Source: a virus. Taken from it: DNA of 64,000 nucleotides. The notes beneath the pieces were generated by a model. It worked only from the letters and a program-made list of their open reading frames with translations, was not told where the DNA came from and ran no database searches. How positions within the stretch are numbered: the stretch's first letter is position 1; every line of letters begins with the position of its first letter. Of this stretch, positions 1-64,000 are shown piece after piece. The stretch lies in IMG/VR virus record IMGVR_UViG_3300031548_000001, positions 1-64,000 of that record; one strand, written 5' to 3'. The position numbers and the translations under genes are program-made.

Positions 1-13
1 TCCCGTCAGTTAC

Positions 14-89
14 GGGCTCTTAGCTCAGTTGGTAGAGCGCCTGCATGGCATGCAGGAGGTCAGCGGTTCGACCCCGCTAGGGTCCACCA
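14..89 (+). tRNA. tRNA-Ala(GGC), host gene used as the integration site
   Basis: 76-nt cloverleaf GGGCTCT...AGGGTCC-A-CCA with a G3:U70 pair, anticodon loop ATGGCAT and T-loop TTCGACC. Confidence 0.97.
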
Positions 90-102
90 ATTTGGACAAA
101 GC

Positions 103-135
103 ACCCACCCCGAAAGGGGTGGGTTTCTTCTTTTC
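103..135 (+). terminator. Intrinsic terminator after the tRNA
   Basis: ACCCACCCC-GAAA-GGGGTGGGT followed by a T-rich tract. Confidence 0.85.
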
Positions 136-189
136 AGAGGTAAGCGATGCGACTGGACGCAACGCAACTTCACTGGTTTCAACTGCCTT

Positions 190-1470
190 ATGCCAACCAA
201 ACGCGAACCAAGAACCGGACCGAATGCGAACCAAGGGTCCATTCGTGGTGTCCGCCTCTTGCCTGAGCGCGTCGGCCGGGAAAATCCCTACGGGGTTCAG
301 TGGCCTGAAAAGGTCTGGAGTGACAAGCAGCAGAAGATGGTTCGGAAGGTGAAGACGCTTTTCTTCCCCACTACCGAGGCTCGCGAAACCAAAGCTGCCG
401 AGCTTCGCGATGCTCGCCGCAGCCGCATGGTCGTCGCCAGTGTCAGCCGCGCCGAGATGGAGGAATACCGCGCCTTCAAGCAGGCCATTGGTAACACTCC
501 ATGGCAGGATGTGGTCGCAGGCTGGAAGAGCCGCCAAATCGAAACCGGCGCGGTTACGTGCAGCCTCACGGTCGAGGCCGCCGCAAAGATCTACGTCGCT
601 CAGGCCGCTGTTCTGCTGAAGAAGGAAAAGATCAGCGGAGGATATTACCGTCACCTTGAGCAGAAAATCGGAGAGCGGTTCGTTGATCAATTTGGTGACC
701 TGACGCTCGATAAGGTGACCACCGCCGACATCGTCACGTGGATCGATGACTTCGACGAGGTGCAGAGCGACGACACCTTCGACAACTACAAGAAGCACGT
801 CCGCGCCTTTTACTCCTACTTCCTTAACCAAGAACGTCCGGTCATTCGCGACAATCCCGCGGCCCGCATCAAGAATCGGAGCGACGGCATCGGCGAGGTG
901 AAGATCATCAGCGTAGCCCAGACGGCCCAGCTTTTCTGGACGGCACTGAACTACGTCGACGCGAACGGCGTGAAGAAGTTTCTCCCGGCGATAGGACGAC
1001 TGGCCATGGAAGCATTCATTGGCCTTCGGTTCGCGTCCGGTTGCCGCCTGGCCAAAGAGGACATCAACCGAGAGGATAAAGGCGTAACGCTTCCCAAAAA
1101 AAAGCTGAAGACCAAGCGCCGACATTACATCGATGGACTGCCCGAAAACGTATGGTCGTGGGTGGACATCACGCCCGACGAATGCTGGGACCTGACGCCG
1201 CGCCAATACCTGAGTCTGAAGAGCGAGCTTTTCACGGTCGCCCGTGTTCCCCATCCGCAGAACTGCCTCCGTCATGGCTTCGCAACCTACCATGTTGCGG
1301 CGCATAAAGACGGGGGGAAGACTGCTTACATTCTGTGTCATCGTGACCAAGATGAACTATACGAGCATTACAAGGGGAACGCGACTGAGGCGCAGGGTAA
1401 ATTGTATCAGACGATTACGCCTGAGACGGTGGAGTTGATCCGGCAGGGCGCGGTGCTGGTGCCGGTGTGA
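190..1470 (+). CDS. int: Tyrosine recombinase / phage integrase
   Basis: GLR, LRHGFATYH, CH and HY catalytic-type motifs; adjacent to the tRNA; start uncertain. Confidence 0.9.
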   Translation: MPTKREPRTGPNANQGSIRGVRLLPERVGRENPYGVQWPEKVWSDKQQKMVRKVKTLFFPTTEARETKAAELRDARRSRMVVASVSRAEMEEYRAFKQAIGNTPWQDVVAGWKSRQIETGAVTCSLTVEAAAKIYVAQAAVLLKKEKISGGYYRHLEQKIGERFVDQFGDLTLDKVTTADIVTWIDDFDEVQSDDTFDNYKKHVRAFYSYFLNQERPVIRDNPAARIKNRSDGIGEVKIISVAQTAQLFWTALNYVDANGVKKFLPAIGRLAMEAFIGLRFASGCRLAKEDINREDKGVTLPKKKLKTKRRHYIDGLPENVWSWVDITPDECWDLTPRQYLSLKSELFTVARVPHPQNCLRHGFATYHVAAHKDGGKTAYILCHRDQDELYEHYKGNATEAQGKLYQTITPETVELIRQGAVLVPV

Positions 1471-1759
1471 AGAGCGCGAGACGTGCCAACGCCACTTCGA
1501 GACTGACGCCGAAGAGCGCGAGTGCCTTCGGGTCGAGTAGGTAGGGCGGACCCTCGAACATCGTTTTGGGAATGATGCGTGCGCGAATCTTTCGCCGGAT
1601 GTGCTCGTGGCTGCGTTGAGCGCAGAACGCGAACTGCGCGATCGTGAGACGCTGCAGGCGCTTGGGCTCCGAACTGGGCTTCAGGCCTGCGAGAACTTTG
1701 TCGGCCACCATCGTGGCGAGCTGCTCCATTTGGGCAGGCTCCAAGGTTTGAGTAGCCAT
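1415..1759 (-). CDS. Excisionase-like HTH protein
   Basis: Small and basic; LTIAQFA...IRRKIRARIIP resembles Xis/MerR-type HTH; convergent with int. Confidence 0.55.
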   Translation of the reverse strand: MATQTLEPAQMEQLATMVADKVLAGLKPSSEPKRLQRLTIAQFAFCAQRSHEHIRRKIRARIIPKTMFEGPPYLLDPKALALFGVSLEVALARLALFTPAPAPRPAGSTPPSQA

Positions 1760-1773
1760 GGTGAATCATGGGC

Positions 1774-2076
1774 TCAGGCAACTTTGGATTCGGTCACGGC
1801 GCCGGCCGTGGCTTTGGGCTTACGCAGAACTTTGTAAGCGCGAAATTCAGGGTGGTTGAAGATCCAGTCTTGGATGCGGCGCACCGTGGTGAATCGACCA
1901 GACCATGGGCAGTCAGGTTGGCCGCGTGATGCGGCACGGATTGCGGTGATAGTCCAGCGGCCTACTCCGCAGGCTTTGGCAATTTTCTTTTCACCAAAAA
2001 TCAAGTCATCAGGACCGACTTTTTTTTCTGTGAGGCGCTTTTTAATAAGCTTACGGCGGGATAGTATTCGGGTCAT
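1774..2076 (-). CDS. Small basic putative DNA-binding protein
   Basis: KIAKACGVGRWTI is HTH-like; start moved to ATG 2076 behind a CCCGAA leader. Confidence 0.55.
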   Translation of the reverse strand: MTRILSRRKLIKKRLTEKKVGPDDLIFGEKKIAKACGVGRWTITAIRAASRGQPDCPWSGRFTTVRRIQDWIFNHPEFRAYKVLRKPKATAGAVTESKVA

Positions 2077-2286
2077 TTCGGATCGGGTTCGTTTCGGGTT
2101 CGGGTATCGGGGAAAACCCCTGTGGGTGCCTAACGGTGGCAAGCAGTATTAGTCCGAAATCTAAATGCAATAATACTTTTACCTGATTTTCATAACTGTT
2201 TTTTCCGCAGTCATCTGAATCTTTTTTTAGCTAAAATCTCCTGCAAATTCCCTGTATCCATTGATAAAATACTAAATTTTTATCGG

Positions 2287-2769
2287 TCAAGTTATGGCCT
2301 TTTTACTTTCAAATGGCTGCTGAAGAATGCTTTTTATTTCCAACCACCGGTCGCGTTCAGCTGGTGTCTGGTCAACATTGGCCGCTTCTACCTCGGCAAA
2401 GAACACAGCTTTTTTTAACGCCTCGCGCATGGATGGCGCCATGTGGATCAGGTGTGCAGCATCTATCCACTCATCTTCTGAGAGCAGCTTTTCCTTTTCA
2501 CTTTTGCTCGCTGACTTTCCAAGTAGTCGAACAACAACGCCGACGGTGCATTCGCCACGGGCCAAGAATGCAGTTTGTGGCCCCAGGTCGTCGATTCGAT
2601 CAAACGAATGCCTGCCCGTCCGGCTCATTAAGTGGCCGGTATGGTTGTAGGGGTAGGTTTTTTTACAAAAGACACAATCATCGTCATGCCACGTATTAAC
2701 GTGAATAGACGACAATCCTACTGCGCATTTATTGCTTTTTACTAGCCGAACAAACCCGATTTTTAACAA
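2287..2769 (-). CDS. Hypothetical phage protein
   Basis: Low-GC ORF; AHLIHMAPSMREAL resembles the common phage ARLIAAAPELL motif; start uncertain. Confidence 0.5.
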   Translation of the reverse strand: MLKIGFVRLVKSNKCAVGLSSIHVNTWHDDDCVFCKKTYPYNHTGHLMSRTGRHSFDRIDDLGPQTAFLARGECTVGVVVRLLGKSASKSEKEKLLSEDEWIDAAHLIHMAPSMREALKKAVFFAEVEAANVDQTPAERDRWLEIKSILQQPFESKKAIT

Positions 2770-2773
2770 ATCT

Positions 2774-5257
2774 CTACGGGTTTTTACAAATCTCAGGAAT
2801 ACAGATAGTCTCCGTCGGTGCCTGTCTCATTATGATTTGGCCATTAGGCAGGCTGATCCTGCGCTCACTTGCTGATGTGAGGTTCAGGTATTTGCGGGCT
2901 CGCGTTATGGCCACGAACAGAAGACGGCGCTCCTCATTGAAACCAGCCGCGTCGGCACTGTGAAACATCTCAGTCCCGGCCACGATCACCGCATCCCATT
3001 CCTCACCCTTGGCGGCATGCACAGTGAGCACGTTGACTCCACGCGTGGACTTGGTTTCGGGCGACTCGCGCAGCGCGGCGATCAGCTCCTCGATGGAATC
3101 TGGCCGGTAGAGCCGAATTCGCTCAGCCATCAGCGCGTGGCTGGCCTTGCTTATGCCGTAGCGCGATAGGTCGGCATTGAGCGACAGGATCACTCCCGGC
3201 GAAGGGAACGACCACTGCGCAGTGGGGTGGTGGCCTTGGTCTCTCTGGCACATGACAAAGTGCTCGGCCACCGCTTGGTCTTCTTTGAGGTGTTTGGCTT
3301 GAAGACGGGCAAATAGGCGAGCCATGGCCCAGCTGGACGGGGTAGCAATGAGCGATAGCATCTGAAGGAGCAACGGCCAGTCCTTCGGCTTGCGCTCAGG
3401 CTCGACGTCGGCGACCGGCACACCGGCTTCGCGCACCGCGTCGCGAAGCTCGTTGGCCAGCCGGTTTGTCCGGCAGAGCACGGCAACTTCATGCGGAGCA
3501 ACGCCGCCGGCGATGCGTTGCTTTGCGAGGCTAACCACTTCCATCCGTTCTGCCGCATCGGTCGGGCATGCCTGCGAATTGACCTCACCCTCGAGCTCTA
3601 CCGCCGAGATGGTGTCCTTGGCGATACGGCCCGCGTTTGCCGCGATCACCGAATTGGCGACGTCGCAGATGCGCGAGGCGCACCGGTAATTCAGGCCCAT
3701 GACGTGGCGAGCGAAGCGCTTGTCGTTCCAGTAGTCGGTGACGTTGGCCGGCCGGGCGCCGCGGAAGCCAAAGATGCTGTTGCAGGTGCCAATGCCGTTC
3801 GCGACGTATTTGTGATATTTCGCGATGTCTAGTGACCAAACGTAGCCGGAGTATTGGCGAGAAGTCACTGTGATCGGTGCCCATGCTCCACCTCGGTTGT
3901 TTCGGTCAAGCCGGTCTGGGCATATTGGAACGTGCATCACGCCATCGATGAGATTGCAGGCGCGAATTTCCTGAACTGTGCGCCGCGTTCTTGGTTCATC
4001 CTTATCGAAAAGCGGGAACTCCAGAAGGCGACCATGTGCCTCCAAGCAGAGCCGTGCACGGGCCTTTTGGTCGTGGATGTTGGCGAATATTGAGTCTATT
4101 ACCGATTGGGTGAAATGACGGCAGTTTTTGGCCGCCTTGAAGCACGCTTCAGGCAAACCAAAATTAGCTGCTACAATCTGTTCGTGCGCTGTGGCCTCGG
4201 CTTCTGTCTCATGTGTTTTCAGCACCCACGCACTATCAGCGCCCTCTTGTCTCATGCGGAGCCCAAGGCCAATCACCGCTTTTACCGAGCTACCGTCCGA
4301 ACGAAAAAACATGGTTTTCCCAACGCGGAAGTGATCACCCTTCCGCATGATATAAGTGCACCACGTATCAACATTTCTACCCTTGCCCGAAAGCCATTTT
4401 ATTAACCATCGGTGGTTTGGAGTGCAGTCGGTAGATTTACCAGCGGCGGTGACTGTGATCATGCTTCCGGAGTAGCTTCTTCGGCTGACTGCCCTCACGA
4501 CACCGCACTTCAGAAAGGTCTTCTCGCGTCTAGCGTATGTAGTGATCTGTTCTCCCACTCGCAAATCTTCTATAGGCTTCTCCGAAACTCCGTCAGCCAA
4601 GCGCACCATCGTGCCAGCTGGTTGGCACTGGTCAGGATCTCCGACCACCAGCAGCTGCGTAGGATTGGCAGAGAGGTAGATCTTGGCGTCCTCCGGGCCG
4701 GAGTCCTGAAACTCGTCAACGAACCAGTGCGTCCACGGGTTCTCAAAGCGCAGGCTTTCGATGCAACGCAGGCCCTCGCGAAGGACCATGTCGAAGTCCA
4801 GCATCTTCTCCGATCGCATGAAAAGTCGGTAGGCTCTCACGGCTCGCAGTGCCGGGCTCATAAAATCCGAAAACTCATCGAGCGATCGTGCGGCCTGCAG
4901 TTCGGCATCGGTGCCTTTGTAGCCCATCACCTTGGCGTGACGCGCAAGGAACTCGGCAGCGTCGTCTTCGCCGATCAGCACCCAACGCGGATCGTCACGA
5001 CGAAGCAGCTGCATCATCATGCCGTGGAGCGTGCCGACGTATCCGACATGGCCAACGGCCTCGGCGAGACGACGGCGCATGACCTTGGCGCCGATGTTGG
5101 TGAACGTGACGAACGCCATGTCCGCCGGGTTTACACCGGACTCTTTGAGTGCCTTCGCCCGTTCGACGATGACGCGGCTTTTGCCGGACCCAGGCCCAGC
5201 CAGCACGATGTTCCACGGCGCTGGCGAGGTGACGACGGCGAGTTGATCAGGATTCAT
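2774..5257 (-). CDS. UvrD/Rep-family SF1 helicase containing an intein
   Basis: AGPGSGKS, TFTN, VDEFQD, GDPDQ|SIFGFRG, NYRC, TVHAAKGEEW and LLFVAITRA motifs. Confidence 0.95.
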   Translation of the reverse strand: MNPDQLAVVTSPAPWNIVLAGPGSGKSRVIVERAKALKESGVNPADMAFVTFTNIGAKVMRRRLAEAVGHVGYVGTLHGMMMQLLRRDDPRWVLIGEDDAAEFLARHAKVMGYKGTDAELQAARSLDEFSDFMSPALRAVRAYRLFMRSEKMLDFDMVLREGLRCIESLRFENPWTHWFVDEFQDSGPEDAKIYLSANPTQLLVVGDPDQCQPAGTMVRLADGVSEKPIEDLRVGEQITTYARREKTFLKCGVVRAVSRRSYSGSMITVTAAGKSTDCTPNHRWLIKWLSGKGRNVDTWCTYIMRKGDHFRVGKTMFFRSDGSSVKAVIGLGLRMRQEGADSAWVLKTHETEAEATAHEQIVAANFGLPEACFKAAKNCRHFTQSVIDSIFANIHDQKARARLCLEAHGRLLEFPLFDKDEPRTRRTVQEIRACNLIDGVMHVPICPDRLDRNNRGGAWAPITVTSRQYSGYVWSLDIAKYHKYVANGIGTCNSIFGFRGARPANVTDYWNDKRFARHVMGLNYRCASRICDVANSVIAANAGRIAKDTISAVELEGEVNSQACPTDAAERMEVVSLAKQRIAGGVAPHEVAVLCRTNRLANELRDAVREAGVPVADVEPERKPKDWPLLLQMLSLIATPSSWAMARLFARLQAKHLKEDQAVAEHFVMCQRDQGHHPTAQWSFPSPGVILSLNADLSRYGISKASHALMAERIRLYRPDSIEELIAALRESPETKSTRGVNVLTVHAAKGEEWDAVIVAGTEMFHSADAAGFNEERRLLFVAITRARKYLNLTSASERRISLPNGQIIMRQAPTETICIPEICKNP
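3779..4627 (-). mobile_element. Intein (283 aa) in helicase motif III
   Basis: Begins CQPAGT; block B TPNH; block F VWSLDIAKYHKYVANG; ends TCN before Ser+1; removal restores GDPDQSIFGFRG. Confidence 0.92.
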
Positions 5258-5364
5258 GGCAGGAGCATGGCCGTGGCCATGTAGATGATTGCGAGTGAGA
5301 CGCCGGCGGTGCAGACGGAGACCTTCTGTCGCAACGTGAGGGTATTGCCTTTGAAGGGGTTCAC
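5254..5364 (-). CDS. 36-aa putative membrane peptide (not in the ORF track)
   Basis: MNPFKGNTLTLRQKVSVCTAGVSLAIIYMATAMLLP; GTGA and ATGA overlaps with both neighbours. Confidence 0.6.
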   Translation of the reverse strand: MNPFKGNTLTLRQKVSVCTAGVSLAIIYMATAMLLP

Positions 5365-5663
5365 AGGCGTCCCTCCGCTTTGACGATGGCAGCGCGGGCG
5401 GCCTTCTTTTTTTTCACCCAGTCCGGGGCGCACTGGCTGTCTTCTGCGGCGAGAATTCGGAGATGGTCTAACAGCTCCTGAGCGGCGATGAACAGCCGGG
5501 CATTCGCGAGCGCTGTCTCGGGATTGGATGGCGAGCCTTTGCGCGTGTCCGTAGTGCGGTCAGTAGGGAAGCTGCAAACCACACGGTTCAGCTGGTCGAA
5601 AATGGCATTCGGTGCGCCGTCGGCGTAGGTGCCAAAGGTAAGAGGAGATGAAGCGGGGATCAT
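5361..5663 (-). CDS. Hypothetical phage protein (ANARL..AA..LL family)
   Basis: Motif ANARLFIAAQELL; ATG 5663 behind a CCCGAA leader. Confidence 0.7.
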   Translation of the reverse strand: MIPASSPLTFGTYADGAPNAIFDQLNRVVCSFPTDRTTDTRKGSPSNPETALANARLFIAAQELLDHLRILAAEDSQCAPDWVKKKKAARAAIVKAEGRL

Positions 5664-5721
5664 TTCGGGATTCGTTTCGGGTTCGGGTGTCTGACGGACA
5701 TCAAACAATCCGAACGATGCA

Positions 5722-5734
5722 TTAAAGTAAAGAG
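5722..5734 (-). promoter_or_regulatory. CTCTTTACTTTAA motif, copy 1 (putative early promoter/operator)
   Basis: Same motif at 19301 and 26777, each just downstream of a terminator. Confidence 0.65.
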
Positions 5735-5738
5735 AAAT

Positions 5739-5770
5739 AAAAAGGCGCAGAGGAATAATCCCCTGCGCCT
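5739..5770 (-). terminator. Intrinsic terminator
   Basis: AGGCGCAG...CTGCGCCT stem followed by a T tract. Confidence 0.8.
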
Positions 5771-5788
5771 CGTCCCGTCCGATGCCGT

Positions 5789-7555
5789 TCACTGGAACAG
5801 ATCGTCGCTGGCCTTTATCTCGTTCCCTCGGTTTATCAGCTCCAGCGTTCGGAGCGATGACAGGGCGTTGTTGAATCCCCCTCCTGTTACCTCGTAGCCA
5901 GCTTTGGCTGCCAGAGCTTCCTTGGACAGCGCGTGCGGATAGACATTGAACAGAGCTGCCATGATCGAGCGTTGTGCCTTATCGAGCCGGCTCAGCCACA
6001 GCTGCCGTAGTGCATCGCCGGTCGGCAATGGATCGTAGGCACCGAGAGCCTGAATGCCTCGGTTCATTATAGCAATCTTGTCGCCTTCAAAACCGATATA
6101 CGGGGCCGACTCTTTGTTGCGCAACGCGGAGATCGAGTTATTGAAGCCTCCACCCGTGACCGCGTAGCCAGTGACCGCAGCCAGCTTGTTCTTGGTGCAC
6201 GGACCAAACTGGACCAGCGCAGTAAGGATCGAGCGTTCCGCCTTCGGCATAGTCTCACCAGCAGCTTTGGTGTTTATCAAACGGGTATTCTTTATCACTT
6301 CCTCGACGTGCGTGACGTCAATTTTAGGTGCTGTAACCGTGATCTTATAATCACGTCCACCATCCACAGGTCCCATGATCTTGCTGAGTTCAGCTTCGGC
6401 ACGAGCCTTAAGCTTTTGAGCAAAATTACCTAGGTCTATTGCCTCTCCAAGTGCCCATTGTAAAAAATACTTCGTGGTTTGCTGTCCTTCCAGAAAGCCA
6501 CTTGAGCGTGCAGCTTCAATCGCGGATCCCTTAGATTCCTTGGGGACCGATTTAAGGAATGCCTCTCGCTCTAGTTCTGCGATGCGCAGCCGAAGCGCCT
6601 TCGGGTCATCTGCCTTCACTCGCTGCACTGTGTCGGCGATTTCCTTGCCGAGCGCGGCGACGTCCACCGCGGCGAGGCGCTTCGGCATGACGATCACTTG
6701 TCCGGGCTTGGGGGTGGCGCCGCTGTCGTAGGTCTTTCGTTTGCGGACCTTCACACGGGCGAGCACATCCAGCCAGCCAGGCGACCAAAACCACGCTTCA
6801 CCGATCGGCAGACTTGGCAGGCTCTTGATGAGCACGTCGGCTTGCTCCTCGGTCGCATGCACCTCCACCCATTCACGGATGGCAGCGATGTCCTTCGGGT
6901 GAACCAGCCGGAGCGTCACGAGCACCTCGCATTGCGTGAGAACGTTTTTATTGAGCACCGCCGGCCGCTGGGTGATGAGCGTGCAGCCGATGCCCTTCTT
7001 TCGACCGCGGCGCACGATGTCTTCCATTGCGCCAAGGACTCGAGCCTCGTCTCCAAAAGGGCGTTGTGGTGCGTAGTCGTCGGCCTCGTCACAGACTAGG
7101 TGCACAGGGTTTCGGTTGAGGCGATAGAGCGTCTCGAAGAAATCAGCGAGGAACCGGCGAGACTGGCCTTTCTTGAAGTGCGACAGGTCGATCACGGCAG
7201 ACACGCGCTTGTCGATCAGCGTGCGGGCAATGACCTCGCCGGCGGTTTCCTCAAGCGGGATGTCGGCATGGTCACCACCGAACACGACGACTTCGTAGGC
7301 TGGCCGCTCACCGTCTTCGGACGACTTCAGGCCCCACCATGCACCGGTGGGATCAATTGCGACGACATGCTGGCCAGCATCGAGCAGCTCTTCCGTGAGC
7401 ACCGCGGCAGTGTAGGTCTTGCCGACACCACGCTTGGCGAGGATGGCGACGGTCTGGGTGGTGATGTCTAGGGGAAGGTCGAACTCCATGCTGTTCGCAT
7501 GGCTCGTGATGCTGGCCGGATGGCGTTGGCCTAGGTGGATGGGATGCGTTTTCAT
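5789..7555 (-). CDS. HerA/DUF87-like ATPase with C-terminal winged-helix-like repeats
   Basis: AKRGVGKT Walker A, VAIDPTG, VCDEAD Walker B, RRGRKKG, ITQRPA; two GYxVTGGGFNN repeats. Confidence 0.85.
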   Translation of the reverse strand: MKTHPIHLGQRHPASITSHANSMEFDLPLDITTQTVAILAKRGVGKTYTAAVLTEELLDAGQHVVAIDPTGAWWGLKSSEDGERPAYEVVVFGGDHADIPLEETAGEVIARTLIDKRVSAVIDLSHFKKGQSRRFLADFFETLYRLNRNPVHLVCDEADDYAPQRPFGDEARVLGAMEDIVRRGRKKGIGCTLITQRPAVLNKNVLTQCEVLVTLRLVHPKDIAAIREWVEVHATEEQADVLIKSLPSLPIGEAWFWSPGWLDVLARVKVRKRKTYDSGATPKPGQVIVMPKRLAAVDVAALGKEIADTVQRVKADDPKALRLRIAELEREAFLKSVPKESKGSAIEAARSSGFLEGQQTTKYFLQWALGEAIDLGNFAQKLKARAEAELSKIMGPVDGGRDYKITVTAPKIDVTHVEEVIKNTRLINTKAAGETMPKAERSILTALVQFGPCTKNKLAAVTGYAVTGGGFNNSISALRNKESAPYIGFEGDKIAIMNRGIQALGAYDPLPTGDALRQLWLSRLDKAQRSIMAALFNVYPHALSKEALAAKAGYEVTGGGFNNALSSLRTLELINRGNEIKASDDLFQ

Positions 7556-7590
7556 TTCGGGTGGTGAGCTGCGGTGAACGTGGGGTGCGA

Positions 7591-8070
7591 TCAAAACGGG
7601 ACGTCTTCGTCGATGTTGTCCTGCGGAGGCGGCGTGGGACGCGAGTTACCGCGGGACGGGGGAGTGTGCCGTTCGATAGTCTGATCAACGCCTTCGTTGG
7701 ATCCTGCAGAGCGGGAGCCGCCACCGGCACCATCGTCGCGGCCACCGAGGAACTGGAAGCTCTCCAGCACGACCTTCATCTTGCTCCGTTTCTGACCGGT
7801 CGTCTTGTCGTCCCAAGAATCGAGCTTGAGACGGCCTTCGATGAAGATCGGCTTTCCCTTCGTGAGGTATTTGGCGATCGTCTCGCCCTGTTTATTCCAC
7901 GCCTCGATGTCCACGAAGGTGGTTTCGTCTTTGGTGGCGCCGGTGTCGTCTTTGAACTGGCGATTTACTGCCAGGCCGAACGTGCAGATTGCCGTGCCCT
8001 TCGGGGTTACCCGGAGTTCCGGATCACGCGTGAGATTGCCGATGAGCATTACTTTGTTGAGGGAAGCCAT
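7591..8070 (-). CDS. ssb: Single-stranded DNA-binding protein
   Basis: MASLNKVMLIGNLTRDPELR N-terminus and DEDVPF tail. Confidence 0.97.
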   Translation of the reverse strand: MASLNKVMLIGNLTRDPELRVTPKGTAICTFGLAVNRQFKDDTGATKDETTFVDIEAWNKQGETIAKYLTKGKPIFIEGRLKLDSWDDKTTGQKRSKMKVVLESFQFLGGRDDGAGGGSRSAGSNEGVDQTIERHTPPSRGNSRPTPPPQDNIDEDVPF

Positions 8071-8096
8071 GATGATGTTGGTTGAATTGATGGAAA

Positions 8097-8405
8097 TTAC
8101 AGAGCCGCGAGGAACGACTTGGCGTCCACGCGGTAGATAGGAAAGTCCCTAAACTGGGCGCGTTTTTGATCCGGGCGCAGGGGGTCATACCCCTCCACGC
8201 CGCGCCAGTTGACGTTGAAGGTTTCACAGATGGCGCAAAGCTGGTTCCACTCATCTTGACCAAGGAACAAAGCCGGAGGATTGACTTCTTTGCTCAAGCT
8301 TCGGGCGTGTTTTGCGAGAGCAGTCGCTTTGTTGAGTCGTGAGATGATGCCTTCTGGCTTTGGAGGAAGAGGAGGTGCGGAGCCGATTGGATCGTCGTGG
8401 AACAT
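8097..8405 (-). CDS. Hypothetical protein
   Basis: Coupled to the upstream helicase gene by a TAATG overlap. Confidence 0.55.
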   Translation of the reverse strand: MFHDDPIGSAPPLPPKPEGIISRLNKATALAKHARSLSKEVNPPALFLGQDEWNQLCAICETFNVNWRGVEGYDPLRPDQKRAQFRDFPIYRVDAKSFLAAL

Positions 8406-9682
8406 TAGGCGGCGTGTTGGCGGTAGAATTCAAGGGCGACAGGGTTGGCGCGGATGGAGTTTCCGGTGATGTCCGCGATGAAGAGGCCGGGCAGCGATCG
8501 AGCGCGGCTCATGGCGACGTAGGCCTGACCATCGGCGAAGCAGTTCTTCAGGTGCACGCGCACCTTATCGAGGGAAAGCCCTTGGGATTTGTGGATGCTG
8601 ATGGCGTAGCTGAGACGCAGCGGGATCTGCCGGCGAGATGCCTGCACCTCACGGTGGCGCATGATTGACCATTCCTGCGCTTCGATCTCGCGCTTGCAGC
8701 CGTTGGCGAACTCGACGACCGGGATCTGCTGTTGATACTGGCCAGTCTTCACTTCGACCAGCACGCCCAGCGAGCCGTTTACGAGGCCTTCCTCCGGTTC
8801 GATGTTGCGCAGAAGCATGACTTGTGCGCCGACCTTCAGCGTGAGCGTTTTCAGAGCGATGCAGTTGCGCTCAAGATTCGCCCGACTGAAATCACCATCG
8901 GCCCAGTCCGTCGATTCCCACGTGACCGCGGGCGTGGTGAGTGCCTCCAGTTTGTCGGAGTTGATCCGGTCTGCGATTTCGTTGTGCGTGGCCAGTGTCA
9001 CCGGCGTGATCTCCGGCGAGGTGTCCACGGCGTTTACTCGAGGACGCAGCACCGAGCGGACATCCTCCCACGTGTCACCGATACGGACACGGCTCAGGAT
9101 GTTGGCGAACTCGCGGTCCTTTTGGCGCATGACCTCTGTGAGCAGGAACACACCGATGTCGGCACGTTGCCAGCTCTGGGACTCGAACGCGAACCGCACG
9201 GCTTGGCCTTTCTCGCCGACGGGCGGGAGTTGGAGAAAGTCGCCGAACACGATCAGCTGAATTCCACCGAACGGGCGAGCATCACCGCGCACGAGTTGGA
9301 GAACGCGATCTACTTTATCCAGCGTTGGGGCATCGACCATGGAGATTTCGTCGATGGCGAGGCGCTTCGCTTTGCGCATCTCATACCAGACCGCTCCTTT
9401 CTTTTTCAGCATGCCGGCGGCGATCTCGTCCGCCGTCTTGTTGCCGATGCCGAGGCCTGCCCAGCTATGCAGCGTGCAGCCGTTGACGTTGAGCGCGGCG
9501 ATGCCGGTTGAGGCGGTGACGGGCAGGTCTTTGTATTCGCCACGAAGATAATTCAAGAGGGCTGATTTGCCGGTGCCGGCGGGGCCGGTCACCATCGTGT
9601 TCTTGCCGCTCGCAATGCGCTCAGCTGCCAGCCGTTGCTTGGCGTTGAGCTGTTGAAAGGTGATAGTCGGTTCTGGTTTCAT
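8405..9682 (-). CDS. Pif1-family SF1B helicase
   Basis: GPAGTGKS, IDEISM, PFGGIQLIVFGDFLQLPPV, QIPLRLSYAISIHKSQG and GQAYVAMSRAR; start 9682 behind a leader. Confidence 0.93.
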   Translation of the reverse strand: MKPEPTITFQQLNAKQRLAAERIASGKNTMVTGPAGTGKSALLNYLRGEYKDLPVTASTGIAALNVNGCTLHSWAGLGIGNKTADEIAAGMLKKKGAVWYEMRKAKRLAIDEISMVDAPTLDKVDRVLQLVRGDARPFGGIQLIVFGDFLQLPPVGEKGQAVRFAFESQSWQRADIGVFLLTEVMRQKDREFANILSRVRIGDTWEDVRSVLRPRVNAVDTSPEITPVTLATHNEIADRINSDKLEALTTPAVTWESTDWADGDFSRANLERNCIALKTLTLKVGAQVMLLRNIEPEEGLVNGSLGVLVEVKTGQYQQQIPVVEFANGCKREIEAQEWSIMRHREVQASRRQIPLRLSYAISIHKSQGLSLDKVRVHLKNCFADGQAYVAMSRARSLPGLFIADITGNSIRANPVALEFYRQHAA

Positions 9683-9744
9683 TTCGGGTTCGGGTCTCTG
9701 CAAAGGGTGAGGCGCGGCCGTGAAATGGCCGCGCCAAGGACTTA

Positions 9745-12075
9745 TTATCCGACGTTGATCAGATTCAGGCGTCCGGTCGTCTGCTCCACGTCGAGGCACT
9801 TCGCGAGCGCCGGGTTCTCGGGGCCGATCACGATGAACTGGTCAATGTCGCCATCGTCCACCATGCCGCACAGGTTGGTGATGAGCTTCTGTGCGTTCTG
9901 GACGTCGAGACGTCCGATCTCATCCAGCATCAGCACGCGCAGCTTCGACTTTGCGGCGAGGCCGGCAGTCAGGCCCATCATCACGATGGCCGTCTCGGTG
10001 CCGGAAAACACGCGGGCGCTCACGAATGAGTCGCCGACGCGCATCCCGATTTCTCCCTCCTCGAACACGAGCTTTCCTTTCAGGATGCCGGCGCCGAGTT
10101 TGTTGGCCACGGCCAGAGGGGTTTCGATGCTGCCGGAAACGAGTTCGGTCTTCTTCTGGGTCAGCACATCGAGCACTTTGCCGAGCAGCTTGTATTCGGA
10201 TTCGACGGCTTCGCGCTTGGCCGCGGCTTCCTGGATGCGCTTTTGGTCCTGCTCGGCAGCGGTGATCTCGGCGAGCGTGGCAACGGCCTTTAGCGCGTCG
10301 GAAGACTTCGCCTCCACGTCTTTCTTGAGCGCTGCAATCGCGTCAGCATCGGGAGTCTCCGACTGACCAGCGGCGTTGAGGCGTTCGAGTTCATCACTGG
10401 CAGCACGGGCAGACGTGAGGGCGTCACGCGCCTTCATGTGCTCGTTGCGCACGTTCTGCAGGTTGGCCTTGGCGGCGGACACGGCTTGGAACGCTTCGCT
10501 TGTATCCTTCTCGGCCTGTGCCAGCTCGGCAGCCGTAGGCTCGGCTCCAGCTTGGGGCAGTGTGGCCAAGTGCTCAGCGGCCATCGTGGCGCGTGTGAGC
10601 GCGGCCTGAAGCGTGGTGAGCGAGCCCTTGGTATTCTTCAGGACCGACTGACGGCCTTGGTATGCATCTTCGAGGGCCTGCACCTCTTCGTGGGCTTCGA
10701 TCACGGCCTGAGCCAGCTCGTATTCCTTGAGGCGGGATTGTTCTTCGGATTCCTCCGTTTCCTTTGAAAGCCCGCGCCAGTCTTCGATGGATTCTATTGT
10801 TATCGCGCCGCCTTCACCGAGTGAGATTACGCATGTTGCGAGATAATGGGTGCCGGCCACGGCGCCGGTGGAGAAGTCGTCCGTGCGAATCTCGGCTTCG
10901 GCCTGCAACGCTTTTGGTGCATTGGCTTCGGCCTGCGCTTTTTCAAGCACGACTTTGGCCTCGGTGATTTTCTGGCTGAAATTGGCGATCTCCGATTCGA
11001 TGCGGTCAATGGCAGCCTCGGCATCAGCAACGGCCTGCGTGAGGTGCCCAGACTTATACGCTTCGGCGGTGAGTTGGTCACGGCGAGTCTTCGCGGCGTT
11101 CGCCTCGGAGGCGAGGCGGTTAAGGCGTTCGCGTGCTTCGCGCTTCTCGTTGTAAGTGGCCGAAGTGGTTTCGACTTTGGACTCAGCGGCGGCAACGTCC
11201 AGTGCAATGAATGCCTCCATCTGGATCTTCTCGGCCAGGGCCGCGGCGATGGGAGCAATCTCGGCGCGGCGCTGACGGGCGCGGTTGGCGTGAGCGATCG
11301 TGGCCTCGGCGGCGGCGATTCGGCTCCGGAGTGTGATCAAATCGGCGTCGAGTTGCGCCCGGTAGGCTTCGACCTCATGACGGGGCGGAAGTGCCTTGGC
11401 GTCGGCTGCGTTCAGATCCGCCACCCCTTCGACCGTGGACTGCATGCGAGCCTTTTCGGCGTTCACGATCTTACGCTTTTCTTTGAAGAACGCGTCGGAG
11501 TCGCTGATCAGGTCGCTGATGGTCTTGGCCTTAGCCTTCACGACATTCAGCCAGCTTTCGTAGAGCGGCCACATGGCCTCTTTCTTAACGACAGCCTTGC
11601 CCGGGGTGGTGTCGATGCCGAGCACGCCGGCGATTGCCAGAGCGATGTCGTCGGCTGTCACACCTTCGCTCTGAACCAACTCGCAGGCCTTGGTGATGCG
11701 GGCGGCGTCGGAGAGATCGAAGAAGATGCTCGGGTCGAACAGCACGCGGGTGGCTTCGTCGAGTTCTCCTGCAAGGGTCCAATCGACCGTTTGTTTCACT
11801 GTGCCTTTCGGCTTTTCGAATGCGATGCTGGGCGTGCGCATCTCGACGTTGGCGTCGATGCGGGCGCTGATCTGCATCGGGTAGCCGCTGGCGAACTGCT
11901 TGATGCCGGCCGCGGTCTTGGCCGAATCAGGGACGTAGCCAATGACGAGCAGCCGTATGGCTTGGTCGATGGCGGATTTGCCGGAGAAGTTCCGGCCCTG
12001 AATGAGCGTGCCGGTGCCAAACGTGTAGTTGGCGGTCACACCCTTGAAATTGGTGACTGAGAGATTGGAGATCAT
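9745..12075 (-). CDS. SbcC/Rad50-like SMC ATPase
   Basis: TNFKG, GRNFSGKS, long coiled coil, FSGTE signature, LMLDEIG; start 12075 behind a leader. Confidence 0.85.
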   Translation of the reverse strand: MISNLSVTNFKGVTANYTFGTGTLIQGRNFSGKSAIDQAIRLLVIGYVPDSAKTAAGIKQFASGYPMQISARIDANVEMRTPSIAFEKPKGTVKQTVDWTLAGELDEATRVLFDPSIFFDLSDAARITKACELVQSEGVTADDIALAIAGVLGIDTTPGKAVVKKEAMWPLYESWLNVVKAKAKTISDLISDSDAFFKEKRKIVNAEKARMQSTVEGVADLNAADAKALPPRHEVEAYRAQLDADLITLRSRIAAAEATIAHANRARQRRAEIAPIAAALAEKIQMEAFIALDVAAAESKVETTSATYNEKREARERLNRLASEANAAKTRRDQLTAEAYKSGHLTQAVADAEAAIDRIESEIANFSQKITEAKVVLEKAQAEANAPKALQAEAEIRTDDFSTGAVAGTHYLATCVISLGEGGAITIESIEDWRGLSKETEESEEQSRLKEYELAQAVIEAHEEVQALEDAYQGRQSVLKNTKGSLTTLQAALTRATMAAEHLATLPQAGAEPTAAELAQAEKDTSEAFQAVSAAKANLQNVRNEHMKARDALTSARAASDELERLNAAGQSETPDADAIAALKKDVEAKSSDALKAVATLAEITAAEQDQKRIQEAAAKREAVESEYKLLGKVLDVLTQKKTELVSGSIETPLAVANKLGAGILKGKLVFEEGEIGMRVGDSFVSARVFSGTETAIVMMGLTAGLAAKSKLRVLMLDEIGRLDVQNAQKLITNLCGMVDDGDIDQFIVIGPENPALAKCLDVEQTTGRLNLINVG

Positions 12076-12143
12076 TTCGGGATTCGTTTCGGGTTTCTGA
12101 AATTGGGTGGGCACGCTGTTTTGAGACAACGTGCCCTGTTTGA

Positions 12144-12209
12144 TGGCGGACACCTCGGCTTACGTTCCGTTTACCACAGGCCACTTTTCTTCATCCTGCG
12201 GCGGTGCCC
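12144..12209 (-). ncRNA. Possible degenerate tRNA-like RNA
   Basis: GGGCACC/GGTGTCC stem followed by GCCA; internal GCCGCAGG/CCTGTGGT stem; weak T-arm. Confidence 0.35.
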
Positions 12210-12217
12210 TAAAGTGA

Positions 12218-13075
12218 TCAGTTGAACGGCACGCCTTCGCGGCGAGCGCCAGCGCCTTCAGCGGGCTGCTGCGTGTTGGACTGGCTGTTGAACTTGGCGT
12301 CTTCCTCGTCAACGAGCTGGAATGCCTTCATCGGGAAGTGCTCAAGCTCGGCAGGTTTCTGTGTCCAGCACGCATTGACCATAAGGCCCATCGCGATCTT
12401 CTCCACCAATTCAGCCGACGGCTTGCCGAGAACGTTGTCGTGGCGTTTGTTCACGTCGGCGATCAGGTTAATGGAGGCGTCAAAGCAGCGATTCAGCGCG
12501 GCGGCCGTGCGGGCGATGCGCTTATCAAAGCTCTTCATTTCGTTGGCGCGGAGGGTGCGTTTGTCGGCAATTCCTCCGGCTGGTGGCTGGTTGCCATTGC
12601 TGTTCGCCTTGGACGGGCCGTTGCCATTCCCGTTTCCGTTGGTGTGGCCATTGGTAGCGGGTGGCGTGTTGGACTGCTGAGCAGGCGGCTGATTCTGTTG
12701 AGCCGGGGGCTGAGTTCCGCCGCCAGCACCCTCAAAGCTCACGTCGGCGCCGTCGTAGATCCACACCTGTGGAGCGTTATTCTTCTTGGCGTTGACCTTG
12801 CGCTTCAGGCCGTTGATTCCGCGGTCACCACGGTAAGCGACAGCGTAAATTTGTGAGCCCTCCATAGTCCGAGGGACATCTTCAGCCCGGTTATCTAAGA
12901 TGCATTCAATCTCCTTCGCGCCATCAGTAATGACGAGTTTCTGGAGCTTCCAAGGCTTAGGATCTCCTTCCTTGGAGGCGAAGGGTTTCATAACACTCTT
13001 GATTTTGCCGCGAAAAGCTTCGGGCACGGTGCCGTCGCTCATTTCGAGCAACTGGGATACGGTATAAACGATCAT
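12218..13075 (-). CDS. Putative OB-fold ssDNA-binding protein
   Basis: N-terminal beta-rich RPA/SSB-like pattern, Q/P/N/G linker, EGVPFN tail. Confidence 0.5.
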   Translation of the reverse strand: MIVYTVSQLLEMSDGTVPEAFRGKIKSVMKPFASKEGDPKPWKLQKLVITDGAKEIECILDNRAEDVPRTMEGSQIYAVAYRGDRGINGLKRKVNAKKNNAPQVWIYDGADVSFEGAGGGTQPPAQQNQPPAQQSNTPPATNGHTNGNGNGNGPSKANSNGNQPPAGGIADKRTLRANEMKSFDKRIARTAAALNRCFDASINLIADVNKRHDNVLGKPSAELVEKIAMGLMVNACWTQKPAELEHFPMKAFQLVDEEDAKFNSQSNTQQPAEGAGARREGVPFN

Positions 13076-13141
13076 GGTATTTTCGGATTCGGGTTCGGGA
13101 TCTGTTCGGGTTCGGGTGTCTAACGAGCTGCCGGGGGAAGT

Positions 13142-13396
13142 TTATTCCCCAGGCGGCGGTGTGTAAGGTCGATCGGGAAATTCTTTGTTGTAGGCCGCGA
13201 TCTGCTTGGCCGTTGGTTTCTTCAACGGAGTCGCATCGAGGGCGTCCTCAATGAATCGGGCTTCGGAGTATTTCTTCACCTTTTTGGTGACGGTGCGGTA
13301 GGAGCAAACGAGCTGGAGCTTCTTCTTTTGCTTCGGGTGAAGCTTGGCGTTGAATTCAACTTTGCGCTCAGACTCGGGGATTGGTGTTCTGGCCAT
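13142..13396 (-). CDS. Small basic putative regulator (ribbon-helix-helix-like)
   Basis: RKVEFNAKL strand followed by helices; preceded by an inverted CTCTTTAC repeat. Confidence 0.55.
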   Translation of the reverse strand: MARTPIPESERKVEFNAKLHPKQKKKLQLVCSYRTVTKKVKKYSEARFIEDALDATPLKKPTAKQIAAYNKEFPDRPYTPPPGE

Positions 13397-13423
13397 GGTG
13401 GTGGTTTAGTTGACGGGTTAAAT

Positions 13424-13452
13424 CTCTTTACTAATTGGAAAAAGGTAAAGAG
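13424..13452. promoter_or_regulatory. Inverted repeat CTCTTTAC-N13-GTAAAGAG (putative operator)
   Basis: Perfect 8-bp inverted repeat of the early motif core. Confidence 0.65.
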
Positions 13453-13458
13453 TTAAAT

Positions 13459-13989
13459 TCAGGTTTTTAAGTGCCACACGTAATCTAGTGTGGCTGCGTG
13501 AGGTGGGAAGATTCTCTCGATGTGACCATTCCATTCGAGGCGCTCGATCATGCCTCGCGTGACGGTGAATGGCTTAGGCATGTCGCCGTTCACCCATACG
13601 TCGATGCCCGATGGCGTCTGATGGATCTGCCAGCCGTGGCGCTGATACCACGCAAGGAAGGCCAGGTCGTAGCCGTTGCAGCGGTTCTGCGGCACGTTGG
13701 TCACGTCTCCTACCGGGACGCCCTCGTGATGGGGAACACCGGAGGGCGAAACGTTATAGAGCTCGGTGGGCACGCCAGCCGCGTCGAGCAATAGGGAGTA
13801 GGTGACGCGGAACCAGCGCTTGTTGCGCAACTCGTCGATCTCGAAGTCCAGCCACGGCTGGGTAATCGGCGATGAAGTGGGTCGTGCGCTGCCGACAACA
13901 AACACGCGCTCGTGCGTGAACTCGTCGAGCCCGTGGGCTTTCAGATACTCGAGGACGGTGACCTCTGGATTTGTGGTGGTAGCGCTCAT
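13459..13989 (-). CDS. Hypothetical protein
   Basis: ATGA-coupled to the upstream gene. Confidence 0.65.
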   Translation of the reverse strand: MSATTTNPEVTVLEYLKAHGLDEFTHERVFVVGSARPTSSPITQPWLDFEIDELRNKRWFRVTYSLLLDAAGVPTELYNVSPSGVPHHEGVPVGDVTNVPQNRCNGYDLAFLAWYQRHGWQIHQTPSGIDVWVNGDMPKPFTVTRGMIERLEWNGHIERIFPPHAATLDYVWHLKT

Positions 13990-15188
13990 GTTCCGGAGAT
14001 TAAATCGATCATGACTTTCTGGACTGAGCCGTCTCGGTTGTAGTCGTCAGTTACGACGTCCGCCCTGATCTCATCGCCAGACCAGCGCTGCGGCCATGTG
14101 TTGGCGGCGATAAGCTCCTCGATGCGAGCCTTTTCTTCGGCGTTTATCAGGTCGATCGCTGGCGCCCCAGCGAAGCGCTGACGGTGCATGTTGCATTCGT
14201 CTTGAATGGAAAGGATCTGCTCCATGCCCCAGCGGCGGGCATCCATTGTAAGGGGACCCATGCGGCCGGGGTTGCTCACAAGTTCGCCGTCGGCCTTGCG
14301 CTCGTCCAACTTTCGCAAGCGATTTTTCGGAAGCTTCAATTCGGCATAAACGGACCGAAGCCGCCGCAAAGGCGAAAGCCACGTCCATCGCTCATTTTGA
14401 ATGACTGTCTCCAATGCCACGTCGCGGCTCGCGAGATTGCAGCCAACGCAGCCCGTGCGTGCATTGATCTCATGGGCTTCGTCGCCGCCATAGCTTTCGG
14501 CCACGAGCGCGGTCGGAAATCCGTCCGCCGGCGCAAACACCGTCAGCCAGTCCCAAACGAAGCACAACCGCCAGTGCAGGAGAGGCGCCAGCGTGTCGGC
14601 GATACTCCCAGGCGTCGTTTCCTGAAACCAGCCTTGCCCGCATTCAGCGCCGTTCTTCCCACACGAAAGGGCAATGCGGGCGTCACGGGCGGCGCTTTCA
14701 CCCAAGCGAACGCCGGTGATCATCAGAAGCTTCTCGCCGACTCGTGCGCGGAGCTCCTTCAGTGCCGCTTGCATCGGTTCGATCTTCAACTGAGGCGTGC
14801 ACCAACGAAACGTGTTCGACGGAGGCGGAACGCCACGGCCGAACATGTAAACAAAGAACCGGTCGTCCATACGTGGCAAAACGACCTCGGCACGGAAGCC
14901 CCGGCGGCGCAGCTCGGCGAGCATGGTAAGCGCCGCGTTTTGTAGGGGCGGTAATTCCATGCGGGTGTCGGCGTAAAGGATCGTGAGCGATTCTGGCGCC
15001 GGCACACGGCCAGTCAGGATCAGGTGCACCACGGCCGTAACGGTGGCGCTACTATCCTTGCCGCCTGAATACGCGATCACCCAATGGCGGTGAGTAGATG
15101 CGTATGCCATCAGGGACATGGCCGTCATTTCGAGCGCTTCGGAGAAGCCCATACGTTGTTCATCAAAAAGGGTCGGTTGGTTGTTCAT
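13986..15188 (-). CDS. PAPS-reductase-family (DndC-like) protein
   Basis: AYSGGKDS PP-loop, ADTRME, FRWCTPQLKIEP, GVRLGESAAR, RTGCVGC. Confidence 0.88.
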   Translation of the reverse strand: MNNQPTLFDEQRMGFSEALEMTAMSLMAYASTHRHWVIAYSGGKDSSATVTAVVHLILTGRVPAPESLTILYADTRMELPPLQNAALTMLAELRRRGFRAEVVLPRMDDRFFVYMFGRGVPPPSNTFRWCTPQLKIEPMQAALKELRARVGEKLLMITGVRLGESAARDARIALSCGKNGAECGQGWFQETTPGSIADTLAPLLHWRLCFVWDWLTVFAPADGFPTALVAESYGGDEAHEINARTGCVGCNLASRDVALETVIQNERWTWLSPLRRLRSVYAELKLPKNRLRKLDERKADGELVSNPGRMGPLTMDARRWGMEQILSIQDECNMHRQRFAGAPAIDLINAEEKARIEELIAANTWPQRWSGDEIRADVVTDDYNRDGSVQKVMIDLISGT

Positions 15189-15226
15189 TTCGGGTTCGGG
15201 TCTCTAAAGTGATAGGCGCTGCTGGC

Positions 15227-15502
15227 TCATCCGATGAGGTTCTCAAGGTGGGCGTCCTTGCGGATCTGATTGCGATCGCCGCGCCACCGTTCGAGTTCGC
15301 TGATACGGACTTCACCATCCCTGTCCGTGGTGTAATAGGCCTCATGAACTTCGGCTGTGTTGAGCGAACGACCGACGTTCCCGAAGTCGGTCTCGAAGTC
15401 GTAGCGCGTGCCGAGCTTGGTGTCGTGAACGGCGGTGATGATGGCGTTGCCGTGGACGCGGCCGTCACGGGTGAATAAGTGCTGTCCGATCTTGAGTTTC
15501 AT
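15227..15502 (-). CDS. Hypothetical phage protein
   Basis: MKLKIGQHLFTRDGR...ETDFGN; ATG behind a leader. Confidence 0.7.
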   Translation of the reverse strand: MKLKIGQHLFTRDGRVHGNAIITAVHDTKLGTRYDFETDFGNVGRSLNTAEVHEAYYTTDRDGEVRISELERWRGDRNQIRKDAHLENLIG

Positions 15503-15530
15503 TTCGATGTCGTTTCGGGTTTCTGAAAGT

Positions 15531-15627
15531 TGGAGCCGCATACCGGAATCGAACCGGTGTCTGCGTGGACTGACACGAGGGTTTAGGCCCGATGCCACGC
15601 TGTCTTTCCTCGTTGGACTACTGCGGC
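15531..15627 (-). ncRNA. tRNA-like RNA (97 nt) with an enlarged anticodon arm
   Basis: Acceptor GCCGCA/TGCGGC plus T-CCA; D stem GTC/GAC; perfect T arm ACCGG-TTCGATT-CCGGT; GCGTGG/CCACGC stem closing 26 nt. Confidence 0.85.
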
Positions 15628-15636
15628 GAAAGTTGG

Positions 15637-17685
15637 TCAGGCGGCCGTCGTCGCGGATTCCTCTTCCGGCAGGTAGGCGCTGATGTCGTTCGTCTGTGAA
15701 AGCACCGCCAGCACGAGGGCGCGGGCGAGGTTGCGGGGAACGGCGTTGCCGATCTGCTTCACCTGTTCCGTCTTCGTGCCGGTGAACTTGTAGTCATGTC
15801 GGAAGCCCTGCGCCTTCGCCAGTTCATGCGGCTGGAGCATGCGAAACCGGATGTCCAACTGGTAGCGCTCGCCGTTGATTACGACGATGGGACGCACCAA
15901 TGCGTGCCGGTCGTTGCATGTCACCGTAGGGAGTGGATCGTCGATCGCGTTGGGCGTTCCGTTGCCGTAGTATTCGATCAGGAACGGTTCAACCAGCGCG
16001 ATGGCGCCAGAAGTGGCTACGGTGGGAGCAGGCTGCGATACGGGACGAAGCGCACCATCGGACTGCTGCGGGAGCAGCGATGGCTGCACCAAGGCGCGAT
16101 GGTCGCGCGTGAGAACGGTGCCGAGCGGCTGGGAGACGCCACGGGCCGGACAGGAAGGACCACCGGCGCTGATGACGAACGGCTCGATGACTGCCACGTC
16201 GCCACGGTTACCAGCGACCGCTGGCAGCGGGTTCTTAATGTCGAGCGGTGCGCGATCGCCAGCGTGCGCGGTATGAACAAGGAAAGGCTCTGCCAGGCCG
16301 AGATGCATTCCGGATGCCGTCACGGTCGGCGCGGGCTGATTCACGTCGGCTGCGTCGTTCGTGCCACGAAACTTTACGAGGAAAGGTTGGGCAACGCCAA
16401 GCTGAACTCCTCCGGCCGTGACCGTAGGGTGCGGTTCATCAACCGAGCGGGGGCGACGATCCTCGGTCCCCGCGACTTTTACGAGATAAGGCTCGATCAA
16501 TGCCGGTCCGCCTTTTTGTGCCGTAACGGTCGGAAGTGGATCCGCGATGTCGTGGGTGCGTGGAGTCTGTCCCTCGCGTTCACCGAACTGAGCAATGAGG
16601 AAAGGCTGAGCCAGCGCGATGCCGCGGCTTTCGGTGGTGACCGTCTGGAGCGGCTTGTCCACGCTGCGCACGCGATCTTCGCCAGACTGCTGCGGAATGA
16701 GGAAGGGCTGAGCGACCGCCATCGCGCCACCTTTTGCCGTCGTGACAGTCGGGAGAGGCTTTGCGGCACTGCGGACGCCGCCGCCGTGCTCCATCGTGAT
16801 GATCATCGGCTCGCAGAGCTTCGGGCCGCTGCCTTCAGCGACCACGGCACCGAGTGGCTCATCAACGCCCTTCGGCGTCGGGTTGCTCTGCTGGGGAACT
16901 ACGAACGGCTTCAGGCCGAACTTCTCCAGACCGGCCATGATGCGGCGCATGGTCTTGTCAGACAACGGACGCTCGCGCTCGTAGATGCTCTTCCCAGGCA
17001 GTGACCAGTCGATGACGTGGTCCCGGGCTGTGCGCCACGGTGCTTTCTTGCCGAAAAGGTCGCCTTCCTTCGAGTTGGAGTGCGTCGGGTCCGGCCACAT
17101 GATCTTGCGGCGACCACGCACGAACTGCACGAACAGGCGTTGGCGCGTGGTGGGATCGCCGTAGTCGGCTGCGCAGAACACACGGCAGTCGGACTGGTAG
17201 CCGCAGGCCTCAACCGCCGCACGCCAAGCATTGAACAACTCGCCTTTTCGCGAGGCCAACGGCTGGCCATCCACACCAATCGGGCCCCACGAGCGGAACT
17301 CCGGCACGTTCTCCACGAGGATGACGTTCGGCCGAAGCGACTCGGCCCAGCGGACCACGCACCATGCGGTGGCGCGGCTCTGGTCGTTCACCGGCTTGCC
17401 GCCGCGGGCGACACTGTGATGCGTGCAGCTCGGAGATGCCCAGAGGATGTCGAGCTCACCTTCTTTGAAGAGCTTTTGTGGGTCGATGTCATCGACGGAC
17501 GTGCAGAGGTGGCGCGAGGAAGGGTGATTGGCCGTGTGGGTAGCGATCGCCACATCCCAATGGTTGATTGCGGTGAGCTGGGCGGTGTTGCCCAGCATCT
17601 CAATAGCTTCGATTGCACCGGTGGAGGTGCCGCCAGCTCCACAGAAGAGGTCTGCGATTTGGATGACTCGGTTTTGTTTTCTCAT
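15637..17685 (-). CDS. DNA cytosine-5 methyltransferase with an internal repeat array
   Basis: DLFCGAGG, ASPSCTHHS, VENVPEF, RQRLF and QIGNAVP motifs; repeated PxxPxPTVT...EPF units. Confidence 0.93.
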   Translation of the reverse strand: MRKQNRVIQIADLFCGAGGTSTGAIEAIEMLGNTAQLTAINHWDVAIATHTANHPSSRHLCTSVDDIDPQKLFKEGELDILWASPSCTHHSVARGGKPVNDQSRATAWCVVRWAESLRPNVILVENVPEFRSWGPIGVDGQPLASRKGELFNAWRAAVEACGYQSDCRVFCAADYGDPTTRQRLFVQFVRGRRKIMWPDPTHSNSKEGDLFGKKAPWRTARDHVIDWSLPGKSIYERERPLSDKTMRRIMAGLEKFGLKPFVVPQQSNPTPKGVDEPLGAVVAEGSGPKLCEPMIITMEHGGGVRSAAKPLPTVTTAKGGAMAVAQPFLIPQQSGEDRVRSVDKPLQTVTTESRGIALAQPFLIAQFGEREGQTPRTHDIADPLPTVTAQKGGPALIEPYLVKVAGTEDRRPRSVDEPHPTVTAGGVQLGVAQPFLVKFRGTNDAADVNQPAPTVTASGMHLGLAEPFLVHTAHAGDRAPLDIKNPLPAVAGNRGDVAVIEPFVISAGGPSCPARGVSQPLGTVLTRDHRALVQPSLLPQQSDGALRPVSQPAPTVATSGAIALVEPFLIEYYGNGTPNAIDDPLPTVTCNDRHALVRPIVVINGERYQLDIRFRMLQPHELAKAQGFRHDYKFTGTKTEQVKQIGNAVPRNLARALVLAVLSQTNDISAYLPEEESATTAA

Positions 17686-17716
17686 TTCGGGTTCAGATTC
17701 GTTTCGGGTCTCTAAC

Positions 17717-18184
17717 TCAGACAGCTACCTCTTTAGGTGCCGGCGTTACCGGAGTCCAAGGAACAAGCTGCTTGGTGAGTATCAGCGTCGCGTCCGGGTG
17801 CGGATATTCGTAGCCGGGCACGAAGCCGAGCTTCTGATAGAAGGGCAGGATAATGTGATTTTTCGCGCTCACATTGAGGCAGATGGACGTGCTGCCATGA
17901 AGTTTTGCAGTCAGGCAGCAGCGTTCAACCAACGCCCGGCCTACGCCGTGACCGCGCACGCATTCGTGCACGAACAGGTGGTAGAAATAGGCGACGGTGT
18001 AGAAGAAACTGTCGGTGCCTCCTTGGGCATGAGGCTTCTCAAACTTCGTGTGACGAAGGCTGATGCAGCCAGCTGGTTTGCCGTCATACATGGCCATGAT
18101 CTGCGTCGTGTGCTGTTCATCGACGATGGTCACGAGTTCGGAGAAAGTGACAGGGAGAGGATTCGGGAATTGTTTCGTATTCAT
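17717..18184 (-). CDS. GNAT acetyltransferase
   Basis: LFVHECVRGHGVGRAL and N...FYQKLGF motifs. Confidence 0.85.
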   Translation of the reverse strand: MNTKQFPNPLPVTFSELVTIVDEQHTTQIMAMYDGKPAGCISLRHTKFEKPHAQGGTDSFFYTVAYFYHLFVHECVRGHGVGRALVERCCLTAKLHGSTSICLNVSAKNHIILPFYQKLGFVPGYEYPHPDATLILTKQLVPWTPVTPAPKEVAV

Positions 18185-18250
18185 TTCGGGTTCGGGTCTC
18201 TGACGAATTTGTTGGATCAGACTTCGGGCAGCGCGTCCATCAGACGTTTT

Positions 18251-18505
18251 TTAGGTGTCGATACCTGCTACCAGTGCGGCGATGGTCGTTTTCAGGCCCG
18301 TAGCGATCTGAGCGAGCGTGAGGACCGTCGGGTTACGCTTTCCGCGTTCGAGGCCCCCATAATAGGAGCGGTCGATTTGGCACTGCTTGGCAGCCTCGTC
18401 TTGTTTTAGACGAAGTTCTAAGCGACGTGCGCGGAGCTGGCCACCCATGCGGTCGAGCACCTTGTCCCCGCGGTGGGATGAGGCTGTGGTCGGCATGGCG
18501 AACAT
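18251..18505 (-). CDS. XRE-family HTH regulator
   Basis: LRARR...QDEAA...IDRSYYGGLERGKRNPT. Confidence 0.9.
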   Translation of the reverse strand: MFAMPTTASSHRGDKVLDRMGGQLRARRLELRLKQDEAAKQCQIDRSYYGGLERGKRNPTVLTLAQIATGLKTTIAALVAGIDT

Positions 18506-19251
18506 CAGGCAGGGAGGTTCACCGACTTGATGGCGGAATCGACTACACGCAGCCAGTTCTCGCAGGTGTGTGATGAAAGAGTGCCAGAATCGACGAGGCT
18601 CTTGATGTTGCCGGAGGTCACCGTGAGCCCGTGGAGCATGTCGGCGGTGAGCGTCACCGGCTGAACCATGCGGCGCTCCAAAGTCTGAATGGTGCGAGGG
18701 TCATGCGAAATCTTGGATATTGAGACGCGGCCTGCGCTTTCGTCCTCGGTGGCCTGCCAGACGATCTCGGATTCGCCCTCGTCCTGAAACTGGGGAAGCA
18801 CTCGAATCACGTCACCCTTACGGATCGTGGGCACGTCCTCGCCACGGAAGGAAAGGCCACGGGCCTGCGCCAGCTCATCCGGATTTCCGAGCAGGTAGAA
18901 CTGCTGGGAGACAGGATCCTTGAGCCACTCCCAAGCTTCGCCAGCGTTTTTGAACTCAGCGACGATCTCGATCAGGTCATTGCCATCCCGCTCAGCATCG
19001 GTGCGGTCGGCGTTGTAGGTGCGAATGACGACGTTCCAGCCTTCGGAAAGATCATCGGCCTCGATGAGGTAGAAGTCTCCGCTCGTCTTGTTCGGTTGGT
19101 GGCCGGTGACGCGGCTGTCGGAGAGGTGGTAGGCTTGGACGGACCAATCGGCATTTATGCCGCAGGCCTTGAAGTTTTCAGCAAACTGCTCGGAGGCAGT
19201 GCGAGAAGGGTCGAAGGCGGGAAGGATCAAGGATTTCATATTCGGATTCAT
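18505..19251 (-). CDS. Hypothetical protein
   Basis: First gene after the CTCTTTAC motif and a leader. Confidence 0.7.
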   Translation of the reverse strand: MNPNMKSLILPAFDPSRTASEQFAENFKACGINADWSVQAYHLSDSRVTGHQPNKTSGDFYLIEADDLSEGWNVVIRTYNADRTDAERDGNDLIEIVAEFKNAGEAWEWLKDPVSQQFYLLGNPDELAQARGLSFRGEDVPTIRKGDVIRVLPQFQDEGESEIVWQATEDESAGRVSISKISHDPRTIQTLERRMVQPVTLTADMLHGLTVTSGNIKSLVDSGTLSSHTCENWLRVVDSAIKSVNLPA

Positions 19252-19294
19252 TTCGTTTCGGGTGTCTGACGAGATGAATACACCAATCCCGCTT

Positions 19295-19308
19295 TTAAAA
19301 GTAAAGAG
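19295..19308 (-). promoter_or_regulatory. CTCTTTAC motif, copy 2
   Basis: CTCTTTACTTTTAA just after a terminator. Confidence 0.65.
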
Positions 19309-19314
19309 GAAAAT

Positions 19315-19347
19315 AAAAAGGCGCGGAAATTAATCCGCGCCTTTTTT
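19315..19347. terminator. Bidirectional intrinsic terminator
   Basis: AAAAAGGCGCGGA-AATTAA-TCCGCGCCTTTTT. Confidence 0.85.
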
Positions 19348-20137
19348 ACGCCAACTCCCACTCACCTCGGGCCACACTTCGAAATGGCCCTTGCTGAAGA
19401 ACCTGCCGAATCTTCTCCCGCCAGTGGACGTTGTCCGTCGGTCGTCGGGCCAGCATCGCCTCGTAGATGTGCGTCAAGTGTGCACGTCCGCCGAGACCAC
19501 GCATTACCGAGACTACCGCCTCGCGCCAGCTGCCGGAGCCGCGCTCGAGTCCTTCGCGGACATCATCGCGCATCGAGCCGGCTAGGTCACACTCGACGTA
19601 GAGGCGCAGGCCTCGAAGCTGTGGAGCGGGATCTTTCACGAAGGTGGCAAAGATGATCGGCTTGCTGAGCCGCTGCCAGATCGTGCGGGGCAGCAGGTCC
19701 GCCGAGATTGTCCATGTCCGATTCCAGCGCAGCACCCGCGAAGGCGTTTGCATGAAGTAGGCTGGCACGATGAACCCGGCGCGACCCCCGTCTGGCATGA
19801 CGTCCAGCAGGCGGTTGAGCATTTTGTCCATGAACGACGATTGAAACGGCGGATTGCCGAAGGCTATCGTCACGCGGGCTGGAAGCTCGGCGGAGAGGAA
19901 GTCGCCGACGGTGATGTGGCGCCCGGTGCGCTCGCGTGCCTGGGCGGCAAGCTTGGGGTCGATCTCGTAGCCGTAGGCCGTAACGTGGGAAGGCACCGCG
20001 GCGAGCATGCGCCCGTCGCCACACGTGGGCTCCACGACCACGTCGTCGGCCGTCACGTCCGGGAAGATGTCCTCCCAGAGCTGACGTGCGGCGTAGGCGG
20101 GTGTCAGGTATTGGTCGAGTTCGGCGACAGTGCTCAT
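19346..20137 (-). CDS. Amino (N6A/N4C) DNA methyltransferase with a C-terminal winged helix
   Basis: QYLTP, VEPTCGDG, YEID, GDFL and GNPPF motifs; C-terminal EKIRQVLQ. Confidence 0.85.
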   Translation of the reverse strand: MSTVAELDQYLTPAYAARQLWEDIFPDVTADDVVVEPTCGDGRMLAAVPSHVTAYGYEIDPKLAAQARERTGRHITVGDFLSAELPARVTIAFGNPPFQSSFMDKMLNRLLDVMPDGGRAGFIVPAYFMQTPSRVLRWNRTWTISADLLPRTIWQRLSKPIIFATFVKDPAPQLRGLRLYVECDLAGSMRDDVREGLERGSGSWREAVVSVMRGLGGRAHLTHIYEAMLARRPTDNVHWREKIRQVLQQGPFRSVARGEWELA

Positions 20138-20373
20138 ACGATTTTCTTCATCCACTCGTCGTTGTGGCCCCACCGGAAGAGGCACGTCTTGAGGATCTGG
20201 ATGGCGGTCGACCTCTCCAGCGAGGAGGTGTATTGAACGAACGCCTTTTTAGGATCGTTGGTGTGCGGCGCGGTCATCAGGATGAACGCGTGACCGGGCG
20301 GAAGTGCAGCCTCGACGGCTTTTGCCGCTGCATGCAGTTGCTTGGGTGTGAGAGGGGTCGGGTTGTCGCTCAT
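20134..20373 (-). CDS. Hypothetical protein
   Basis: MSDNPTPL...; ATGA overlaps on both sides. Confidence 0.65.
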   Translation of the reverse strand: MSDNPTPLTPKQLHAAAKAVEAALPPGHAFILMTAPHTNDPKKAFVQYTSSLERSTAIQILKTCLFRWGHNDEWMKKIV

Positions 20374-20942
20374 GCGGTTCCTTTTTTCAGTAGTTGCGCC
20401 TTCGCGATTTCCAGCCAGTGACGCCAGGTGAACTCCACGCGGGCCCTCGCTTCCTCTGGGTTGGCGAATTCGATCAAGTAGTAGGTGCCTCCGAACCAGA
20501 CGCGGAAGCCTTTGTGCCACTTCTTTCCGCTGGGCATTATGAACTTTCGCCCGGTGCTGTAGTAGTAGCTGCCGATGCACACGCCGTCGGCGTTAGCCTC
20601 CCAGTGGACGCCGGTTTTTCCGACGGTCCAGATGATCGGTGCTTTGCCTGCCGCCTCTAGCCACCGCAGCGCGTATTTACGGGCAGCGTCCTTAGCACCC
20701 TCAATCGTCGGATATTCAACCGTTCGGTCGATCGGTGGAATGGGTAGGTCGGCGAGCTTGGTGTCGAGGTGACCACAGTTGTAGAGCGTGAACGGAGGCT
20801 TATCACATGGGCCTTTTGCGGCATACCCGACGATGTCGATAAGGTTGAAGTAAAGCCGCTCGTGCTTAGGGCCGACATGTGACCACTTGAAGTCGGTGTC
20901 GCGAAGCTCTCGATACATGTAGAGTTTTGTTTCTTCAGGCAT
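20370..20942 (-). CDS. Hypothetical protein
   Basis: Coupled ORF within the operon. Confidence 0.65.
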   Translation of the reverse strand: MPEETKLYMYRELRDTDFKWSHVGPKHERLYFNLIDIVGYAAKGPCDKPPFTLYNCGHLDTKLADLPIPPIDRTVEYPTIEGAKDAARKYALRWLEAAGKAPIIWTVGKTGVHWEANADGVCIGSYYYSTGRKFIMPSGKKWHKGFRVWFGGTYYLIEFANPEEARARVEFTWRHWLEIAKAQLLKKGTA

Positions 20943-21324
20943 GGTAGCCTTTCTGCGCCCGGGCAGCGCGGATCAGGGCGATGCAAGCGGCGCGGGCGAG
21001 GGTCGGGGCCTTTCCTTCGTATCGATTTGCGAGTTCGACTACCCAAGGCTGAATGGGCTCAATCCCTCGATCATCATCACCCTCTTGGTAATTATGGCTA
21101 ATTTGGCAGGCTGCCCATTTATCAAGCAGTGGCATAACTGCGTCGGCGGACATGGCGAAGCGGTGAATGTGGCGATCCTCAGTGCATGCCCCCTCCTTGT
21201 CTTTCCATTTGGTAAACGATCCCCATTCTCCACAGTTGTTGATGGTTTTGGAAAACCCAGCCACCTCCACCGCGAGTGCCTCGGCGAGCTGCGCGTCCGG
21301 CAATTGTTCGAGTTCTTTGCTCAC
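20935..21324 (-). CDS. Phage ABA-sandwich/NinX-like protein, paralog 2
   Basis: AQL...AVEVAGF, FAMSADAVMPLL, TLARAACIAL; GTG start overlaps the upstream stop. Confidence 0.65.
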   Translation of the reverse strand: MSKELEQLPDAQLAEALAVEVAGFSKTINNCGEWGSFTKWKDKEGACTEDRHIHRFAMSADAVMPLLDKWAACQISHNYQEGDDDRGIEPIQPWVVELANRYEGKAPTLARAACIALIRAARAQKGYHA

Positions 21325-21770
21325 GCCGGCCCTTTCCCTGCGCGATACGCTCTGAGTAGAGCAATACATGCAGCGTAAGCGAACGTGATGCCTTGGCCGG
21401 TGAATTCCTGCCGGTATGTTTCGACATACATGAGCGATGGATAAACACGGATCGTGTAATAATTCCTCGGAGGGTAGTCACCAAACCGCTCTGCCTTGTA
21501 GCCAGCGAACTTCTCCAGCAAAGGAAGCACTGCGTCGGAGGACTCGGCGAAACGCGGTGGAGCGATGTAGCAGCCGGTGGCGATTTCATCACTCGGGTGC
21601 CACCACGCGGTAAACACCTTGTCGCGGTCTGCGAAGCCGTTTGGCAGCCTCATGCCGCCGCGGTCGAACGGATTTGCTACACTGCAGTTTGTGTTCTTCC
21701 AGCCAGCGATTTCTAAGGCTACAAGGACCGAAAGCTGTGCGGGTTCAAGTTGGTTTAAAATGTCGCTCAT
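21321..21770 (-). CDS. Phage ABA-sandwich/NinX-like protein, paralog 1
   Basis: AQL...ALEIAGW, FAESSDAVLPLL, TFAYAACIAL. Confidence 0.65.
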   Translation of the reverse strand: MSDILNQLEPAQLSVLVALEIAGWKNTNCSVANPFDRGGMRLPNGFADRDKVFTAWWHPSDEIATGCYIAPPRFAESSDAVLPLLEKFAGYKAERFGDYPPRNYYTIRVYPSLMYVETYRQEFTGQGITFAYAACIALLRAYRAGKGPA

Positions 21771-22510
21771 ACGGTGGGTTCTTTCGTGAGGGATTCAGGA
21801 AATACGGGGTTGAAGAACCCAAGCATGCCAGGGCACGGCGTGAAGGGCAGGGGCATGACGTCTGTGAGCACGAGCGCACCCGGCCCCATGAACCAATCGG
21901 AGTCGTGTTCGTCCACGAAGTCGGTCACCGTAGCCACCCCGACGACGCCTCCCCGGTCGAGCTTCTCCAGTGGTGGAACTGCTGACTCCATACCGCACGA
22001 AACAGCGAAGTCGCACCCAGCCTCGTATTCTTTGCGCGTGCAGCCCTTGGCGGCGTGAATGAGGAAACGACCACGGAACTTGCGCCCGGGATTTTTGGGG
22101 TTCCAGTCGCGGTTTTCGACCGGTTTCATCAGGTCCGCGTCGAGTGCCTGCTGGCGCTTGATCGGGCCAACGATGTCTGGCCGAACGATGAACCATGCCC
22201 ACGGTTGCCGGATCGAGAGCGCCTTCAGCCCTTGCAGATTCAGGACGTAGAATCGGTGCGGATGCCGAATAATGATCTCGGCCTTCTGCACACGTGGAAC
22301 GGATGCCAAGGTCAAGCGGCTGAGACTACGAAACGTCTCGCCGTCGAACATCTGGTCACCAAATGCGGTGAGCGCACCAGGCGGCACGATCTGCCAGCCG
22401 TCAGGTATAGGAACGGTCTTTCCGCCGTAGTTTACGGCAGTCACGGCGACGTCAGGCTTTGCGGCCAAGTCGATACCGATGAGTAGGGATTGATTCGGGT
22501 TTGATTTCAT
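21767..22510 (-). CDS. ASCH-domain protein
   Basis: KALSIRQPWAW, KPVENRDW, RGRFLIHAAK, GxLGFF. Confidence 0.88.
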   Translation of the reverse strand: MKSNPNQSLLIGIDLAAKPDVAVTAVNYGGKTVPIPDGWQIVPPGALTAFGDQMFDGETFRSLSRLTLASVPRVQKAEIIIRHPHRFYVLNLQGLKALSIRQPWAWFIVRPDIVGPIKRQQALDADLMKPVENRDWNPKNPGRKFRGRFLIHAAKGCTRKEYEAGCDFAVSCGMESAVPPLEKLDRGGVVGVATVTDFVDEHDSDWFMGPGALVLTDVMPLPFTPCPGMLGFFNPVFPESLTKEPTV

Positions 22511-22932
22511 TTCGGGTTAGATGCGGTTGCGGCTCCTGACGTGGTGTGTGAACCGACGAAAATTGCGGGCGGGCGAGGGATCTCCTCGTTTACCGGACGC
22601 CAGAGATGGAGGCAAAAGTGATGCTGATTAACGTAGTCGCACTTCGGCGGGTGAAGCTGCATGACCGTGTCGTCGTCGCCCCAGAAAAGGTCTTTGACGC
22701 GGCACATCTGCTGCCACGTCGGACAGCGCTGGAGCTGCACGCCATGCCGGTTGCGCACGGTGACGCTGACGTGCTCCCAGACCGGTTCGCTTTGGATTTC
22801 CTCCCGCCCGTCGGTTGCCAGGCAAATGAGTCTGTCTGAACCATCGGGGATGACGAAGAATCCAAAGGTGTCGCCATAGCCTGACACGGCATAGCCCGGG
22901 CACTGCGCACGGAACATCTCAGGAAACTTCAT
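22507..22932 (-). CDS. Conserved phage protein (WEHVSV...PTW...CLHLWRP family)
   Basis: Recognisable phage motif set; function unknown. Confidence 0.75.
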   Translation of the reverse strand: MKFPEMFRAQCPGYAVSGYGDTFGFFVIPDGSDRLICLATDGREEIQSEPVWEHVSVTVRNRHGVQLQRCPTWQQMCRVKDLFWGDDDTVMQLHPPKCDYVNQHHFCLHLWRPVNEEIPRPPAIFVGSHTTSGAATASNPK

Positions 22933-23114
22933 TTGCGTGCGCGTTTCAGATGTGGTCCAGCGTGACGGCGCACAAAGTCTTTGGTCGTTCGGTGCGTGTC
23001 GGCCAGTTGAGCAGCGGTAAGTCTTCCCGACATTGCCACTGCGGAAGCGCGGATAGTGGCTCCGAGCAACGCCTTTTCGGGAGCAGTTCGGCGCCTGTGG
23101 ATCTTTGCGCTCAT
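22929..23114 (-). CDS. Small basic hypothetical protein
   Basis: ATGA overlaps on both sides. Confidence 0.55.
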   Translation of the reverse strand: MSAKIHRRRTAPEKALLGATIRASAVAMSGRLTAAQLADTHRTTKDFVRRHAGPHLKRARK

Positions 23115-23368
23115 GCTGCGTTGCCTCCCTTTAGAACGGCAGCGGGCGTGAGGAGCTTGGGCCGGCGACCACGCATGCCCTCATATTCGTAGTAATCAGA
23201 CGTGCGCTTAACGAATGATTTGTTGCAGCCAGCCGGAGCGTGGAAGCCGTAGGTCAGATCCGTGGAGCCCTGCGGCCATTGGTATTTGATCTGATGGCCC
23301 TTCGCGCACTTCACGCTTCCGTTGACCGGGCGCAGGTTGTTGCACTCGTGACAGAATTTGCAGCTCAT
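23111..23368 (-). CDS. Small Cys-rich hypothetical protein
   Basis: CxxC and CAKGH motifs; ATGA overlaps. Confidence 0.6.
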   Translation of the reverse strand: MSCKFCHECNNLRPVNGSVKCAKGHQIKYQWPQGSTDLTYGFHAPAGCNKSFVKRTSDYYEYEGMRGRRPKLLTPAAVLKGGNAA

Positions 23369-24618
23369 CGTGCGAGTTCCTTTCGCATCTGGCAGCCCTT
23401 CGGATGGCAGAGGTGGCAGTCGCCATCTCCGTCGGTGTCGTTGGGGCAGGGGCCGAGCGGACCAATCGGGAAGGCGTTGTGCTCAACGCCGTCGAGCAGG
23501 CGGCCAGCAGCCTTCTTTCCGACGCGAATCACCATGGCAGAGCCAAGCACCTCGTCAGGAATCTCCACCACGTCTTGGTAAACAGTGCCGCCGGGCGTTA
23601 CCCAAATCGAAGCCTCCTCTTCTTCGATCGTGAGCGCCGCCTCACGCCACTCGCCCCATTGCTTGAAGTGAAATGCTACTCCGGCCTTGCGGCACTGGTC
23701 ACGAATGGAGCGGGCCCAGTCCGGGTGCATCGGGCGAGGCGAGCGGATGACTTTGCCGGTCTCGTCCTTCACGTCGTCACCGGACTCGCCACCACAGATC
23801 ACCAAGTCGATCATGTTACCGACGGGGCGATACCAGCGAAGCGCACGCTCGGACGGAAGGTTTGCGCCTAGAAACATATTCACCGGGCCAATCATTGGCT
23901 CCATGCTCACGAAGCGGACGGCGGCGGGGATCTTGCACAGGTGCTCGATGCGTAGGTTCCAGCGCGGCTGGTCTTCCATCGTGCAACCGAACCAGATGTG
24001 CGCGGGGGCTTCGCCCTGCAGCCATGTGAGAATCCAAAGCTGAAGGTCGGGGTTGTAGTCTCTGACCTGCTGGGTGCAGTAGTTGTAGGCTTGGTCGAGA
24101 CGCTGCCTCCACAACTCCGGCCGCTTGGTAAGGAGCAGCCAGTCGATGCCGTCGCACTGACGGATGACGTCGAGGGCCTCGGCGAGCATCTTCGGGTCAA
24201 CCTCTGGATCGAGGAGGTCCGCCAGGGATGAGCAGAACACGCGGGGTCGGACTTTGACTACTCGGTCGCCTTCTTGGATCAGGTGCACGCCGTCGTCGTC
24301 TTTAATCTTCACGAGCCGGCGCATGTCGCCGCGAGCGATGAACTTTCCGGCCCGCGTGACCTCAGCAAAGAAGCCAGCCTTGGCGATGCGGTTCCAGCGC
24401 TTCGGCTCGTTCCAGGTGTGAATGCTGGTGCGGTGCCGCGGGGCGCCGGGGCCCCAGTGGCTGACCGGCGCTTCCTTGGTGCCGCCATCGAGTGTTTTGG
24501 AGAATCGGTTAAGATCGAGCGTGTAGGCATAGCACATGAAGCAGCCGGGGCTTACGTGCGTGCACCCAATCCAGAAGTTCTGGGTGTGATCGCACCATGA
24601 GATGAGTGAGTTTTCCAT
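23365..24618 (-). CDS. Phage Gp37/Gp68 (DUF5131) family protein
   Basis: ISWCDHTQN, GCTHVSPGCFMCYA, LLLTKRPE, FVSMEP, GGESG, FKQWGEW. Confidence 0.9.
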   Translation of the reverse strand: MENSLISWCDHTQNFWIGCTHVSPGCFMCYAYTLDLNRFSKTLDGGTKEAPVSHWGPGAPRHRTSIHTWNEPKRWNRIAKAGFFAEVTRAGKFIARGDMRRLVKIKDDDGVHLIQEGDRVVKVRPRVFCSSLADLLDPEVDPKMLAEALDVIRQCDGIDWLLLTKRPELWRQRLDQAYNYCTQQVRDYNPDLQLWILTWLQGEAPAHIWFGCTMEDQPRWNLRIEHLCKIPAAVRFVSMEPMIGPVNMFLGANLPSERALRWYRPVGNMIDLVICGGESGDDVKDETGKVIRSPRPMHPDWARSIRDQCRKAGVAFHFKQWGEWREAALTIEEEEASIWVTPGGTVYQDVVEIPDEVLGSAMVIRVGKKAAGRLLDGVEHNAFPIGPLGPCPNDTDGDGDCHLCHPKGCQMRKELAR

Positions 24619-24656
24619 TGTCGGGTTCGGATTCGTTTCGGGTGTCTGAGATTGGA

Positions 24657-25841
24657 TCAGGCGGTTTTCAGCATCGGCGTGATGCGGTCGATTTCCTCCA
24701 TGGGGACGAAGGTGCAGCCGACTTGGACGCCTTCACGCGAGATCGAGACGATGTCGAACAGATCAACCTTCGGGCTGTCCGGATCGCCGGAAGACTTCCA
24801 TCCGGCGGGTTTCTTGCGCATGAGCCGGATGAAGATGACGGCCTTCCTCGCGCTCTCGACGGTCGCATGCTGACCGGTGCTGGTTTCGACATAGCCGTCC
24901 TTCACGCGAAGGCGGACGACATCGAAGTGACGGTTCACCTTCTCGCCGGCCATCCAGCGCTTAAGGTCATCCCCACGGGATAACTCCATCCGTTCGCGTT
25001 CGGCCGCGTGTTCGGCCTCCGTCATCGACTCCTTGATTCGTGCGCGAGCAACCTTGATTGCCTCTCGCAGCATCTCGATGTCGAAGTGGCGGAATGCGTG
25101 ACGACCCTCGGCTGTGGCAGCAGTCGCAACAGCATCGAGGTCAGATAGCGTCGTCGCCTCGGCGATCTGCTTTTCGTAACCCTTACGGCGTGTGTCGTAG
25201 GCCTTTCGGGCTGCGGCCATTTCCGCAAATTTTATCGAGTAGCGCTTATCGACCTTCCGGCGTTCACGGCCTTTTTCGGCGGCGCCAAACTGGACGAAAA
25301 TGCTGCCATTCTCCGCGTCCTTACGCTGAAGGATTTCACGGTAATCACCGGCGAAGTAATCGAGGTCGCCGACTTGGCAATTTCTACTGTCGCGCTCGTC
25401 GGTGTATGTGCACGCCACAAGGCGTTCGTTATCCATGCTGGTGATTTTAACCACGCGGCCGTCCCACGTGAAATCAGCACCGACGTAGAGGCGCTGCGGG
25501 GTTTTGGTTTTCTCAGCCCAGATCGCCGCCGGACGGCCAAACCATTTCTCCATCGCGATGGCGGCAGAAGTGTTGTCGGAAAGTCGGTCGCTGCCGCAGG
25601 CGAGGGCATAGAGGACTTCTCCACCTTGATCGCCGCACCATGACCCAGGATTCTTCATCTTAGAGAAGTCATCGGGTGCGAAGCGCATTCCAGAGACGAC
25701 CGCGTTGCGGAGGGCGGTGAACATGCCGTGGCGATAGCGTTCGCGAGAGTTGCCGTAGGGCATAGCATCCCAAAAGGCTTGGATGCAGGTAAGAGCGGGC
25801 GACATAGGGACTTCTTCAGAGTTGGTTTTTTTTTGTTTCAT
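24657..25841 (-). CDS. Hypothetical protein
   Basis: 394-aa ORF behind a leader. Confidence 0.75.
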   Translation of the reverse strand: MKQKKTNSEEVPMSPALTCIQAFWDAMPYGNSRERYRHGMFTALRNAVVSGMRFAPDDFSKMKNPGSWCGDQGGEVLYALACGSDRLSDNTSAAIAMEKWFGRPAAIWAEKTKTPQRLYVGADFTWDGRVVKITSMDNERLVACTYTDERDSRNCQVGDLDYFAGDYREILQRKDAENGSIFVQFGAAEKGRERRKVDKRYSIKFAEMAAARKAYDTRRKGYEKQIAEATTLSDLDAVATAATAEGRHAFRHFDIEMLREAIKVARARIKESMTEAEHAAERERMELSRGDDLKRWMAGEKVNRHFDVVRLRVKDGYVETSTGQHATVESARKAVIFIRLMRKKPAGWKSSGDPDSPKVDLFDIVSISREGVQVGCTFVPMEEIDRITPMLKTA

Positions 25842-25882
25842 TTCGGGAATCGTTTCGGGGTTTCTGTCGTTAAAATTGAGTG

Positions 25883-26233
25883 TTATGCGTCCAACGATTG
25901 AGCTCTGGTGATGATGGCATCACCGGCCCGGCTGTGGGCGGCTTGTGCTTCGACCACGCGTGGATCTTTCGCCTCCATGTGGCCGGCGAAGACTCGAGCC
26001 CAGAGCGCCGAGGTGCGCATGCTGGCACGGACGAAGGCGATGTTCAGCGGGTCCGTCTCTTGAAAGCGGGCGAGGTCGCGCTTATGGACCGCCACGGCGA
26101 TCATGCCGGCAGCACACCCACGCGCACCATACAGGCCGGACTGGTCCGGAACCCGGAAGAAGCGCGGGCCACGCCGCCACTTGGTCGGCTCCTTCACGAG
26201 CGGAAAGCGTATCGGATAGACGGGGCGGCTCAT
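25883..26233 (-). CDS. Hypothetical protein
   Basis: MSRPVYP...; ATGA-coupled. Confidence 0.6.
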   Translation of the reverse strand: MSRPVYPIRFPLVKEPTKWRRGPRFFRVPDQSGLYGARGCAAGMIAVAVHKRDLARFQETDPLNIAFVRASMRTSALWARVFAGHMEAKDPRVVEAQAAHSRAGDAIITRAQSLDA

Positions 26234-26727
26234 GCTGCGGCCCTTTCTTCCTGAATGACCTTCATCGCCAGACTGGTGATCAGGTCGAGCATCTTGCTTC
26301 GGACATCCCAATGGGCGTCCAGAGATTCAAAATCAAAGCCGAGCGGAGCAGCCATGGCTTTCAGGATTTCCCGTTCGGCATCCGTCAACTTGCGCTTGGC
26401 AATGAGGGCAGGGCAGTAACCCGGCTCCAGAACATGTCCGCGCTCGGCATGTGCGCGGTCGCAGGCGGCGTAGAACTCGGTCAGGCGTGCATCTTCCGTC
26501 AGATAGGCCTTATCCGAATGTGTGATCGGGGTTTTGTTGTCGTCACGGGTGAAGCCAAAGCTCGCCCAGATGGGCTCGATGTAGGCGTCCACCTCTTTAC
26601 GGGTGACCTCGGCACAGATCTTGGCTGCGATGTAGGCAGCTGCCGGTTTTTTGAATGCCTGCGTGTGGACGAAGGCGCGAAGTTGTTTGGCTGTTAATGC
26701 AGGAGCCGCCTGCGCAGAAGAGTTCAT
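26230..26727 (-). CDS. Hypothetical phage protein
   Basis: MNSSAQ...GYCPALIA; first gene after the CTCTTTAC motif and a leader. Confidence 0.7.
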   Translation of the reverse strand: MNSSAQAAPALTAKQLRAFVHTQAFKKPAAAYIAAKICAEVTRKEVDAYIEPIWASFGFTRDDNKTPITHSDKAYLTEDARLTEFYAACDRAHAERGHVLEPGYCPALIAKRKLTDAEREILKAMAAPLGFDFESLDAHWDVRSKMLDLITSLAMKVIQEERAAA

Positions 26728-26776
26728 TTCGGGTTCGTTTCGGGTGACTGACGTTCCCAAGCTATGACTCCGCCAA

Positions 26777-26789
26777 TTAAAGTAAAGAG
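26777..26789 (-). promoter_or_regulatory. CTCTTTACTTTAA motif, copy 3
   Basis: TTTACT-N16-TAGCTT arrangement following a terminator. Confidence 0.65.
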
Positions 26790-26806
26790 GAAATATTAAC
26801 GGGCAC

Positions 26807-26834
26807 AAAAAAGACGCCGGTTTCGCGGCGTCTT
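26807..26834 (-). terminator. Terminator ending the late operon
   Basis: AAGACGCCG/CGGCGTCTT stem plus T tract. Confidence 0.8.
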
Positions 26835-26860
26835 CGAGGAGGTTTACTGGTGGACGTGGC

Positions 26861-27619
26861 TTACAAAACCAAGCCTTCAACCACGATGCTCTTTTGGTCC
26901 GTGGTCGCCGTGCCGGCGGTGATCGTGAGGGCAATATCGTTTCCGGGCTGGATCGGCGCGACACCCGTAGCGAGGGTGAGGATCTGCGATTTGCCGACCG
27001 CGTCGGAATCCACCAAGTCGGTCGAGGCCACAACGCTCTGCACGACGAGGTATTCGAGACCGCCGGTAAGCGCGGTGGCGGCCAGAGCCGTGACCGCGGT
27101 GGCGCCGGTATCGGAGCCCTTGAGTGCGCCCGTGACGAGCGCAGCAGCAGGGGCACTGGCGGCCAGCGCGGTGAGCAGCTGGCTGGCCGTGGTCGTGATG
27201 GCTCCGGCGACACCGGTGGCCAAGCTAACCGAGATGGCCGTGCCCGTAACCGTAACAGCGAGAGCCTGGTCGTTGCCAGCCGGGTCAACCAGCGCCAGCG
27301 TGATATTGTTGCCGACAATACCCTTCGTCTTGGCGGTAAGAACAATGTCGTTGTTCGCGCCCGTCATCGCAGTGGACAGGGTTGCGGCGGTCTTAGTGCG
27401 CTGATCACGCTCCTCAACGACGACCGTGGCACCATTGCTTACGGCGGAAATGAGCGTCGAGATAAGCACGATCTGGCGCAGCATGAACTGGCGGTGCTTC
27501 GGGCTGCCGATGAGCACGGTCTGCGCTGTCTTGAAGTTGACCTCTTCGGCGACGGCGGAGCCGGTGAGAGGATATTCACTGTCGAGGATCTGGCGATGGT
27601 AGTTGGTTCTGATTTTCAT
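26861..27619 (-). CDS. Putative virion structural protein
   Basis: A/T/G/V-rich; LTAKTKGIVGNNI and LTGG motifs seen in virion proteins. Confidence 0.55.
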   Translation of the reverse strand: MKIRTNYHRQILDSEYPLTGSAVAEEVNFKTAQTVLIGSPKHRQFMLRQIVLISTLISAVSNGATVVVEERDQRTKTAATLSTAMTGANNDIVLTAKTKGIVGNNITLALVDPAGNDQALAVTVTGTAISVSLATGVAGAITTTASQLLTALAASAPAAALVTGALKGSDTGATAVTALAATALTGGLEYLVVQSVVASTDLVDSDAVGKSQILTLATGVAPIQPGNDIALTITAGTATTDQKSIVVEGLVL

Positions 27620-27662
27620 GGGAGCTGGCGTTTAGGTTTACTGACGTGGTTTCACTGAAATT

Positions 27663-28031
27663 TTATCGGCCTTGTGCATCGAGGCGCCGCAGCACGCGGT
27701 CGTTCGACTTCACGAGCTCGGACATGATCGCATTACCCTCGGCTTGCTTGATCTGCATCGATGTCATTTTTTCGAGCAGCGCGAGAAACTGTGCGTTGTC
27801 TGAGAGCTGCGCGGCCTTTTGTTCCGTCTGCCAAATCTCAAGCTTCTCAATCTTTGCCGGAAGGGGGGCGACCGCTGAAGCCGTTATACTGGCATCAGAC
27901 TTCTTCTCCCATCGTTGGTCGCCCCAACTCTCGGCCTTGCTGATGGTCAGAGCCCACAGAATCGATAGCACGCCTACAATGACGGCCCACAGATTGTTCT
28001 TAATTAGTGTAACGAGTGGCTTAACGCTCAT
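27663..28031 (-). CDS. Membrane-anchored coiled-coil protein (possible lysis protein)
   Basis: One N-terminal TM segment followed by a coiled coil. Confidence 0.55.
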   Translation of the reverse strand: MSVKPLVTLIKNNLWAVIVGVLSILWALTISKAESWGDQRWEKKSDASITASAVAPLPAKIEKLEIWQTEQKAAQLSDNAQFLALLEKMTSMQIKQAEGNAIMSELVKSNDRVLRRLDAQGR

Positions 28032-28066
28032 GGGTGATTACTAATTTAGTAGGAATTAGGACTGGA

Positions 28067-29026
28067 TTAGGAAATGAGGCCCAATGCGCGGCGGCGGGCC
28101 CTGATGACGTCAGCCGTGCCATCGTGGTCGGTCACCCAGCCAGAGAGCGTCTTGTTGATGGCGAGTCCCATGCGTTTCACAGCTTCAATGGCCTTCTCCG
28201 GCGTGTCTGCGTTTCGCACGATCTCGGCGATCTCGGCGGTAGGATTCTTGAATAGATCACGCACCTCCTCAACACCGCCAATGACGTCGTCCGCAGCTTT
28301 AAGCAGGCGATCTTTTTCGGCCTGCTTTTTCCGCTGGGCCATGTGGCTGATGGTGAATCCGCCGGCGACAATGATCACGCTCACCCCGATTATCCACGGG
28401 AAGATCCAGTGGCCGATGATACGCGCAGCACCGAAACCGCAGAGTGAGCCAAGTAAGCACCAGCCCACATATTGGAGGTTCTTCGTGAGGACTCCCAAAC
28501 CTACCGCCACGAGCAGAAGAAGGGCACCAAGGCCATTTGCGGTATAGACGGCAACCTTGCGACCGAAGTCATCGAGCCTCGCCTGAAGCTCGCCGTTTTT
28601 CTTCACGAGGTCGGCGTTTTCAGTCGTGATCCGAGTGTTTTCCGATCCGAGCCGCTTAATCTCGGCAGCTTGGGCCGATACTGTGATGCCGAAGTCGTCC
28701 GCCAGCTTTGCGACCTGATCAGCCGAGGCATTGACGTTCGCCTGACGGATCACGTTGGTCTGCTCTTTCACCGGCTCCTCTGCCGGCGTGCCCTTCACAG
28801 TGTTGTCGATCTTATCCGTTGCGACACCTTGCACCTGCTCACGATTCTTGTGGTCTCCGATGACGCCTGACGGATTTGGCGCGGCCGGGATCACGACAGG
28901 AGGTTTTGCCGTCACGCTCTTGGTGATGCAGCCAGGCAAATTGACAATACACACGGCGATGATCGCGCCGAGGATCGAGCATAGGACGAGTTTTTTCGGC
29001 GACGATGAAGCTCCGGCGTTTGTCAT
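28067..29026 (-). CDS. Putative lipoprotein with coiled coil and TM helices (possibly spanin-like)
   Basis: Hydrophobic signal ending in LPGC; coiled coil; about 3 hydrophobic helices. Confidence 0.55.
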   Translation of the reverse strand: MTNAGASSSPKKLVLCSILGAIIAVCIVNLPGCITKSVTAKPPVVIPAAPNPSGVIGDHKNREQVQGVATDKIDNTVKGTPAEEPVKEQTNVIRQANVNASADQVAKLADDFGITVSAQAAEIKRLGSENTRITTENADLVKKNGELQARLDDFGRKVAVYTANGLGALLLLVAVGLGVLTKNLQYVGWCLLGSLCGFGAARIIGHWIFPWIIGVSVIIVAGGFTISHMAQRKKQAEKDRLLKAADDVIGGVEEVRDLFKNPTAEIAEIVRNADTPEKAIEAVKRMGLAINKTLSGWVTDHDGTADVIRARRRALGLIS

Positions 29027-29080
29027 GCCGCAAAGGCACAAACAGACTTTTGCAGACGTCAAAAAATACGAAGAAAAAAC

Positions 29081-29257
29081 TTAACCGAGAGGAACGAGAA
29101 CACCCTCGACGACATGATGCGTGACGTCAGTGACACCGTCAGGGGCAGGCACCAATGCTTCGCCAGACGACAACTGGCCGAGCGCTTGATCACCGTAGCA
29201 GGTTACGATTCGCAGGATGTCCCCAGTGCTGATGGAATAGATAGCGTAACGGTTCAT
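29081..29257 (-). CDS. 58-aa tail-associated protein (not in the ORF track)
   Basis: MNRYAIYSISTGDILRIVTC...; ATGA overlap with the tail-tip gene. Confidence 0.65.
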   Translation of the reverse strand: MNRYAIYSISTGDILRIVTCYGDQALGQLSSGEALVPAPDGVTDVTHHVVEGVLVPLG

Positions 29258-32200
29258 TTCTTGGTCTCCAGAAGGAGCAGTGAGCGATTGGCTGCGTTTC
29301 GGCTACCTGCCGTCACGCGGGCTTGAACGGTGTATGTAACCGACCCAGCGCCTGGGGTGTCTTGGACCTGAAACGACATCATGGCCGCGAAATCATAATC
29401 CATCGTCGTCGCTTCATAGATGGTCGTTCCGCCACGCTGAAGGCGGAAGTCCATCGTTGCAGCACCGGTCCCCATTTTCATCGTTGCCGAGGCACTGATG
29501 TGGATTGGGGCGCCGGTGGAGGTGATCGAGGCGGTCTGGATCGTAGTGTAGGTCGAAGTGGCTATAGAAACGTTGCCGGCAGTATATGAACTCACCGGAA
29601 TAGTCACCGCTTGGTTGGCGATCTTCACGGTGTCGACGGCGAGATTGGCGATCTTCGCGTTCGTGATGTTCGCGTCCTCAATCTTGGCTGTGGTTATATT
29701 CGCATCAGCTATCTTCGCAGTGGTGATGTTGGCATCAGCAATTTTTGCGGTCGTGATATTGGCATCGGCAATCTTAGCCGTGGTGATGTTCGCATCTGCG
29801 ATTTTTACAGTCGTTATGTTGGCGTCTGCGATCTTCGCCGTGGTGACCGCGAGGTTTTGGATGTTTCCAGTCCCAATGGTAGCGTTTGCGATTTTCGCAC
29901 CAGTAATAACTGCATCACCTATGTTGGCTGCGCTGGTGATGATCTCGTTCGCCCCGACCTTGTCCGCAGTGATGGCGCCGGCTGCGATGGCGCCGGCAAT
30001 GATGGATCCAGCGACCACGTCAGCACCGTCCACAGCTTTGGACCAATACAGAGTGCCAGTGCCAATGACATCGTTGGTCCAACGATAGACCTTGGTGTCC
30101 GTCGTAAGCACCACCAGACGGCCCAAAAAGTTTCCAGTCGAAGGCAAGGCATCCACTATCTCAACCGGGCGCAGGCCCGGTGCGAAGTCGGCGACGTTCA
30201 CACCGGTAATCGTCACGCTGTATGGACCAGCGATGGAGCTCACCCGGCCGCTTTCACTCTGGACCTGCAACCAGTAATAACGCGTGGCCGGGGCGACGAT
30301 TCCCGTGAACCACTGGATGGCAGTCGGAGCCGCCACAGAAAGTGTCGGAGATCCAGGCATCACTGCCGTCGATGCCTCGTAGATCAGCGTCCTCGCAACG
30401 ATCACGTTCGTCGGCAACTGCCATGATACCAGCGCGGCATTGAACCCAGGCTCAACCTCAACCCCTGTTACTCCGTCAGGCTCCACGTAGTCGTCTTGTG
30501 AAACCGTGGTGCGATCAACAGGCGCGAACGTGAAGGAAATGTCCGGGCAGACATCCGTATCGGAAATATCGGCCTCGGCGTATGTGGTGAAGCTCTGCAG
30601 ACGGAATGTCGCGGTGACCGAGGAGTCCGCAAAGCTCGGGAAGCTCGCGTGCGCGAACTCGGTCAGCTTCGTCCGGTGCATAATCCAGCAGGCGTCGCCG
30701 CTCACAAAGGACCGTGCAGTCGTGCCGTATTGCCCGCGGCGCACCTTCAAGAGGTAATTGCCGGAGCTGAGTCGGCCAGCCCTGACCGTGAGGATTTCAA
30801 AGTTCGCAGGGTTAGCCGCCGAGAAAATGAAGGCGAGGAGGTTGCCGTCCTCGATCATGTCTTCCGACTGGGTTTCACCAATGATATCGAAGTCGATCGC
30901 GAGAGTGGTCGCGTCGAGCGTCAGCGAAAGCGTTTCGCTGTTGTCGTCGGGGAGTCCGAGGCTGGAGCTATACGAGGCATTGAGCAGGCCGCGCACACAA
31001 AATCCGGTCTGCGTGTCGATGCGCTGGAAAATGGATGAATCAGCCCGCTTCAGATGCAGGTTCATCCCAACCGTAAGGGGATTGGTGCGCGTGGACAGAA
31101 CGCAGAGCCGCGGTATCGATTCATCGAAGAGTGCGCGTGGTGGCTGGAAAAACTGGTAAACGCCCAAGGACTCCGGAGCAGCGAGGTCCGTGGAAGGTTC
31201 AGTCGCGGCGCCAGGCACGGTCGAGACAACTGCCAGGGCTTTGTCGGCCTCGAACTCTATTGTCACGCGCTCGGAAGGCGGAGCATCCGTTGACCGTCCA
31301 ATTACACGGGCGATGATGTTTATCCCGAGTAGGTCATGGACGAATTTGAACACGGTCCCAACCGGGAGGCCCTCGGCGCGTGTTCCGCGCAACACAAGCT
31401 TTCCGGATAAATTTGGCTCTCCGACTACGCGCAACAACTCCGCGGCAAGGCGCGTTGCCTGATCGATGCGCGTGACGTGCAGACGATTCATCGTCACTTG
31501 CCGTGGCTCGCCGACGACGTTTCGGTTGTATGGGCTCTTTACGGTTACGCCTGAGTCCTTATATTGGTTGGCTGCGTCCTGAAACTTAACCGCCACCTCG
31601 TTGTAGGTTTCAGCCCATCCCTTTGAATCGAGCGAAGGCTCCTCGATGAGGTCGTCAGCCGTGATGGTATTTGTGCTGTCGAACTCGGGTGGTGATTCAC
31701 CACGCAGGAACCTTCCGGCCGCGATCTTACCTGGGTTGGTCCAGCGAAACCACCCGTCGTAGTATTCACGCAATTCGTCGATCAGAGAACGGGCCGATTG
31801 CGGACGCTCAATGGCAGGCGAGATGTATGTCTCTGCCCGGCGGATGTAGAGCTCATCTGCGCAGGCCTGCCACGTAGCCGAATCCAATCGACTGGTGTCC
31901 ATGCCGAGACCGAAGACTGGGTCTGTCAGTGCTTCGGCGAGCAGGGCCAACGGGTTTGCATGGCCATCTTCATCGAGGTTGGCGGCAGATCCCGTGATAA
32001 TACTCTGCACCGGCTTGCGGCCTAAGATCACCTCGATGCTCGGCGCTGACACCTTTTCTCGACCAAACAGGAACCCCTTCAGGACCAAAACCGCTTGCCG
32101 GCGATAAGGCGGGTGCCCCTGTGGACCAAGAACGTCCTCCACGCCGCTCGAACCGCCGACAAGCGGTGTTCCTGCGACATCCGTGGCGAGTGTTTGATTG

Positions 32201-32421
32201 CTTGTCCCCCAATAGAAGAATGCAACCCCGTATCCTTCCACCGTGATGGCTACAGGGTTTGGCTGGCCGGCACGAGTCAGTGGACCGGTCCAGGCAGTCT
32301 TACCATCAATGACGATCGCGTGGATGACATCCACAGGACCGTTGCAAACCACTCCGGCGATGTCTCCGTAGTAGTCGTTCGTCTTGCTCCCACCGCCGCC
32401 GCCTTTTGCTGATCCGCCCAT
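29254..32421 (-). CDS. Tail tip / central fibre (J-like, GTA-type) protein
   Basis: NPLALLAEALTDPVFGLG, RRGQYGT, FN3-like segment and ITTAKIADAN repeats; follows NlpC. Confidence 0.85.
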   Translation of the reverse strand: MGGSAKGGGGGSKTNDYYGDIAGVVCNGPVDVIHAIVIDGKTAWTGPLTRAGQPNPVAITVEGYGVAFFYWGTSNQTLATDVAGTPLVGGSSGVEDVLGPQGHPPYRRQAVLVLKGFLFGREKVSAPSIEVILGRKPVQSIITGSAANLDEDGHANPLALLAEALTDPVFGLGMDTSRLDSATWQACADELYIRRAETYISPAIERPQSARSLIDELREYYDGWFRWTNPGKIAAGRFLRGESPPEFDSTNTITADDLIEEPSLDSKGWAETYNEVAVKFQDAANQYKDSGVTVKSPYNRNVVGEPRQVTMNRLHVTRIDQATRLAAELLRVVGEPNLSGKLVLRGTRAEGLPVGTVFKFVHDLLGINIIARVIGRSTDAPPSERVTIEFEADKALAVVSTVPGAATEPSTDLAAPESLGVYQFFQPPRALFDESIPRLCVLSTRTNPLTVGMNLHLKRADSSIFQRIDTQTGFCVRGLLNASYSSSLGLPDDNSETLSLTLDATTLAIDFDIIGETQSEDMIEDGNLLAFIFSAANPANFEILTVRAGRLSSGNYLLKVRRGQYGTTARSFVSGDACWIMHRTKLTEFAHASFPSFADSSVTATFRLQSFTTYAEADISDTDVCPDISFTFAPVDRTTVSQDDYVEPDGVTGVEVEPGFNAALVSWQLPTNVIVARTLIYEASTAVMPGSPTLSVAAPTAIQWFTGIVAPATRYYWLQVQSESGRVSSIAGPYSVTITGVNVADFAPGLRPVEIVDALPSTGNFLGRLVVLTTDTKVYRWTNDVIGTGTLYWSKAVDGADVVAGSIIAGAIAAGAITADKVGANEIITSAANIGDAVITGAKIANATIGTGNIQNLAVTTAKIADANITTVKIADANITTAKIADANITTAKIADANITTAKIADANITTAKIEDANITNAKIANLAVDTVKIANQAVTIPVSSYTAGNVSIATSTYTTIQTASITSTGAPIHISASATMKMGTGAATMDFRLQRGGTTIYEATTMDYDFAAMMSFQVQDTPGAGSVTYTVQARVTAGSRNAANRSLLLLETKK
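29630..29930 (-). repeat. Degenerate 30-bp (10-aa ITTAKIADAN) tandem repeats
   Basis: About 10 units in the translation; boundaries approximate. Confidence 0.85.
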
Positions 32422-32423
32422 GG

Positions 32424-32612
32424 TTACTTTTTACCCGGGCGAGATACCGGAGCCGGGCGCGTGAATTGGTTAATCGCTGGCATGATCCACCGCAGCGCCA
32501 CCTTGTTCGTTCCGGCAAGATACGGGATCACGGTAGCCTGCTGATTGGTAGCAAGCTCATCAGCTCCGATGTTCGCGGTTACCGGAGCAGGTGATATGGT
32601 GTTTTTTGCCAT
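32424..32612 (-). CDS. Small tail assembly protein
   Basis: VIPYLAGT motif; lies between NlpC and the tail tip. Confidence 0.65.
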   Translation of the reverse strand: MAKNTISPAPVTANIGADELATNQQATVIPYLAGTNKVALRWIMPAINQFTRPAPVSRPGKK

Positions 32613-32615
32613 GGG

Positions 32616-33062
32616 TTATTTTTGGAGTGGCCGCCAGGTGGCGACGTGGCGCTTTTTCCAAGTTGGATCTTCGTAGGGGTTGATCATCACACCTACACCA
32701 GAGACGGCGTGGACGATCTGGAAATTGGGAAGGAGTATCGCGAGGTGATGGATTATCTTACCGATTCTGAAACCGAGGAGGTTGCCAACTTTCGGTGGCG
32801 CCGTCATGCGAGCGAAATTCGCGTTCGCGTCCAGTAATGGCTCAATAATTGATTGAGAGCTGAAGCGAGCGTGGCCGGGTGCACCGAACGGCACGTCAGG
32901 GATGACGAAGCCACATTCCTTGTAGATCTCGGTCACGAGGAAGTGGCAGGACACACCACCGCGAGGGCCGCGCTCATTGCTGTTCGCATGGAATGGCGTG
33001 CCCACCCACGATTTTGCCACGCGCACAAGTTCCACCTCATTGAACTGGAAATCAGTGCTCAC
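32616..33062 (-). CDS. NlpC/P60 tail-associated peptidase
   Basis: SWVGTPF, GVSC, HLAI, IVHA. Confidence 0.88.
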   Translation of the reverse strand: MSTDFQFNEVELVRVAKSWVGTPFHANSNERGPRGGVSCHFLVTEIYKECGFVIPDVPFGAPGHARFSSQSIIEPLLDANANFARMTAPPKVGNLLGFRIGKIIHHLAILLPNFQIVHAVSGVGVMINPYEDPTWKKRHVATWRPLQK

Positions 33063-34147
33063 TTCTTACCTCCTCCAGCGTCGTTGCTGAGCTTAATGAG
33101 CGAGGGGTTTCCGGTCGGCACGAACGGATGCGCTCCGAAGTTCAGATAGTTATTAAAGCGCTCGATACAGGTGGCCCGCTTGCCGTCACAACCCGGGTAG
33201 ATTCTGACCGTGACACCCTCTGTGAACAATGGAGACGGATCTCGGCTCAACGTGACTTGAAGACTCGAAAGACTCACCGCCGTTGAGGCCAGAATCGCTA
33301 TACGCTGAAGGCTCGAACCAGTTCCTGACTCGAGCCAGCCTCCCGCAAATGCATCCGCCGCGGTCAAGACGTCGCCGCCAGCCCGGGCCAATGTGTTCAG
33401 CGAATAGATGAAGGGCCAGCCAGCAGGTCCCACATCGACGAGAGTTGCCGTATGCACCCATGCCGCCGGGTCCAGGCCGCAACCCACGGTGAAGATGGAG
33501 TGATTGCAGCCAGGTTGGAGATAGAACCGGGGAAACTTACGGTCGAACGCCGTGCCGGCCGAGATCGCACGCGCCGTGATGCGCTTACCCGGAACCTTGG
33601 CGGATCCCACTTCGCCCGACCACGCGACTACGGCAAAACCCGCCTCGCTCGTTCCGATCACTTCCGCCCGGCGCACAGTAACAAAGAGCGGAACCTCAAG
33701 ACGCAGTAATGCTGAATCGAGCAGTGCGATCACGTCGAGGCCATCGGCATCAATGGTGATTTCATCACGCTCCATCGCGACTCCCTGACGAATTTCACCG
33801 TGCGTGATGCGTTTCGCCGAGTATGTGTTTCCACCGTAGGTCAGGTCTCGCTCGTAGGACGTGTATCGCTCGACGACCGTGACCGAAGGATAGACCCGTG
33901 AAAACTCATAGAGCCATGCTCGATCAGCCAGCTTTCCGATTGTGGTGCCGACTGTCTCACCCTCAGGAACCTCCAATTCCGGCGGAAGCTCGCGGGCCTT
34001 GAAGCTTGCCGCGGCCAAGCCCGGACTGGTCCAAGAGATCTCGATCTCCGGTGTGTCGAATCGAGCGAGAAGGAGGGGGGCCAGCACGACTCTGCCGGCT
34101 GGCACGTCAGACGTCGGCGAAAAAGGAAGATAGGCCGGTGAAGACAT
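33059..34147 (-). CDS. Baseplate hub (DUF2163/BR0599-like)
   Basis: CNHSIF...CGL and PGCDG...TCIERFNNYLNFGAHPFVP. Confidence 0.88.
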   Translation of the reverse strand: MSSPAYLPFSPTSDVPAGRVVLAPLLLARFDTPEIEISWTSPGLAAASFKARELPPELEVPEGETVGTTIGKLADRAWLYEFSRVYPSVTVVERYTSYERDLTYGGNTYSAKRITHGEIRQGVAMERDEITIDADGLDVIALLDSALLRLEVPLFVTVRRAEVIGTSEAGFAVVAWSGEVGSAKVPGKRITARAISAGTAFDRKFPRFYLQPGCNHSIFTVGCGLDPAAWVHTATLVDVGPAGWPFIYSLNTLARAGGDVLTAADAFAGGWLESGTGSSLQRIAILASTAVSLSSLQVTLSRDPSPLFTEGVTVRIYPGCDGKRATCIERFNNYLNFGAHPFVPTGNPSLIKLSNDAGGGKK

Positions 34148-34150
34148 GGT

Positions 34151-35206
34151 TTAGTCTGGGGAAGTGATGGAGACGCTTTCGTAGGGTGAACCGCCTTCAA
34201 CCACCGTGACGTTGTCACCGAGTGTGAGGGTCGCCGACGTGCTGGTTTGACTCACAAGCTCGGCAATATTGACGAAGCCGGATACGAGCCTGCTGCCATT
34301 GAGAATGGCGAGGAATTCGCCGACGGTGAGCACCTCAGAGCCAGCCAAGGCCACTGCCATCTGATCCCCCGTTATATCGGACGGCAGCGTTACCATCTTC
34401 TCATTGCCAGCCACCCAGAACGAAGCCCCGCCGCCATGCTCTTTGAAAAACGCCATCAGCTTTGATGCGCTCCAGCCCTCGGCAGTCTCTGCCCAAACGG
34501 TTTGGTTGATGGTGCGTGCAACCTCGTTTTCGCGATCGATGACCGAGGCCTCACGACCAAAGCCAATCTCTTCGCGAGCCACGCGGACGGTCAGGCTCGT
34601 GCGCGGAGCATCCCAATCCGTGGGGAAGGGGAAGATCTTCGGCGCAGTTTCGTATCCAGATGGGGTAGGGCCATCGGGTGCGGTGTAGTCCGCCGGCGTG
34701 ATAGCCCAGTCGGCTTTCGAGTTCTCAATCAGAAGAAAGTCGAAGTTCACCAGATCCGCGGTCACGTGCTGGGCCTCACGGTTTTCCAAGTAGCCCACAA
34801 CGAGAGGAACGGTGATTGCATCCGCTGCCGGCCACTCCGGCTCTATATCCTCAAAGATCTCGGATTCGGAACCGTCGGCCGCATAGACGTAATTGAGCCC
34901 GCCGGTGAACTCAGCGGACGCACGCTCTGACCACGCCTTTGCTGCTGGCCAGAATGGGACAGCCACGGGTTCATTCTTATGAGAGCGAAGCGCAGAAAGA
35001 AGCTGCCTGGCGTCCGCGCCTTGTGCCTGCACGCGCCCACTGATGCGCAGGCGAAGCGTGGAACCAAACTGTCGGCGTGCCTCACGGTCCGTGAGACCGC
35101 TCTCGACGTTGCCGATGAGTCGGGCACGAGCCCTGAACGGCACGGACCAGTCAATGGTGTCATCCAGCAAGTAGTATGGCAGTGAGTCGTATGTTATCGA
35201 ACGCAT
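34151..35206 (-). CDS. Distal tail protein (Dit-like)
   Basis: Directly after the tape measure gene; E.RR, VPFW and GGGASFW motifs. Confidence 0.65.
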   Translation of the reverse strand: MRSITYDSLPYYLLDDTIDWSVPFRARARLIGNVESGLTDREARRQFGSTLRLRISGRVQAQGADARQLLSALRSHKNEPVAVPFWPAAKAWSERASAEFTGGLNYVYAADGSESEIFEDIEPEWPAADAITVPLVVGYLENREAQHVTADLVNFDFLLIENSKADWAITPADYTAPDGPTPSGYETAPKIFPFPTDWDAPRTSLTVRVAREEIGFGREASVIDRENEVARTINQTVWAETAEGWSASKLMAFFKEHGGGASFWVAGNEKMVTLPSDITGDQMAVALAGSEVLTVGEFLAILNGSRLVSGFVNIAELVSQTSTSATLTLGDNVTVVEGGSPYESVSITSPD

Positions 35207-35213
35207 GGTGCTA

Positions 35214-38200
35214 TCAGCCCAGACCGGTGATTTTGTGGATATTACGCTGCATCATGTTCACCAAATGGGTTTCGCCTTCTTGGCTATTTGCCCATTGCTG
35301 CGGGGTCATACCGGACGGAATCATCCCGATAGTAATCTTGGCGCCGTCCACATGCACCGGGGACGCAGATGCTGCCGAAGTAACCGGCGACATGGACGCC
35401 GCGTTTTTCATCACCGGGAACCCGCCGTTGCCAACTCGTAGGTTTTCGACGGCTTGCACGCCGCCCAAACGCCGCACATCGGCCTGAGAGAAAACCACCT
35501 CACCACGGTGAACCACGCCGGCGGGTTCATTCACGCCACCGGCCCCCGTGTAGCCGCCTTCGCTGAAACCACCTGAGAGTGATGCAATCAAAGCGAGGGC
35601 TGCGATACCGCCCGCGAGGGCAAGGCCCCACGAGCTGATGCCACTGGCCACAGCACCTGCAGTTTTAACAGGCAGTGCAGAAGCCTCGTTGGCGATGACA
35701 TTGGCCGTCTCTTCTTTGTGCCAAGCAATACTTGCGAGGCCCATGGCAGCACGCTTCACGATCCACGTGGCGAACATGTCGGAGATGGCTCCTATGACGC
35801 TGTTGAGGATCGTGCTCCCGATGTTTTGCAGCGCATCGCCCCATGTCATCGTCCCGTTGATCAGACCTTGGATGCTGGAGCTGAGTCCTTGGAACACTCC
35901 CTGAAATGAGGTTTCAACGCCGCGTGCGACGATGTCGGCCTCGGTGCCGAACCGATCAATGGTGTTGATTACGCCTGCCTGGACACCGTCACCAGCACCC
36001 AACGGCGTCGACTTTGTGATTGTTAGGCTATTGGCGCTTCGTTCTGCGCGAAGGCGGTCGATATTGGCCTGACGTGCCGGATCTGGGCTTAGTTTTTCCG
36101 CCTCTTCCAGCAGTCGGATTCGTTTTGAGATCTCCTCATTTTGAGCCTTGAGAAGGGCAACGAGCAGACGGTTCTTCTCCTCACTCGTGAGAAGCCGGTC
36201 AGCGTTCACGAGAGCGATCTGCTCTTGGCTGGCAGCTATTTTCCGTGAAAGCGCCTGCTCTTCTTCGGCGGCAGCATTCTTTTTCCGCGTGTTGATCAGT
36301 TCAACCTCGTCCTGAATCTGACGCTCGATGGCGGCCTCGTTTTCCTTATTCGCAGCCAGCTCTGCCTTTTTGATGTCAGCAATCTGGTTCTCCAACTCCA
36401 TCTTCTGAATCGTGAGCTCGCGCTCGCGTTGAGAAAAAGCGATGAAGGCATCACGGATCTCTTGGGGCGTGGAAGCGCCCGCGGTATTAAACGGCTGGGC
36501 GATTTGGGAGTTAACACCATTCAGCTTCCCCTGCAGGTAATCTAATTTGGCCTTAGAAGTAGGCAGGTTCTCTACGTAGAGTTTCTGGAACTTATTTTCG
36601 TTCGCCGACGTCGCTGCTTCCTTCGTTGCGAGTGCGACACGGCGAGCGATCTCAGACTTTTGCTTTTCGAGTTCCGCAGTCTGCTTCTTGAGCGTATCGA
36701 GGCGATCATCCTCGAGGAGGTTGTTCGCGACAATGGCAGCGCCACGGTCATCGATCAGCTTGATGATGGAGTTGAGCCGGTCGATCTGCTGCTTGGCGAT
36801 ACGTCCCTCTTCGGTGTCCGTCGTCGGGTTTCCACGGCGGTCACGATTCTTCGGGATTGCCGCATAGGCCTTCTCGGCCGCAGCAAGCTGAACCAGCGCC
36901 GCGCTACGGGCACGGGCAGCCTCCTCAGAGCTCCTCATTTCACCGGCCTGTTTAATCAAGCTCGCGTTGATCCGGCCGTTCGTGCCTTCCAACTCGAGCT
37001 GAGCATCACGCATCTCGCCGTAGGCTTCGATCGCTCCGGTGATACGCTGTCCGATGATAACCGTCGCCGCTGCCATGGCGCCCACCGTGGCTGTGAAGGC
37101 CGATGCCGCCACCACTGCCGCCGGCACAGTCGCCGCGAAGACTGCCAGGCCAGCAACAGAACCAGCGAGACCGGCGATGAACACGCCAAACGCCACGGCC
37201 TCGAGTGCCTTGCCCATGTCGCGAACGGCCTGCGGATTGTCGCGGGCGAAATCCGACATGTCTCGGATCAGTTCGGTGAGGCCCTTGATCGTGTCGGAGA
37301 ACTCGTCCGCAAAACCCGCATCGTTAATCGTGTTCTTCAGGTCGAACAGCGATTTATCGAGACGGTTCAATTCTGCCTGAAGCGTCTGTGCGGCTTGTGG
37401 AACAAGACCACCAAACTGCTTTTGCAGTTCGGCGCCCAGCTTAGGCAGCAGGTCACGAGAGAGGACTTGACCCTGCTCAAGCATCTTGCCGAGTTGCTGG
37501 GTGCTGACACCCATAGCCCTTGCCGAGAGCTCAAACGCACCGGGAAGACGCTCACCCAACTGACCGCGCAACTCTTCGGCCGCTACCGTGCCCTTCGATA
37601 GCATCTGGGAAAGTGCGCGAAACACACCTTCCATTTCGTCCGCCTTGAGACTCATCACCGCTCCGGCCTCGCTGAACTGGGTGAAGATCTCGCGAGTTTG
37701 ATCAGCCGCCAAGCCAGACACGCTCGCAGCGATCGAGAAAGAGGTGAAAGGCTTGAGAACGCCGTTCATGCTCAAGCCGAGGCGATCCGCCTCACCAGCC
37801 ACGTAGCCGTAGGAATCGCCGGCAGCCTGGGCGGAACCCTGTGACGCAAGCAGGCCCATCTTTACGCGCTGCATCTCCAGTTCGGCATCAACCAGCGCTT
37901 GCCCCATGCGCACGGCGGCGAGCGTAACCGCCGATGACATGACTGCCTGCAGTCCAGTGAAGGCCAGTGCAGCCGAGTTGGCTGAAGACGCCTGATCCTT
38001 CTGGGCGTTCGTGTTCGTCTTGGCCGTGGTCGCCGCCTGTTGCTGAGCATCGGACAACTTAACGAGGCCAGTCGTCGCCGATGCCAGGTGTCCACGGAGT
38101 CGCTCCACCTCTGCCGACAGTCGCCGCTGTTCCGCCTGCAATCCGGCAATAGAGTTCTTCGATCCCTCGAACTGAAGCGCCATCTTGGCGTTTTCAGCAG

Positions 38201-38489
38201 CGAGCTTTGCCTGAGTTTGCGTCAGCGTCGCATTCTCCGCAGAAAGCTTCGTGACCGCAGCGGAGGCCGCAGTGGTCATCGTGCGTAGCTTGCTCAACTC
38301 CGCATTGAGCAACTGGAGGTCCTTCGAGTGCCCCTCCGTAGCCGCACGCAACGCAGCACCAAGTGCATCAGCCTCATTGGCTGACTTCTTCGCCGATTCT
38401 CCCATCAGCTTGAACTGAGAGAGGACGTTTTTCAGGACCTCGAGGTCGGCCTGAATACTCAGCAGCAGTTGAATCTTCTCTTGGTCCAC
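35214..38489 (-). CDS. Tape measure protein
   Basis: ALSQMLSKGTVAAEELRGQLGERLPGA and FSEGGYTG...PAGVVHRGEVV; start GTG 38489 inferred from the promoter (ATG 38501 is the alternative). Confidence 0.93.
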   Translation of the reverse strand: MDQEKIQLLLSIQADLEVLKNVLSQFKLMGESAKKSANEADALGAALRAATEGHSKDLQLLNAELSKLRTMTTAASAAVTKLSAENATLTQTQAKLAAENAKMALQFEGSKNSIAGLQAEQRRLSAEVERLRGHLASATTGLVKLSDAQQQAATTAKTNTNAQKDQASSANSAALAFTGLQAVMSSAVTLAAVRMGQALVDAELEMQRVKMGLLASQGSAQAAGDSYGYVAGEADRLGLSMNGVLKPFTSFSIAASVSGLAADQTREIFTQFSEAGAVMSLKADEMEGVFRALSQMLSKGTVAAEELRGQLGERLPGAFELSARAMGVSTQQLGKMLEQGQVLSRDLLPKLGAELQKQFGGLVPQAAQTLQAELNRLDKSLFDLKNTINDAGFADEFSDTIKGLTELIRDMSDFARDNPQAVRDMGKALEAVAFGVFIAGLAGSVAGLAVFAATVPAAVVAASAFTATVGAMAAATVIIGQRITGAIEAYGEMRDAQLELEGTNGRINASLIKQAGEMRSSEEAARARSAALVQLAAAEKAYAAIPKNRDRRGNPTTDTEEGRIAKQQIDRLNSIIKLIDDRGAAIVANNLLEDDRLDTLKKQTAELEKQKSEIARRVALATKEAATSANENKFQKLYVENLPTSKAKLDYLQGKLNGVNSQIAQPFNTAGASTPQEIRDAFIAFSQRERELTIQKMELENQIADIKKAELAANKENEAAIERQIQDEVELINTRKKNAAAEEEQALSRKIAASQEQIALVNADRLLTSEEKNRLLVALLKAQNEEISKRIRLLEEAEKLSPDPARQANIDRLRAERSANSLTITKSTPLGAGDGVQAGVINTIDRFGTEADIVARGVETSFQGVFQGLSSSIQGLINGTMTWGDALQNIGSTILNSVIGAISDMFATWIVKRAAMGLASIAWHKEETANVIANEASALPVKTAGAVASGISSWGLALAGGIAALALIASLSGGFSEGGYTGAGGVNEPAGVVHRGEVVFSQADVRRLGGVQAVENLRVGNGGFPVMKNAASMSPVTSAASASPVHVDGAKITIGMIPSGMTPQQWANSQEGETHLVNMMQRNIHKITGLG

Positions 38490-38539
38490 GGTGACATGCA
38501 TGGCCCCTTGCGGGGCCGGTCAAATTTTAGGCCGAAAAA

Positions 38540-38947
38540 TCAACCCGTCTTTGCGGGTCCCTTCTTGAATCGAGATTTTATCTCTCGGCTCTTTGGCTGC
38601 TTTTTCATCAGGCCACTGATCGCGCTGAGCGCCTTGCTCGGTGATACGATCAGCGATAGCGCACGGAAGCAGCGGTTGTATGCGTCCTGGCCTTCCTTGC
38701 CGACCATGAGAGGAGCAACAGCGGAGTGCGTGCAATCGAGGTTCTGCAGCGCGAGAGCAGCATCCCGCCGGTTGCACGCATTGATGCCCAGCTGAATGAC
38801 CGGAAGTGGCAACTCCACCACCTCCAGCCAAGTGCCGAGGCCGCGGGCTACTGCGTCTGCGACGAGATCGCTGAAGCGATAGCTTTGCGAACGTTCGTCG
38901 TGATCTCCGCCACTCGGTTGAGCAGTTCCCGCTGACGTGCCAAAAAA
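38540..38947 (-). CDS. Tail assembly chaperone, -1 frameshift extension (GT-like)
   Basis: The -1 frame is open from the slippery site T-TTT-TTG (38947-38941) to the stop at 38540. Confidence 0.7.
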   Translation of the reverse strand, partial: FFGTSAGTAQPSGGDHDERSQSYRFSDLVADAVARGLGTWLEVVELPLPVIQLGINACNRRDAALALQNLDCTHSAVAPLMVGKEGQDAYNRCFRALSLIVSPSKALSAISGLMKKQPKSREIKSRFKKGPAKTG

Positions 38948-39234
38948 GGTTCTAACCTCGGCTCGTTAAAAAGTCTTCCGAGGCGATCGATTTCGTAGCA
39001 GGCGTCATCCGACAGCGTATCCACGAACGCGGCATCTTTGCCGGTCACGAATTGAATGAAGTCCGGCAGCGACGACACGACGTCGAGATACTTGCTGAGC
39101 TCACGAATAGGAACCAAACGGACTTTGACCTCAATGTCTTCGCCCTTGTGGTTCTTCACCGTTATGGTTTGGCCGAGGTTCATAAGAACGTCGGCAGGGA
39201 TTGTGGCCTTATCGGCCTGTGCTTCGGGTTTCAT
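38848..39234 (-). CDS. Tail assembly chaperone (G-like)
   Basis: Lies between tail tube and tape measure; contains the slippery heptamer. Confidence 0.8.
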   Translation of the reverse strand: MKPEAQADKATIPADVLMNLGQTITVKNHKGEDIEVKVRLVPIRELSKYLDVVSSLPDFIQFVTGKDAAFVDTLSDDACYEIDRLGRLFNEPRLEPFLARQRELLNRVAEITTNVRKAIASAISSQTQ

Positions 39235-39266
39235 TTCGGGTTCGGAATCGGGTTTGTTTCGGGTTC

Positions 39267-39296
39267 AAAAAAGCCCCGCCCATTTACAGGCGGGGC
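39267..39296 (-). terminator. Terminator after the tail tube gene
   Basis: GCCCCGCC/GGCGGGGC stem plus T6. Confidence 0.85.
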
Positions 39297-39317
39297 GAAA
39301 GAGTCGCAGTCCAAGAC

Positions 39318-40016
39318 TTAAGCCGTCGAGGCGTCGTGCTCGACGGTCACTTCCTCGTGAGCCTCGAACACAATGGTTGCCTTGGCGACTTCACTGTTCT
39401 TGAAGCCGATGCCACCATCGAGCTTGGCCGTGCAGGTGAAGAGGTTCGTGAGGATGGCGACCGTGTTGGCGGCATCATCCGGATCGGTGATGTAGAGCTG
39501 CACGCGGCCCTTCTTGAGACCGGACAAACGGCCCGGGAAGATGTTATCGAGCCACTTCACTTCCTCGATTTCGAACTTGAAGGACTCGTCCTGGCCGACG
39601 AGCACCTCGCGGTCGGTGCGCATGACGCCATTCGCGTCGGGCACCTTGCGCTTCACCGTCTCCATCGCCTGTTCGTAGTTCACGGTCTTTCCGACGAAAT
39701 CAGCAACAGGTGTGATGGTGGCAGTGCCATCAGCAGTGAAGAGGAGTGCGGTGCCACCGCTGGTCGCGGCGACTTGGAACGTGCCGGAAGCTGCACCGAC
39801 GACGAACTTGAAGCCACTGGTGAGGCCGGTAAGGCCAGTGAGCACGGTAACCAAAAGCACTTGGCCATTGATAAAACCGTGGTCATTCTTGGTGAACAAA
39901 TCGGTGGCGGCGGTGCCGGGGACTGCAACGAGCGCGGCGGCGTCGCCGATGAATCGTGCGTAGGACTTCTGGGCGACTACGGTCATAGTCGGATCAAAGG
40001 TGACGTCAGGTAGCAT
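39318..40016 (-). CDS. Major tail tube protein
   Basis: Upstream of the chaperones and tape measure, with its own promoter and terminator; beta-rich. Confidence 0.7.
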   Translation of the reverse strand: MLPDVTFDPTMTVVAQKSYARFIGDAAALVAVPGTAATDLFTKNDHGFINGQVLLVTVLTGLTGLTSGFKFVVGAASGTFQVAATSGGTALLFTADGTATITPVADFVGKTVNYEQAMETVKRKVPDANGVMRTDREVLVGQDESFKFEIEEVKWLDNIFPGRLSGLKKGRVQLYITDPDDAANTVAILTNLFTCTAKLDGGIGFKNSEVAKATIVFEAHEEVTVEHDASTA

Positions 40017-40058
40017 GGTCGTATTGGGTTCGGGTTCGGGTCTCTATCGGTTGCGGAC

Positions 40059-40087
40059 CATGCACGCCGCCGTTTCCTGCTCGTCAA
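40059..40087 (-). promoter_or_regulatory. TTGAC-N20-CAYG putative late promoter
   Basis: TTGACG-16-GTGCATG; same spacing at 38495-38523, 46958-46986, 52192-52220 and 59160-59188. Confidence 0.65.
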
Positions 40088-40097
40088 TTTTTTCGAC

Positions 40098-40134
40098 AAA
40101 AAAACTGGCAGGCTCCTTTAGGAACACTGCCAGC
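40098..40134 (-). terminator. Intrinsic terminator
   Basis: CTGGCAG/CTGCCAG stem plus T7. Confidence 0.75.
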
Positions 40135-40148
40135 ACCTGAAAAACCGC

Positions 40149-40562
40149 TCACTGAATATCCGTCCAGATACCCTCACGCGTGCTGTAAGCGATCATCTTG
40201 TTATCCCGAAAAAGGAACTTGTAGGGCGTGAATCCGACGTAGCCACCATAACTGTTTTTCGCGTTCACATTCACCGGAACGAACCAGCCTACCTTGTCGA
40301 TACCACCACCGGCCAAAGGCGGCTTTGAGATGAAGCCACTGTAGGGCTTGTGGAAATCATATTGAGCAGAGTCAGGGTCCTTGAGTGTGTATTTCATGAA
40401 GCCGCGAATCGCTGGCTCATACGTCTCTTTGGCCGGTTCAACGCCGTATCCAATGGCGGCAGCCTGCTGCAACGCCTGGGCTTTGGGCACTTGGCAGCCA
40501 GTCAGCAGGCCAGCAGCAACAACGACAGCGGACAAAAAAAAGGCTCGAAATAGATTTTTCAT
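40149..40562 (-). CDS. Phage lipoprotein (LKDPDSA...NAKNSYGGY family)
   Basis: Lipobox LTGC and family motifs. Confidence 0.8.
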   Translation of the reverse strand: MKNLFRAFFLSAVVVAAGLLTGCQVPKAQALQQAAAIGYGVEPAKETYEPAIRGFMKYTLKDPDSAQYDFHKPYSGFISKPPLAGGGIDKVGWFVPVNVNAKNSYGGYVGFTPYKFLFRDNKMIAYSTREGIWTDIQ

Positions 40563-40634
40563 CTACGTCGAGCCTTGAACTGGTTTCCTGCAATTGGCCA
40601 GCAGGAAGGGATCGGGCGATTCCCAGACGTAGTA

Positions 40635-41240
40635 TCAGTGAACTTGAATTTCGCGCAGACCACCGGGCAAACCGAGTTTCCGGCGCGACTTCAACGCGAG
40701 CATCGCCCATTGCGTTGCCCATTCAAGGTCACGCTCGGTGATGTCCACCCCTTCGAGGTAAGCCGACTCCCAGGCACCATAGCCGACGCTGTCGAAGTAT
40801 AACGAAATCCGACCCAGTGGGCATCCTTGCCCGATGCTTACCGTGTGCGTGTGTTCGTCCTTGTCCTTAGGCGAGTGCCAGAGGTTGATCTCTCCGATCC
40901 AGCCGCCGCCGCCCCACGAACCGTCACGCCGCCATTGCACGTAGGCGCAGGGGTATTTCGTGCCGTTACCGAAGTAGTGACGGATGGTAAGCCCGGCCGG
41001 CACGGTCTTGAGCGCCTTGTCGATCCACGAGGGCTGGAAGCGGAGGCGGCACCACTGGTAGTTCAGATACCAGGCGAGAGCCACGAGGTAGTGGAGAGGC
41101 CAAAGCACCAATACGTTTTCGTTGCGGCTGGCGTCGTAGTAGGCGCGAGCGTGATACCAGCGAGGCTTTAGTTCTATACAGAGGCGGGTGAGGAAGATCG
41201 CTTTGATGCGGTCGAGTCGTGTGGGTGGATTCGTTTTCAT
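40635..41240 (-). CDS. Hypothetical protein
   Basis: ATG 41240 behind a leader. Confidence 0.65.
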   Translation of the reverse strand: MKTNPPTRLDRIKAIFLTRLCIELKPRWYHARAYYDASRNENVLVLWPLHYLVALAWYLNYQWCRLRFQPSWIDKALKTVPAGLTIRHYFGNGTKYPCAYVQWRRDGSWGGGGWIGEINLWHSPKDKDEHTHTVSIGQGCPLGRISLYFDSVGYGAWESAYLEGVDITERDLEWATQWAMLALKSRRKLGLPGGLREIQVH

Positions 41241-41284
41241 ATCGTTTCGGGTTCGGGTTTCGTGATCCAGATTGACCACTAAAT

Positions 41285-41563
41285 TCAATTTGAGCAGCGG
41301 GCCCGGCGAATACGGCTCTTGCGAACCATGCGCTGACACTCGCGCATCATGCCCCAAATCTTCGGAGGGCGTGAGGTTCCCATAAGCATGTAATCACTCC
41401 GCCGACGACGACGGACCTCAAACGGAACGATAACCTGCGCAGGTGCTGTTGGCACCGGATTGGATGGCGCGTGCTGAGCCGCAGGCGCTGGCGCGTATGT
41501 GATCGCCTGCGCGGGAGCCGGCGCAACAGCTGAAGAGAATAGGGAAAGCAGTTCGATAATCAT
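41285..41563 (-). CDS. Hypothetical protein
   Basis: ATGA-coupled. Confidence 0.5.
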   Translation of the reverse strand: MIIELLSLFSSAVAPAPAQAITYAPAPAAQHAPSNPVPTAPAQVIVPFEVRRRRRSDYMLMGTSRPPKIWGMMRECQRMVRKSRIRRARCSN

Positions 41564-41889
41564 TGTGGCATGAGCGGCACGGTTTGGCCGGCGAGTGGGT
41601 GAGTGCAGTCGGCGAGAAATTGGATTTGCCCGTCGCGCACGAATGAGTGGCAGCGCCGCGCCGGGATGTCGTCAGGGCCAGCGCCGCCGTAGGTCACTAC
41701 GAGACTCGGCTCGAATGTAGGGCGAACCATATCGCCGTTCCATCGCCACTGAGCGCCGTTGCTCGCAGGCTTCGACGTCCACACGCCATGCTCGATCCGG
41801 CAGCCAGGGCAGAAGAACACGACGTCGGGCATGTTGACGCGCTCACACGTGGGCGCGGCGATGCGGTGCAGGACGGGGGGCGTGCTCAT
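41560..41889 (-). CDS. DUF6527-like Cys/His protein
   Basis: FFCPGC, WNGD..RPTFEPSL, CHSFVRDG. Confidence 0.75.
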   Translation of the reverse strand: MSTPPVLHRIAAPTCERVNMPDVVFFCPGCRIEHGVWTSKPASNGAQWRWNGDMVRPTFEPSLVVTYGGAGPDDIPARRCHSFVRDGQIQFLADCTHPLAGQTVPLMPQ

Positions 41890-42449
41890 TCGGTGTAGTC
41901 GGCGTTGGTGACGGGTGCGGAACGGCGGTTGGCTCGGCGGCCGTTTGCGATGCCGAAGATGATGTCGATCTCAGCAACGAAGCTCAGGTCGTTGATCTCC
42001 GACATGCGGCACTCCGTCGTGAACTGCTCGCTCAGTAGCTGAATCGGATGCCCTCCCTTAAGCAGCGGCGTTCCGTCTTTGCGGTGCAGCGTAAGCAAGG
42101 TGTCGGACTCGCCGGTGCTTGGGCTGATCTCGATCGCATCCATGACCTTTTCGACCCAGTTGTAGAGGCCGTCCTTTTGGGTGGGGTCCATCGATACCCA
42201 GCCATTCTTGCGGCTTGTCTTCACGAAAAGCGTGATTCGGCCATCCGTGCGACCGACGCTATCCTTGATGCCCAGTTCGGTCATTGTGACCTGCGGCAGG
42301 TCCTTTTCACCGTCGATTCGGTATTCACCGTTGGGCTTAACCTTCAGGCCATCGAGCAAGCCGTTTGGCTTGTCGTTACCCGCATCAACAGGCCGGGCTT
42401 GAAGCTCAAGGCGTGTCCAGACTTCACGAAGTGCAGCTACGTAGATCAT
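41886..42449 (-). CDS. Putative tail terminator / neck protein
   Basis: Inferred from synteny after the gp10-like gene. Confidence 0.55.
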   Translation of the reverse strand: MIYVAALREVWTRLELQARPVDAGNDKPNGLLDGLKVKPNGEYRIDGEKDLPQVTMTELGIKDSVGRTDGRITLFVKTSRKNGWVSMDPTQKDGLYNWVEKVMDAIEISPSTGESDTLLTLHRKDGTPLLKGGHPIQLLSEQFTTECRMSEINDLSFVAEIDIIFGIANGRRANRRSAPVTNADYTE

Positions 42450-42949
42450 TTGATGAGTTTCTCCAAAAAGGATTTCACTTGGTTTTTAAGAATCTCCATG
42501 GCTCGAGGCCTGAACTTTTCGACGATGTGCATGGCCTTGATACCGCGGACACGGCGGGCGAGGTAGTAGTCCCGGCCGAACTTGAGCGCCGCATTCCAGC
42601 CACCGATCGCAGCGCGAGAGTTGAGCGGCACGAAGAGGTATTTTTTCGACTTCGGATAGATGTAGCCGCCGTGGCTCGTAGCCGTGCCCGCATTGCCGGT
42701 GCCGTGCTCAAGCCAATTCATCGCCTTCGAGTTGTTGAACACCAGGCGCTGGGCGATTCCGGTTTTCTCAACTTTCCACTCACGCCGAGTGATGCCTGTA
42801 TATCGTTTTGGCGTCAGTTCGACGAGCTCGCGGTAAACCTTCCAGCCGGCGATTTCCACCGGTTGATCAAACGCCTCGTCACGGAGCGCATTGAGCATGA
42901 CGCCGATCTTCTGTTCGGCGTCACCGGTGCTGAAATCGGTCGAGAACAT
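42446..42949 (-). CDS. HK97 gp10-like neck protein
   Basis: TPKRYTG...W and WLEHGTG motifs. Confidence 0.7.
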   Translation of the reverse strand: MFSTDFSTGDAEQKIGVMLNALRDEAFDQPVEIAGWKVYRELVELTPKRYTGITRREWKVEKTGIAQRLVFNNSKAMNWLEHGTGNAGTATSHGGYIYPKSKKYLFVPLNSRAAIGGWNAALKFGRDYYLARRVRGIKAMHIVEKFRPRAMEILKNQVKSFLEKLIK

Positions 42950-43581
42950 CAGATCACCTGCATGCGGTAGCGGTTGAGTGATCCGGTCAGGTCAGGCGGC
43001 AGATTACGCACTGTCGCCACTTGGCGAGAGCCATCAGCCGCAACGAACTCGCGCTTCACCAAGCCGCTGCGGATCGCCGCCAACACACGGCAGACGGTGC
43101 CCACTTCCTGAGGCAGATCCGTGCACGGCACCGCCAAGGGCGTCGTGGTCGCTGGCGTGAAACCAAACACACCCGTGAGCTCGATACGTGGGGGCAAGGC
43201 AAACGTGCGATTGGATCCGAAATAGGCCTGCTGTTTCTGCCAGCGACCGATCCGGATGATCTTGGCTGTCGACCGCGGCACGCTGTTTTCAAACGTGTAT
43301 TGATCGGTCGCCAGCTCCACACCGTCCACCGTGATCTTCGTGAGCGTCCGCACCGGCATCGGCAGATAGATTACGTTTTCCGCGCACCAGCCAGAAAGCA
43401 CCGACAAAGGAGACGAAGCGTGATCATGAGCGAGGAAGTCGCGGCGGCAGTAGTCATCAATCCATCGGCTCGCCCAGTTGATCTCGCTCTGTAGATCTGC
43501 GACAGAGTCCGGAGTGTCGTTGCGGGTCTCGGTCTGCACCTCTTTGAGCGTGCAGTAGGGATTGAGGAGCGTGGTGCTCAT
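42949..43581 (-). CDS. Head-tail adaptor
   Basis: YCTLKEV, ASRWIDDYCRRDF, GVFGF, LNRYR. Confidence 0.8.
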   Translation of the reverse strand: MSTTLLNPYCTLKEVQTETRNDTPDSVADLQSEINWASRWIDDYCRRDFLAHDHASSPLSVLSGWCAENVIYLPMPVRTLTKITVDGVELATDQYTFENSVPRSTAKIIRIGRWQKQQAYFGSNRTFALPPRIELTGVFGFTPATTTPLAVPCTDLPQEVGTVCRVLAAIRSGLVKREFVAADGSRQVATVRNLPPDLTGSLNRYRMQVI

Positions 43582-43799
43582 GCGGTGTTGATGGTGATTG
43601 CGGATTTATTCTGCATCGCAGCGCGGCATGAGGGCAGGTGAGCTGCGCGATATTTCTTCATCTCTTCATCGAAATCGCGCACGACCGCGGCACGGCCCGC
43701 GCTGTTTGCGACGTTCAGGCGGCGGATAAGCAGGTCGCGTGTGGGGTTATCGAGAGGTGAGTCTTCGATCTGTTTTGCGAGTTTTTCTGGGCTGGACAT
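43578..43799 (-). CDS. Hypothetical protein
   Basis: MSSPEK...; ATGA-coupled to the adaptor; leader upstream. Confidence 0.6.
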   Translation of the reverse strand: MSSPEKLAKQIEDSPLDNPTRDLLIRRLNVANSAGRAAVVRDFDEEMKKYRAAHLPSCRAAMQNKSAITINTA

Positions 43800-43845
43800 G
43801 GCTTCATTTCGTTTCGGGTTCGGGTGTGCTCGGACGCTGACAAAC

Positions 43846-43875
43846 AAAAAAGGGGCTCCTTGGTGTGGAGCCCCT
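43846..43875 (-). terminator. Intrinsic terminator
   Basis: AGGGGCTCC/GGAGCCCCT stem plus T tract. Confidence 0.8.
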
Positions 43876-43884
43876 GCGTGAAAG

Positions 43885-44097
43885 TTATTCGTTGCCACCA
43901 GGGTTGGTGTCGTCGGCATCGGCTGGCACTTTATCGCCAGGCTTGGACGCCTTATCCTTGACCGGCTTGAACTGCTCGGGGGCGTGCTTTAACAAGCCTT
44001 CGCCCTGCTTTTCGGTGACCTCGATCACATCGCCATTTTTGACGATGCCGACGCCAGCCAGATTCTGCTCCTCTTTACCAACGTAACGGAATTTCAT
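43885..44097 (-). CDS. Small head-associated protein
   Basis: MKFRYVG...GDVIEV; typical small gene after a capsid gene. Confidence 0.7.
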   Translation of the reverse strand: MKFRYVGKEEQNLAGVGIVKNGDVIEVTEKQGEGLLKHAPEQFKPVKDKASKPGDKVPADADDTNPGGNE

Positions 44098-44193
44098 TTC
44101 AGGTTTTGTTTCGGGTTTCTGCGACTGCCAGTGAATCCGGCAGCACTCGTTCTGTATCCAAATTTCAAATATCGATTGAGCAGCCCTATAGTC

Positions 44194-44258
44194 AAGAGAA
44201 ACCCGGCCCCCTTCAGGCCGGGTTTCATACCCTGAAATGAACTGATCTATCCCGACGC
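44194..44258 (-). ncRNA. Candidate small RNA antisense to the start-associated leader
   Basis: Lies between TTGACG-15-CAACACG and an 11-bp hairpin (44198-44226); contains AGTTCATTTCAGGGT. Confidence 0.45.
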
Positions 44259-44302
44259 GATTACGTGTTGAGGCAAAAACGAGTTCGTCAATCTATTCGC
44301 AC

Positions 44303-44336
44303 AAAAAAGGCCCGGACCAATGACGGCCCGGGCCTT
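44303..44336 (-). terminator. Terminator after the major capsid gene
   Basis: AAGGCCCGGG/TCCGGGCCTT stem plus T tract. Confidence 0.85.
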
Positions 44337-44359
44337 CGAATCACTCAACTACCGGCTCT

Positions 44360-45940
44360 TTAGCTCGCGTAGTTGTAGCCGAGAACGGCCGCCTTGGTGT
44401 TGGCGAGCGACTCGATGGGCTTGAAGGCGCGGCGGAATGAACCAACCACGAACTTCTGCTGGAGGCTGATGTCCTTGTCCTGCTCGATCATGAAGCCGCG
44501 GCGGACGCCCATGATCCAAGCGGGCTTATAGACGATGAAGATCGAACCCTTGGTGGTGGTCACGCCGTCGTAAACACCGGAGGCGTTGAGGTCTTCACGG
44601 ACGGCAGCCGAGGCGAGGATGTCCATGCCGAAGAGGTTCGGCGCGAGACCGGTGAAGATGCGGGCCGTAGCCTTGTCGCCAGCCTTCTCGGCGGTGAGGG
44701 TTTCGGGCAGCATCACGAGGTCGTTGTAGGCATTGACGCCGGCAACGATCATCAGGTTCTTCGGGTTGAGGCCCCAACGCTTGAGCGCCTTGCGGAGCAC
44801 GCCGATGTTGCTCGCGGACAAGCCGCCAGTGGCCAGCGAGATCTTCAGGTCAGCCTGAGCGAGAGCCAGCTTGCGGATACCGTCGAACAGCTTCGCTTGG
44901 TGGCGAGCCACGGCATGGATGTCCGAGTCTTGGTGCGTCGCGGCGGTGTCACCGTTGATAACAGCGTTTTCGAGCGCTTCGGCGGCAGCCTCACCCAGCT
45001 GGGAGAGGATGTTCGGGAGAATCGCGATGAGCGAATCTTCGTCGGCCTCGTAGCTGTATTTGACCTTGCCGATGAGCTTCTTCGCCTGGAGGACCAGGTC
45101 ATCGGTGCCGGGATCGCTCTCGTCAGGGGTGCCACCCTCGGAACCGGTGTAGAACGTCGGACGGGAGGTGGACAGCGGGTAGGTGTAGTTGTCCGAAGGC
45201 ATCTGGACCTCGTTCGCCGTAAGGGCGGCGGCGAGTTGGGACTCCAGATACATGCGGGCGAGGAGCGTGCTGGACAGGGTGGTGTTCATCCACTCGGCAC
45301 CAGTGCTGGCTCCGGTCGTGGTGATCGCCTTCTGGGCGTTCACGCCACCAACGCGCAGACGGCCGACGATGCTCTTGACGCGTGCTTCGCCACGGCGCTC
45401 GGCATCCTTCAGGACGGAATCCTGAATGCCTTCGTTGATGAAGTCGGCGCCCTTCGTCATGACGTTGAGCAGCTGCTTGGCGTCCACCGACAAGTTACCG
45501 GCGCGGTGAGCGATCGGGAACTCGATGGAGGTGTCATCGTTGTCCTGATGCTGTATCTTGGAGTCCTTGCGGAAACCCTTCAGGGCCTCTGTGACGATGC
45601 CCTTGACGTCATCGGACGTGATGGTGGCAGGCATGGCAGCTTTGACCTTCTGTGCGAGGGCATCGGCATCGAGGTTCTCGGGCTTGATGCCCTTGACGGC
45701 GTCGGCGACGATGGTCTTCACCTGTGCTTCGGTGAGGGTGTTGCCGGCGGGGAGAGCGGCCTTAACGGCGTCCTCGACGGTCTTCTTGACGTCCTCGGCG
45801 CTCATGCCGTCGTCATCTTTGACGGCGTTGGCTTTGGCTTGGAGAGCGTTGAGCTCCTTGATTTCGTCGGCGGTGCGATCGGCGACGGCTTTGCTCATGA
45901 GTTCCATGAGGCGTTTAAGTTCTGCGGCGGTGAGTTTCAT
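44360..45940 (-). CDS. Major capsid protein (HK97 fold, N-terminal scaffold domain)
   Basis: Coiled-coil N-terminus, EGGTP, AKKL, ENAVINGD, PNLFGMDI; follows the protease. Confidence 0.92.
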   Translation of the reverse strand: MKLTAAELKRLMELMSKAVADRTADEIKELNALQAKANAVKDDDGMSAEDVKKTVEDAVKAALPAGNTLTEAQVKTIVADAVKGIKPENLDADALAQKVKAAMPATITSDDVKGIVTEALKGFRKDSKIQHQDNDDTSIEFPIAHRAGNLSVDAKQLLNVMTKGADFINEGIQDSVLKDAERRGEARVKSIVGRLRVGGVNAQKAITTTGASTGAEWMNTTLSSTLLARMYLESQLAAALTANEVQMPSDNYTYPLSTSRPTFYTGSEGGTPDESDPGTDDLVLQAKKLIGKVKYSYEADEDSLIAILPNILSQLGEAAAEALENAVINGDTAATHQDSDIHAVARHQAKLFDGIRKLALAQADLKISLATGGLSASNIGVLRKALKRWGLNPKNLMIVAGVNAYNDLVMLPETLTAEKAGDKATARIFTGLAPNLFGMDILASAAVREDLNASGVYDGVTTTKGSIFIVYKPAWIMGVRRGFMIEQDKDISLQQKFVVGSFRRAFKPIESLANTKAAVLGYNYAS

Positions 45941-46042
45941 TTTTGGTTCTTTCGTTTCGGAATCAGGTGGTGGTTTCGTATCGTTTCGTTTCGGGTTCTC
46001 CTGCTACTCCCCGTGGGGTTTGGTCGCAGAACACAAAGTGGG

Positions 46043-46951
46043 TCACTCGGTCTTGAGGCTCGTCTGGTTGCGCCAGAACTTCGCGAAGGCCTTCCGGCAG
46101 TCGGCCACGCCGAGGCTGCTGGTATAGGCGAGCGAGTCCGGGTTCATCGGCACAGGCGTGAGGCTGATCTCGTATAGCTCGGCTTCCTCGATGCCGTAGC
46201 CGTCGTCCTTGTAATACCAGATGCCGCCAATGCTCAGGCCCTTCAGGTGGCCCTCCATGAGCTTGAAGCGAACATCGCGCAGGCCGGGCGCGTTCGAGAT
46301 GGCGCCACGCACAGCCAAGCCTGACTTGTCGGTGCCGATCTTCTCCCACGAGCCGGCGAGGTGATCGACGGCGTTGCGGTGGTCGATCAGGATGACCGGG
46401 TTCTTCTTGAACGCGGCCAAAGTCTTGTCGAAGGCGCCCGGCAGCACGTAGTCGCCGCCGCGGTCGCGCTCGGTCGTTCCGACGAACGTGGAGGCATAGC
46501 CCTCGATGATGACGTCACGGTAATCGACGATGCGCGTGGCCTTGTCGTCGCCAGGCACAGGCTCGGTGACGGCCACGGCCTTCTTGTCGCCATCGGTCGC
46601 GAGCTTAATCTCTGCGCCGATCTCGAAGTTGCGCACGCGCTTCGCCTGCATGAGCGCCTTGGTGACTTCGAGGTCCGTGGCCTTCACGGTTATCTCGGTG
46701 TCGGTTACGAGCAGCACTCCCTCGCGGGATGGAACCGCCAGCTGAATGACGAGCGAGTCGCCCTCTACGCGAAGAGCCTTGCCGGCGACGCGCTCGCCCT
46801 CGGAGGCGAAGAACACAGCCTTACCGAGCAGCTCCTTGTGAGCATCAGTCTTAACGATTGCCGGAGCCGGGGGCGCGACTCGCTTCTGGCCTACGCGAAG
46901 AACTTTTGCGGGGGCGAGAGGAGTGCGTTTGACCTTGAGGATTGCCGGCAT
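46043..46951 (-). CDS. HK97-family prohead protease
   Basis: IEGYAS, DRGGDYVLPGAF, LIDH, GLSIGG, LYEISLTPVPMNP. Confidence 0.95.
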   Translation of the reverse strand: MPAILKVKRTPLAPAKVLRVGQKRVAPPAPAIVKTDAHKELLGKAVFFASEGERVAGKALRVEGDSLVIQLAVPSREGVLLVTDTEITVKATDLEVTKALMQAKRVRNFEIGAEIKLATDGDKKAVAVTEPVPGDDKATRIVDYRDVIIEGYASTFVGTTERDRGGDYVLPGAFDKTLAAFKKNPVILIDHRNAVDHLAGSWEKIGTDKSGLAVRGAISNAPGLRDVRFKLMEGHLKGLSIGGIWYYKDDGYGIEEAELYEISLTPVPMNPDSLAYTSSLGVADCRKAFAKFWRNQTSLKTE

Positions 46952-46997
46952 GCATCTCGTGTCGAAATGCGGACGGGCTCTGTCAAATTTGACGCAT

Positions 46998-47028
46998 AAA
47001 AAAAGCGCCGAAGTGTAATATCGGCGCT
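46998..47028 (-). terminator. Intrinsic terminator
   Basis: AGCGCCGA/TCGGCGCT stem plus T tract. Confidence 0.85.
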
Positions 47029-47054
47029 GATACCTAAGTAATCGGCTGAAGATT

Positions 47055-47501
47055 TTACTTCAGAATGTAGGTCTTCACGACGCGACCGATTATGTTTTTT
47101 TCGGTCACCCGGGTGCCGTCGTAGTGGGAATTGTGAAGACCGGTCGATATCCAGTCTTCGCCTTCGCGCTCGGCGATTTGGTGGAGGATGTTGATCGAGC
47201 CGGCGCGAAAGACCACGAGGTCGCCTTTGCGCAGCGCGGAATAAGCAGGCCTCTCCACCTGGACGTAAGCGACGATGCCGTCATCGTCTCCGCCCGGGAT
47301 GTAGGGCTGCATCGAGCCGGTGCCCATGACTGCCACGAGATCATGACCCGTGAGGATGAGATGCTGAACTTCGTGCAAATCCACCTGCACGGTCTTCGGC
47401 AAGGCCGTGACTGCGTTGTGCTGGCGCTTGAGTTCACACATGGCGAGGAGTGAGAGGGCGAGGATGCAGGCGACGAGGGCGATGATGGCTGATGGTTTCA
47501 T
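47055..47501 (-). CDS. S24/S26 signal-peptidase-like protein
   Basis: N-terminal TM, GTGSMQP, GDLVVF, ILHQI, IIGRV. Confidence 0.75.
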   Translation of the reverse strand: MKPSAIIALVACILALSLLAMCELKRQHNAVTALPKTVQVDLHEVQHLILTGHDLVAVMGTGSMQPYIPGGDDDGIVAYVQVERPAYSALRKGDLVVFRAGSINILHQIAEREGEDWISTGLHNSHYDGTRVTEKNIIGRVVKTYILK

Positions 47502-47520
47502 GGTGCGTGTAAGAATGGAA

Positions 47521-47961
47521 TTAAGACGGCCAACCTGCGGTAGGGAGATCGACCAAGGCGGGAGGATTGGCTTCGAGTGTGTTGCTGTGGGCGCGGATGG
47601 CTTTGATAACCGTCCATATCGCCTGATACGCGGCGTTCGCAGCTTGGGCCTCGGGAGGCCAGGCTGACACCGTGGTGCCGTTGTCGCGCACCAACTCGAC
47701 GGTGTGCGCAATCATGTTCGCCTGCTTCCAGCTCGGCGCGAGGATCAGGATACGGCGCTGCGCTTCGGCCTTTATTTGGTCGGCGGTAGCGAGGATTGCA
47801 GGCGGGGTTGCGATATCCGCCTCGACGTTCTCCTCGCTCGGCTCGCCGTTCGCTTGAATGCCAATCGTGCGACCATCAGCGGTGACAATGGTGTAGCTGG
47901 CGATTTCGTGCGCAATGACTGTGCCCAAGCTGCAAGCGTAGGGCTCAATGGGTGTGCTCAT
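47521..47961 (-). CDS. Fibre-associated/chaperone-like protein
   Basis: IKAEAQRRI...WKQAN...IRAHSNTLE; directly after the fibre gene. Confidence 0.65.
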   Translation of the reverse strand: MSTPIEPYACSLGTVIAHEIASYTIVTADGRTIGIQANGEPSEENVEADIATPPAILATADQIKAEAQRRILILAPSWKQANMIAHTVELVRDNGTTVSAWPPEAQAANAAYQAIWTVIKAIRAHSNTLEANPPALVDLPTAGWPS

Positions 47962-47965
47962 GGTT

Positions 47966-50900
47966 TTATGCGTTACCGACGCGATGGCCGGTGATGGTGT
48001 GAACGAGTTGATCGGTGCCGTTGCTGTTTGCCCAGAGGTCAACAGTGGCGTTGAAACGGGTGGCAAGGGTCACGTCGTTGAGTCCGGCGGCGGCGGTGAT
48101 GCCGGAGGCGTATTGCGTGCCCGCGCTCGCATTGCCCAGGCTGACGGTTTTTGACGTGCCAAGATTGTTGATCACCCAGCTGTCGATGCGGTGGCGGTTG
48201 GTCTCAATGAACACGCTCCCGCCGAGCAGCTGCTGATTGCCGCTCGTCGCTGTCGATGTGACGATGCGCCAGTCGCGCTTCTGAGTGGTCGGCGTCATGC
48301 CGACCAATCGGGCGCAGTTGCCGCCGATGGTTGTCCAGTCGTCGATGACGGGGATTGGTTGAACACCGGGAAGGGAAATAGCGCCGACCCGATTGGCTTT
48401 CACATTCTTAAAATAGGCTTTGTCGCCGGTGCCCAATGTGCCGCCCGAGTTTGGGGCGACCGATAGGCGGAATTGTAGCCCGCCACCGATCCATGGAATC
48501 GTCAGGTCGTAGGAAGTCCACGTGTCGGCGACAGGCTGAACCGCAAACCCAGTGAGCGCCGAATTATCGTTTCGGATACCAATATATACGCCCGTCGTGT
48601 TGGCCGAAGGCCGATAAACATCAAACCGGAGTCGAATGTATGCGCCGTATTGAATGGATGAAGCGAATCCCCTGTTTGCGGCGGCGGAAGTTCCGCCACC
48701 GGTATTGAGCTCAAGGACGTTATCCACCCCACCGATACTATCGACGTTACCAACGACGGCACCGTTCGACGCGCTCCACGAATCAACTCCAGCCGAGAAG
48801 TCGGAATTAATTTCAAGGACTTGGCTACCGCCGAACGCTACCCACGCCGGAGGCTTGCCCGTGGTCCGCCAGGCAGTTCGTTCGGCATCCGTGAGCGAAG
48901 CATTGATCCAACATCCGACGGGCGCGGGGCCAGCGGGCCAATTTAGGCCGATCACGTAGGTTGTGCAATTCAGGCTAGAGTCCAGCCAGTTGGGTGGGGT
49001 TCCAGTAACGGTCGGACCGGAAATTAATGTGGAAATATCTACATCATTAAAATACGCGGACGGGTTAGTTGTGCCGGTTGCAAACTTGAGCTCCAAGAAA
49101 CCGCCGTTGGTCAGATAGCCGGATCGGAACCCGCTGATACTTACCGAGCGTCGATCTCCATTAACCGCGCCGACCGCTTCGATGCTCAAAAGCCCAGAGG
49201 TATTGATATAGACTTCCAAGCGGTGCGCAATTCCGTTGCCTCCGTCGCTACTGATTATCGCCAACCAGCAAGTCGCCGCTGGATTGGTTGCCATGGGAGG
49301 CACCCAAAGCCGGAGTGCTGCAACAGCTGCCCCAGCGACATTGCCGCGAGCGCCCGGTGTTTGCCGGATGGAACGGTTGCTCGTCGCTCCATCGGAGATG
49401 ATCTGGTCGGAGCCAAGGCGCTGAGCGAAGATCGGTTCGGCATAAGCCTTTAGCGTGGTGGTGGTAACCCTACCCGTCGGGGCAATCGGCAGCATTCCTG
49501 TCAGCGTCGCGATATTCTGGCCGATGGATGTGACGTCGTCGATGTATGTGCTCTGAACACTCGGCAGGGAGAGGGCGCCACCCGAGAAAAGTTCGACGTC
49601 GTCGAGGTCGATTGAGTCCCCAATTGATCCGCCTGCGCCCGCCCAAGAAAACGTGAGCCAGCTACCGGAGGCGGCGGTAAGCTCGAACGTCAGTATGTAT
49701 TGAACCCACGACCCAGTTGGGACGATGGTCTGTCCAGCGCTGGCTGCGCCAGCGCCGAATGGCTTGTTAAACGCGACAACGATCCCCGGTCCGGCGATGC
49801 CAGTTGTTGAGCGAATCCAAAACCTAACTTGCACCTTGCCGCCGATGAAATTGATAGTCGGATTTGCCATGCCTGTGAGGCTGCCATTGCGTCCGGCCGT
49901 CGTTGCGGATTGAGCGATTCGGATGAAAAAACTACCGGCACCCCCATCACGGGCTCCCGCCTCCGAAGTCACGGTAGCGGATGAGCCTTGGGTGTCTGTC
50001 GTGACATTAGCGTCGGTGCTACCCAACGAGAATGCGCGGGCTGACGGCACCCCGGTTACGGTACTACCTCCGAATGAAACCCACGCGGGCGGCGTTCCGG
50101 TCGTGTCCCAATAGGTGCGTTCTGCATCACTCAAAGCGCCAAGAATCCAGCAACCGAGCGGGGCCGGGCCAGCGGGCCAGTTGTAGCCAGTCGTATGATA
50201 CGTCGAAACAAGGGCAGTATCTAGCCAAGCTGGCGGTGTGCCGTTGGTGCTGGCGGCAAAACCCGCGCTGATATCCACGCCATTCCATCGCACAACAGGG
50301 TTGGTTGTGCCTTGGACCAAATACACCTCAAGGGTCCCGGTTTGGCCGGAGTAAATCGTCCGAAACGTGCTATGGTTAAACAGCCGGAGGTCTGTCGCCA
50401 CACTTGCCCCGTCTGCACGGATAGTAAGCGCATTGCCGCCAAATCGAATGTCGATGTGGTGCGCAAGAATCCCAGGCTCGGAGCCCGACGCACTCGCCAA
50501 TCCCGCCACATACGCCGTGCCGGATGGGGCACTTGACGGCACCGTGATCCGCCCGCGCCACGTCGCCGCCGCCGCGCCCGCGAGCCAGCCACGCGTCCCC
50601 GAGAAGAACGGTCCTTGTATCTGTGCCCGGTTGGCCGTCGTGCCGTCACTGTAGATATAACCCGTGTCGCGCACCCACGCGTTGAAGCGGTCGTCAATGA
50701 GCGTTTGATGTCCAGAGTAGTATCCCGGGAGCTGTGTCCACGAGCCGGAAACGCCGTTGTAGATCGCGGCGTCGCCGATTGCCCAGGTCTTGGACTGGGA
50801 CGTGCCGGCGGACGTGATGCGGTAGTGATCGCCCGTCGCCGTCGAGGTCGCAGGCACCGATGCGCCGGCGAGACCACCCTTGAATGCCTGCGCGATCGCG

Positions 50901-51376
50901 TTGAGCGCGGTCGCCGCAGACGCCGCAGCTTCATTCGCTTTGGTGGTTGCAGTCGCAGCTTGTGCGGTCGCGGTAGTCGCTTGAGTCGTGGCAGTCGTGG
51001 CAGATCCAGCCGCAGCCGTCGCCGACGCCGAAGCAGCGCTTGCTTGAGTTGTGGCGGTGGTGGCGGATGTTGCAGCAGAGGTCGCGCTGGTTGCAGCCGC
51101 CGTTTCGCTCGTCGCCGCGGCAGTGGCTGACGTGGCAGCCGCAGTGGCCTGAGTGGTCGCCGTTGTGGCGCTGGTTGCAGCAGCCGTAGCTGAGGTCGCA
51201 GCATTACTCGCTGAAGTTGCAGCTGCCGTCGCCGAACCGGCCGCAGCCGTGGCACTGCCCGCAGCTGCCGTTGCTGATGTTGCGGCAGCGGTAGCGCTGG
51301 CAGCTACGGCGGCTGTCAAATCAGTTTGGATTTGAGCGATAGCACTTGCCTTGAGGAGTTCTACGGTGGTGGACAT
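47966..51376 (-). CDS. Large fibre / receptor-binding protein
   Basis: SATAAA-type stalk repeats followed by a duplicated beta-rich module. Confidence 0.8.
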   Translation of the reverse strand: MSTTVELLKASAIAQIQTDLTAAVAASATAAATSATAAAGSATAAAGSATAAATSASNAATSATAAATSATTATTQATAAATSATAAATSETAAATSATSAATSATTATTQASAASASATAAAGSATTATTQATTATAQAATATTKANEAAASAATALNAIAQAFKGGLAGASVPATSTATGDHYRITSAGTSQSKTWAIGDAAIYNGVSGSWTQLPGYYSGHQTLIDDRFNAWVRDTGYIYSDGTTANRAQIQGPFFSGTRGWLAGAAAATWRGRITVPSSAPSGTAYVAGLASASGSEPGILAHHIDIRFGGNALTIRADGASVATDLRLFNHSTFRTIYSGQTGTLEVYLVQGTTNPVVRWNGVDISAGFAASTNGTPPAWLDTALVSTYHTTGYNWPAGPAPLGCWILGALSDAERTYWDTTGTPPAWVSFGGSTVTGVPSARAFSLGSTDANVTTDTQGSSATVTSEAGARDGGAGSFFIRIAQSATTAGRNGSLTGMANPTINFIGGKVQVRFWIRSTTGIAGPGIVVAFNKPFGAGAASAGQTIVPTGSWVQYILTFELTAASGSWLTFSWAGAGGSIGDSIDLDDVELFSGGALSLPSVQSTYIDDVTSIGQNIATLTGMLPIAPTGRVTTTTLKAYAEPIFAQRLGSDQIISDGATSNRSIRQTPGARGNVAGAAVAALRLWVPPMATNPAATCWLAIISSDGGNGIAHRLEVYINTSGLLSIEAVGAVNGDRRSVSISGFRSGYLTNGGFLELKFATGTTNPSAYFNDVDISTLISGPTVTGTPPNWLDSSLNCTTYVIGLNWPAGPAPVGCWINASLTDAERTAWRTTGKPPAWVAFGGSQVLEINSDFSAGVDSWSASNGAVVGNVDSIGGVDNVLELNTGGGTSAAANRGFASSIQYGAYIRLRFDVYRPSANTTGVYIGIRNDNSALTGFAVQPVADTWTSYDLTIPWIGGGLQFRLSVAPNSGGTLGTGDKAYFKNVKANRVGAISLPGVQPIPVIDDWTTIGGNCARLVGMTPTTQKRDWRIVTSTATSGNQQLLGGSVFIETNRHRIDSWVINNLGTSKTVSLGNASAGTQYASGITAAAGLNDVTLATRFNATVDLWANSNGTDQLVHTITGHRVGNA

Positions 51377-51379
51377 GGC

Positions 51380-52177
51380 TTAATTTGGGAAAGTGATGAT
51401 CGAGGAAGGGTAGGGGCCGGAACCGTCTTCCACGGTGATGTTGTCGCCGGCGGCAAGGGTCGCGCTGGTGTCGTTTTGGCCAACCAGCACCATGATGTTT
51501 CCAGTCGCGGCGACGGCGGTGGCAGCAGCGGTTTCAGCAGCGGTCTTTGATGCAAGAGATGAAGCGGCACTGCTTGCCGAATCGGTTGCACTGGCATCCG
51601 AGGCGGTTGCCGATGTTGCGGCAGCTGATGCAGACGCCGCAGCAGCACTGGCAGACCCCGCCGCCGCAGTTGCCGACGTGGCCGCGGCAGCGGCTGACGT
51701 AGCCGCAGCCGTGGCGCTCGTTGCTGCAGCCGTAGCAGCCGATTCAGCCGCTGTCTTCGCTGTAATGATAGCCGCCAGCGCACTATCAGGTGAAATAGGC
51801 TCGGTGGTGTGAATCGGCACCGACGCACCCGATTCACGAGTGATGTCCCGCTTCAGGATCATCTTTCCAAAAGCAAGCGTCTTACGTGCGCCCGTAGCCG
51901 AATTCACTGCCTGGATGTCGCAGACTATCGTTCCGGCCCGGGCCGACAACGTATCGTCGGGCACAACCGCGATGTTCGCGTAATACTTTCCGCCAGACTC
52001 CTCGGTCGTGATGCCTGCACCGGTGGTCTTCTGGAAGATCGAATCCACATCGGCATCCTCAGCGTCAGCCTTCGCGGTGAACGTCAGGACGTGTCCGGAG
52101 GGGTTGAAAGCTACGCCTGCGATTGCTAGTGCAACCCTGTGCGTGGCGCTATCACCGATGAATTGTTCGAGATGCAT
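51380..52177 (-). CDS. Fibre anchor protein (BppU-like N-terminus, Ala/Ser/Thr repeats)
   Basis: GDS...DIQ...G...DIT pattern and SATAAA repeats. Confidence 0.65.
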   Translation of the reverse strand: MHLEQFIGDSATHRVALAIAGVAFNPSGHVLTFTAKADAEDADVDSIFQKTTGAGITTEESGGKYYANIAVVPDDTLSARAGTIVCDIQAVNSATGARKTLAFGKMILKRDITRESGASVPIHTTEPISPDSALAAIITAKTAAESAATAAATSATAAATSAAAAATSATAAAGSASAAAASASAAATSATASDASATDSASSAASSLASKTAAETAAATAVAATGNIMVLVGQNDTSATLAAGDNITVEDGSGPYPSSIITFPN

Positions 52178-52231
52178 GCTGGCTCGTCCGTCATGTCGGA
52201 ACGGCCAGCGGTGCTGTCAATTTTCAGGCAC

Positions 52232-52263
52232 AAAAAAGGCGTCACCCCGTGTGAGGCGACGCC
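52232..52263 (-). terminator. Intrinsic terminator
   Basis: GGCGTCGCC/GGTGACGCC stem plus T6. Confidence 0.85.
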
Positions 52264-52278
52264 GTGGGCGAGGTGAAA

Positions 52279-52734
52279 TCAGAACTCCAAGCCACTATAA
52301 AACGGGTTGCCTGTGAGGATAGAGAAAGCGGTGAGTTTGAGCCAAACGTCGTGGCGATGGTTCCAGTTATCAATCATCATCCACCTCATAACTTCATCAC
52401 TTGTAGCATCATGTGAAATATTAATGATTGTTGTTTTCTCGTCGAGCTTGGCCTTGAGTATATCCATTGTATCCAGAGCGCAAGCACAGCGCATCCAGAT
52501 GAGATAACGGTGATGCTCGCACGGGGCCGACGCGTTTTCGTTAAGCATCGCGTCTATGATGTCGGAACACTCGTTTCGGCACCGATTCTCCAGCAATTTT
52601 AGGCCGACGTATAGGTCGTGGGCGTTGCGTCCACGCCATTCAGCCGCCGGCACGAGGCCCAGCTCTTGCATGCGGTCTTGAATGCCGACGATGAGGCTGA
52701 AGGCAACTTTTAGCTTTTCTTCCATGGTGCTCAC
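52279..52734 (-). CDS. Hypothetical protein
   Basis: GTGA-coupled ORF. Confidence 0.6.
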   Translation of the reverse strand: MSTMEEKLKVAFSLIVGIQDRMQELGLVPAAEWRGRNAHDLYVGLKLLENRCRNECSDIIDAMLNENASAPCEHHRYLIWMRCACALDTMDILKAKLDEKTTIINISHDATSDEVMRWMMIDNWNHRHDVWLKLTAFSILTGNPFYSGLEF

Positions 52735-53048
52735 GTCACCGGCGATTCGTCCGTCGGCATCGGCACAAAGAGGCCCTCGAATACATGCGTCAGGGGACGG
52801 CCCTTGGTGTTGTCATCGACGATGCGATTCAGATGTCCGCCGGTCAGTGGGATCGCGTATTTCACGGTGCCACCGCCTTGTAGTGGGATCTCACATTCAG
52901 CCATCACGAAGGGCTGGTGCGCCTCAGTCGGCCCATCGGTTAATTTCAATGTCGCAGAGACAGCGACAGGAAAGCCGTTGTGAATGAAGGATACCGCGAT
53001 GGCTTTAGAAGCAAGGGCTCGAATCTTTTCGTGTGGCATATCAGCCAC
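52731..53048 (-). CDS. Hypothetical protein
   Basis: ORF within the accessory block. Confidence 0.55.
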   Translation of the reverse strand: MADMPHEKIRALASKAIAVSFIHNGFPVAVSATLKLTDGPTEAHQPFVMAECEIPLQGGGTVKYAIPLTGGHLNRIVDDNTKGRPLTHVFEGLFVPMPTDESPVT

Positions 53049-53087
53049 TTAGCCAACGGCACCGCGCTCTTTCAAGCGAATTGCCCG

Positions 53088-53522
53088 TCAGTTGAAAGCC
53101 GCATCGTCGCCCGGCGTGTTGGGCATCGTCCGAGGCATGACCGACAGGTCCACTTTGGCGCCAAAATCCATGTAGAGGTTCCAAGCACGCCGCCCGTGCG
53201 GCTTGATGCATGCTCCGTCCGCATCATGAGGTTCTCTGCCAGGGCGGGCATTCTCCGCATCGACGATCTGCTTCACGAAATCAGGGTTATCCGGGAACTG
53301 GCGGCGTGTGATGCCCTCGTAGTCGCAGGCCCCGATGTGTTTCATGAGCGCGTCCTTCAACTCGATAGGGCCCACCGCTTCGTCAGTCCATGGGATCGCC
53401 ACAAGGTCGAGGTCAGACGTAACCGTGCCGTGCATGGCGAGCGCGTAACCGTGTTTGCGGGCGACGACGCAAAGTCCGTGGTAGAGGCAGGCGTAGAAGG
53501 GAGCGCGTGTCGGGTCTTTCAC
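53088..53522 (-). CDS. Conserved phage protein (nucleotidyltransferase-like HG..DLDL motif)
   Basis: GYALAMHGTVTSDLDLVAIPW, KPHGRRAW, VDLSVMP. Confidence 0.7.
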   Translation of the reverse strand: MKDPTRAPFYACLYHGLCVVARKHGYALAMHGTVTSDLDLVAIPWTDEAVGPIELKDALMKHIGACDYEGITRRQFPDNPDFVKQIVDAENARPGREPHDADGACIKPHGRRAWNLYMDFGAKVDLSVMPRTMPNTPGDDAAFN

Positions 53523-53611
53523 TCAACGTCCTCCGGTGGGTGCATCGGGCCGGTGTCTTTCCAAACGATCACAAGCACTGCAATTATGGCGATGATAGCG
53601 ACAGTCTTCAT
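53519..53611 (-). CDS. 30-aa membrane peptide
   Basis: MKTVAIIAIIAVLVIVWKD... behind a leader. Confidence 0.6.
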   Translation of the reverse strand: MKTVAIIAIIAVLVIVWKDTGPMHPPEDVE

Positions 53612-53680
53612 TTCGTTTCGGGTATCTGCCCCCACGAATGACGCAGCGTCGATGTCGTCAAACTCTACGCATGAAAAAGG

Positions 53681-53888
53681 TGAGAGCGGGAGGATTTGAA
53701 CCTCCGAAGGCTGTAGTCCGATTCCCATTCTGGAATCATTCTCCTTTGCGTGAGCGGCGGGACGCTTTTACCACGCAAATTAGCGGAGAATTTTGGCCAG
53801 CCCTATGACCCGCATCCTGCTATTATCTGGTCACTGCATTCGACCTATACGTTTCGTTGCCTACCGCGTATGCCTGTGCCACGCTCTC
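53681..53888 (-). ncRNA. Large tRNA-like RNA (208 nt) with a multi-hairpin domain replacing the anticodon loop
   Basis: Perfect acceptor GAGAGCG/CGCTCTC-A-CC; T arm GGAGG-TTCAAAT-CCTCC; GTAG/CTAC stem enclosing ~145 nt of hairpins. Confidence 0.8.
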
Positions 53889-53935
53889 AGGAATTGGGTG
53901 GAGCAAATTGACGGATTGGTCAATTACACACCAAG

Positions 53936-53961
53936 AAAAAGGCCTCCGCAGAACGTAGGCC
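53936..53961 (-). terminator. Intrinsic terminator
   Basis: GGCCT..CG/CG..AGGCC stem plus T5. Confidence 0.7.
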
Positions 53962-54105
53962 CAGCTCATCCCGCCATGGGTGGGTGAAAAACAAAAACCC
54001 GAGATTCATCATCAGCAGTGCATGAGCACCACCAACGCTAGGAATGGCCCCGGGACAGTGCTTCAAACATGGTTATGCATGATACTAGGTCAACCATTAC
54101 ATGCG

Positions 54106-55029
54106 TCACTCTTCGCCGACGAACTTCTCCGGCACGATACAGCCTGTATGTGATGGGTGGAAACGCAGCTTATCCACGTCATAGACCGGCACATTCTTGA
54201 TGTTGCACGTCGATTCCCCGCGATACTGCGGTGACCGGGCCTCGCGTGCCTGGCAGCCAATGACGCTTACCGTCAGCACCGTCGACGACTCGACGAGCGC
54301 CTGCTTCGTGCCTTCGTCCACCGCGTTTCCGATCTCCGTGCGTGCGATCGTCGGGATGCGTGCGGCTTCAATCTCCGGGATCTTCTCACGAATCGTGCGC
54401 ACCGCCTCGGCGACGGTCTGCTTTTCCTCCAGCGCCTGCTCGAGCACGTTGGCAAGCTGGGTGCGCGTCGTGTCGTTGATGCTGGTGACCTCGCGGGCAA
54501 GGTTCTGGGACCGGCGAAGGATCGAAACGGACCGATCCGGGGCCAACTCCTCACCGATGAAAAGTGATGTGCGCTCATAGGCACGGGCTGCGATGCTTTG
54601 GACGATTGGCGTGTAAGCCGCGATGAGTTCGGCATCGGCCGCTGCACCAAACGCTTCAATGAGCGCCGTGCGCCACACCTGTTCGGTCGCGTTGAGCGTC
54701 ACCGTTTCCTCGAAATCTTTCGTCTGCCATGCCGATGCCGACCGCGTGAGCGAGACCGACACACGCACCTGTGCCATGACTGAGTCGCAAAACTTGTTTA
54801 TGCGGGCGTCGAAGAACTCCGAAAGGAACGCGGCCAGACGACGCTGGCCATCGACCATCAGCAGGCGGCGCGTGCGCACCATGTCGCGGTGGATCTTGGC
54901 GATTTGGGCCGTTGCCGCCTTGCCGCCGGCGCCGGTCGCGACATGCGACGTCCGGTAGCAGGCGAGCATCTTCGTCGCAGACTTTGGCCGGTAGCAGCCG
55001 CAATCAGGCTCATCGAATACGAGAGCCAT
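54106..55029 (-). CDS. Minor head protein (Mu gpF / SPP1 gp7-like)
   Basis: INDTTR, IARTE and HPSHTGC motifs; follows the portal. Confidence 0.85.
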   Translation of the reverse strand: MALVFDEPDCGCYRPKSATKMLACYRTSHVATGAGGKAATAQIAKIHRDMVRTRRLLMVDGQRRLAAFLSEFFDARINKFCDSVMAQVRVSVSLTRSASAWQTKDFEETVTLNATEQVWRTALIEAFGAAADAELIAAYTPIVQSIAARAYERTSLFIGEELAPDRSVSILRRSQNLAREVTSINDTTRTQLANVLEQALEEKQTVAEAVRTIREKIPEIEAARIPTIARTEIGNAVDEGTKQALVESSTVLTVSVIGCQAREARSPQYRGESTCNIKNVPVYDVDKLRFHPSHTGCIVPEKFVGEE

Positions 55030-55034
55030 GGCGA

Positions 55035-56414
55035 TCAGGCCGCCTCCGGCTCTTCCTTCGGCTTGCGCTCAGGCACGGAGTCATCCGTCGGCACTTCAGC
55101 CAGGCCGGCCATCTCCAGCGGGATGTAATCCTTCTTGATCATGTATTGATCGAGCATCGGGTTGTTCTCGCGGGCGAGGCCACCGAGTTCGCGCAGCTGA
55201 TTGCCGGTCAGGCCGCCGCGGTCGAACAGCGGACCGTAGTCCTTCATGACCTGCTCGACATCGATCAGGCCGGTGAGGGGGAAGTCCAGCTTCAGGTTCT
55301 CGTGGAACGCAGGGATCAGGCCATGCGGCGAATTGAGCTTGTCGGTTATGAGATTCACCATCGGCAGGCACTTATGCTTGCGGTGATTCATTTCCTCGAC
55401 ACGGGCCGTTGCAAAGTTCGCGGATCCGAAGCCGGCGACGGATAGCGGCACGCCGTGGTTCAGGAAAATGTGCTCGATGTTCACCTTCTCCTTTTCCATC
55501 TCCTGCATTTCGGCCGCAGTGATACCCATCTGGAGCAGCGACCACTTACCGTTCATCCATGCGATCTTGCCGGCGTTTTTCACGCCGCCGTAGTTCTGCT
55601 GGAACGCAGCCTTTGTCTTCTGCCAATCCTCATCGGAGCCATCCCACTCCTCGCGAACAAGGATACCCGACGGAACAGCGCCGTTTGCCATGAAGCGCGT
55701 CTTGTAGAGCGACCGGTTGATGAAGTCCTCGTAGAGGGACTCGCCTTGCTCGATGGAGCCTAGGCCCCAGAGCGGGTTATTGGCGTGCGGGCGCTTGAAG
55801 TGGATGATCTCGTCTGGCGTGAAATTGATTTCGGTTCCGTTCACCGAGTAGGTGTATTTCGCCACCTTGGCATTGCGATCTGGCGTGATCTGCATGCACC
55901 GCGGATTCAACCAGTAGATATTGTTCGGCTGACCCAAGCCGTTCATCTCGTCCTTAAACCAGAATCCGCTGCCAGTGAACTCCAAGTGGGCCACGAGCAG
56001 ATACAGCATCTCCGAAATGGTATCGTGGGGGTTAGGATTGGCCAGCAGGCGCACGAGCTCGGGATCTGCCTTGATCGCCTTCTTCTTCTTTTTGGCCTCG
56101 GCGTCACGGTGGGCCAGCTTCATGTCGGTCGAGATGACGACATTGGCCGTGATGTCCACGGCGCGAGCCGCTGCCCAGACGCGCTTGGTTCCAGCATCCA
56201 AGAAAGAGGAGTATCCAGAAAACTGATGCGTGCGGATGCCAGGCACGACGTCGGCGAAGCCGCCACCGCTGAACAGGTCTATACCGTCTTCATCAGCATT
56301 GATGCCGGAGAGGCGCTTCTGGTCGTTGCTACGCAGGGCCAGAGTGAGGTCGCTTCGGCTCTTGATGACCGCGGCGGCCTTGGCTGTGGGTGTTCCGTAG
56401 ATGCGTGGCGTCAT
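55035..56414 (-). CDS. HK97-family portal protein
   Basis: LLANPNPH, EIIHFK, WGLG, NGAVPSGIL, NAGK, GVP; start uncertain (56414 or 56435). Confidence 0.95.
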   Translation of the reverse strand: MTPRIYGTPTAKAAAVIKSRSDLTLALRSNDQKRLSGINADEDGIDLFSGGGFADVVPGIRTHQFSGYSSFLDAGTKRVWAAARAVDITANVVISTDMKLAHRDAEAKKKKKAIKADPELVRLLANPNPHDTISEMLYLLVAHLEFTGSGFWFKDEMNGLGQPNNIYWLNPRCMQITPDRNAKVAKYTYSVNGTEINFTPDEIIHFKRPHANNPLWGLGSIEQGESLYEDFINRSLYKTRFMANGAVPSGILVREEWDGSDEDWQKTKAAFQQNYGGVKNAGKIAWMNGKWSLLQMGITAAEMQEMEKEKVNIEHIFLNHGVPLSVAGFGSANFATARVEEMNHRKHKCLPMVNLITDKLNSPHGLIPAFHENLKLDFPLTGLIDVEQVMKDYGPLFDRGGLTGNQLRELGGLARENNPMLDQYMIKKDYIPLEMAGLAEVPTDDSVPERKPKEEPEAA

Positions 56415-56487
56415 GTGGTCCGATAGTTTTACCAATGGAGACGAAGGGCTACTCGTCCAGAAATGGGTGTGAAAAAGTTGCGCATGG

Positions 56488-57942
56488 TCATGCGAGGAGC
56501 AGGCGATGCTGGCCTGCGAGCATTTCCCAGAGCACAGTCACAGCGTCGATTTGGTCGTCATGTGCGCCGTCCGGGAACTGCTCAAGCTCATCAAGGAAGT
56601 CTTGATTCCACTCACCTTCGACCATGAAGAATTTACCGCCGTCGATCTTGGCTATCCACGGCAGCGCACGGACGAGCTTGTCCGATGTCGGCGTGTAGCT
56701 GGTGACAATGACGCGGCCCTTGTAGTGCGTTCGGATGTCCGTTGCTGCCACTTCCCAGGCACCGACGGCCTCGATACCTACTCGTTTACCGATCGCCTCG
56801 CGCTCGATGTATTTGAAGAGCGTCGCCTTTTGCTCAGGCCACAAGCGCCTCGCTCGGTCCATGTGCACGAGGTAAAAGTTTCCATCCTTGTCCATGCACC
56901 CGTAGGCACCGGCTGAGTAGTCGCTCAGGTTCGTCTTGGATACAGCCAAGTCCCAGCCGCGCACCATCTCGCGTCCGGTCGGCACCTTTGAGCGAGGTAT
57001 TGTGACGATCTTCTTGATGTCGGTGATCGCGCCGCCCGGCGGGTTGGGCCTCTGCTGGTAGAGCGCGTTCCACTCGTAGCTTCCGATCTGTATTTTTTGA
57101 GCACCGAGCCACTTTTCATCGCGAACCTCGGGCCAGAGGGCTTGGCCTATCTTGCGCCCCATCTCGTCCGTGTCTGGGTTCTCGCACAACGCTTCGAGGC
57201 TGAGCACCTCGAAGTTCACGTCATCGAAACCGGCCTCCTTTAACGCGGCGACACGCTTGGGATCTTGGAGACGGCCAGCCAAGTCATCTTTGTGCCAGCG
57301 CGTCTGGATCACGATGACGATGCCGTCGGGAGCCAAACGGGTCATGGCGGTGGACGTGAACCACTCCCACACCTTATCGCGTTGCGTCTGTGAATTCGCC
57401 TCGGCGCGATCCTTATGCGGGTCGTCGATCAGCAGGATGTCGGCAGGCATACCTGTGCCGCCACCCACCGACGTTGCGAAGTAGTGCCCACCCAAGCGTG
57501 TCTGCCAGTAGTCCTCGCGGTTGACGCGTGGATTGATGAGCTCAGGGAAGAACTGCTTGTAGCGTTCGCTCTGGACGAGGACGCGAGCCTCACGCGAAAA
57601 GCCAGTCGAGAGCGTGGCCGTGTGCCCGGCCTGCATGATACGCAGTGTCGGGAACACCGTGAGCGCCCACGCCGCGAAAATGATCGATGCCAGGCGCGAC
57701 TTACCGTGCTGCGGTGGCACGTTGATGATGAGCCGGCGAATGCCTCGACTGAGGCACTTCATTAGCTTGCGGGCGAGCAGACGGTGAAACTTCGCCGCTA
57801 CCCATCCGGGATAAAACGCCTCGCCAAAGGTAGCCAGCGACTTCAAGCACGCCGCACGCGTGACCTTGGCCAGCCCCTTCAGTGGCAGCGGTTCAAGTTG
57901 GGTCCGGCGTGCTGGTAGCTTCGGCTGGACGGTCTTTGTCAT
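56488..57942 (-). CDS. terL: Terminase large subunit
   Basis: PPQHGKS, LIDDPHK, QTRWHKDDL, LYQQRP, WDLA, HDDQIDA. Confidence 0.96.
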   Translation of the reverse strand: MTKTVQPKLPARRTQLEPLPLKGLAKVTRAACLKSLATFGEAFYPGWVAAKFHRLLARKLMKCLSRGIRRLIINVPPQHGKSRLASIIFAAWALTVFPTLRIMQAGHTATLSTGFSREARVLVQSERYKQFFPELINPRVNREDYWQTRLGGHYFATSVGGGTGMPADILLIDDPHKDRAEANSQTQRDKVWEWFTSTAMTRLAPDGIVIVIQTRWHKDDLAGRLQDPKRVAALKEAGFDDVNFEVLSLEALCENPDTDEMGRKIGQALWPEVRDEKWLGAQKIQIGSYEWNALYQQRPNPPGGAITDIKKIVTIPRSKVPTGREMVRGWDLAVSKTNLSDYSAGAYGCMDKDGNFYLVHMDRARRLWPEQKATLFKYIEREAIGKRVGIEAVGAWEVAATDIRTHYKGRVIVTSYTPTSDKLVRALPWIAKIDGGKFFMVEGEWNQDFLDELEQFPDGAHDDQIDAVTVLWEMLAGQHRLLLA

Positions 57943-58597
57943 TCTGCTTTTCGGCCTGTTCGTCTTCGATCATTCGCTCGTAGTGGCGTCGCAGGATCGC
58001 GTCTTGGTCTTCGTCGTTGAGCGCGATGTTTGCCGTGACGAGCGGTCCACCGTCGGCGCCGGTCAGCTCGGTCTTGGTCGGAGCAGCCAAGCCCAGCAGC
58101 TTCACACGCCGGTCATGCACATCGAGAATCTTGGCGATGAACGCCGGATCACCCGCGCTGGTTGTCTGCACCGCGGACTTGGTCTCGGTGCCGCCACCGT
58201 CCGAAGCAGCCGCGCCTTCGCCTTTCTTCGCCGCAGCCGCTTTCTTCGTGAGTGTCGTGCGCGAGGTGGCCTGCTTCGATTTGTCCCAAGCGTCCCAAGC
58301 CTCCGACTCCACCACATCGAGCTTACGCAGCTCCTTCTCTTTCTCTGCACCGACCATGGCCAATGACTCTTGGCGCCATGCCTCCTTCAGCTTCTTCAGG
58401 TCAGCACCGACCTGGGCGTGGCTGATCGTGTAGGGACGCTCTTTGGCCAGCAGTTCCGCGATCTGACGCAGCGTCTTACCCCGCAGGGCATGACGCTCAA
58501 TGAAAAGCATGTCGGCCGCCTTCTGGGTGGACGTGCGCTTGTTCGCCGTGGGCGGCTTCGGTGCCGTCGGCGTGGGTGACTGTGGCGTCTCGCTCAT
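57893..58597 (-). CDS. terS: Terminase small subunit
   Basis: N-terminal HTH and RRVKLLGL.AP.K.ELTGADGGP; upstream of terL. Confidence 0.8.
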   Translation of the reverse strand: MSETPQSPTPTAPKPPTANKRTSTQKAADMLFIERHALRGKTLRQIAELLAKERPYTISHAQVGADLKKLKEAWRQESLAMVGAEKEKELRKLDVVESEAWDAWDKSKQATSRTTLTKKAAAAKKGEGAAASDGGGTETKSAVQTTSAGDPAFIAKILDVHDRRVKLLGLAAPTKTELTGADGGPLVTANIALNDEDQDAILRRHYERMIEDEQAEKQNDKDRPAEATSTPDPT

Positions 58598-58878
58598 CAG
58601 GCCTGAGCGACAGGGGCAACCTTCGGCACGAAACCAAGCTCGATGGCCTCTTCAGGCGAAAGCTTAGCGGCTACCGATTTACGCAACTCAGCTTGCTTGA
58701 TGATAAGCTCAAGTTTGTCGGACAGATCTCCAGTAAAATAGATGTTCTCAATGACCATATGAGCGCACGGCCTGCGTTCTTTGGTCGGATCGGTTGCCTG
58801 CACTTCAGCATCAAACTGTTTACAGAGTTCAAACAGACGCGCTGACGCTTCGAGAATACTGGCCTTCGTTTCTTTCAT
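58597..58878 (-). CDS. Hypothetical protein
   Basis: Behind a leader; KLSPEEAIELG. Confidence 0.65.
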   Translation of the reverse strand: MKETKASILEASARLFELCKQFDAEVQATDPTKERRPCAHMVIENIYFTGDLSDKLELIIKQAELRKSVAAKLSPEEAIELGFVPKVAPVAQA

Positions 58879-59061
58879 ATCGTTTCGGGTTCGGGTTTCG
58901 GATCAATGCTCAGAGGCAATGCTGCCGCCGCGCTTCAGACGTGTTGGTGTGGGCGCGTTCAGTATCCTGTCAAAACCTACGTGCTTTTTTGTTTTGCCCG
59001 CTGGGCATTACAGCGCCGGGGGAGGCTCACGGCGGCCCGACTTGGCTTCTGTGCCGTGGCC

Positions 59062-59124
59062 CAGTCTCAATAAGCTGGTCTCGACCCGCGTTTCCCGACA
59101 CTTTGAGCTGCCTTATTGAGACTG
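59062..59124. repeat. 13-bp perfect inverted repeat with a 37-nt spacer
   Basis: CAGTCTCAATAAG ... CTTATTGAGACTG. Confidence 0.85.
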
Positions 59125-59195
59125 ACAGCTCTTTAATGCGCAGGCTTTGCGGTGGGCGCTTGACCATGTGGGGGCATGAACGCACACGTAATAGC

Positions 59196-59912
59196 ATGAA
59201 ACTCAGGACGATTGCATGGGCGGCGATGCTTGGTTGCGTCCAATGCCATGCCGCAATCACGAACCTTTTCAGCCTGGGCTTCGATAATCCGGCTGAACCA
59301 TGGGCCAACTCTGGCACAGTGTCGTTCACGAACACGGTGGGTAGCCCGGCTGACGGTGTGCTGGATGGCAGTAGCTACGCCTATGGCACCGACTTTGAAG
59401 GGACGCTGAGTGGCAACTATGGCGTGCAGCTGTGGATCAAGAACCCGGGACTGGTGGGTGAGGGGGAAGACGTCGTGGTGATCTCGATTGGGAATCCTGA
59501 CACGGATGGCATCTCGCTACGATACAACCCCGCAGAGGGCGGATACTTTTCGGCTGTTGGCAATGGCATGGGCGGCGGCGGCGTCTTCAGTGCCGAGCAT
59601 AGCTTGAGCGAGTGGACGCACGTCGGGCTGGTCTATGCTGGCAGCTTCTTCATCTACATCGACGGCGTGCTGGCCGGGACGGTATCCGCTCCGGTGATTG
59701 ATCCGACGTCGGAATGGTATCTGTTCACGAGCGGCGCGACGGCTACCAAGCTGTCAGGCACTGTGGCCGGGATTAATGCCTTCGTCTTTGAGCAGGATGG
59801 CTTCGTGGCTGAGGAGGATCTGGCAATCTTCGCGATACCTGAGCCAGCGTCATGGGCTGGGCTGGCGGGCTTCGCCGTGCTTGGCGTGGCTGTGTGGCGT
59901 CGGCGGCGCTGA
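59196..59912 (+). CDS. PEP-CTERM protein with a LamG/ConA-like domain
   Basis: Signal peptide, WTHVGLVY...IYIDGVL, IPEPAS + TM + RRRR. Confidence 0.92.
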   Translation: MKLRTIAWAAMLGCVQCHAAITNLFSLGFDNPAEPWANSGTVSFTNTVGSPADGVLDGSSYAYGTDFEGTLSGNYGVQLWIKNPGLVGEGEDVVVISIGNPDTDGISLRYNPAEGGYFSAVGNGMGGGGVFSAEHSLSEWTHVGLVYAGSFFIYIDGVLAGTVSAPVIDPTSEWYLFTSGATATKLSGTVAGINAFVFEQDGFVAEEDLAIFAIPEPASWAGLAGFAVLGVAVWRRRR

Positions 59913-59977
59913 GGGCGCTGGCTCGGCGCCGGTAAGTGCTGCTTGCCGATATGGTCGCGCCGTGCGAATAGTGTCCG

Positions 59978-60397
59978 GTGAAGGTCACAGCCATTTACCG
60001 CCACCATCCCACGGCCTCGCTTTCTGTGCCGCTGGCTGGTTCTTGCGTGGCCGCCGGCTTCCCAAGCCCAGCTGACGACTACGCGGAGCAGCCACTAGAC
60101 CTGTCGGCTTACCTAGTGAAAAATCCCGCGGCCACGATGCTGGTGCGGGCGAGGGGAGCGTCGATGCGAGACGCCGGTATAAATGACGGGGATCTGCTCG
60201 TTGTTGATCGGTCCGTTGAAGCCACAGATGGTCGCGTCGTCATTGCTGTGGTTGACGGAGAATTCACGGTGAAGCGTCTGCGGCGGCGCGGGGGCAATGT
60301 TTGGCTCGCAGCCGCCAACGAAAAATTCAAGGACATCCCGGTATCAGGTGACGACATGATCTGGGGCGTCGTGGTGCACTCGATCCATTCTCTCTGA
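59978..60397 (+). CDS. umuD: UmuD-like S24 protein
   Basis: AAGFPSPADDY, GASM, GDLLVVD, FTVKRL. Confidence 0.93.
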   Translation: MKVTAIYRHHPTASLSVPLAGSCVAAGFPSPADDYAEQPLDLSAYLVKNPAATMLVRARGASMRDAGINDGDLLVVDRSVEATDGRVVIAVVDGEFTVKRLRRRGGNVWLAAANEKFKDIPVSGDDMIWGVVVHSIHSL

Positions 60398-61098
60398 TGT
60401 GCGGGCGTTACACCATCAAGGACGTGAAGGCCGCAGCGATCGCTTACGGCGTTGCCGCTTCGGTGCTCGAGTCTATTGGTCCGCGATTCAACGTGGCGCC
60501 GTCACAGATGTTGCCGGTCATTCGTCCAGAAGGTGACGGCGTTACCGGAGAACTCATGAAGTGGGGCCTCGTTCCTTTCTGGGACAAGTCCGAGAAGCCT
60601 AAGATCGCGCCCATCAATGCCAGGGTGGAGGATGTGTTGAGCAAGCCGGCGTTCCGCCAGTCAGTGCAGAAGCGTCGGTGTTTGGTGGTAGCCGATGGGT
60701 TTTTTGAGTGGCAGAAGCTGGATGAGCACACAAAGGTTCCATTCCATATCCAACTGCGCGGCGGTCACCCGTTTTCATTCGCTGGGATCTATGAGGCTGC
60801 GACGGACCTTCGACCGGCCTCCTTCGCCATCCTAACCACCGGGCCGAATTCTCTTACGGCTCGGATTCACAATCGGATGCCCTTGATTCTCTCTCCGACG
60901 GCCGAAAAGCGTTGGCTTGCTCCGGGATCTATCAGCGCGTCTGACATCGACGCATTCGCCACTCCACTGCCGTCAGAGGAGATGGAAGCATTCCCAGTCT
61001 CTCGCCTCGTGAACAACACCCGCAACGATGCGCCCGGGTGTGTCGAGCTAGTTCCCATTGAGCAGGCTGGGGAAGACGGTGGGCAAAACAGCAGATGA
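60397..61098 (+). CDS. SRAP (YedK/HMCES) abasic-site protein
   Basis: MCGRY N-terminus, INARVE, GFFEW, IHNRMP. Confidence 0.95.
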   Translation: MCGRYTIKDVKAAAIAYGVAASVLESIGPRFNVAPSQMLPVIRPEGDGVTGELMKWGLVPFWDKSEKPKIAPINARVEDVLSKPAFRQSVQKRRCLVVADGFFEWQKLDEHTKVPFHIQLRGGHPFSFAGIYEAATDLRPASFAILTTGPNSLTARIHNRMPLILSPTAEKRWLAPGSISASDIDAFATPLPSEEMEAFPVSRLVNNTRNDAPGCVELVPIEQAGEDGGQNSR

Positions 61099-61101
61099 GC
61101 C

Positions 61102-62370
61102 ATGTTCGCCCTTATCGACTGCAACAACTTCTACGCATCGTGTGAGCGGGTTTTTCGGCCGTCGCTGAACGGGAAGCCAGTCGTCGTCCTGAGCAACAAC
61201 GATGGATGTGTGATCGCCCGGAGCAACGAGGCGAAAGCCCTCGGGATCGAGATGGGCGATGCATGGCACCTGAACCGAGCGAAGTTCGAGGCGTGGGGCG
61301 TAGCCGTTTTCTCTTCCAACTATGCGCTCTACGGTGACATGTCCCGGCGCGTGAAGGCGACCCTTGGACTGTTCGCTCAGGAGCTTGAGGCATATTCGAT
61401 CGACGAATGCTTTCTTCGCTTCGGTCGCGGCGGCGACTGGGTGGACTTGGGGCAACAGATAAAGAAGACGGTGCGCCAGCACACCGGCATTCCTGTGAGC
61501 TGCGGCTTTGCTCCTACAAAGGTGCTGGCGAAATTGGCCAACCGCACCGCCAAGAAACGCCCTGAGCACGGCGGCGTGTTTGTGGCTCCGGATGTCGGTG
61601 CTGAGCGTGATCAGTGGCTTGCCAGCTTCGAGGTTCGGGACGTGTGGGGTGTTGGTCGCCAGCTGTCGGGCCGACTTTTGGCGGCCGGCGTGCGGACGGC
61701 ATTGGACCTCTCACGCATGGCTGATGACGTTGCCAGGCGGATGATGAGCGTGGTCGGGGCCCGCATCGTTGCTGAGCTACGAGGGGATTCCTGTCTGGCG
61801 ATCGAGGAAGTGGCACCACCAAAGAAGGGTATGTGCAGCGCGAAAAGCTTCGGCGTGGCACTGACCGAGTTGGAGGAGTTGCGCGAGCCTGTCGCCGCTT
61901 ACGTGTCTCGATTGGCCGAAAAGCTGCGCGGAGAGGGTAGCGTGTGCGGTCACCTGCGAGTCTTCCTTGAGACGAACCCGTTTTCGCCCGGCGATCCTCA
62001 ATATTACCCGTCGGCTGGCCGTGACCTGCTCACAGCCACCAACTTCACACCTACGCTTTGTGAGGTGGCCGGCAGCCTGCTCGAACGAATCTACCGCCCC
62101 GGGTATCGCTACAAGAAGGTGGGCGTGATGGCGCTGGAAATAGGGCCCGCCGGTGAGGCGCAGCTCGGATTTGATGCTCCATCACCGGATGAATTGGATC
62201 GTCGGAGTCGCCTGATGGCGGCGATGGATCGGGTAAACAGGCAGTTTGGCCGAGGTTCCGTGTCAGTCGGATCTGCAGGCGGACGAGCACCAAGCTGGCG
62301 GATGCGGCAGGCGTTATGCAGTCCGGCTTACACGACAAGGTGGGCGGATCTGCCCGTTGTGGAAATGTAG
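61102..62370 (+). CDS. umuC: Y-family DNA polymerase UmuC
   Basis: [26 protein letters not shown]...SPAYTTRW. Confidence 0.96.
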
Positions 62371-62372
62371 GG

Positions 62373-62624
62373 TTAATCAGCCGATATTGTTCCGCCCACC
62401 ATATCAGCTGCACTGATTCGGCCGGCTTCACACCGCTCATTGAGTTGGCCCTGAGTGATAGTCGCAGCCACGAGATTGGATGCTTCTGTCGTTGCACCCG
62501 GACCTGGTGGTGGAGGGACGATTCCAGCGACTATGCCTTCTGCCATCTTTGTGACGTCATTCATGCTCTGGCATCCTTGGGTAGGAGTGGTTTGCCAGTG
62601 CGCTTTTCGTATTCCTGTGATCAT
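62373..62624 (-). CDS. Hypothetical protein
   Basis: ATGA-coupled start; ends convergently at umuC. Confidence 0.4.
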   Translation of the reverse strand: MITGIRKAHWQTTPTQGCQSMNDVTKMAEGIVAGIVPPPPGPGATTEASNLVAATITQGQLNERCEAGRISAADMVGGTISAD

Positions 62625-62980
62625 GGCGTGGGTGGATTGCGCGTTGCAGCTGGCGTGGCATTGGTGGCGGCATCGGTGGCAGACGTGGCGGCTGGGGTAG
62701 CCGACTGAGCCGCTGGAGTATTGTCTGAGCTGAGCAATTCGACTCGGGCCATAGCCCATGAACGCGCCTTGTGATCGACACCGAGAAATCCAGTGCGATA
62801 TAACCAACGACGAATGGGACGTTTTTTGTAAAATTCGTCTATGGCTGCCCACATTCTTTCACCAAAAAAGATAGCATCACTCATGTCGCTAGATTCGATA
62901 CGTGCAGTTGTGATTGAGCGGTCCTGAATAATCCCAGTCGTGATTTGGGTATTTGGTATCTTTGCTGATTGGTGCTTCAT
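62621..62980 (-). CDS. Hypothetical protein
   Basis: ATGA-coupled. Confidence 0.5.
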   Translation of the reverse strand: MKHQSAKIPNTQITTGIIQDRSITTARIESSDMSDAIFFGERMWAAIDEFYKKRPIRRWLYRTGFLGVDHKARSWAMARVELLSSDNTPAAQSATPAATSATDAATNATPAATRNPPTP

Positions 62981-63180
62981 GACTTTGGTGGCTCTTGGTC
63001 GAGCCGGCGAATCTCGTGCTTGTCGCAGGTGTCCTTGAACTTTTGAGCTGCTGCGCCTACCGCTGAGATGGATTGGGCCATCGTCTCAAAGTGCATCCGC
63101 AGTCTGAGTGACATGCACAGCAGTCGCGTGTTCACGCGGCGCAGCGCTCGCTCTTCTTCCGGTGAGTGGTATTCAGGCAT
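62977..63180 (-). CDS. Hypothetical protein
   Basis: Overlap-coupled. Confidence 0.5.
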   Translation of the reverse strand: MPEYHSPEEERALRRVNTRLLCMSLRLRMHFETMAQSISAVGAAAQKFKDTCDKHEIRRLDQEPPKS

Positions 63181-63433
63181 GACTTAAATTATCCATAGGA
63201 GGCTTATCGTTCGGGGTTTCTATTTCATCCCACTCGGCCAGTTCGCTGCTGCAGTTTTCATCGAATACAAGCGGATGGCCCCGATGCTCGAAGAGGAATG
63301 CGTTCAGCGCCTCCATCGTGTGCGGCTGGCCATAGTATAATGTCGTGCTTTCATGTCCGCTCGCATTGCTGGCTTGTGCTATCCAGAGGTGCTTACGGCA
63401 CTGCCGGCATCCGATTGAGTATGTTCGGCTCAT
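63173..63433 (-). CDS. Small Cys/His hypothetical protein
   Basis: CRQC...LWIAQ...FLFEHRGHPL. Confidence 0.65.
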   Translation of the reverse strand: MSRTYSIGCRQCRKHLWIAQASNASGHESTTLYYGQPHTMEALNAFLFEHRGHPLVFDENCSSELAEWDEIETPNDKPPMDNLSHA

Positions 63434-63438
63434 TTGGG

Positions 63439-63873
63439 CTAAGATAGGAGCGCACGAATTTTGGCCAATCGTTCTTTTCCGAACGTCGCGCCTTTGGATG
63501 TTTCCCACCATCCATTATCGGCACTCGCTTCCTCCTTATCTATGCCTTCGAGAATAGCTTCGATTCGCTCAAGCGCTTCTTTCTTTGGGATCATATCTCC
63601 GGTTTTCAATTTGGGATTTTCACCCGGCAACGGTGGCAACTCCTGCCACGCGATCACCTCAAGGTTCTCCAAGTTTCCGGTATCGTATCGGTATTCCTGT
63701 TTCTGCCAGTATTCGCTTTCGACCTCTGAAGTAGCACCCCAGCCCGGGACGTATTCCGTTTCGATGCAGTAACGCTTAATAACCCACTGCGGCTTAGCGG
63801 GCCTATCCTTTTCGTAGCCCGCCCATTCATAGACGCAGGCAAGATAAAGACCGGGTTTTTTCGGGTTTTTCAT
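63439..63873 (-). CDS. Hypothetical phage protein
   Basis: PKKPGLYL...VIAWQELP motif; GWWETS. Confidence 0.65.
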   Translation of the reverse strand: MKNPKKPGLYLACVYEWAGYEKDRPAKPQWVIKRYCIETEYVPGWGATSEVESEYWQKQEYRYDTGNLENLEVIAWQELPPLPGENPKLKTGDMIPKKEALERIEAILEGIDKEEASADNGWWETSKGATFGKERLAKIRALLS

Positions 63874-64000
63874 TCTGGTGCTAGTTACTGGTTGACGGTA
63901 AATTCCGCCGCGCAGGTAGGTGTGTAGCGAATTCAGTTCCACTTATCGAGGTGATCGTAATTCGGCATCGGCAGCCATCCTATCGGAGTCATCCAGTCTA

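Follow-up and report, generated by a model that had tools for sequence, protein, structure and literature searches.

CCCGAA-type repeats directly upstream of start codons in a Verrucomicrobia prophage and its relatives: a putative clade-private translation-initiation leader

Results

Runs of CCCGAA-type repeats precede start codons of a Verrucomicrobia prophage

The DNA analyzed here is a 64,000-nucleotide stretch (hereafter the window) of a 95,020-bp viral contig (IMG/VR record IMGVR_UViG_3300031548_000001). Positions 1–100 of the window, a tRNA-Ala att site, match a 4.1-Mb bacterial genome (G102) at 99%, and the phage is a 95-kb prophage of a Verrucomicrobia bacterium. In the prophage and its relatives, runs of CCCGAA-type repeats lie directly 5' of about 40 start codons. 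A first-pass annotation had claimed such a motif before 23 starts in the window, and all 23 are indeed - strand ATGs, each with the motif upstream in 1–5 units per site. These sites, which we refer to as leaders, are listed below.

2074-2104, - strand: leader, 4 units, before ATG 2076 (100 aa)
5661-5694, - strand: leader, TCAGACA plus 4 units, before ATG 5663; terminator and promoter-like box upstream
7553-7561, - strand: single CCCGAA adjoining ATG 7555 (HerA-like, 588 aa)
9680-9701, - strand: leader, 2 units, before ATG 9682 (Pif1-type helicase)
12073-12100, - strand: leader, CCCGAA-ACGAA-TCCCGAA, before ATG 12075 (SMC-like, 776 aa)
13073-13123, - strand: longest leader, 5 units, before ATG 13075
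15186-15207, - strand: leader, 2 units, before ATG 15188 (PAPS-reductase-like); no box; stop of the preceding gene ~24 nt upstream
15500-15526, - strand: leader before ATG 15502, immediately 3' of a tRNA-like RNA
17683-17715, - strand: leader, 4 units, before ATG 17685 (C5 DNA methylase)
18182-18203, - strand: leader, 2 units, before ATG 18184 (GNAT acetyltransferase)
19249-19269, - strand: leader before ATG 19251; terminator and box upstream
22508-22516, - strand: single CCCGAA adjoining ATG 22510
24616-24649, - strand: leader, 3 units, before ATG 24618 (DUF5131)
25839-25867, - strand: leader, 3 units, before ATG 25841
26725-26751, - strand: leader, 3 units, before ATG 26727; box at 26777-26788
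39232-39266, - strand: leader before ATG 39234; T-run of a terminator upstream
40014-40047, - strand: leader, AGAGA plus 2 units plus a 12-nt spacer, before ATG 40016
41238-41264, - strand: leader, 3 units, before ATG 41240
43797-43824, - strand: leader before ATG 43799; alternative ATG 43807 lies 8 nt upstream
44095-44122, - strand: leader with a CCTGAA end, before ATG 44097
45938-45961, - strand: degenerate GAA-periodic leader before ATG 45940 (major capsid); the G304 orthologue is GAA-periodic too
53609-53629, - strand: leader before ATG 53611; TTGACG 28 nt upstream
58876-58902, - strand: leader, 3 units, before ATG 58878

The sites at 7555 and 22510 (a single CCCGAA), 45940 (degenerate), and 53611 (which opens an ORF of only 30 codons) are weak ones. 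Leaders also precede virion genes (39234-45940 and 58878) and thus occur in both genome arms. Each consists of 1–5 units of 5–6 nt of the form NN-YGAA, in which GAA is invariant; CCCGAA comes first and is followed by ACGAA, TCCGAA, or CTGAA, the units being preceded by an A-rich prefix that reads AGAnA in the present phage, and the unit period often runs on into the second codon (AUG-AA).

The distribution of the motif is markedly asymmetric. CCCGAA occurs 72 times in the window compared with 46 ± 7 times in shuffled sequences, with 66 of the 72 copies on the - strand; over the whole contig, 113 copies lie on the - strand (the gene strand) and 9 on the + strand. The pattern AGANACCCGAA has 23 matches on the - strand and 0 on the + strand, and CCGAA-N0-7-YGAAATG is found 23 times on the gene strand of the 95-kb phage, 0 times on the opposite strand, and 0 times in the reversed control. 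Tandem runs number 51 in sense and 7 in antisense orientation in the prophage, the expectation being 5.5 from the density in the host and 10.8 (maximum 21) from Markov shuffles. For 35 of the 51 sense runs, the end lies no more than 12 nt from an ATG with an ORF of at least 40 codons; this count is confined to ATG by design and rests on gene calls from a crude ORF heuristic made for this analysis. The last GAA directly adjoins the ATG in 21 of these 35 starts, and 20 of the 35 have AAx as their second codon. The motif is therefore strand-specific and tied to start codons, as had been claimed.

It had also been proposed that the motif marks cistrons that need fresh initiation, and this view is supported, as genes whose start overlaps the stop of the preceding gene (ATGA-coupled) mostly have no leader. 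The + strand genes encoding integrase, the LamG/PEP-CTERM protein, UmuD, SRAP, and UmuC likewise all lack it; these accessory genes are presumably expressed in the lysogen.

Related phages retain the leader, and one lineage has changed its word

Besides the present phage (G000), leaders are carried by three IMG/VR phages (G304, G306, and G307), a prophage in genome G319, and a metagenome contig (L057). Three related phage lineages with 35–63% protein identity retain the leader at orthologous starts. Between G000 and G304, about 20 orthologous starts, at 35–63% amino acid identity, have a leader in both phages, and these leaders differ in the number and type of units, i.e. the units turn over. 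A fourth and more distant lineage, the G323 prophage, has a changed word, CCTGAA, in the form ACCTGA(A), which occurs 25 times upstream of starts compared with 1.9 expected and 60 times on one strand compared with 11 on the other; 16 of the 31 tandem matches in the G323 genome fall inside the prophage.

A promoter-like box precedes a minority of leaders

Upstream of some leaders in the window, we noted a promoter-like box that is private to these phages, as well as hairpins resembling intrinsic terminators.

5722-5733, - strand: promoter-like box TCTTTACTTTAA, ~36 nt 5' of the GTCAG of the 5663 leader
5742-5771, - strand: intrinsic-terminator-like hairpin, 13 pairs, just 5' of the box (5663 leader)
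19296-19307, - strand: promoter-like box upstream of the 19251 leader
19315-19346, - strand: intrinsic-terminator-like hairpin, 13 pairs, just 5' of the box (19251 leader)
26777-26788, - strand: promoter-like box upstream of the 26727 leader

The spacing from the TTTAC of the box to TYAG is mostly 36–37 nt. The AGAnA that had been included in the consensus is present in this phage; it is, however, not uniform and mainly accompanies the box, and the AGAnA/GTCAG prefix thus appears to be largely tied to a promoter or transcript start. The distance from the prefix to the ATG varies from 11 to 47 nt.

Phage-specific promoters of the T4-late or T7 type have a fixed distance to the transcript start and a cognate sigma factor or RNA polymerase encoded by the phage. 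Here, the private box lies at a fixed distance from GTCAG, and we considered whether the repeats act in DNA, either as stoperator-like sites for a repressor or activator or as part of a phage-specific promoter. Box and GTCAG lie ahead of about one-quarter of the leaders, and the phage encodes HTH and S24-type proteins. Further, the stoperators of Cluster A phages (named in PMC3203893) are strand-specific repeats in short intergenic gaps, and the leaders resemble them in being multicopy, asymmetric, co-oriented with transcription, and located in such gaps. However, stoperators are single 13-bp sites with no fixed relation to start codons, whereas the units here are in tandem, adjoin the ATG, and keep their period into the second codon, and variable-number direct repeats of 5–6 bp would be unusual as operators. 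Moreover, 84 of the 113 leaders across lineages (74%) have no box, and the overall logo of leader upstream regions contains nothing conserved 5' of the prefix. Apart from the KH protein described below, a scan of ~100 phage proteins revealed no sigma, RNA polymerase, or further RNA-binding domains, and no Escherichia coli-type promoters were found on the gene strand in 1–20 kb. We therefore regard a signal in DNA as improbable.

Alternatively, GTCAG/AGAnA and the repeats could set the mature 5' end of the mRNA, by initiation or endonuclease cleavage, or protect the message, and so affect translation only indirectly. GTCAG does lie at the distance behind the box expected of a transcript start, the GTCAG/AGA prefix also occurs at internal, boxless leaders in this phage, and the leader regions are U-poor (8–12% U). 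On the other hand, the relatives keep the units but have other short A-rich prefixes in place of AGAnA/GTCAG, the exact end of the repeats at the ATG is left unexplained, and no RNase domain was found among the phage proteins scanned. A role as a processing or stability tag is, in our view, very improbable.

The leader is absent from host genes, which rarely use Shine-Dalgarno sequences

In the 4.1-Mb host-like genome G102, CCGAA-N0-7-YGAAATG occurs 7 times compared with 6 in the control (23 in the phage), and CCCGAANCCGAA occurs 6 times compared with 5; in the phage, the latter pattern has 19 matches on the gene strand, 0 on the opposite strand, and 0 in the control. Across 41 family genomes (G102 and 40 others), leader counts were at the control level except in G319, where the matches cluster inside the related prophage, and in G338, where they belong to a coding tandem repeat unconnected with gene starts. 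CCGAA is present at 2% of host starts compared with 97% of leader starts, and CGAA at 0 of 24 host ribosomal-protein starts. The motif is thus phage-specific, as the first-pass annotation had inferred. Because host genes lack the word, the leader probably marks phage messages for translation.

The leader had further been suggested to sit where a Shine-Dalgarno site would be. The leader does not, however, take the place of such sites in a host that relies on them, because the host itself is Shine-Dalgarno-scarce: although the host-like 16S rRNA carries the canonical CCUCC tail (a normal anti-Shine-Dalgarno), GGAG, GAGG, or AGGA is found within 20 nt of only 11% of 284 host starts, and host upstream regions are G-poor. 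Some Verrucomicrobia are reported to be Shine-Dalgarno-scarce with CCUCC conserved (PMC10783764). Whereas a Shine-Dalgarno site complements the 3' tail of 16S rRNA at 5–10 nt from the start, the leaders contain no Shine-Dalgarno words, with GGAG or AGGA at 0 of 35 leader starts.

We also considered pairing of the leader with rRNA, at the helix-16 UUCGG loop or the 3' tail of 16S rRNA, instead of a Shine-Dalgarno interaction. ACCCGAA has a 7-nt complement in the host-like 16S rRNA, UUCGGGU at position 436, and the terminal UUUCU is a possible partner for AGAAA/AGAGA. However, the helix-16 sequence forms a closed UUCG tetraloop on the mRNA entry side of the ribosome, and this hairpin is conserved in most bacteria. 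The best 16S duplexes of three leader versions were no better than those of shuffled leaders, a fraction of 0.44–0.91 of which were equally good or better; the prefix lies at 11–47 nt from the ATG and is missing in relatives. The helix-16 idea of the first-pass annotation is thus not supported, and rRNA pairing in general is highly improbable.

The leader regions were the least structured class tested. Over positions -35 to +15, leader genes had a mean minimum free energy of -2.8 kcal/mol, whereas the remaining phage genes averaged -8.1 and host genes -8.0; random 50-mers reached -11.7. This could mean that the leader is a generic landing pad, i.e. that the host 30S subunit (with S1) prefers structure-free, A/C-rich, G-poor leaders without any dedicated reader, the uniformity of the word arising from slippage, gene conversion, or a copied cassette rather than from recognition. 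Initiation in Shine-Dalgarno-blind Bacteroidia is indeed tuned by structure and a few upstream A residues (PMC6847099), and the number of units varies freely among orthologues. Because host ribosomal-protein starts are likewise A/C-rich and G-poor (14% G), with GAAC in 25%, a reader-free effect could explain much of the benefit. Yet any A/C-rich sequence would then do, whereas one hexamer has been kept at ~40 loci and across lineages at 35–63% amino acid identity, and the fourth lineage has switched its word coherently at dozens of sites. Further, the best starts of the host lack the word, and at positions -1 to -3, where leaders have GAA, the host prefers CC. A purely generic pad is therefore unlikely, though it deserves to be taken seriously. 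On the sequence evidence, we lean, with some reserve, toward reading the repeats as a translation-initiation leader on phage mRNA that is private to this clade and independent of Shine-Dalgarno pairing.

A tandem-KH protein is a candidate reader of the leader

Because the word is uniform within each genome, absent from the host, and coherently changed between lineages, we infer that the phage makes a reader specific for this sequence. The first-pass annotation had also proposed a site for an RNA-binding protein, and the phage does encode a candidate: the one we favor is a 198-aa tandem-KH protein encoded outside the window (contig positions 84260-83664). It matches PF13083, the KH domain of KhpA/KhpB, with an E value of 7.5e-12 (45.4 bits; cut-off, 32.1), and its GxxG loop is intact (GAKG). 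The AF2 model (pLDDT 86.5) predicts two type II KH-like halves, with the topology helix-strand-strand-helix-helix-strand occurring twice and a hairpin insert in the second half; the best fold matches, all weak, are NusA KH1-KH2, uS3, and KhpB-RNA. With this predicted fold, the GxxG loop, and the above-cut-off match, the protein fits the KhpA/KhpB family of global KH RNA-binding proteins, for which RNA binding by KhpA requires the KH motif (bioRxiv 10.64898/2026.10.12.757534; PMC12408800). Unlike KhpA and KhpB, it joins two KH-like halves in one chain and lacks a partner with Jag-N or R3H domains; neither the phage nor G102 showed a KhpB-like gene, and G102 has no KhpA-type gene either.

Orthologues are encoded in G304, G319, and G323 and were not found in G102 or 38 other family genomes. 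Homologues are rare (only 17 clusters among 5.8 billion proteins), and there was no PHROG match. The association of KH gene and leader is not independent evidence because both occur within a single clade that shares many other genes. The G323 orthologue is the most divergent (31% identity), and its GxxG loop and neighboring strands differ; covariation of word and KH protein rests on this one lineage.

Discussion

The closest analogue of the leader appears to be the start-associated sequences (SAS) of Cluster K mycobacteriophages and their extended form, ESAS. SAS are short, asymmetric, single-orientation sequences a few nucleotides before the starts of many unrelated genes, with a strong preference for ATG; they are absent from the host genome and conserved across subclusters, and their reader is unexplained (PMC3203893, Pope et al. 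2011). The leaders are similar in having one orientation (51 compared with 7 runs), in lying near the ATG of unrelated genes (at distance 0 in 21 of 35), and in being common to related phages and absent from the host. However, the SAS is a fixed 13-mer, GGGATAGGAGCCC, with an AGGAG Shine-Dalgarno core, restricted to the non-structural arm, and 17-bp inverted repeats (the ESAS) accompany half of its sites (PMC3203893). The leader, by contrast, is a variable run of CCCGAA-type units of 5–6 nt with no Shine-Dalgarno core (0 of 35), occurs in both arms of a phage with a Shine-Dalgarno-scarce host, and is accompanied by a gene for a candidate reader; the leader regions have almost no structure, and their upstream alignments contain no ESAS-type inverted repeats.

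The leader also resembles the Shine-Dalgarno-independent initiation of Bacteroidia and of Shine-Dalgarno-scarce Verrucomicrobia, in which CCUCC is kept but hardly used and low structure and an A-rich context matter (PMC6847099, PMC7797042, PMC10783764). Those are diffuse, genome-wide host preferences, whereas the leader is a discrete repeated word of a phage clade.

A further comparison is with proteins that act on start regions. TRAP (GAG/UAG repeats) and HutP are ring or tandem proteins that read spaced triplets over start regions, HutP needing at least 3 triplets and TRAP 9–11, and RegA of phage T4 is a phage protein that acts on many start regions. The invariant GAA triplets, 2–3 nt apart and overlapping the initiation region, are reminiscent of such targets; 1–5 units are, however, too few for the 11-mer ring of TRAP, and no TRAP, HutP, or RegA domains were found with Pfam in the ~100 phage proteins scanned.

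We envisage that, at promoter-proximal genes, the private box TCTTTACNTTWA would be followed after about 30 nt by GTCAG, at the probable transcript start, and then by the leader, which would make up nearly the entire 5' untranslated region. Within operons, the leader occupies the gap ahead of cistrons without translational coupling. In either position, its A/C-rich, U-poor, and unstructured sequence would give the ribosome a place to land in a host that makes little use of Shine-Dalgarno pairing, and the leader would be recognized by the phage-made reader, each KH-like half of which could hold one unit. We somewhat favor a role in activating or licensing new rounds of initiation on messages of the lytic strand over a RegA-like shut-off.

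In the most specific form of this scheme, which we put forward tentatively as one possibility, the leader would be a private translation-start code: the tandem-KH protein would recognize CCCGAA (CCUGAA in the sister lineage) and deliver or admit host ribosomes, and protein and word would co-evolve like phage RNA polymerases and their promoters. If true, this would represent a virus-encoded, sequence-specific initiation factor in bacteria and show how start-associated sequences, which have long lacked an explanation, could work. The leader of the KH gene itself is atypical in every lineage, which fits autoregulation or nothing at all.

A prophage-like record with nearly all genes on one strand

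The window covers the first 64 kb of one 95,020-bp virus record, which opens with the following feature:

14-89, + strand: tRNA-Ala(GGC) gene at the record start, with an integrase-like gene next to it.

Apart from these two, nearly all genes lie on the - strand (the gene strand), including those for UvrD-, HerA-, Pif1- and SNF2-type helicases, for SSB, DnaN, a primase-helicase and several DNA methylases, and for the terminase, portal, prohead protease, capsid, tape measure and tail proteins. Window bases 1-100 matched G102, a 4.1-Mb host-like genome, at 99%, and the match ended just past the tRNA. This indicates, on sequence grounds, that the record is a prophage integrated at tRNA-Ala and that G102, itself non-lysogenic, is a close proxy for the host, which we assign through the attachment site. 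G102 shares its phylum, Verrucomicrobiota, with an Akkermansiaceae MAG. A megablast search with 20 kb of phage DNA found no match among GenBank phages.

Tandem GAA units precede start codons on the gene strand

The first-pass annotation had described a leader of tandem CCCGAA-type units directly before 23 start codons. We found the motif before all 23 (each an ATG), and the example quoted for 5663 reads exactly as it was written. The strand specificity claimed for it is borne out over the whole contig, where CCCGAA occurs 113 times on the - strand and 9 times on the + strand; the window holds 72 copies (shuffles: 46 +/- 7), of which the - strand carries 66. Similarly, AGANACCCGAA occurs 23 times on the - strand and never on the + strand, and the pattern CCGAA-N0-7-YGAAATG was found 23 times on the gene strand, with no match on the other strand or for the reversed control. 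When a run was defined as CCGAA followed by at least one further NN-[C/T/A]GAA unit, the gene strand had 51 runs and the other strand 7, compared with 5.5 expected from host density and 10.8 in Markov shuffles. An ATG opening at least 40 codons (phage genes were called by our own heuristic) lies within 12 nt of the run end in 35 of the 51 sense runs; the last GAA directly adjoins the ATG in 21 of these 35, and in 20 the second codon begins with AA, so that the GAA period crosses the start codon. Overall, we conclude that the leader observation is confirmed and that its extent exceeds the earlier count of starts.

Genes on the + strand had been reported to lack the leader, as had genes coupled to the one before. 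The former include an accessory cassette:

58794-59912, + strand: LamG/PEP-CTERM protein, in the accessory cassette 58794-62370, without leader.
59978-62370, + strand: UmuD-like S24 peptidase, SRAP and UmuC, in the same cassette, without leader.

Neither the + strand integrase nor the LamG/PEP-CTERM, UmuD, SRAP and UmuC genes carry it. Where a start overlaps the stop of the gene before, the leader is mostly absent too, a qualitative support only, the intergenic-distance statistics being blurred by missed small genes.

The word is foreign to a host that scarcely uses Shine-Dalgarno sites

The motif had been expected to be absent from host gene starts, and it was: the start-linked pattern occurred 7 times in G102 versus 6 for the control, compared with 23 versus 0 in the phage. 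CCCGAANCCGAA gave 6 matches in the 4.1 Mb of G102 versus 5 for its reversed control, and 19, all on a single strand, in the 95 kb of the phage. Across 41 genomes of the family of G102, CCCGAACCCGAA stayed at control level with the exceptions of G319 and G338. The 20 matches in G319 are clustered on prophage contigs. Those in G338 were rejected as leaders, being part of a coding tandem repeat; the locus (L121, G338:C1:3780000-3783000) consists of tandem ~500-bp repeats, each with CCGAACCCGAA(CCCGAA)GCC-GTGAACGAT, and looks like a repetitive coding region rather than a leader.

The leader sits where a Shine-Dalgarno site would be, and the first-pass annotation had drawn attention to this. The 16S rRNA of G102 has the canonical 3' end GAUCACCUCCUUUCU, and of 284 starts called crudely over 400 kb of this genome, 11% had GGAG, GAGG or AGGA within 20 nt. 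Because the host is Shine-Dalgarno-scarce, the leader does not substitute for a site that the host would expect, and we discard the notion of a replacement. Some Verrucomicrobia are listed in a survey (PMC10783764) as Shine-Dalgarno-scarce with CCUCC conserved, and the G102 data agree. Upstream regions in G102 are depleted in G, with C predominating at -1 and -2, and well-defined ribosomal-protein starts are A/C-rich (14% G), with GAAC in 25%, GGAG in 17% and CGAA in none. Phage genes without a leader have a host-like ACC-ATG context. In the leader, the richness in A and C and the poverty in G that mark the best host starts are taken further, but with a word foreign to the host.

We also note that, in the ribosomal-protein operons of G102 (L130, G102:C5:908001-928000), many internal genes have a purine patch and GAAC(A)C (e.g. 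GGAGAACAC and AAGAGAACAC) 8-14 nt upstream of the ATG, which the host may itself use as a weak ribosome-binding word with long spacing. Further, three unrelated host genes in the 400-kb sample (L024-L031) share the word CTACTCGCTACTT 15-20 nt upstream of their start codons.

Related phages keep the leader, and one lineage has changed its word

With the strict AGAnA prefix in the search pattern, matches in IMG/VR were due to chance only (L010), as were 45 of 46 metagenome loci, and the strict form of the motif gave three matches, all chance, in 185,579 species genomes (L011-L013). Terminase relatives in IMG/VR (~33% identical) are without the leader. Once the prefix was left out of the pattern, leader-bearing relatives were found:

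IMG/VR records: G304 (84 kb), G305, G306 and G307.
Other records: metagenome contig L057, and a prophage in the host-family genome G319.

G304 and this phage have ~40 orthologues in common, 35-63% identical in amino acids, and ~20 orthologous starts (e.g. those of the primase-helicase, DnaN, capsid and SMC-like genes) have the leader in both, differing in the number and kind of units. In L057, an identical 24-nt leader precedes a gene with 72% DNA identity. A more distant but syntenic prophage (40-70% identity), in the host-family genome G323, was reached with a profile of the tandem-KH protein described below. It has no CCCGAA bias and uses the word ACCTGA(A), of which the 30-nt stretches upstream of 65 ORFs contain 25 copies, compared with 1.9 expected, and which occurs 60 times on the gene strand compared with 11 on the other; of the 31 tandem copies in the genome, 16 fall within the prophage. 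This coherent swap indicates that the word is uniform within a genome and, judging from these lineages, can change coherently between them.

Leader anatomy and an associated promoter-like box

In all lineages the leader core consists of an A-ending prefix, a run of GAA units and 0-6 nt to the ATG, the units having an invariant GAA and a 5-6-nt period. Of the consensus proposed by the first-pass annotation, AGAnA stands as a local prefix in this phage and fails as a general element, relatives having TTAA, GAAA, GTA or TCA there; that strict prefix patterns gave chance matches and the prefix-free pattern found relatives likewise shows AGAnA to be private to this phage. A second motif was found in the upstream sequences:

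TCTTTACNTTWA, gene strand: promoter-like box, often directly behind a strong terminator hairpin.

Seven boxes occur in this phage, without exception on the gene strand, and six in G323, all within the prophage; G102 has none. In four records, 31 of 35 sense-strand boxes are followed by a leader after 25-75 nt. Of 29 leaders with a box, 21 have T[C/T]AG (as in GTCAG) ahead of their first unit, compared with 18 of the 84 that lack a box, and a spacing of 36-37 nt from TTTAC to TYAG is preferred. On the assumption that TTTAC(A/T) works as a -35 element, we infer that TYAG would be the expected transcript start. About a quarter of leaders are thus probably the whole 5' UTRs of transcription units; the remaining three quarters or so lie inside operons without a recognisable promoter. 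A scan of 1-20 kb found no E. coli-type promoters on the gene strand.

That the leader is a DNA-level operator or promoter part we consider improbable. Because the leader is tied to the ATG, carries its period into the second codon, is absent from coupled genes and is built from variable 5-6-nt units of a single-strand type, we propose that it would act at the RNA level, in translation initiation. A tag for RNA processing or stability seems marginally less probable still than the operator.

Leader regions (-35 to +15) have a mean folding energy of -2.8 kcal/mol, compared with -8.1 for other phage starts, -8.0 for host starts and -11.7 for random phage 50-mers, and the leader consists of 35-41% A, 34-35% C, 17-18% G and 8-12% U. 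Such openness would suit a landing pad that needs no reader. However, a diffuse liking for unstructured RNA would not predict a uniform, coherently changing word, and we think this explanation rather unlikely. That the word is private and evolves coherently points to a reader of the phage's own making and away from the unaided host ribosome. We lean, with some reserve, towards a translation leader that is private to these phages and read by a factor that they would encode.

RNA pairing partners

Pairing of the leader with 16S rRNA, which the first-pass annotation had raised as a weaker idea, found no support: for three leader versions, pairing with the host-like 16S was no stronger than that of shuffled sequences (0.44-0.91 of shuffles were at least as good). 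The leader does have a 7-nt match to UUCGGGU, which in 16S lies in the helix-16 tetraloop hairpin; we regard rRNA pairing as highly improbable. An antisense RNA was likewise rejected as the general reader of the leader, tandem TTCGGG having no copy on the gene strand. Three gene-strand RNAs were considered:

44194-44291, - strand: candidate small RNA, ORF-free, flanked by the capsid terminator and the next gene.
15531-15627, - strand: tRNA-shaped RNA with good acceptor and T arms.
53681-53888, - strand: tRNA-shaped RNA with good acceptor and T arms.

None of the three paired better with leader starts than with starts lacking the leader or with shuffled controls. In the candidate small RNA, TTGACG is followed by TTCATTTCAGGGTAT and an 11-bp T-tailed hairpin, and this unit holds the sole gene-strand copy of the complement of CCTGAAATGAA. 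Only the four starts ending in CCTGAAATGAA, at 44097, 77151, 83526 and 89451, are complementary to it, and it may be aimed at these four genes. The tRNA-shaped RNAs, both missed by ARAGORN and Rfam, are not antisense to the leader; the one at 15531-15627 ends a few nt before the 15502 leader and holds CAGACACC, identical to the leader prefix.

A tandem-KH protein is the leading candidate reader

A Pfam scan of ~100 phage proteins found an RNA-binding domain in one, a 198-aa protein encoded beyond the window at contig 84260-83664, which matches the KhpA/KhpB KH family above the curated cut-off (E 7.5e-12). Its AlphaFold model (pLDDT 86.5) has two type-II KH-like halves, the first with a GAKG loop and the second with a hairpin insert. 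Foldseek matches to NusA tandem KH (best E 1.2e-3), uS3 and RNA-bound KhpB were weak because the two halves are oriented differently. Orthologues occur in G304/G306 (45% identity) and in the prophages of G319 (47%) and G323 (31%), so that the protein is present in all four lineages with enough sequence to check, and in three of the orthologue records its gene has a short leader of its own. It was not found in 39 of 41 host-family genomes (G102 and 38 others), the two that have it being those carrying these prophages, and G102 has no KhpA-type protein above the cut-off. The family comprises 17 clusters among 5.8 billion proteins, matches no PHROG, and IMG/VR returned only the same clade.

Of the orthologues, that of the G323 prophage, in which the word has changed, diverges most; its GxxG loop is GKGG, and the adjacent strands differ. 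Drawn from one clade and this one contrast, the apparent association of KH protein and word is suggestive but weak. As the putative reader of the leader, the KH protein is the leading candidate, though less likely than not overall, and we put it forward tentatively.

Comparison with known start-associated sequences

Phage start-associated sequences have been known since 2011, their reader and mechanism being still unexplained (PMC3203893). The leader resembles those of Cluster K mycobacteriophages (PMC3203893) in position, orientation, ATG bias and absence from the host. Unlike the leader, however, the Cluster K sequence has a 13-mer with a Shine-Dalgarno core, is confined to one genome arm and has extended inverted repeats. 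By this analogy the leader is similar in its presumed working but not a member, and the Cluster K sequences are the nearest described system; our literature search found no paper describing this leader. The leader is tractable, its word being simple, repeated and free of RNA structure, and Shine-Dalgarno effects would hardly confound it, host pairing being nearly unused. The sister lineages, with one base per unit changed, offer a natural specificity swap, and the rare tandem-KH protein is one obvious candidate reader. If the link holds, it would show how a virus could earmark its own messages for translation where bacteria ignore Shine-Dalgarno sites, and the leader would be a portable expression signal for Verrucomicrobia, a hard group to engineer.

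Other features of the record

A 1136-aa head-module protein (47966-51376, - strand) has no Pfam or PDB sequence match, its first ~190 residues alone weakly resembling phage tail-fibre families. Beyond the window, a cluster at contig 64237-77151 (L104) encodes ParB-N domain proteins together with DUF1643, an N6/N4 methylase with an Mrr-N domain, a 696-aa protein with a C-terminal dATP/dGTP pyrophosphohydrolase domain and, at 68655-69554, a homologue of the Thoeris inhibitor Tad4, which suggests DNA modification and anti-defence functions.

Follow-up and report, generated by a model that had tools for sequence, protein, structure and literature searches.

A non-decoding tRNA-shaped element between two early genes of an Opitutaceae prophage: a candidate mRNA punctuation signal

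The tRNA genes of phages are mostly interpreted as supplements for codon use, or as substitutes for tRNAs that host defence systems have destroyed, and known non-decoding tRNA-like elements include t-elements, viral tRNA-like structures and tmRNA domains. The window analysed here, a 64,000-nt stretch of an IMG/VR virus record (IMGVR_UViG_3300031548_000001, positions 1 to 64,000), carries between two cistrons a gene with the body of a tRNA and a long hairpin in place of the 7-nt anticodon loop, and it raises the question of what such a unit is and what it may do for a prophage. A first-pass annotation, made from the sequence alone, had read the RNA as a non-decoding tRNA mimic that might serve as a decoy for anticodon nucleases or other tRNA-sensing defences, as an aminoacyl donor, or as an mRNA-processing signal. 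Our analysis upholds the non-decoding part of that reading: neither the element nor its relatives possess a 7-nt loop, no bulge-helix-bulge (BHB) motif is present, and the tRNA body is kept through compensatory changes.

The features of the locus are collected in Table 1. In a search of positions 15400-15760 with laxer filters, the element matched the Rfam tRNA model (RF00005) with 33.5 bits (E 2e-5, model positions 1-71), against a gathering score of 29 for that model, and showed 28 nt between the stem halves GCGUG and CACGC where the model expects 7. ARAGORN and Infernal had been named as checks, and their answer was divided: the Rfam model supported the element at the score given, but ARAGORN with default settings did not report it and recovered it solely with the intron option. 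The default ARAGORN run and a whole-window Rfam run with gathering filters each gave the same tRNA-Ala, at 14-89, as the sole tRNA and left the element unreported, so elements of this kind are probably under-counted. The tRNA body itself is real and above chance: its score exceeds the Rfam cut-off, and a homologue sharing its D and T arms turned up independently.

Table 1. Features of the tRNA-shaped element and its surroundings, in positions of the 64,000-nt window
Feature	Position	Strand	Evidence or remark
tRNA-shaped RNA gene, 97 nt including CCA	15627..15531	minus	Rfam tRNA 33.5 bits; cloverleaf minimum-energy fold
Acceptor stem, 5' strand	15627-15621	minus	
D arm	15618-15602	minus	
Extended anticodon arm	15563..15600	minus	sequence, Rfam alignment, fold
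Outer helix GCGUGG/CCACGC of the anticodon arm	15600-15595 and 15568-15563	minus	
26-nt insert enclosed by the outer helix	15594-15569	minus	
Variable loop, 4 nt, AGAC	15562-15559	minus	
T arm	15558-15542	minus	
Acceptor stem, 3' strand	15541-15535	minus	
U73	15534	minus	
CCA	15533-15531	minus	
5' copy of the 9-nt direct repeat CCAACTTTC	15628..15636	minus	directly after the methylase TGA
3' copy of CCAACTTTC	15525..15533	minus	overlaps the CCA end, runs into the leader AGAAACCCGAAAC
Integrase	190-1470		adjoins tRNA-Ala(GGC)
C-5 cytosine DNA methyltransferase, upstream cistron	15637..17685	minus	PF00145 E 1.7e-31; phrog_116
91-aa protein of unknown function, downstream cistron	15227..15502	minus	phrog_9905 E 1.8e-7
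Leader of the downstream gene, AGAAACCCGAAAC...ATG	15503..15524	minus	

The stems had been described as intact, a description that holds fully for the T arm, which is perfect (ACCGG-UUCGAUU-CCGGU, with the loop UUCGAUU), and in part for the other two: the seven positions of the acceptor stem form six Watson-Crick pairs but include a G7-A66 mismatch, and the D arm has its three pairs and G18G19 but also a C13-A22 mismatch. U8 and A14 are likewise present. Both the discriminator U73 and the absence of Y32/U33 were confirmed. The CCA is encoded as stated, but it forms part of a flanking 9-nt repeat and is absent from the relatives. At minimum energy the RNA folds into a cloverleaf whose anticodon arm is long, being built from the 6-bp outer helix, three further pairs (CAU/GUG) and the inner hairpin GGG-CCUAAA-CCC that the first-pass annotation had foreseen, with a 5-nt 3' bulge (UCAGU) inside the insert; the outer helix encloses exactly the 26 nt that had been quoted. 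Since this long hairpin replaces the 7-nt anticodon loop, and U33 with it, the element cannot read codons. The fold energy z-score is -1.4, and modest fold z-scores are usual for single tRNAs. Two other RNA classes were considered: ARAGORN found no tmRNA, the only related match being of the T arm to permuted tmRNA at 11.3 bits, and a YrlA or bacterial Y RNA was rejected because the element has no Rfam match except tRNA and its ends form a tRNA acceptor stem, whereas the ends of a Y RNA form the Ro-binding stem.

The record, an IMG/VR provirus of 95,020 nt, holds a prophage of about 94.8 kb. A perfect 26-bp direct repeat, at 74-99 and at record positions 94894-94919, overlaps the 3' end of tRNA-Ala(GGC) and marks attL and attR, so that the prophage is integrated in this tRNA gene. 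Opitutaceae genome bins named Rariglobus and Opitutus contain this very tRNA-Ala sequence, and the host is therefore bacterial. A single relative of the major capsid protein was found, 43% identical, which leaves no close phage for comparison. As a side observation, the window also encodes a UvrD-like helicase of 827 aa (2774-5257, minus strand) that is interrupted by a weak match to an intein-splicing domain (residues 220-489, E 0.003).

On the minus strand the gene order is methyltransferase, element, 91-aa ORF and a PAPS-reductase/DndC-like gene, with the methylase stop 10 nt before the 5' end of the element and the next start 28 nt past the CCA. Since no sigma-70-like promoter was detected in 13-19 kb, the element is most simply part of the operon transcript. 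A CCCGAAA-based leader (yAGAnA-CCCGAA(A)C...ATG) precedes most minus-strand genes of the phage, and this pattern favours the ATG at 15502 as the real start of the downstream gene and places the element between genes; the CCCGAA leader of that gene had been put a few nucleotides beyond the RNA, and CCCGAA indeed starts 11 nt past the CCA. The 91-aa ORF matched only its own sequence among 5.8 billion proteins and nothing in IMG/VR; a 3,058-nt contig carries the same ORF. At 80 IMG/VR loci with the neighbouring PAPS-reductase-like gene, no tRNA-like element was seen upstream. Minus-strand instances of the leader include window positions 5681, 12093, 15519, 17708, 19262, 24642, 26744, 43818 and 58889; the fuller form is yAGAnA-CCCGAA(A)C(GAAyCCGAA)ATG, in which CCCGAA is frequently repeated and a Shine-Dalgarno-like GGAG is lacking, and a similar AACCCGAAAC leader occurs in the prophage of genome G263 (L162, ~8040). 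The CCCGAA leader may be a lineage-specific translation or processing signal.

A covariance search had also been proposed in the first-pass annotation, and it returned two clear relatives; with a possible third from pattern scans, these lie in other Opitutales prophages. R1, a single-sequence covariance model of the element, was run on 151 Opitutaceae genomes, in most of which the best normal-length match was tRNA-Cys(GCA), at 45.9 bits. The host tRNA-Cys(GCA) of Opitutaceae shares with the element U73, a 3-bp D stem with a 13:22 mismatch, a 4-nt variable loop and a nearly identical T arm; it differs in its D-loop sequence, acceptor stem and entire anticodon arm, the element having no exposed GCA anticodon. 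Judged by this comparison of sequences, the body of the tRNA-derived element is closest to host tRNA-Cys(GCA). The same model gave 36.3 bits to a relative of 101 nt in G056 (loci L102/L110); this relative folds into a cloverleaf whose acceptor stem has 8 bp, agrees with the element in its D arm (GUCC-AAC.GGAA.-GAC) and T arm, and carries as its anticodon arm a wholly different 42-nt structure. The G056 relative lies between DUF2303 and ASCH genes, on the coding strand, in the early region of its prophage, and a similar methylase is encoded 2 kb away. Its DUF2303 neighbour has one homologue, 49% identical, in G070, where the sequence downstream is unrelated. A normal tRNA-Arg(CCG) (69.3 bits; L110 16104-16175, minus strand) was noted 6 kb upstream of this relative and may be the attachment site of the G056 prophage.

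R2, a two-sequence covariance model built from the element and the G056 relative, was run on ~360 Opitutales genomes and found the second clear relative in G263 (L161/L162), from another Opitutales family. It scores 43.0 bits against the Rfam tRNA model, with 18 nt replacing nine positions, is identical to a copy in an IMG/VR provirus (L179), and lies on the coding strand, with RecT, SbcC-like, exonuclease, repressor and replication-initiator genes as neighbours; it does not sit tightly between ORFs, as ~150 nt of non-coding sequence follow downstream. L167 is a possible member only, with 14.4 bits and irregular T and acceptor stems. Each relative has a different anticodon arm, none with a 7-nt loop, and ARAGORN called none of them, even when introns were allowed. 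In both the element and the G263 relative, the letters GCAU precede a hairpin of three G/C pairs whose 6-nt loop contains UAA, an arrangement that could, from these two sequences, be the relic of a Cys anticodon loop with a hairpin insertion.

The family is tiny, with three clear members from the ~360 Opitutales genomes searched with R2 and from pattern scans of IMG/VR, metagenome and genome collections. No further member was found in the likely host genus (24 genomes), the G056 genus (4) or the G263 family (16), exact D-arm/T-arm patterns had 0 matches in viral, genome and metagenome collections, and blastn against 50,697 phage records returned generic T arms only. Patterns that joined the T arm to CAACTTT(C) retrieved mostly ordinary tRNAs, chiefly tRNA-Cys and tRNA-Leu, that happen to have the motif after them, and L167 and L179 were the only results that were not ordinary tRNAs. 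The same phage carries a second oversized, anticodon-less tRNA look-alike at 53681-53888 (minus strand), and its match to Rfam tRNA, at 15.7 bits, is confined to the 3' acceptor and T-arm part; neither R1 nor R2 detects it, and no kinship in sequence with the element was seen. Separately, ARAGORN reported a 96-nt 'tRNA-Ile(UAU)' in the IMG/VR loci L163 and L176 (~1374-1469 of L163), which is unusual and class-II-like, in that a long insertion resembling a variable arm lies between its anticodon and T arms.

Covariation was scored on a model-based alignment of the three clear members over 14 pairs of the acceptor, D and T stems; the anticodon arms of the members could not be aligned. Standard pairs occupied 95.2% of these stem cells, a value that, like the others here, comes from three sequences. 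Both sides had changed in 7 of the 14 pairs, a result that 0 of 500 shuffles reach, although any three real tRNAs would covary, so that this is no proof of selection after the loss of the anticodon. Shifting the partner by 1-3 columns lowered the pairing to 29-43%. The stronger point comes from the comparison of the element with the G056 relative: their D and T arms are near-identical, and their acceptor stems are mostly different in sequence yet fully paired. The discriminator base and the CCA are not conserved in the family.

The flanks of the element offer evidence of another kind. A perfect 9-nt repeat brackets 94 nt of it, and these are the only two minus-strand copies of CCAACTTTC in the 64 kb. 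As the 3' copy supplies the CCA, the encoded CCA is weaker evidence than the first-pass annotation had assumed. When the element and one repeat copy are deleted, the sequence reads TGA-CCAACTTTCAGAAACCCGAAAC...ATG, which is close to three other leaders of the phage, the matching leaders having the form CCAAyyTyAGA-ACCCGAA. Because the deletion restores a typical leader, the element looks inserted, with a 9-bp duplication. The 9-nt duplication suggests a recent insertion, and a neutral passenger fits it equally well. CAACUUU follows all members on the 3' side, with a similar motif on their 5' side: AACTT-CAC stands before the G056 relative and CAACTTTCAC after it, CACTTTTC before the G263 relative and CAACTTTG after it, and CAACTTTCAC after L167. 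The flank motif has no other occurrence in 20 kb and 17 kb of the relatives' prophages, and an encoded CCA is found in none of the relatives. A flank common to several loci is unlike random target duplications, and this points either to a site-specific insertion or to a motif that is part of the unit and has a function. The motif was also seen 3' of ordinary tRNAs in the phylum: at G324:C1:42510-42655 (L192/L193), two tRNA-Gly(GCC) genes 114 nt apart have identical T-arm/acceptor ends, and both are followed by CCAACTTT. As regards mobile elements in general, a flanking target-site duplication is present; a MITE- or SINE-like element was rejected by copy number (one copy in the 95-kb record, one per positive host genome) and by its termini, as the acceptor sequences differ between members.

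Among the roles proposed at the outset, the mRNA-processing signal is the best anatomical fit, since the element lies between cistrons, its single-stranded flanks are conserved, and the hosts have both RNase P RNA and RNase E/G. What RNase P reads in a substrate is the stack of acceptor and T arm together with the elbow; the anticodon plays no part. An element of this shape within an mRNA should therefore undergo a cut at the 5' end and trimming at the 3' end; with the acceptor stem, the T arm and the D-loop/T-loop elbow intact, host enzymes should treat it as a pre-tRNA. The hosts encode a type-A RNase P RNA and an RNase E/G protein. Our leading explanation, which we hold tentatively although it comes near to an even call, is that of a non-decoding tRNA-like punctuation element cut from the early mRNA by RNase P and RNase E, in which transcription, cleavage and benefit to the phage are what we infer. 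The element, lying in the intergenic leader of an early operon for DNA modification and replication, would be co-transcribed with the flanking genes; RNase P would cut its 5' end, 10 nt past the methylase stop, and the single-stranded trailer CCA-AC|UUUC would be open to RNase E or to 3' trimming. The polycistronic mRNA would thus be split at the element, with a new 5' end just upstream of the next leader, and a stable tRNA-shaped RNA of ~97 nt would be released whose long anticodon arm could not reach a codon. In vivo, the cuts of RNase E lie in single-stranded RNA and are marked by a U at the second nucleotide downstream (PMC5222698), and in E. coli tRNA precursors the first RNase E cuts fall 1-3 nt past the CCA (PMC2190699); by its letters, CAACUUU would fit as an RNase E site, since AC|UUU has a U at +2. 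Precedents exist in mRNA-tRNA co-transcripts cut by RNase P (PMC2241853) and in tRNA-like t-elements that define mRNA ends (PMC1920247). Like a t-element, the present unit has a tRNA-like fold without a usable anticodon arm and lies between cistrons on the coding strand, as does the G056 relative.

Several other explanations have to be set against this one. It is very improbable, in our judgement, that the gene is a genuine decoding tRNA whose insert of 21-28 nt is removed or tolerated, whether as Leu(CAG) or as Cys(GCA) with the insert 3' of the anticodon. The intron option of ARAGORN does give a tRNA-Leu(CAG) with a 21-nt intron at position 32/33, and the GCAU on the 5' side of the insert in the element and the G263 relative, together with a body resembling host tRNA-Cys and its U73, would suit the Cys alternative; but the Leu(CAG) solution has the loop G-U-CAG-U-C, with G32 and U37, and a 4-nt variable loop, whereas bacterial Leu tRNAs have a long variable arm. 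The host is moreover a bacterium of the family Opitutaceae, and no BHB motif (3-nt bulge, 4-bp helix, 3-nt bulge) appeared when all registers of the arm were checked by hand. The tRNA-splicing endonuclease domain PF01974 was absent from the phage record and from three host-lineage genomes but present in four archaeal controls, and RtcB was not found in the phage. Group I introns are self-splicing and roughly 200 nt or more in length, and the insert, correctly called too short for one, is about tenfold below that size and matches no Rfam intron family. The relatives, finally, have unrelated inserts and no common anticodon. An archaeal-virus origin with a BHB intron was rejected on account of the Opitutaceae host and the lack of a splicing endonuclease. 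An inert passenger, somewhat unlikely in our estimate yet the main rival, would be either a defunct phage tRNA(Cys) gene or a small insertion of tRNA origin in a leader, with a 9-bp target duplication, that is drifting and may still be cut by RNase P at no benefit to the phage. It would account for the perfect 9-nt repeat and for the leader, nearly identical to three others, that its deletion recreates; one mismatch each in the acceptor and D stems, a fold z-score of only -1.4, the rarity and patchiness of the family, and the lack of a close phage relative to show persistence over time are in keeping with it too. What it leaves harder to explain is that three members, in different prophages and beside different genes, keep paired stems and the elbow while their anticodon arms are wholly different, that the element and the G056 relative have nearly identical D and T arms and acceptor stems diverged with full compensation, and that the flank motif is common to the loci, unlike random target duplications.

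An acceptor-T minihelix suffices for RNase P, and a pure processing role therefore leaves the retention of a long, stable anticodon-arm hairpin unexplained. This retention would be better explained if the excised RNA acted in trans as a tRNA mimic that binds or soaks up a host factor sensing the body, the elbow or the 3' tail, such as a defence nuclease that cuts the tail or acceptor, or that displays the variable arm as a regulatory hairpin. We regard such a role as unlikely. The elbow and acceptor are kept and the anticodon arm, though variable, stays a stable helix; the element belongs to the early region, in which genes for counter-defence and control are clustered; and there is the second anticodon-less look-alike in the same phage. 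Moreover, tRNA-targeting defences that act independently of the anticodon exist, according to two reports (PMC12851939, PMC13056530), and phage tRNAs counter tRNA-targeting defences (PMC10264068, PMC11555353), but these known counter-measures are functional tRNAs, not decoys. Further points against the mimic are that no conserved partner gene accompanies the members, their neighbours being a methylase and the 91-aa ORF, DUF2303 and ASCH genes, and a RecT module; that the discriminator base and CCA are not conserved; and that the insert has no significant antisense target in the phage, where the best candidate is a 10-mer, of which shuffles give ~5. Of the narrower roles first suggested, the decoy for anticodon nucleases is improbable in an RNA that lacks an anticodon loop, and an aminoacyl donor is not favoured, since the relatives conserve neither the discriminator base nor the CCA. 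A more far-reaching idea, which we think quite improbable, supposes a mobile mini-cassette of tRNA shape which enters CAACTTTC-like leader sites with a 9-bp duplication and spreads among Opitutales phages, its RNA serving as a decoy or sponge for immunity that senses the tRNA body or 3' tail, as one lineage of a wider, undescribed class of anticodon-less prophage tRNA look-alikes.

Full-text literature searches returned no description of this family; they did return general remarks on phage tRNA-like structures (PMC10690425) and on unusual cloverleaves (PMC5389517). A conserved tRNA look-alike that does not decode suggests that phages put the tRNA shape to a third use, possibly as a cutting signal within operon mRNAs or as a stable RNA to which tRNA-binding proteins attach, and the flanking duplication prompts one to ask how units of this shape travel from one phage genome to another. 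Among the small phage RNAs that do not decode and that tRNA-processing enzymes release from longer transcripts are species 1 and 2 of T4, the C4 RNAs of P1 and P7 and the CI RNA of P4, of which C4 and CI are antisense RNAs with known targets; the element has no sequence or Rfam similarity to any of these, and no antisense target of it was found. With the phage tRNAs that escape defences (PMC10264068; PMC11555353) it shares a phage-borne, tRNA-derived nature, a place among accessory or early genes, and a concentration of change in the anticodon arm, but those are functional decoders with 7-nt loops and the element has a structured insert of 26-28 nt. The E. coli mRNA-tRNA co-transcripts (secG-leuU and the metT operon; PMC2241853, PMC2190699) resemble the locus in having a tRNA-shaped unit within a polycistronic transcript and an A/U-rich trailer right past the CCA, the place of the RNase E cut, although their units are real decoding tRNAs and the element lacks an anticodon loop. 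The plant-mitochondrial t-elements (Forner et al. 2007, PMC1920247) are also tRNA-like, have no working anticodon arm, lie beside or between mRNAs, and have been proposed to direct the RNase P and RNase Z-type cuts that make mRNA ends. They are organellar, however, while the present element belongs to a bacterial prophage, is flanked by a short direct repeat, has a cleavage that is predicted, and, unlike them, combines a complete, near-canonical D arm and elbow with a long, stable anticodon-arm helix.

Follow-up and report, generated by a model that had tools for sequence, protein, structure and literature searches.

The unit behind the capsid gene

The window, a stretch of 64,000 nucleotides, comes from a provirus of 95,020 bp with minus-strand genes and a strongly strand-biased (CCCGAA)n-ATGAA leader. 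The host of this 95-kb prophage is probably a member of the Verrucomicrobia, and a nucleotide search among GenBank phages returned no match. Between the terminator of the major capsid gene and the next gene, p70, lies a unit in which about 60 nt separate a TTGACGA box from a 12-bp hairpin (Table 1). The sequence-only reading had described such a unit of promoter-like box and hairpin and had placed its sequence features correctly, with the stretch AGUUCAUUUCAGGGU at 44243-44229. For comparison we used four relatives (L029, L030, L031, and L077), whose capsid proteins are 58-63% identical to that of the window phage, and the position of the unit is conserved in all four.

Table 1. Features in and around the unit between the capsid gene and p70
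Feature	Positions	Strand	Basis
Major capsid gene (HK97 fold), upstream of the unit	44360-45940	-	PHROG 10 (major head protein) and Pfam PF05065 matches
Capsid terminator T1, imperfect GC hairpin GGCCCGGGCC...GGUCCGGGCC, then UUUUUU	44301-44334	-	Direct reading
TTGACGA box, -35-like, of a recurring promoter class just behind terminators	44285-44291	-	
Predicted transcription start region GUCGGGAUAGA	44246-44256	-	Inferred from box spacing and GATAGA
Anti-start stretch AGUUCAUUUCAGGGU, mirror of leader and AUG	44229-44243	-	
12-bp hairpin T2, GAAACCCGGCCU / GGGCCGGGUUUC, loop GAAGG	44198-44226	-	Fold
Interrupted U-tract UUUCUCUU behind T2	44194-44201	-	Direct reading
Second sigma-70-like promoter match, TTGACT-16 nt-GATATT	44168-44195	-	9/12 consensus positions
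p70 start region CCUGAAAUGAA and AUUCCG, cis partner of the anti-start stretch	44087-44103	-	
p70, 70 aa, conserved just 3' of the capsid gene	43885-44097	-	Weak DUF7210 match
Reversed module, TTCAAA-17-TATAGT, AGAAACCCG, hairpin, ACCCUGAAAUGAAC UGA	44164-44245	+	Promoter-like match

The same TTGACGA box stands behind T-runs at two further late starts, 53661 and 40087, where the AGA-ACCCGAA leader begins 28-34 nt downstream. In the unit, position 44256 is 30 nt past TTGACG, and its GATAGA matches the GATAGAGACCC start region of the box at 40087. Hairpin T2 has a folding energy of -28.3 kcal/mol (z = -4.0), and together with the U-tract behind it could possibly act as a leaky intrinsic terminator; a simple terminator scan did not flag it in the window. 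The second promoter match may be due to chance, since it is not conserved in the relatives. An Rfam cmscan of positions 43000-45500 with all families and E values up to 5 gave seven weak, chance-level hits and none for the unit. On neither strand did comparison of the window phage with its relatives reveal a conserved open reading frame over the unit.

That comparison bears on a 44-aa open reading frame (44228-44094), which could be a real small gene or a leader peptide. Ribosomes translating it could unfold the hairpin and link the frame to the translation of p70. Its ATGAAA start lies about 20 nt past the predicted transcription start, as in real genes of this phage, its TGA overlaps the p70 ATG (ATGA), and another TTGACGA promoter precedes a 30-aa hydrophobic frame. 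However, L031, L030, and L077 hold no ATG-started counterpart, PHROG and Pfam searches gave no family match, and the frame would have to span both the p70 leader and the hairpin that is conserved. It scores -0.001 per codon as coding sequence, under 97% of in-frame windows, with a GC3 of 0.55 versus 0.73. We consider a coding role extremely improbable.

The start tag and its mirror image

The leader marks gene starts in one direction only to a striking degree: CCCGAA occurs 113 times on the minus strand versus 9 times on the plus strand, and CGAAATGA 31 times versus none. Thirty-seven starts in the 95-kb genome bear it. Its motif, ACCCGAAATGAA, is C/A-rich and without a Shine-Dalgarno core, and it is used in early-type and structural modules alike. 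In a 5.3-Mb MAG, the 20 copies of CCCGAACCCGAA are confined to five contigs, so an RNA directed against the leader would target phage genes. We also considered that the leader pairs with 16S rRNA and that the unit imitates the rRNA stretch concerned. This idea was dropped after inspection of a same-order 16S gene, in which the anti-Shine-Dalgarno end is normal and the sole anti-leader-like piece is a UUCG tetraloop.

The stretch AGUUCAUUUCAGGGU is a mirror of this leader together with the AUG. Its pairings are those given in the sequence-only reading: 10+4 bp with one bulged A for the start at 26727 (ACCCGAAAUGAACU), 13 bp for that at 15188, and 11 perfect bp for the p70 start CCUGAAAUGAA (44103-44093). 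The further claim that this is the only reversed leader-plus-ATG also held up. GAAATGAA occurs a single time on the plus strand of the genome, at 44234, where that strand reads ATG AAC TGA (44237-44245). With a position weight matrix (PWM) built from the 37 start regions, no plus-strand site in 95 kb scores higher than the reverse complement of this stretch (15.7 bits; next hit, 11.9 bits), and it still ranks first when p70 is excluded from the matrix. We rejected the idea that an inverted duplication of the 83526 gene start left the mirror as a relic, as the similarity ends at 17/18 nt.

With this site as its best PWM hit, the plus strand may itself be the functional one, with a reversed promoter, a start-site motif, the leader, and AUG AAC UGA giving an antisense transcript. 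Such a transcript could serve as a decoy tag or a two-codon minigene, soaking up whatever reads the leader, or it could reach the capsid gene's 3' end in antisense. A sigma-70-like match (TTCAAA-17-TATAGT) is present at 44164-44192, and just behind it the sole plus-strand AGA[ACG]ACCCG (44197) and the sole plus-strand GAAATGAA follow 37 nt apart, in the order of a real gene start. The promoter match and the start-site motif are not seen in the relatives, however, and the AAACCCGG part of the motif is imposed by the palindromic hairpin. The frames that follow the reversed ATG measure 2, 34, and at least 42 codons and lie in differing frames, so no protein is conserved, and the conserved TTGACGA box faces the opposite direction. 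A functional plus-strand transcript is very unlikely.

We then asked how far the pairing of the minus-strand stretch with the tagged starts exceeds chance. Perfect complements of at least 8 nt reach 26 of the 37 starts (shuffle mean, 2.95; p = 0.023), the result at 10 nt or more is p = 0.0075, and only one other 30-nt window of the sense strand ranks higher. When whole duplexes with the 37 starts are scored, their energies do not improve on those of dinucleotide shuffles (mean, p = 0.10; best, p = 0.16), and much of the pairing sets a G/U-rich stretch against a C/A-rich leader. The many-target small RNA proposed in the sequence-only reading, a global switch, is only partly supported: the seed count speaks for it, but the duplex energies remain at shuffle level. 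Its leader-bearing targets had been described as mostly early. The late structural starts at 53611, 43799, 39234, and 44097 also pair well with the stretch, and late genes are not clearly spared. The predicted accessibility of the stretch depends on where the RNA begins, with about 88% unpaired for a start near 44250 and 24-55% for a start at 44254.

Taken alone, the genome of the window phage makes a weak case above chance. One copy of TTCATTTC lies on the sense strand, roughly the expected number, and complements of at least 11 nt to start regions occur at six sense-strand loci, below the uniform expectation. These chance-level counts, together with the nonsignificant duplex energies, fit a unit with no pairing function, that is, an ordinary restart promoter followed by a stabilizing or attenuating hairpin, in which the mirror is due to chance or is the relic of an inverted gene start. 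As the reversed sequence resembles a complete gene start, it could be a rearrangement scar. The seed test (p = 0.02-0.008) and the second rank of the site genome-wide argue against this explanation. What lifts the case above chance is the seed test, together with the finding that the homologous unit of two related phages also holds a reversed start tag.

The unit in related phages and pairing with p70

The closest capsid relatives are 58-73% identical; the set P0002-P0012 spans 57-73%, with P0002 at 73%. Of the phages reached by scans with the capsid and p70 proteins, only L002/L077, L003, L029, L030, and L031 share the leader system. Two DNA-pattern scans of viral contigs yielded only chance hits beyond L030 and L031, and 401 genomes from the order of G001 contained no further prophage. 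A p70 homologue follows the capsid gene in all four phages of the comparison set and in the more distant L015 and L058. The four also have a terminator and T-run at the matching place behind the capsid gene, and all five phages have the unit upstream of p70 and oriented like it.

Aligning the five units showed an invariant TTGACGA box (5/5) and no conserved -10 element. A strong GC hairpin is present at the equivalent place in 4/4 relatives, and L031 and L077 share its CCCGGCC/GGCCGGG core with the window phage. The hairpin is followed by a U-tract in the window phage (UUUCUCUU) and in L077 (UUUUCGUG); L031, L030, and L029 have none. With 3/5 units devoid of a U-tract, a discrete short RNA is not assured.

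The mirror itself recurs in two of the four relatives (rough combined p≈0.01). The top antisense-strand PWM hits of L031 (17.1 bits) and L077 (8.3 bits) both fall inside the homologous unit, and across about 88 kb of contigs from the phage in genome G001 the unit holds the sole antisense match to CCCG.A.{0,3}ATGA. Scored with the window PWM, the reversed tag in the G001 unit ranks fifth; a matrix from this phage's own starts was blurred by their variable spacing, and the unit could not be ranked with it. The start tags differ between the two phages, CACCCGAA-N-AUGA in the G001 phage versus ACCCGAAAUGAA in the window phage. Against 42 starts of the G001 phage, its unit gives a mean duplex energy of -18.2 versus -15.0±1.5 for shuffled sequences (p = 0.03). 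In L031, the CAU-containing part of the mirror sits 19-29 nt past TTGACG, overlying the expected -10 and start region, and so might escape transcription from the TTGACG promoter.

By PWM, neither L030 nor L029 has a clear mirror of leader and AUG. A comparison among relatives, suggested in the sequence-only reading to look for covariation, gave a divided picture in this small set of four, with a reversed tag in the units of L031 and L077/G001 but no clear mirror in the other two. The absence from 2/4 relatives is what would be expected if the mirror had no pairing function. On the other hand, it recurs within a unit of about 130 nt in L031 and L077/G001 although the remainder has diverged, and a relic is not expected to survive at 58-63% capsid identity. 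We regard a unit without pairing function as possible but doubtful.

The p70 start, on the same strand and 127 nt downstream, offers the stretch its longest pairing, 11 perfect bp and 6 more. When 44254-44070 is folded, the minimum free energy (MFE) structure (-66.3 kcal/mol, z = -4.7) has UUCAUUUCAGG and CGGGAU paired to the p70 start region, giving 17 bp interrupted by a bulge of 7 nt. The expected number of pairs with the p70 start is 16.8, and shuffling of the 5' part lowers it to 6.6±4.2 (p = 0.027). These results suggest another possibility, namely that the stretch acts in cis only. TTGACGA would then serve to restart transcription ahead of p70 and the head-completion genes. The stretch would form the 5' arm of a helix reaching over a long range and closing a 5' untranslated region of about 160 nt over the p70 leader and AUG, so as to tune only p70 translation or to protect the 5' end. 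The CAGG of the stretch fits the rarer CCUG variant found in p70 and in 4/37 starts overall. The unchanging position and orientation of the unit relative to p70 are in agreement with this arrangement, as are the second promoter match, which is not conserved, and the three units without a U-tract, from which the RNA would continue into p70.

In the relatives, however, this pairing does not stand out. An MFE long-range helix forms in each, yet in L031, L030, and L077 pairing between the 5' part and p70 is not above that of shuffled 5' parts (p = 0.87, 0.89, and 0.65, respectively), and we rejected a conserved cis helix. When 5' parts and p70 starts were exchanged in a swap matrix, the cognate pair was best only for the window phage and L031. 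Moreover, the mirrors of L031 and L077 fit the p70 start of their own phage no better than they fit the general start tag, and comparable 11-nt inverted repeats (spacer, 40-260 nt) occur at 11 loci in the genome. The restriction to the start at 44097, which the sequence-only reading had offered as its own alternative, thus has the longest pairing in its favor in the window phage and background-level values in three relatives. We judge action in cis alone to be unlikely.

A candidate start-masking RNA and its comparison with known systems

The presence of such a mirror at the equivalent spot in two related phages leads us to favor a start-masking regulatory RNA. Specifically, we propose that the unit encodes an anti-start-codon RNA on the minus strand, either free or as the 5' part of the p70 transcript, and we assign this reading a probability of roughly 0.4. 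Transcription would begin about 30 nt past the conserved TTGACGA box. The free form would be about 55-60 nt long with its 3' end at the hairpin; the alternative form would be the 5' portion of a transcript that continues into p70. The single-stranded 5' region would mirror the phage's own tag of leader and AUG, and its GUUCAUUUCAGGGU would base-pair over the start codon of leader-bearing mRNAs, blocking ribosome access. The strongest predicted partners are the four CCUGAAAUGAA starts (p70, 83526, 77151, and 89451), with a predicted 17 bp and one bulge for the gene starting at 83526. Starts of the form ACCC-GAAAUGAAC would pair through 8-10 bp, a bulged A, and a further 4 bp. What the sequences themselves show is the anatomy of the unit, the recurring promoter box, the conserved hairpin, and a reversed tag in two related phages; we infer the transcript, its ends, its timing, the repression, and the number of mRNAs reached.

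In the broadest version of this model, a single RNA of about 55-60 nt, transcribed from the conserved promoter that follows the capsid gene, would mask the tag ACCC-GAAAUGAA on about 26-31 of the phage's own start codons together, an outcome that we think rather improbable. If there is such a master RNA, it could switch translation across the whole genome in the course of development. Production in the lysogen could instead make it an RNA-based immunity, directed at the phage itself and at any incoming relative with a matching tag. If it acts only in cis on p70, the unit would be a more ordinary leader structure.

Phages are well known to use short hairpin-ended RNAs that pair over or near a start and lower expression, as sar of P22 does on ant and OOP of lambda on cII. 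Those RNAs are made from the opposite strand, are fully complementary, and have a single target, whereas the stretch described here shares the strand of its predicted targets and complements them over only 8-17 bp. Another comparison is with the multi-target seed small RNAs of bacteria and prophages, which have been reviewed (PMC12197685). Like them, the predicted RNA has a seed of about 8-11 nt that is single stranded and lies ahead of a terminator-like hairpin, and it could reach many mRNAs in their start regions. The known small RNAs of prophages mostly act on host mRNAs with unrelated sites, whereas the predicted seed would read the phage's own tag.

The c4 RNA of P1/P7 is encoded in the immI operon, is cut from a longer transcript, and serves one operon, in immunity; the CI RNA of P4 is related to it. 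This trans-acting RNA represses Ant synthesis and has been cited as an antisense RNA, 77 bases long, that arises by processing (PMC8546580). Our unit resembles c4 in that a phage encodes it and that it precedes its predicted target on the same strand, not the opposite one. In both, short complements cover the ribosome-binding region of the downstream gene, and action in cis or in trans is possible. The layout of c4 is found here in that the p70 leader and AUG, which follow on the same strand at a distance of 127 nt, are complemented over 11+6 bp, although the Rfam C4 covariance model was not among the seven hits listed for 43000-45500 at E values up to 5. The unit differs from c4 in that its complement mirrors the tag of about 37 genes and is located in the late structural module.

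A published parallel to the tag is provided by the start-associated sequences (SAS) of Cluster K mycobacteriophages, phage-specific asymmetric repeats that precede many ATG starts by a few bases and share one orientation, with one reversed copy per genome away from gene starts (PMC3203893). Whether SAS is read by an RNA or a protein was left open by Pope et al. 2011 (PMC3203893). SAS has a Shine-Dalgarno core, GGGATAGGAGCCC, and is restricted to non-structural genes, and no antisense RNA was proposed for it (PMC3203893). The window phage likewise has a phage-specific one-way repeat directly before its starts, but ACCCGAAATGAA is unrelated to GGGATAGGAGCCC, and the likeness is one of analogy, not homology. 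The sequence-only reading had called a shared leader with an antisense RNA an undescribed system; SAS with its one reversed copy is a precedent for the arrangement, and the antisense RNA is the part that was not proposed there (PMC3203893).

Tags associated with gene starts have been familiar since Cluster K, where the single reversed copy is unexplained. Here, an unrelated phage repeats the pattern with a different, Shine-Dalgarno-free tag and carries the reversed copy within a conserved promoter-to-hairpin unit. If the RNA does pair with the tag, one small transcript could set the translation of dozens of phage genes, and the reversed copies in other phages would be explained.

The unit between the capsid gene and p70

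Direct reading of the sequence bore out every statement made about the unit by the sequence-only reading. The unit is the minus-strand stretch from a TTGACGA box to a hairpin, between the major capsid gene and the gene for p70. We confirmed that it holds a mirror, a reversed copy of the (CCCGAA)n leader and ATG tag, and that the plus strand there reads ATG AAC TGA. No Rfam family matched the unit.

Features of the unit, the late module and the tRNA end of the record
Feature	Position	Strand	Basis or remark
Capsid stop	44360	-	sequence
Capsid terminator T1	44334-44301	-	sequence
TTGACGA	44291-44285	-	sequence
Anti-start stretch (mirror) AGUUCAUUUCAGGGU	44243-44229	-	sequence
ATG of 44-aa ORF	44228	-	sequence
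12-bp hairpin	44226-44198	-	-28.3 kcal/mol, z = -4.0
Tail UUUCUCUU	ends 44194	-	sequence
Second sigma-70-like match	44195-44168	-	promoter match
Small hairpin	between second sigma-70-like match and p70 leader	-	sequence
p70 leader, then ATG	44097	-	sequence
Terminase	56488-57942		late module
Portal	55035-56435		late module
Prohead protease	46043-46951		late module
HK97-fold major capsid	44360-45940		late module
p70, conserved 70-aa protein	44097-43885	-	late module
Head-tail adaptor	42949-43581		late module
Tape measure	35214-38501		late module
tRNA gene	14-89		ARAGORN: Ala, anticodon GGC

The unit sits within a siphovirus-type late module, and the minus strand carries nearly all genes. The full virus record is 95,020 bp, the window being its first 64 kb. 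The 3' part of the tRNA gene recurs near the far record end (a ~29-nt near-repeat, genome about 94,880-94,910; window side 14-117), and its presence at both ends marks an integrated prophage, with the repeats as attachment-site repeats. An integrase-sized ORF (190-1470, +) adjoins the tRNA gene. The host is probably a member of Verrucomicrobiota, because one capsid relative comes from an Opitutaceae MAG (by its source's naming) and locus L077 from an "uncultured Opitutus sp." MAG, G001.

For comparison we used all phages found that share the leader system and whose sequence extends downstream of the capsid gene, namely loci L029, L030, L031 and L077 (including L002). Each has an invariant TTGACGA ~10 nt behind a terminator, and ~30 nt past this box lie 60-110 nt with little sequence conservation, closing in a strong GC hairpin. 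Because terminator, TTGACGA and GC hairpin recur in all four relatives, the promoter-like box and hairpin keep their place after the capsid gene and before p70, which by sequence comparison marks a real element. The stem core CCCGGCC/GGCCGGG is common to the window, L031 and L077. Among the five units, only those of the window and L077 have a U-tract behind the hairpin, and no conserved -10 element was found.

The L030 unit sits behind an extra gene and that gene's terminator. This small gene (~1340-1790) has its own CTCTTTAC box, separates the capsid terminator from the TTGACGA unit, and looks like a moron-type insertion. In L031, the palindrome GTGTTC-N4-GAACAC occurs twice, at 1481-1496 in the TTGACGA promoter spacer and at ~1598-1613 directly past the hairpin, thereby flanking the unit. 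These palindromes resemble operators bound by a dimeric regulator; none like them was seen in the window.

The end of the 44-aa ORF (44228-44094) overlaps the p70 start in ATGA, but that it is a real small gene is extremely improbable. L031, L030 and L077 lack a counterpart, no family matches it, its GC3 is 0.55 vs 0.73, and its codon score falls between coding and non-coding, under 97% of in-frame windows. Highly unlikely, and a minor rival, is a plus-strand module in which the reversed tag would act as a decoy start or be left over from a gene start that was inverted. The plus strand does carry, correctly ordered, a sigma-70-like match (44164-44192), AGA[ACG]ACCCG (44197), the hairpin and GAAATGAA (44234), followed by a two-codon ORF, and both motifs are sole plus-strand copies. 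However, the conserved TTGACGA box is oriented the opposite way, no such promoter-like part was seen in the relatives, and the ORFs after the reversed ATG vary in length and frame among phages. The palindromic hairpin, moreover, forces the AAACCCGG part of the motif.

Start leaders and promoter classes

CCCGAA has 113 minus-strand and 9 plus-strand copies, and CGAAATGA 31 and 0. Our list of starts with the pattern (CCCGAA-like repeats)-GAAAUGAA has 37 entries. Many leaders open with GUCAGA(C/G)ACCCGAA, 28-30 nt past a conserved CCTCTTTACTTTAA box or a TTGAC box, and because of this fixed distance the AGA probably marks the transcript start. The CCTCTTTACTTTAA class comprises at least six gene starts with the box 28-30 nt upstream of GTCAGA(C/G)ACCCGAA, on the minus strand at 5663-26727 of the window (e.g., upstream of 26727, 19251 and 5663) and 70443-89809 of the genome. 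No conserved -10 element lies between box and GTCAGA(C/G)ACCCGAA, and the geometry suggests that the box is an activator-type or alternative-sigma -35 element.

TTGACGA follows a T-run at three sense-strand places, 53661, 44291 and 40087; at 53661 and 40087, an AGA-ACCCGAA leader and ATG come 28-34 nt after it. The three resemble restart promoters directly behind terminators (T-run, ~TGCG, TTGAC(G/A)A; minus strand), with which TTTGACA variants at 46987 and 58974 (-) belong, and the class is confined to the structural module. The promoter at 53661 precedes a 30-aa strongly hydrophobic ORF (MKTVAIIAIIAVLVIVW..., 53519-53611, -) with a canonical leader.

The 5.3-Mb Opitutus-type MAG G001 has 20 copies of CCCGAACCCGAA, all on five contigs (C51, C71, C100, C133 and C26). 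Of the four examined, C51, C71 and the capsid contig C100 have the strand-biased leader system, and C133 has no strand bias (2 vs 2). No stretch able to pair with the leader was found in a 16S rRNA gene of the same order, whose anti-Shine-Dalgarno end is ordinary. By its distribution, the leader is a property of the phage, not of the host. Genes of the G001 phage carry CACCCGAA-N-AUGA as start tag, and the phage's sense-strand promoter box is TTCATTTTCCTCTTTACGT.

The mirror in this genome and in related phages

In this genome alone, the case for the mirror above chance is mixed. TTCATTTC has one sense-strand copy, about the expectation; six sense-strand loci perfectly complement one or another of the 37 start regions over at least 11 nt, below uniform expectation, and 11 loci have 11-nt inverted repeats with a 40-260 nt spacer. 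Elsewhere on the sense strand, the longest match complementary to a start region is a perfect 13-nt one, AATCGGGTTTGTT at 2749-2761 (-), against the leader of the gene with its start at 39234.

The sequence-only reading had proposed a comparison of pairing with shuffled controls, and this succeeded for contiguous seeds but not for duplex energies. Perfect complements of at least 8 nt reach 26 of the 37 starts (shuffle mean 2.95, p=0.023), and those of at least 10 nt reach six (p=0.0075). RNAduplex energies of the 30-nt 5' part did not stand out from dinucleotide shuffles, either over the 37 starts (mean -17.2 vs -15.0±1.7, p=0.10) or for the best single target (p=0.16); a G/U-rich stretch pairs with a C/A-rich leader in any order. 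When every 30-nt sense-strand window of the genome was ranked by seeds, the mirror site came second. The first, 66364-66393 (-), reaches 30 of the 37 starts via TTTCGGGTG, the mirror of CACCCGAAA, with the AUG not covered, and is the only one with more 8-nt start complements than the candidate. Under a matrix of the 37 start regions (-12 to +6), the mirror's reverse complement came first on the whole-genome plus strand (15.7 bits; next 11.9), even with p70 removed from the matrix. That the mirror has no pairing function seems to us somewhat unlikely.

Because the window site was picked after the fact, replication in the relatives is the strongest evidence. The window matrix placed its top antisense-strand match within the homologous unit in both L031 (ACCTGATCGGAAATGAAA, 17.1 bits; 4.4 kb) and L077 (AAGCCACCCGGAATGAGA, 8.3 bits; 9.4 kb), but found no clear mirror in L030 or L029. 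Starts in L030 and L029 have no fixed tag beside the ATG. Across ~88 kb of G001 phage contigs, the sole antisense CCCG.A.{0,3}ATGA lies in the unit (16 on the sense strand), and the unit site ranks fifth there under the window matrix. This mirror, UCAUUCCGGGUGG, fits the CACCCGAA-N-AUGA variant, extra C included, and its duplex-energy test was marginally positive (-18.2 vs -15.0±1.5, p=0.03). The combined chance over four relatives is ~0.01, a rough value from unit length/locus length multiplied by rank. Taken as sequence evidence, these results suggest that the start-tag mirror is probably functional.

Target range and known systems

The stretch forms its longest pairing with the neighboring p70 start, UUCAUUUCAGG with CCUGAAAUGAA (44103-44093) and CGGGAU with AUUCCG (44092-44087). 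This 17-pair helix closes the 185-nt leader in its minimum-free-energy fold (-66.3 kcal/mol, z = -4.7) and beats shuffled 5' parts (p=0.027); CAGG in the stretch matches the CCUG variant, present at only 4 of 37 starts, p70 included. A leader structure acting on p70 only in cis is nevertheless unlikely: analogous long-range helices of the relatives are at shuffled background (p=0.65-0.89), a swap matrix favored the cognate pair in the window and L031 only, and the L031 and L077 mirrors match the general tag no worse than they match their own p70 starts.

Among possible trans partners, the start at 83526 is predicted to pair best (17 bp, one bulge). This start region (genome 83509-83526, -, outside the window; L079) reads CCUGAAAUGAAACUGAUC; its gene encodes a 130-aa protein and adjoins a gene for a KH-domain (KhpA/B-type) protein (84260-83664). 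The predicted seed is ~88% unpaired with a 5' end near 44250 and 24-55% with one at 44254. Among late structural starts, those of capsid, 41240, 40016 and 58878 pair weakly with the stretch. Because 53611, 43799, 39234 and p70 pair well, late starts are not systematically spared, and targeting of early genes only is unsupported.

We put an anti-start RNA, whatever its target range, at a probability of about 0.4. The proposed global late switch keeps the conserved unit, the mirror and the seed matches in its favor, but the duplex energies and the pairing of late starts speak against it, and we judge this specific form improbable.

Genes for the c4 and CI RNAs precede their targets with the same direction of transcription, and the RNAs base-pair with the downstream gene's ribosome-binding region. 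In mechanism, P1/P7 c4 RNA and P4 CI RNA would be the closest systems (PMC8546580), a likeness of action and not of family membership because the unit has no Rfam C4 match. Cluster K mycobacteriophages have start-associated sequences that resemble the tag system. There, the authors were undecided whether RNA or protein binds the repeats, and several genomes carry a single reversed copy away from gene starts (PMC3203893).
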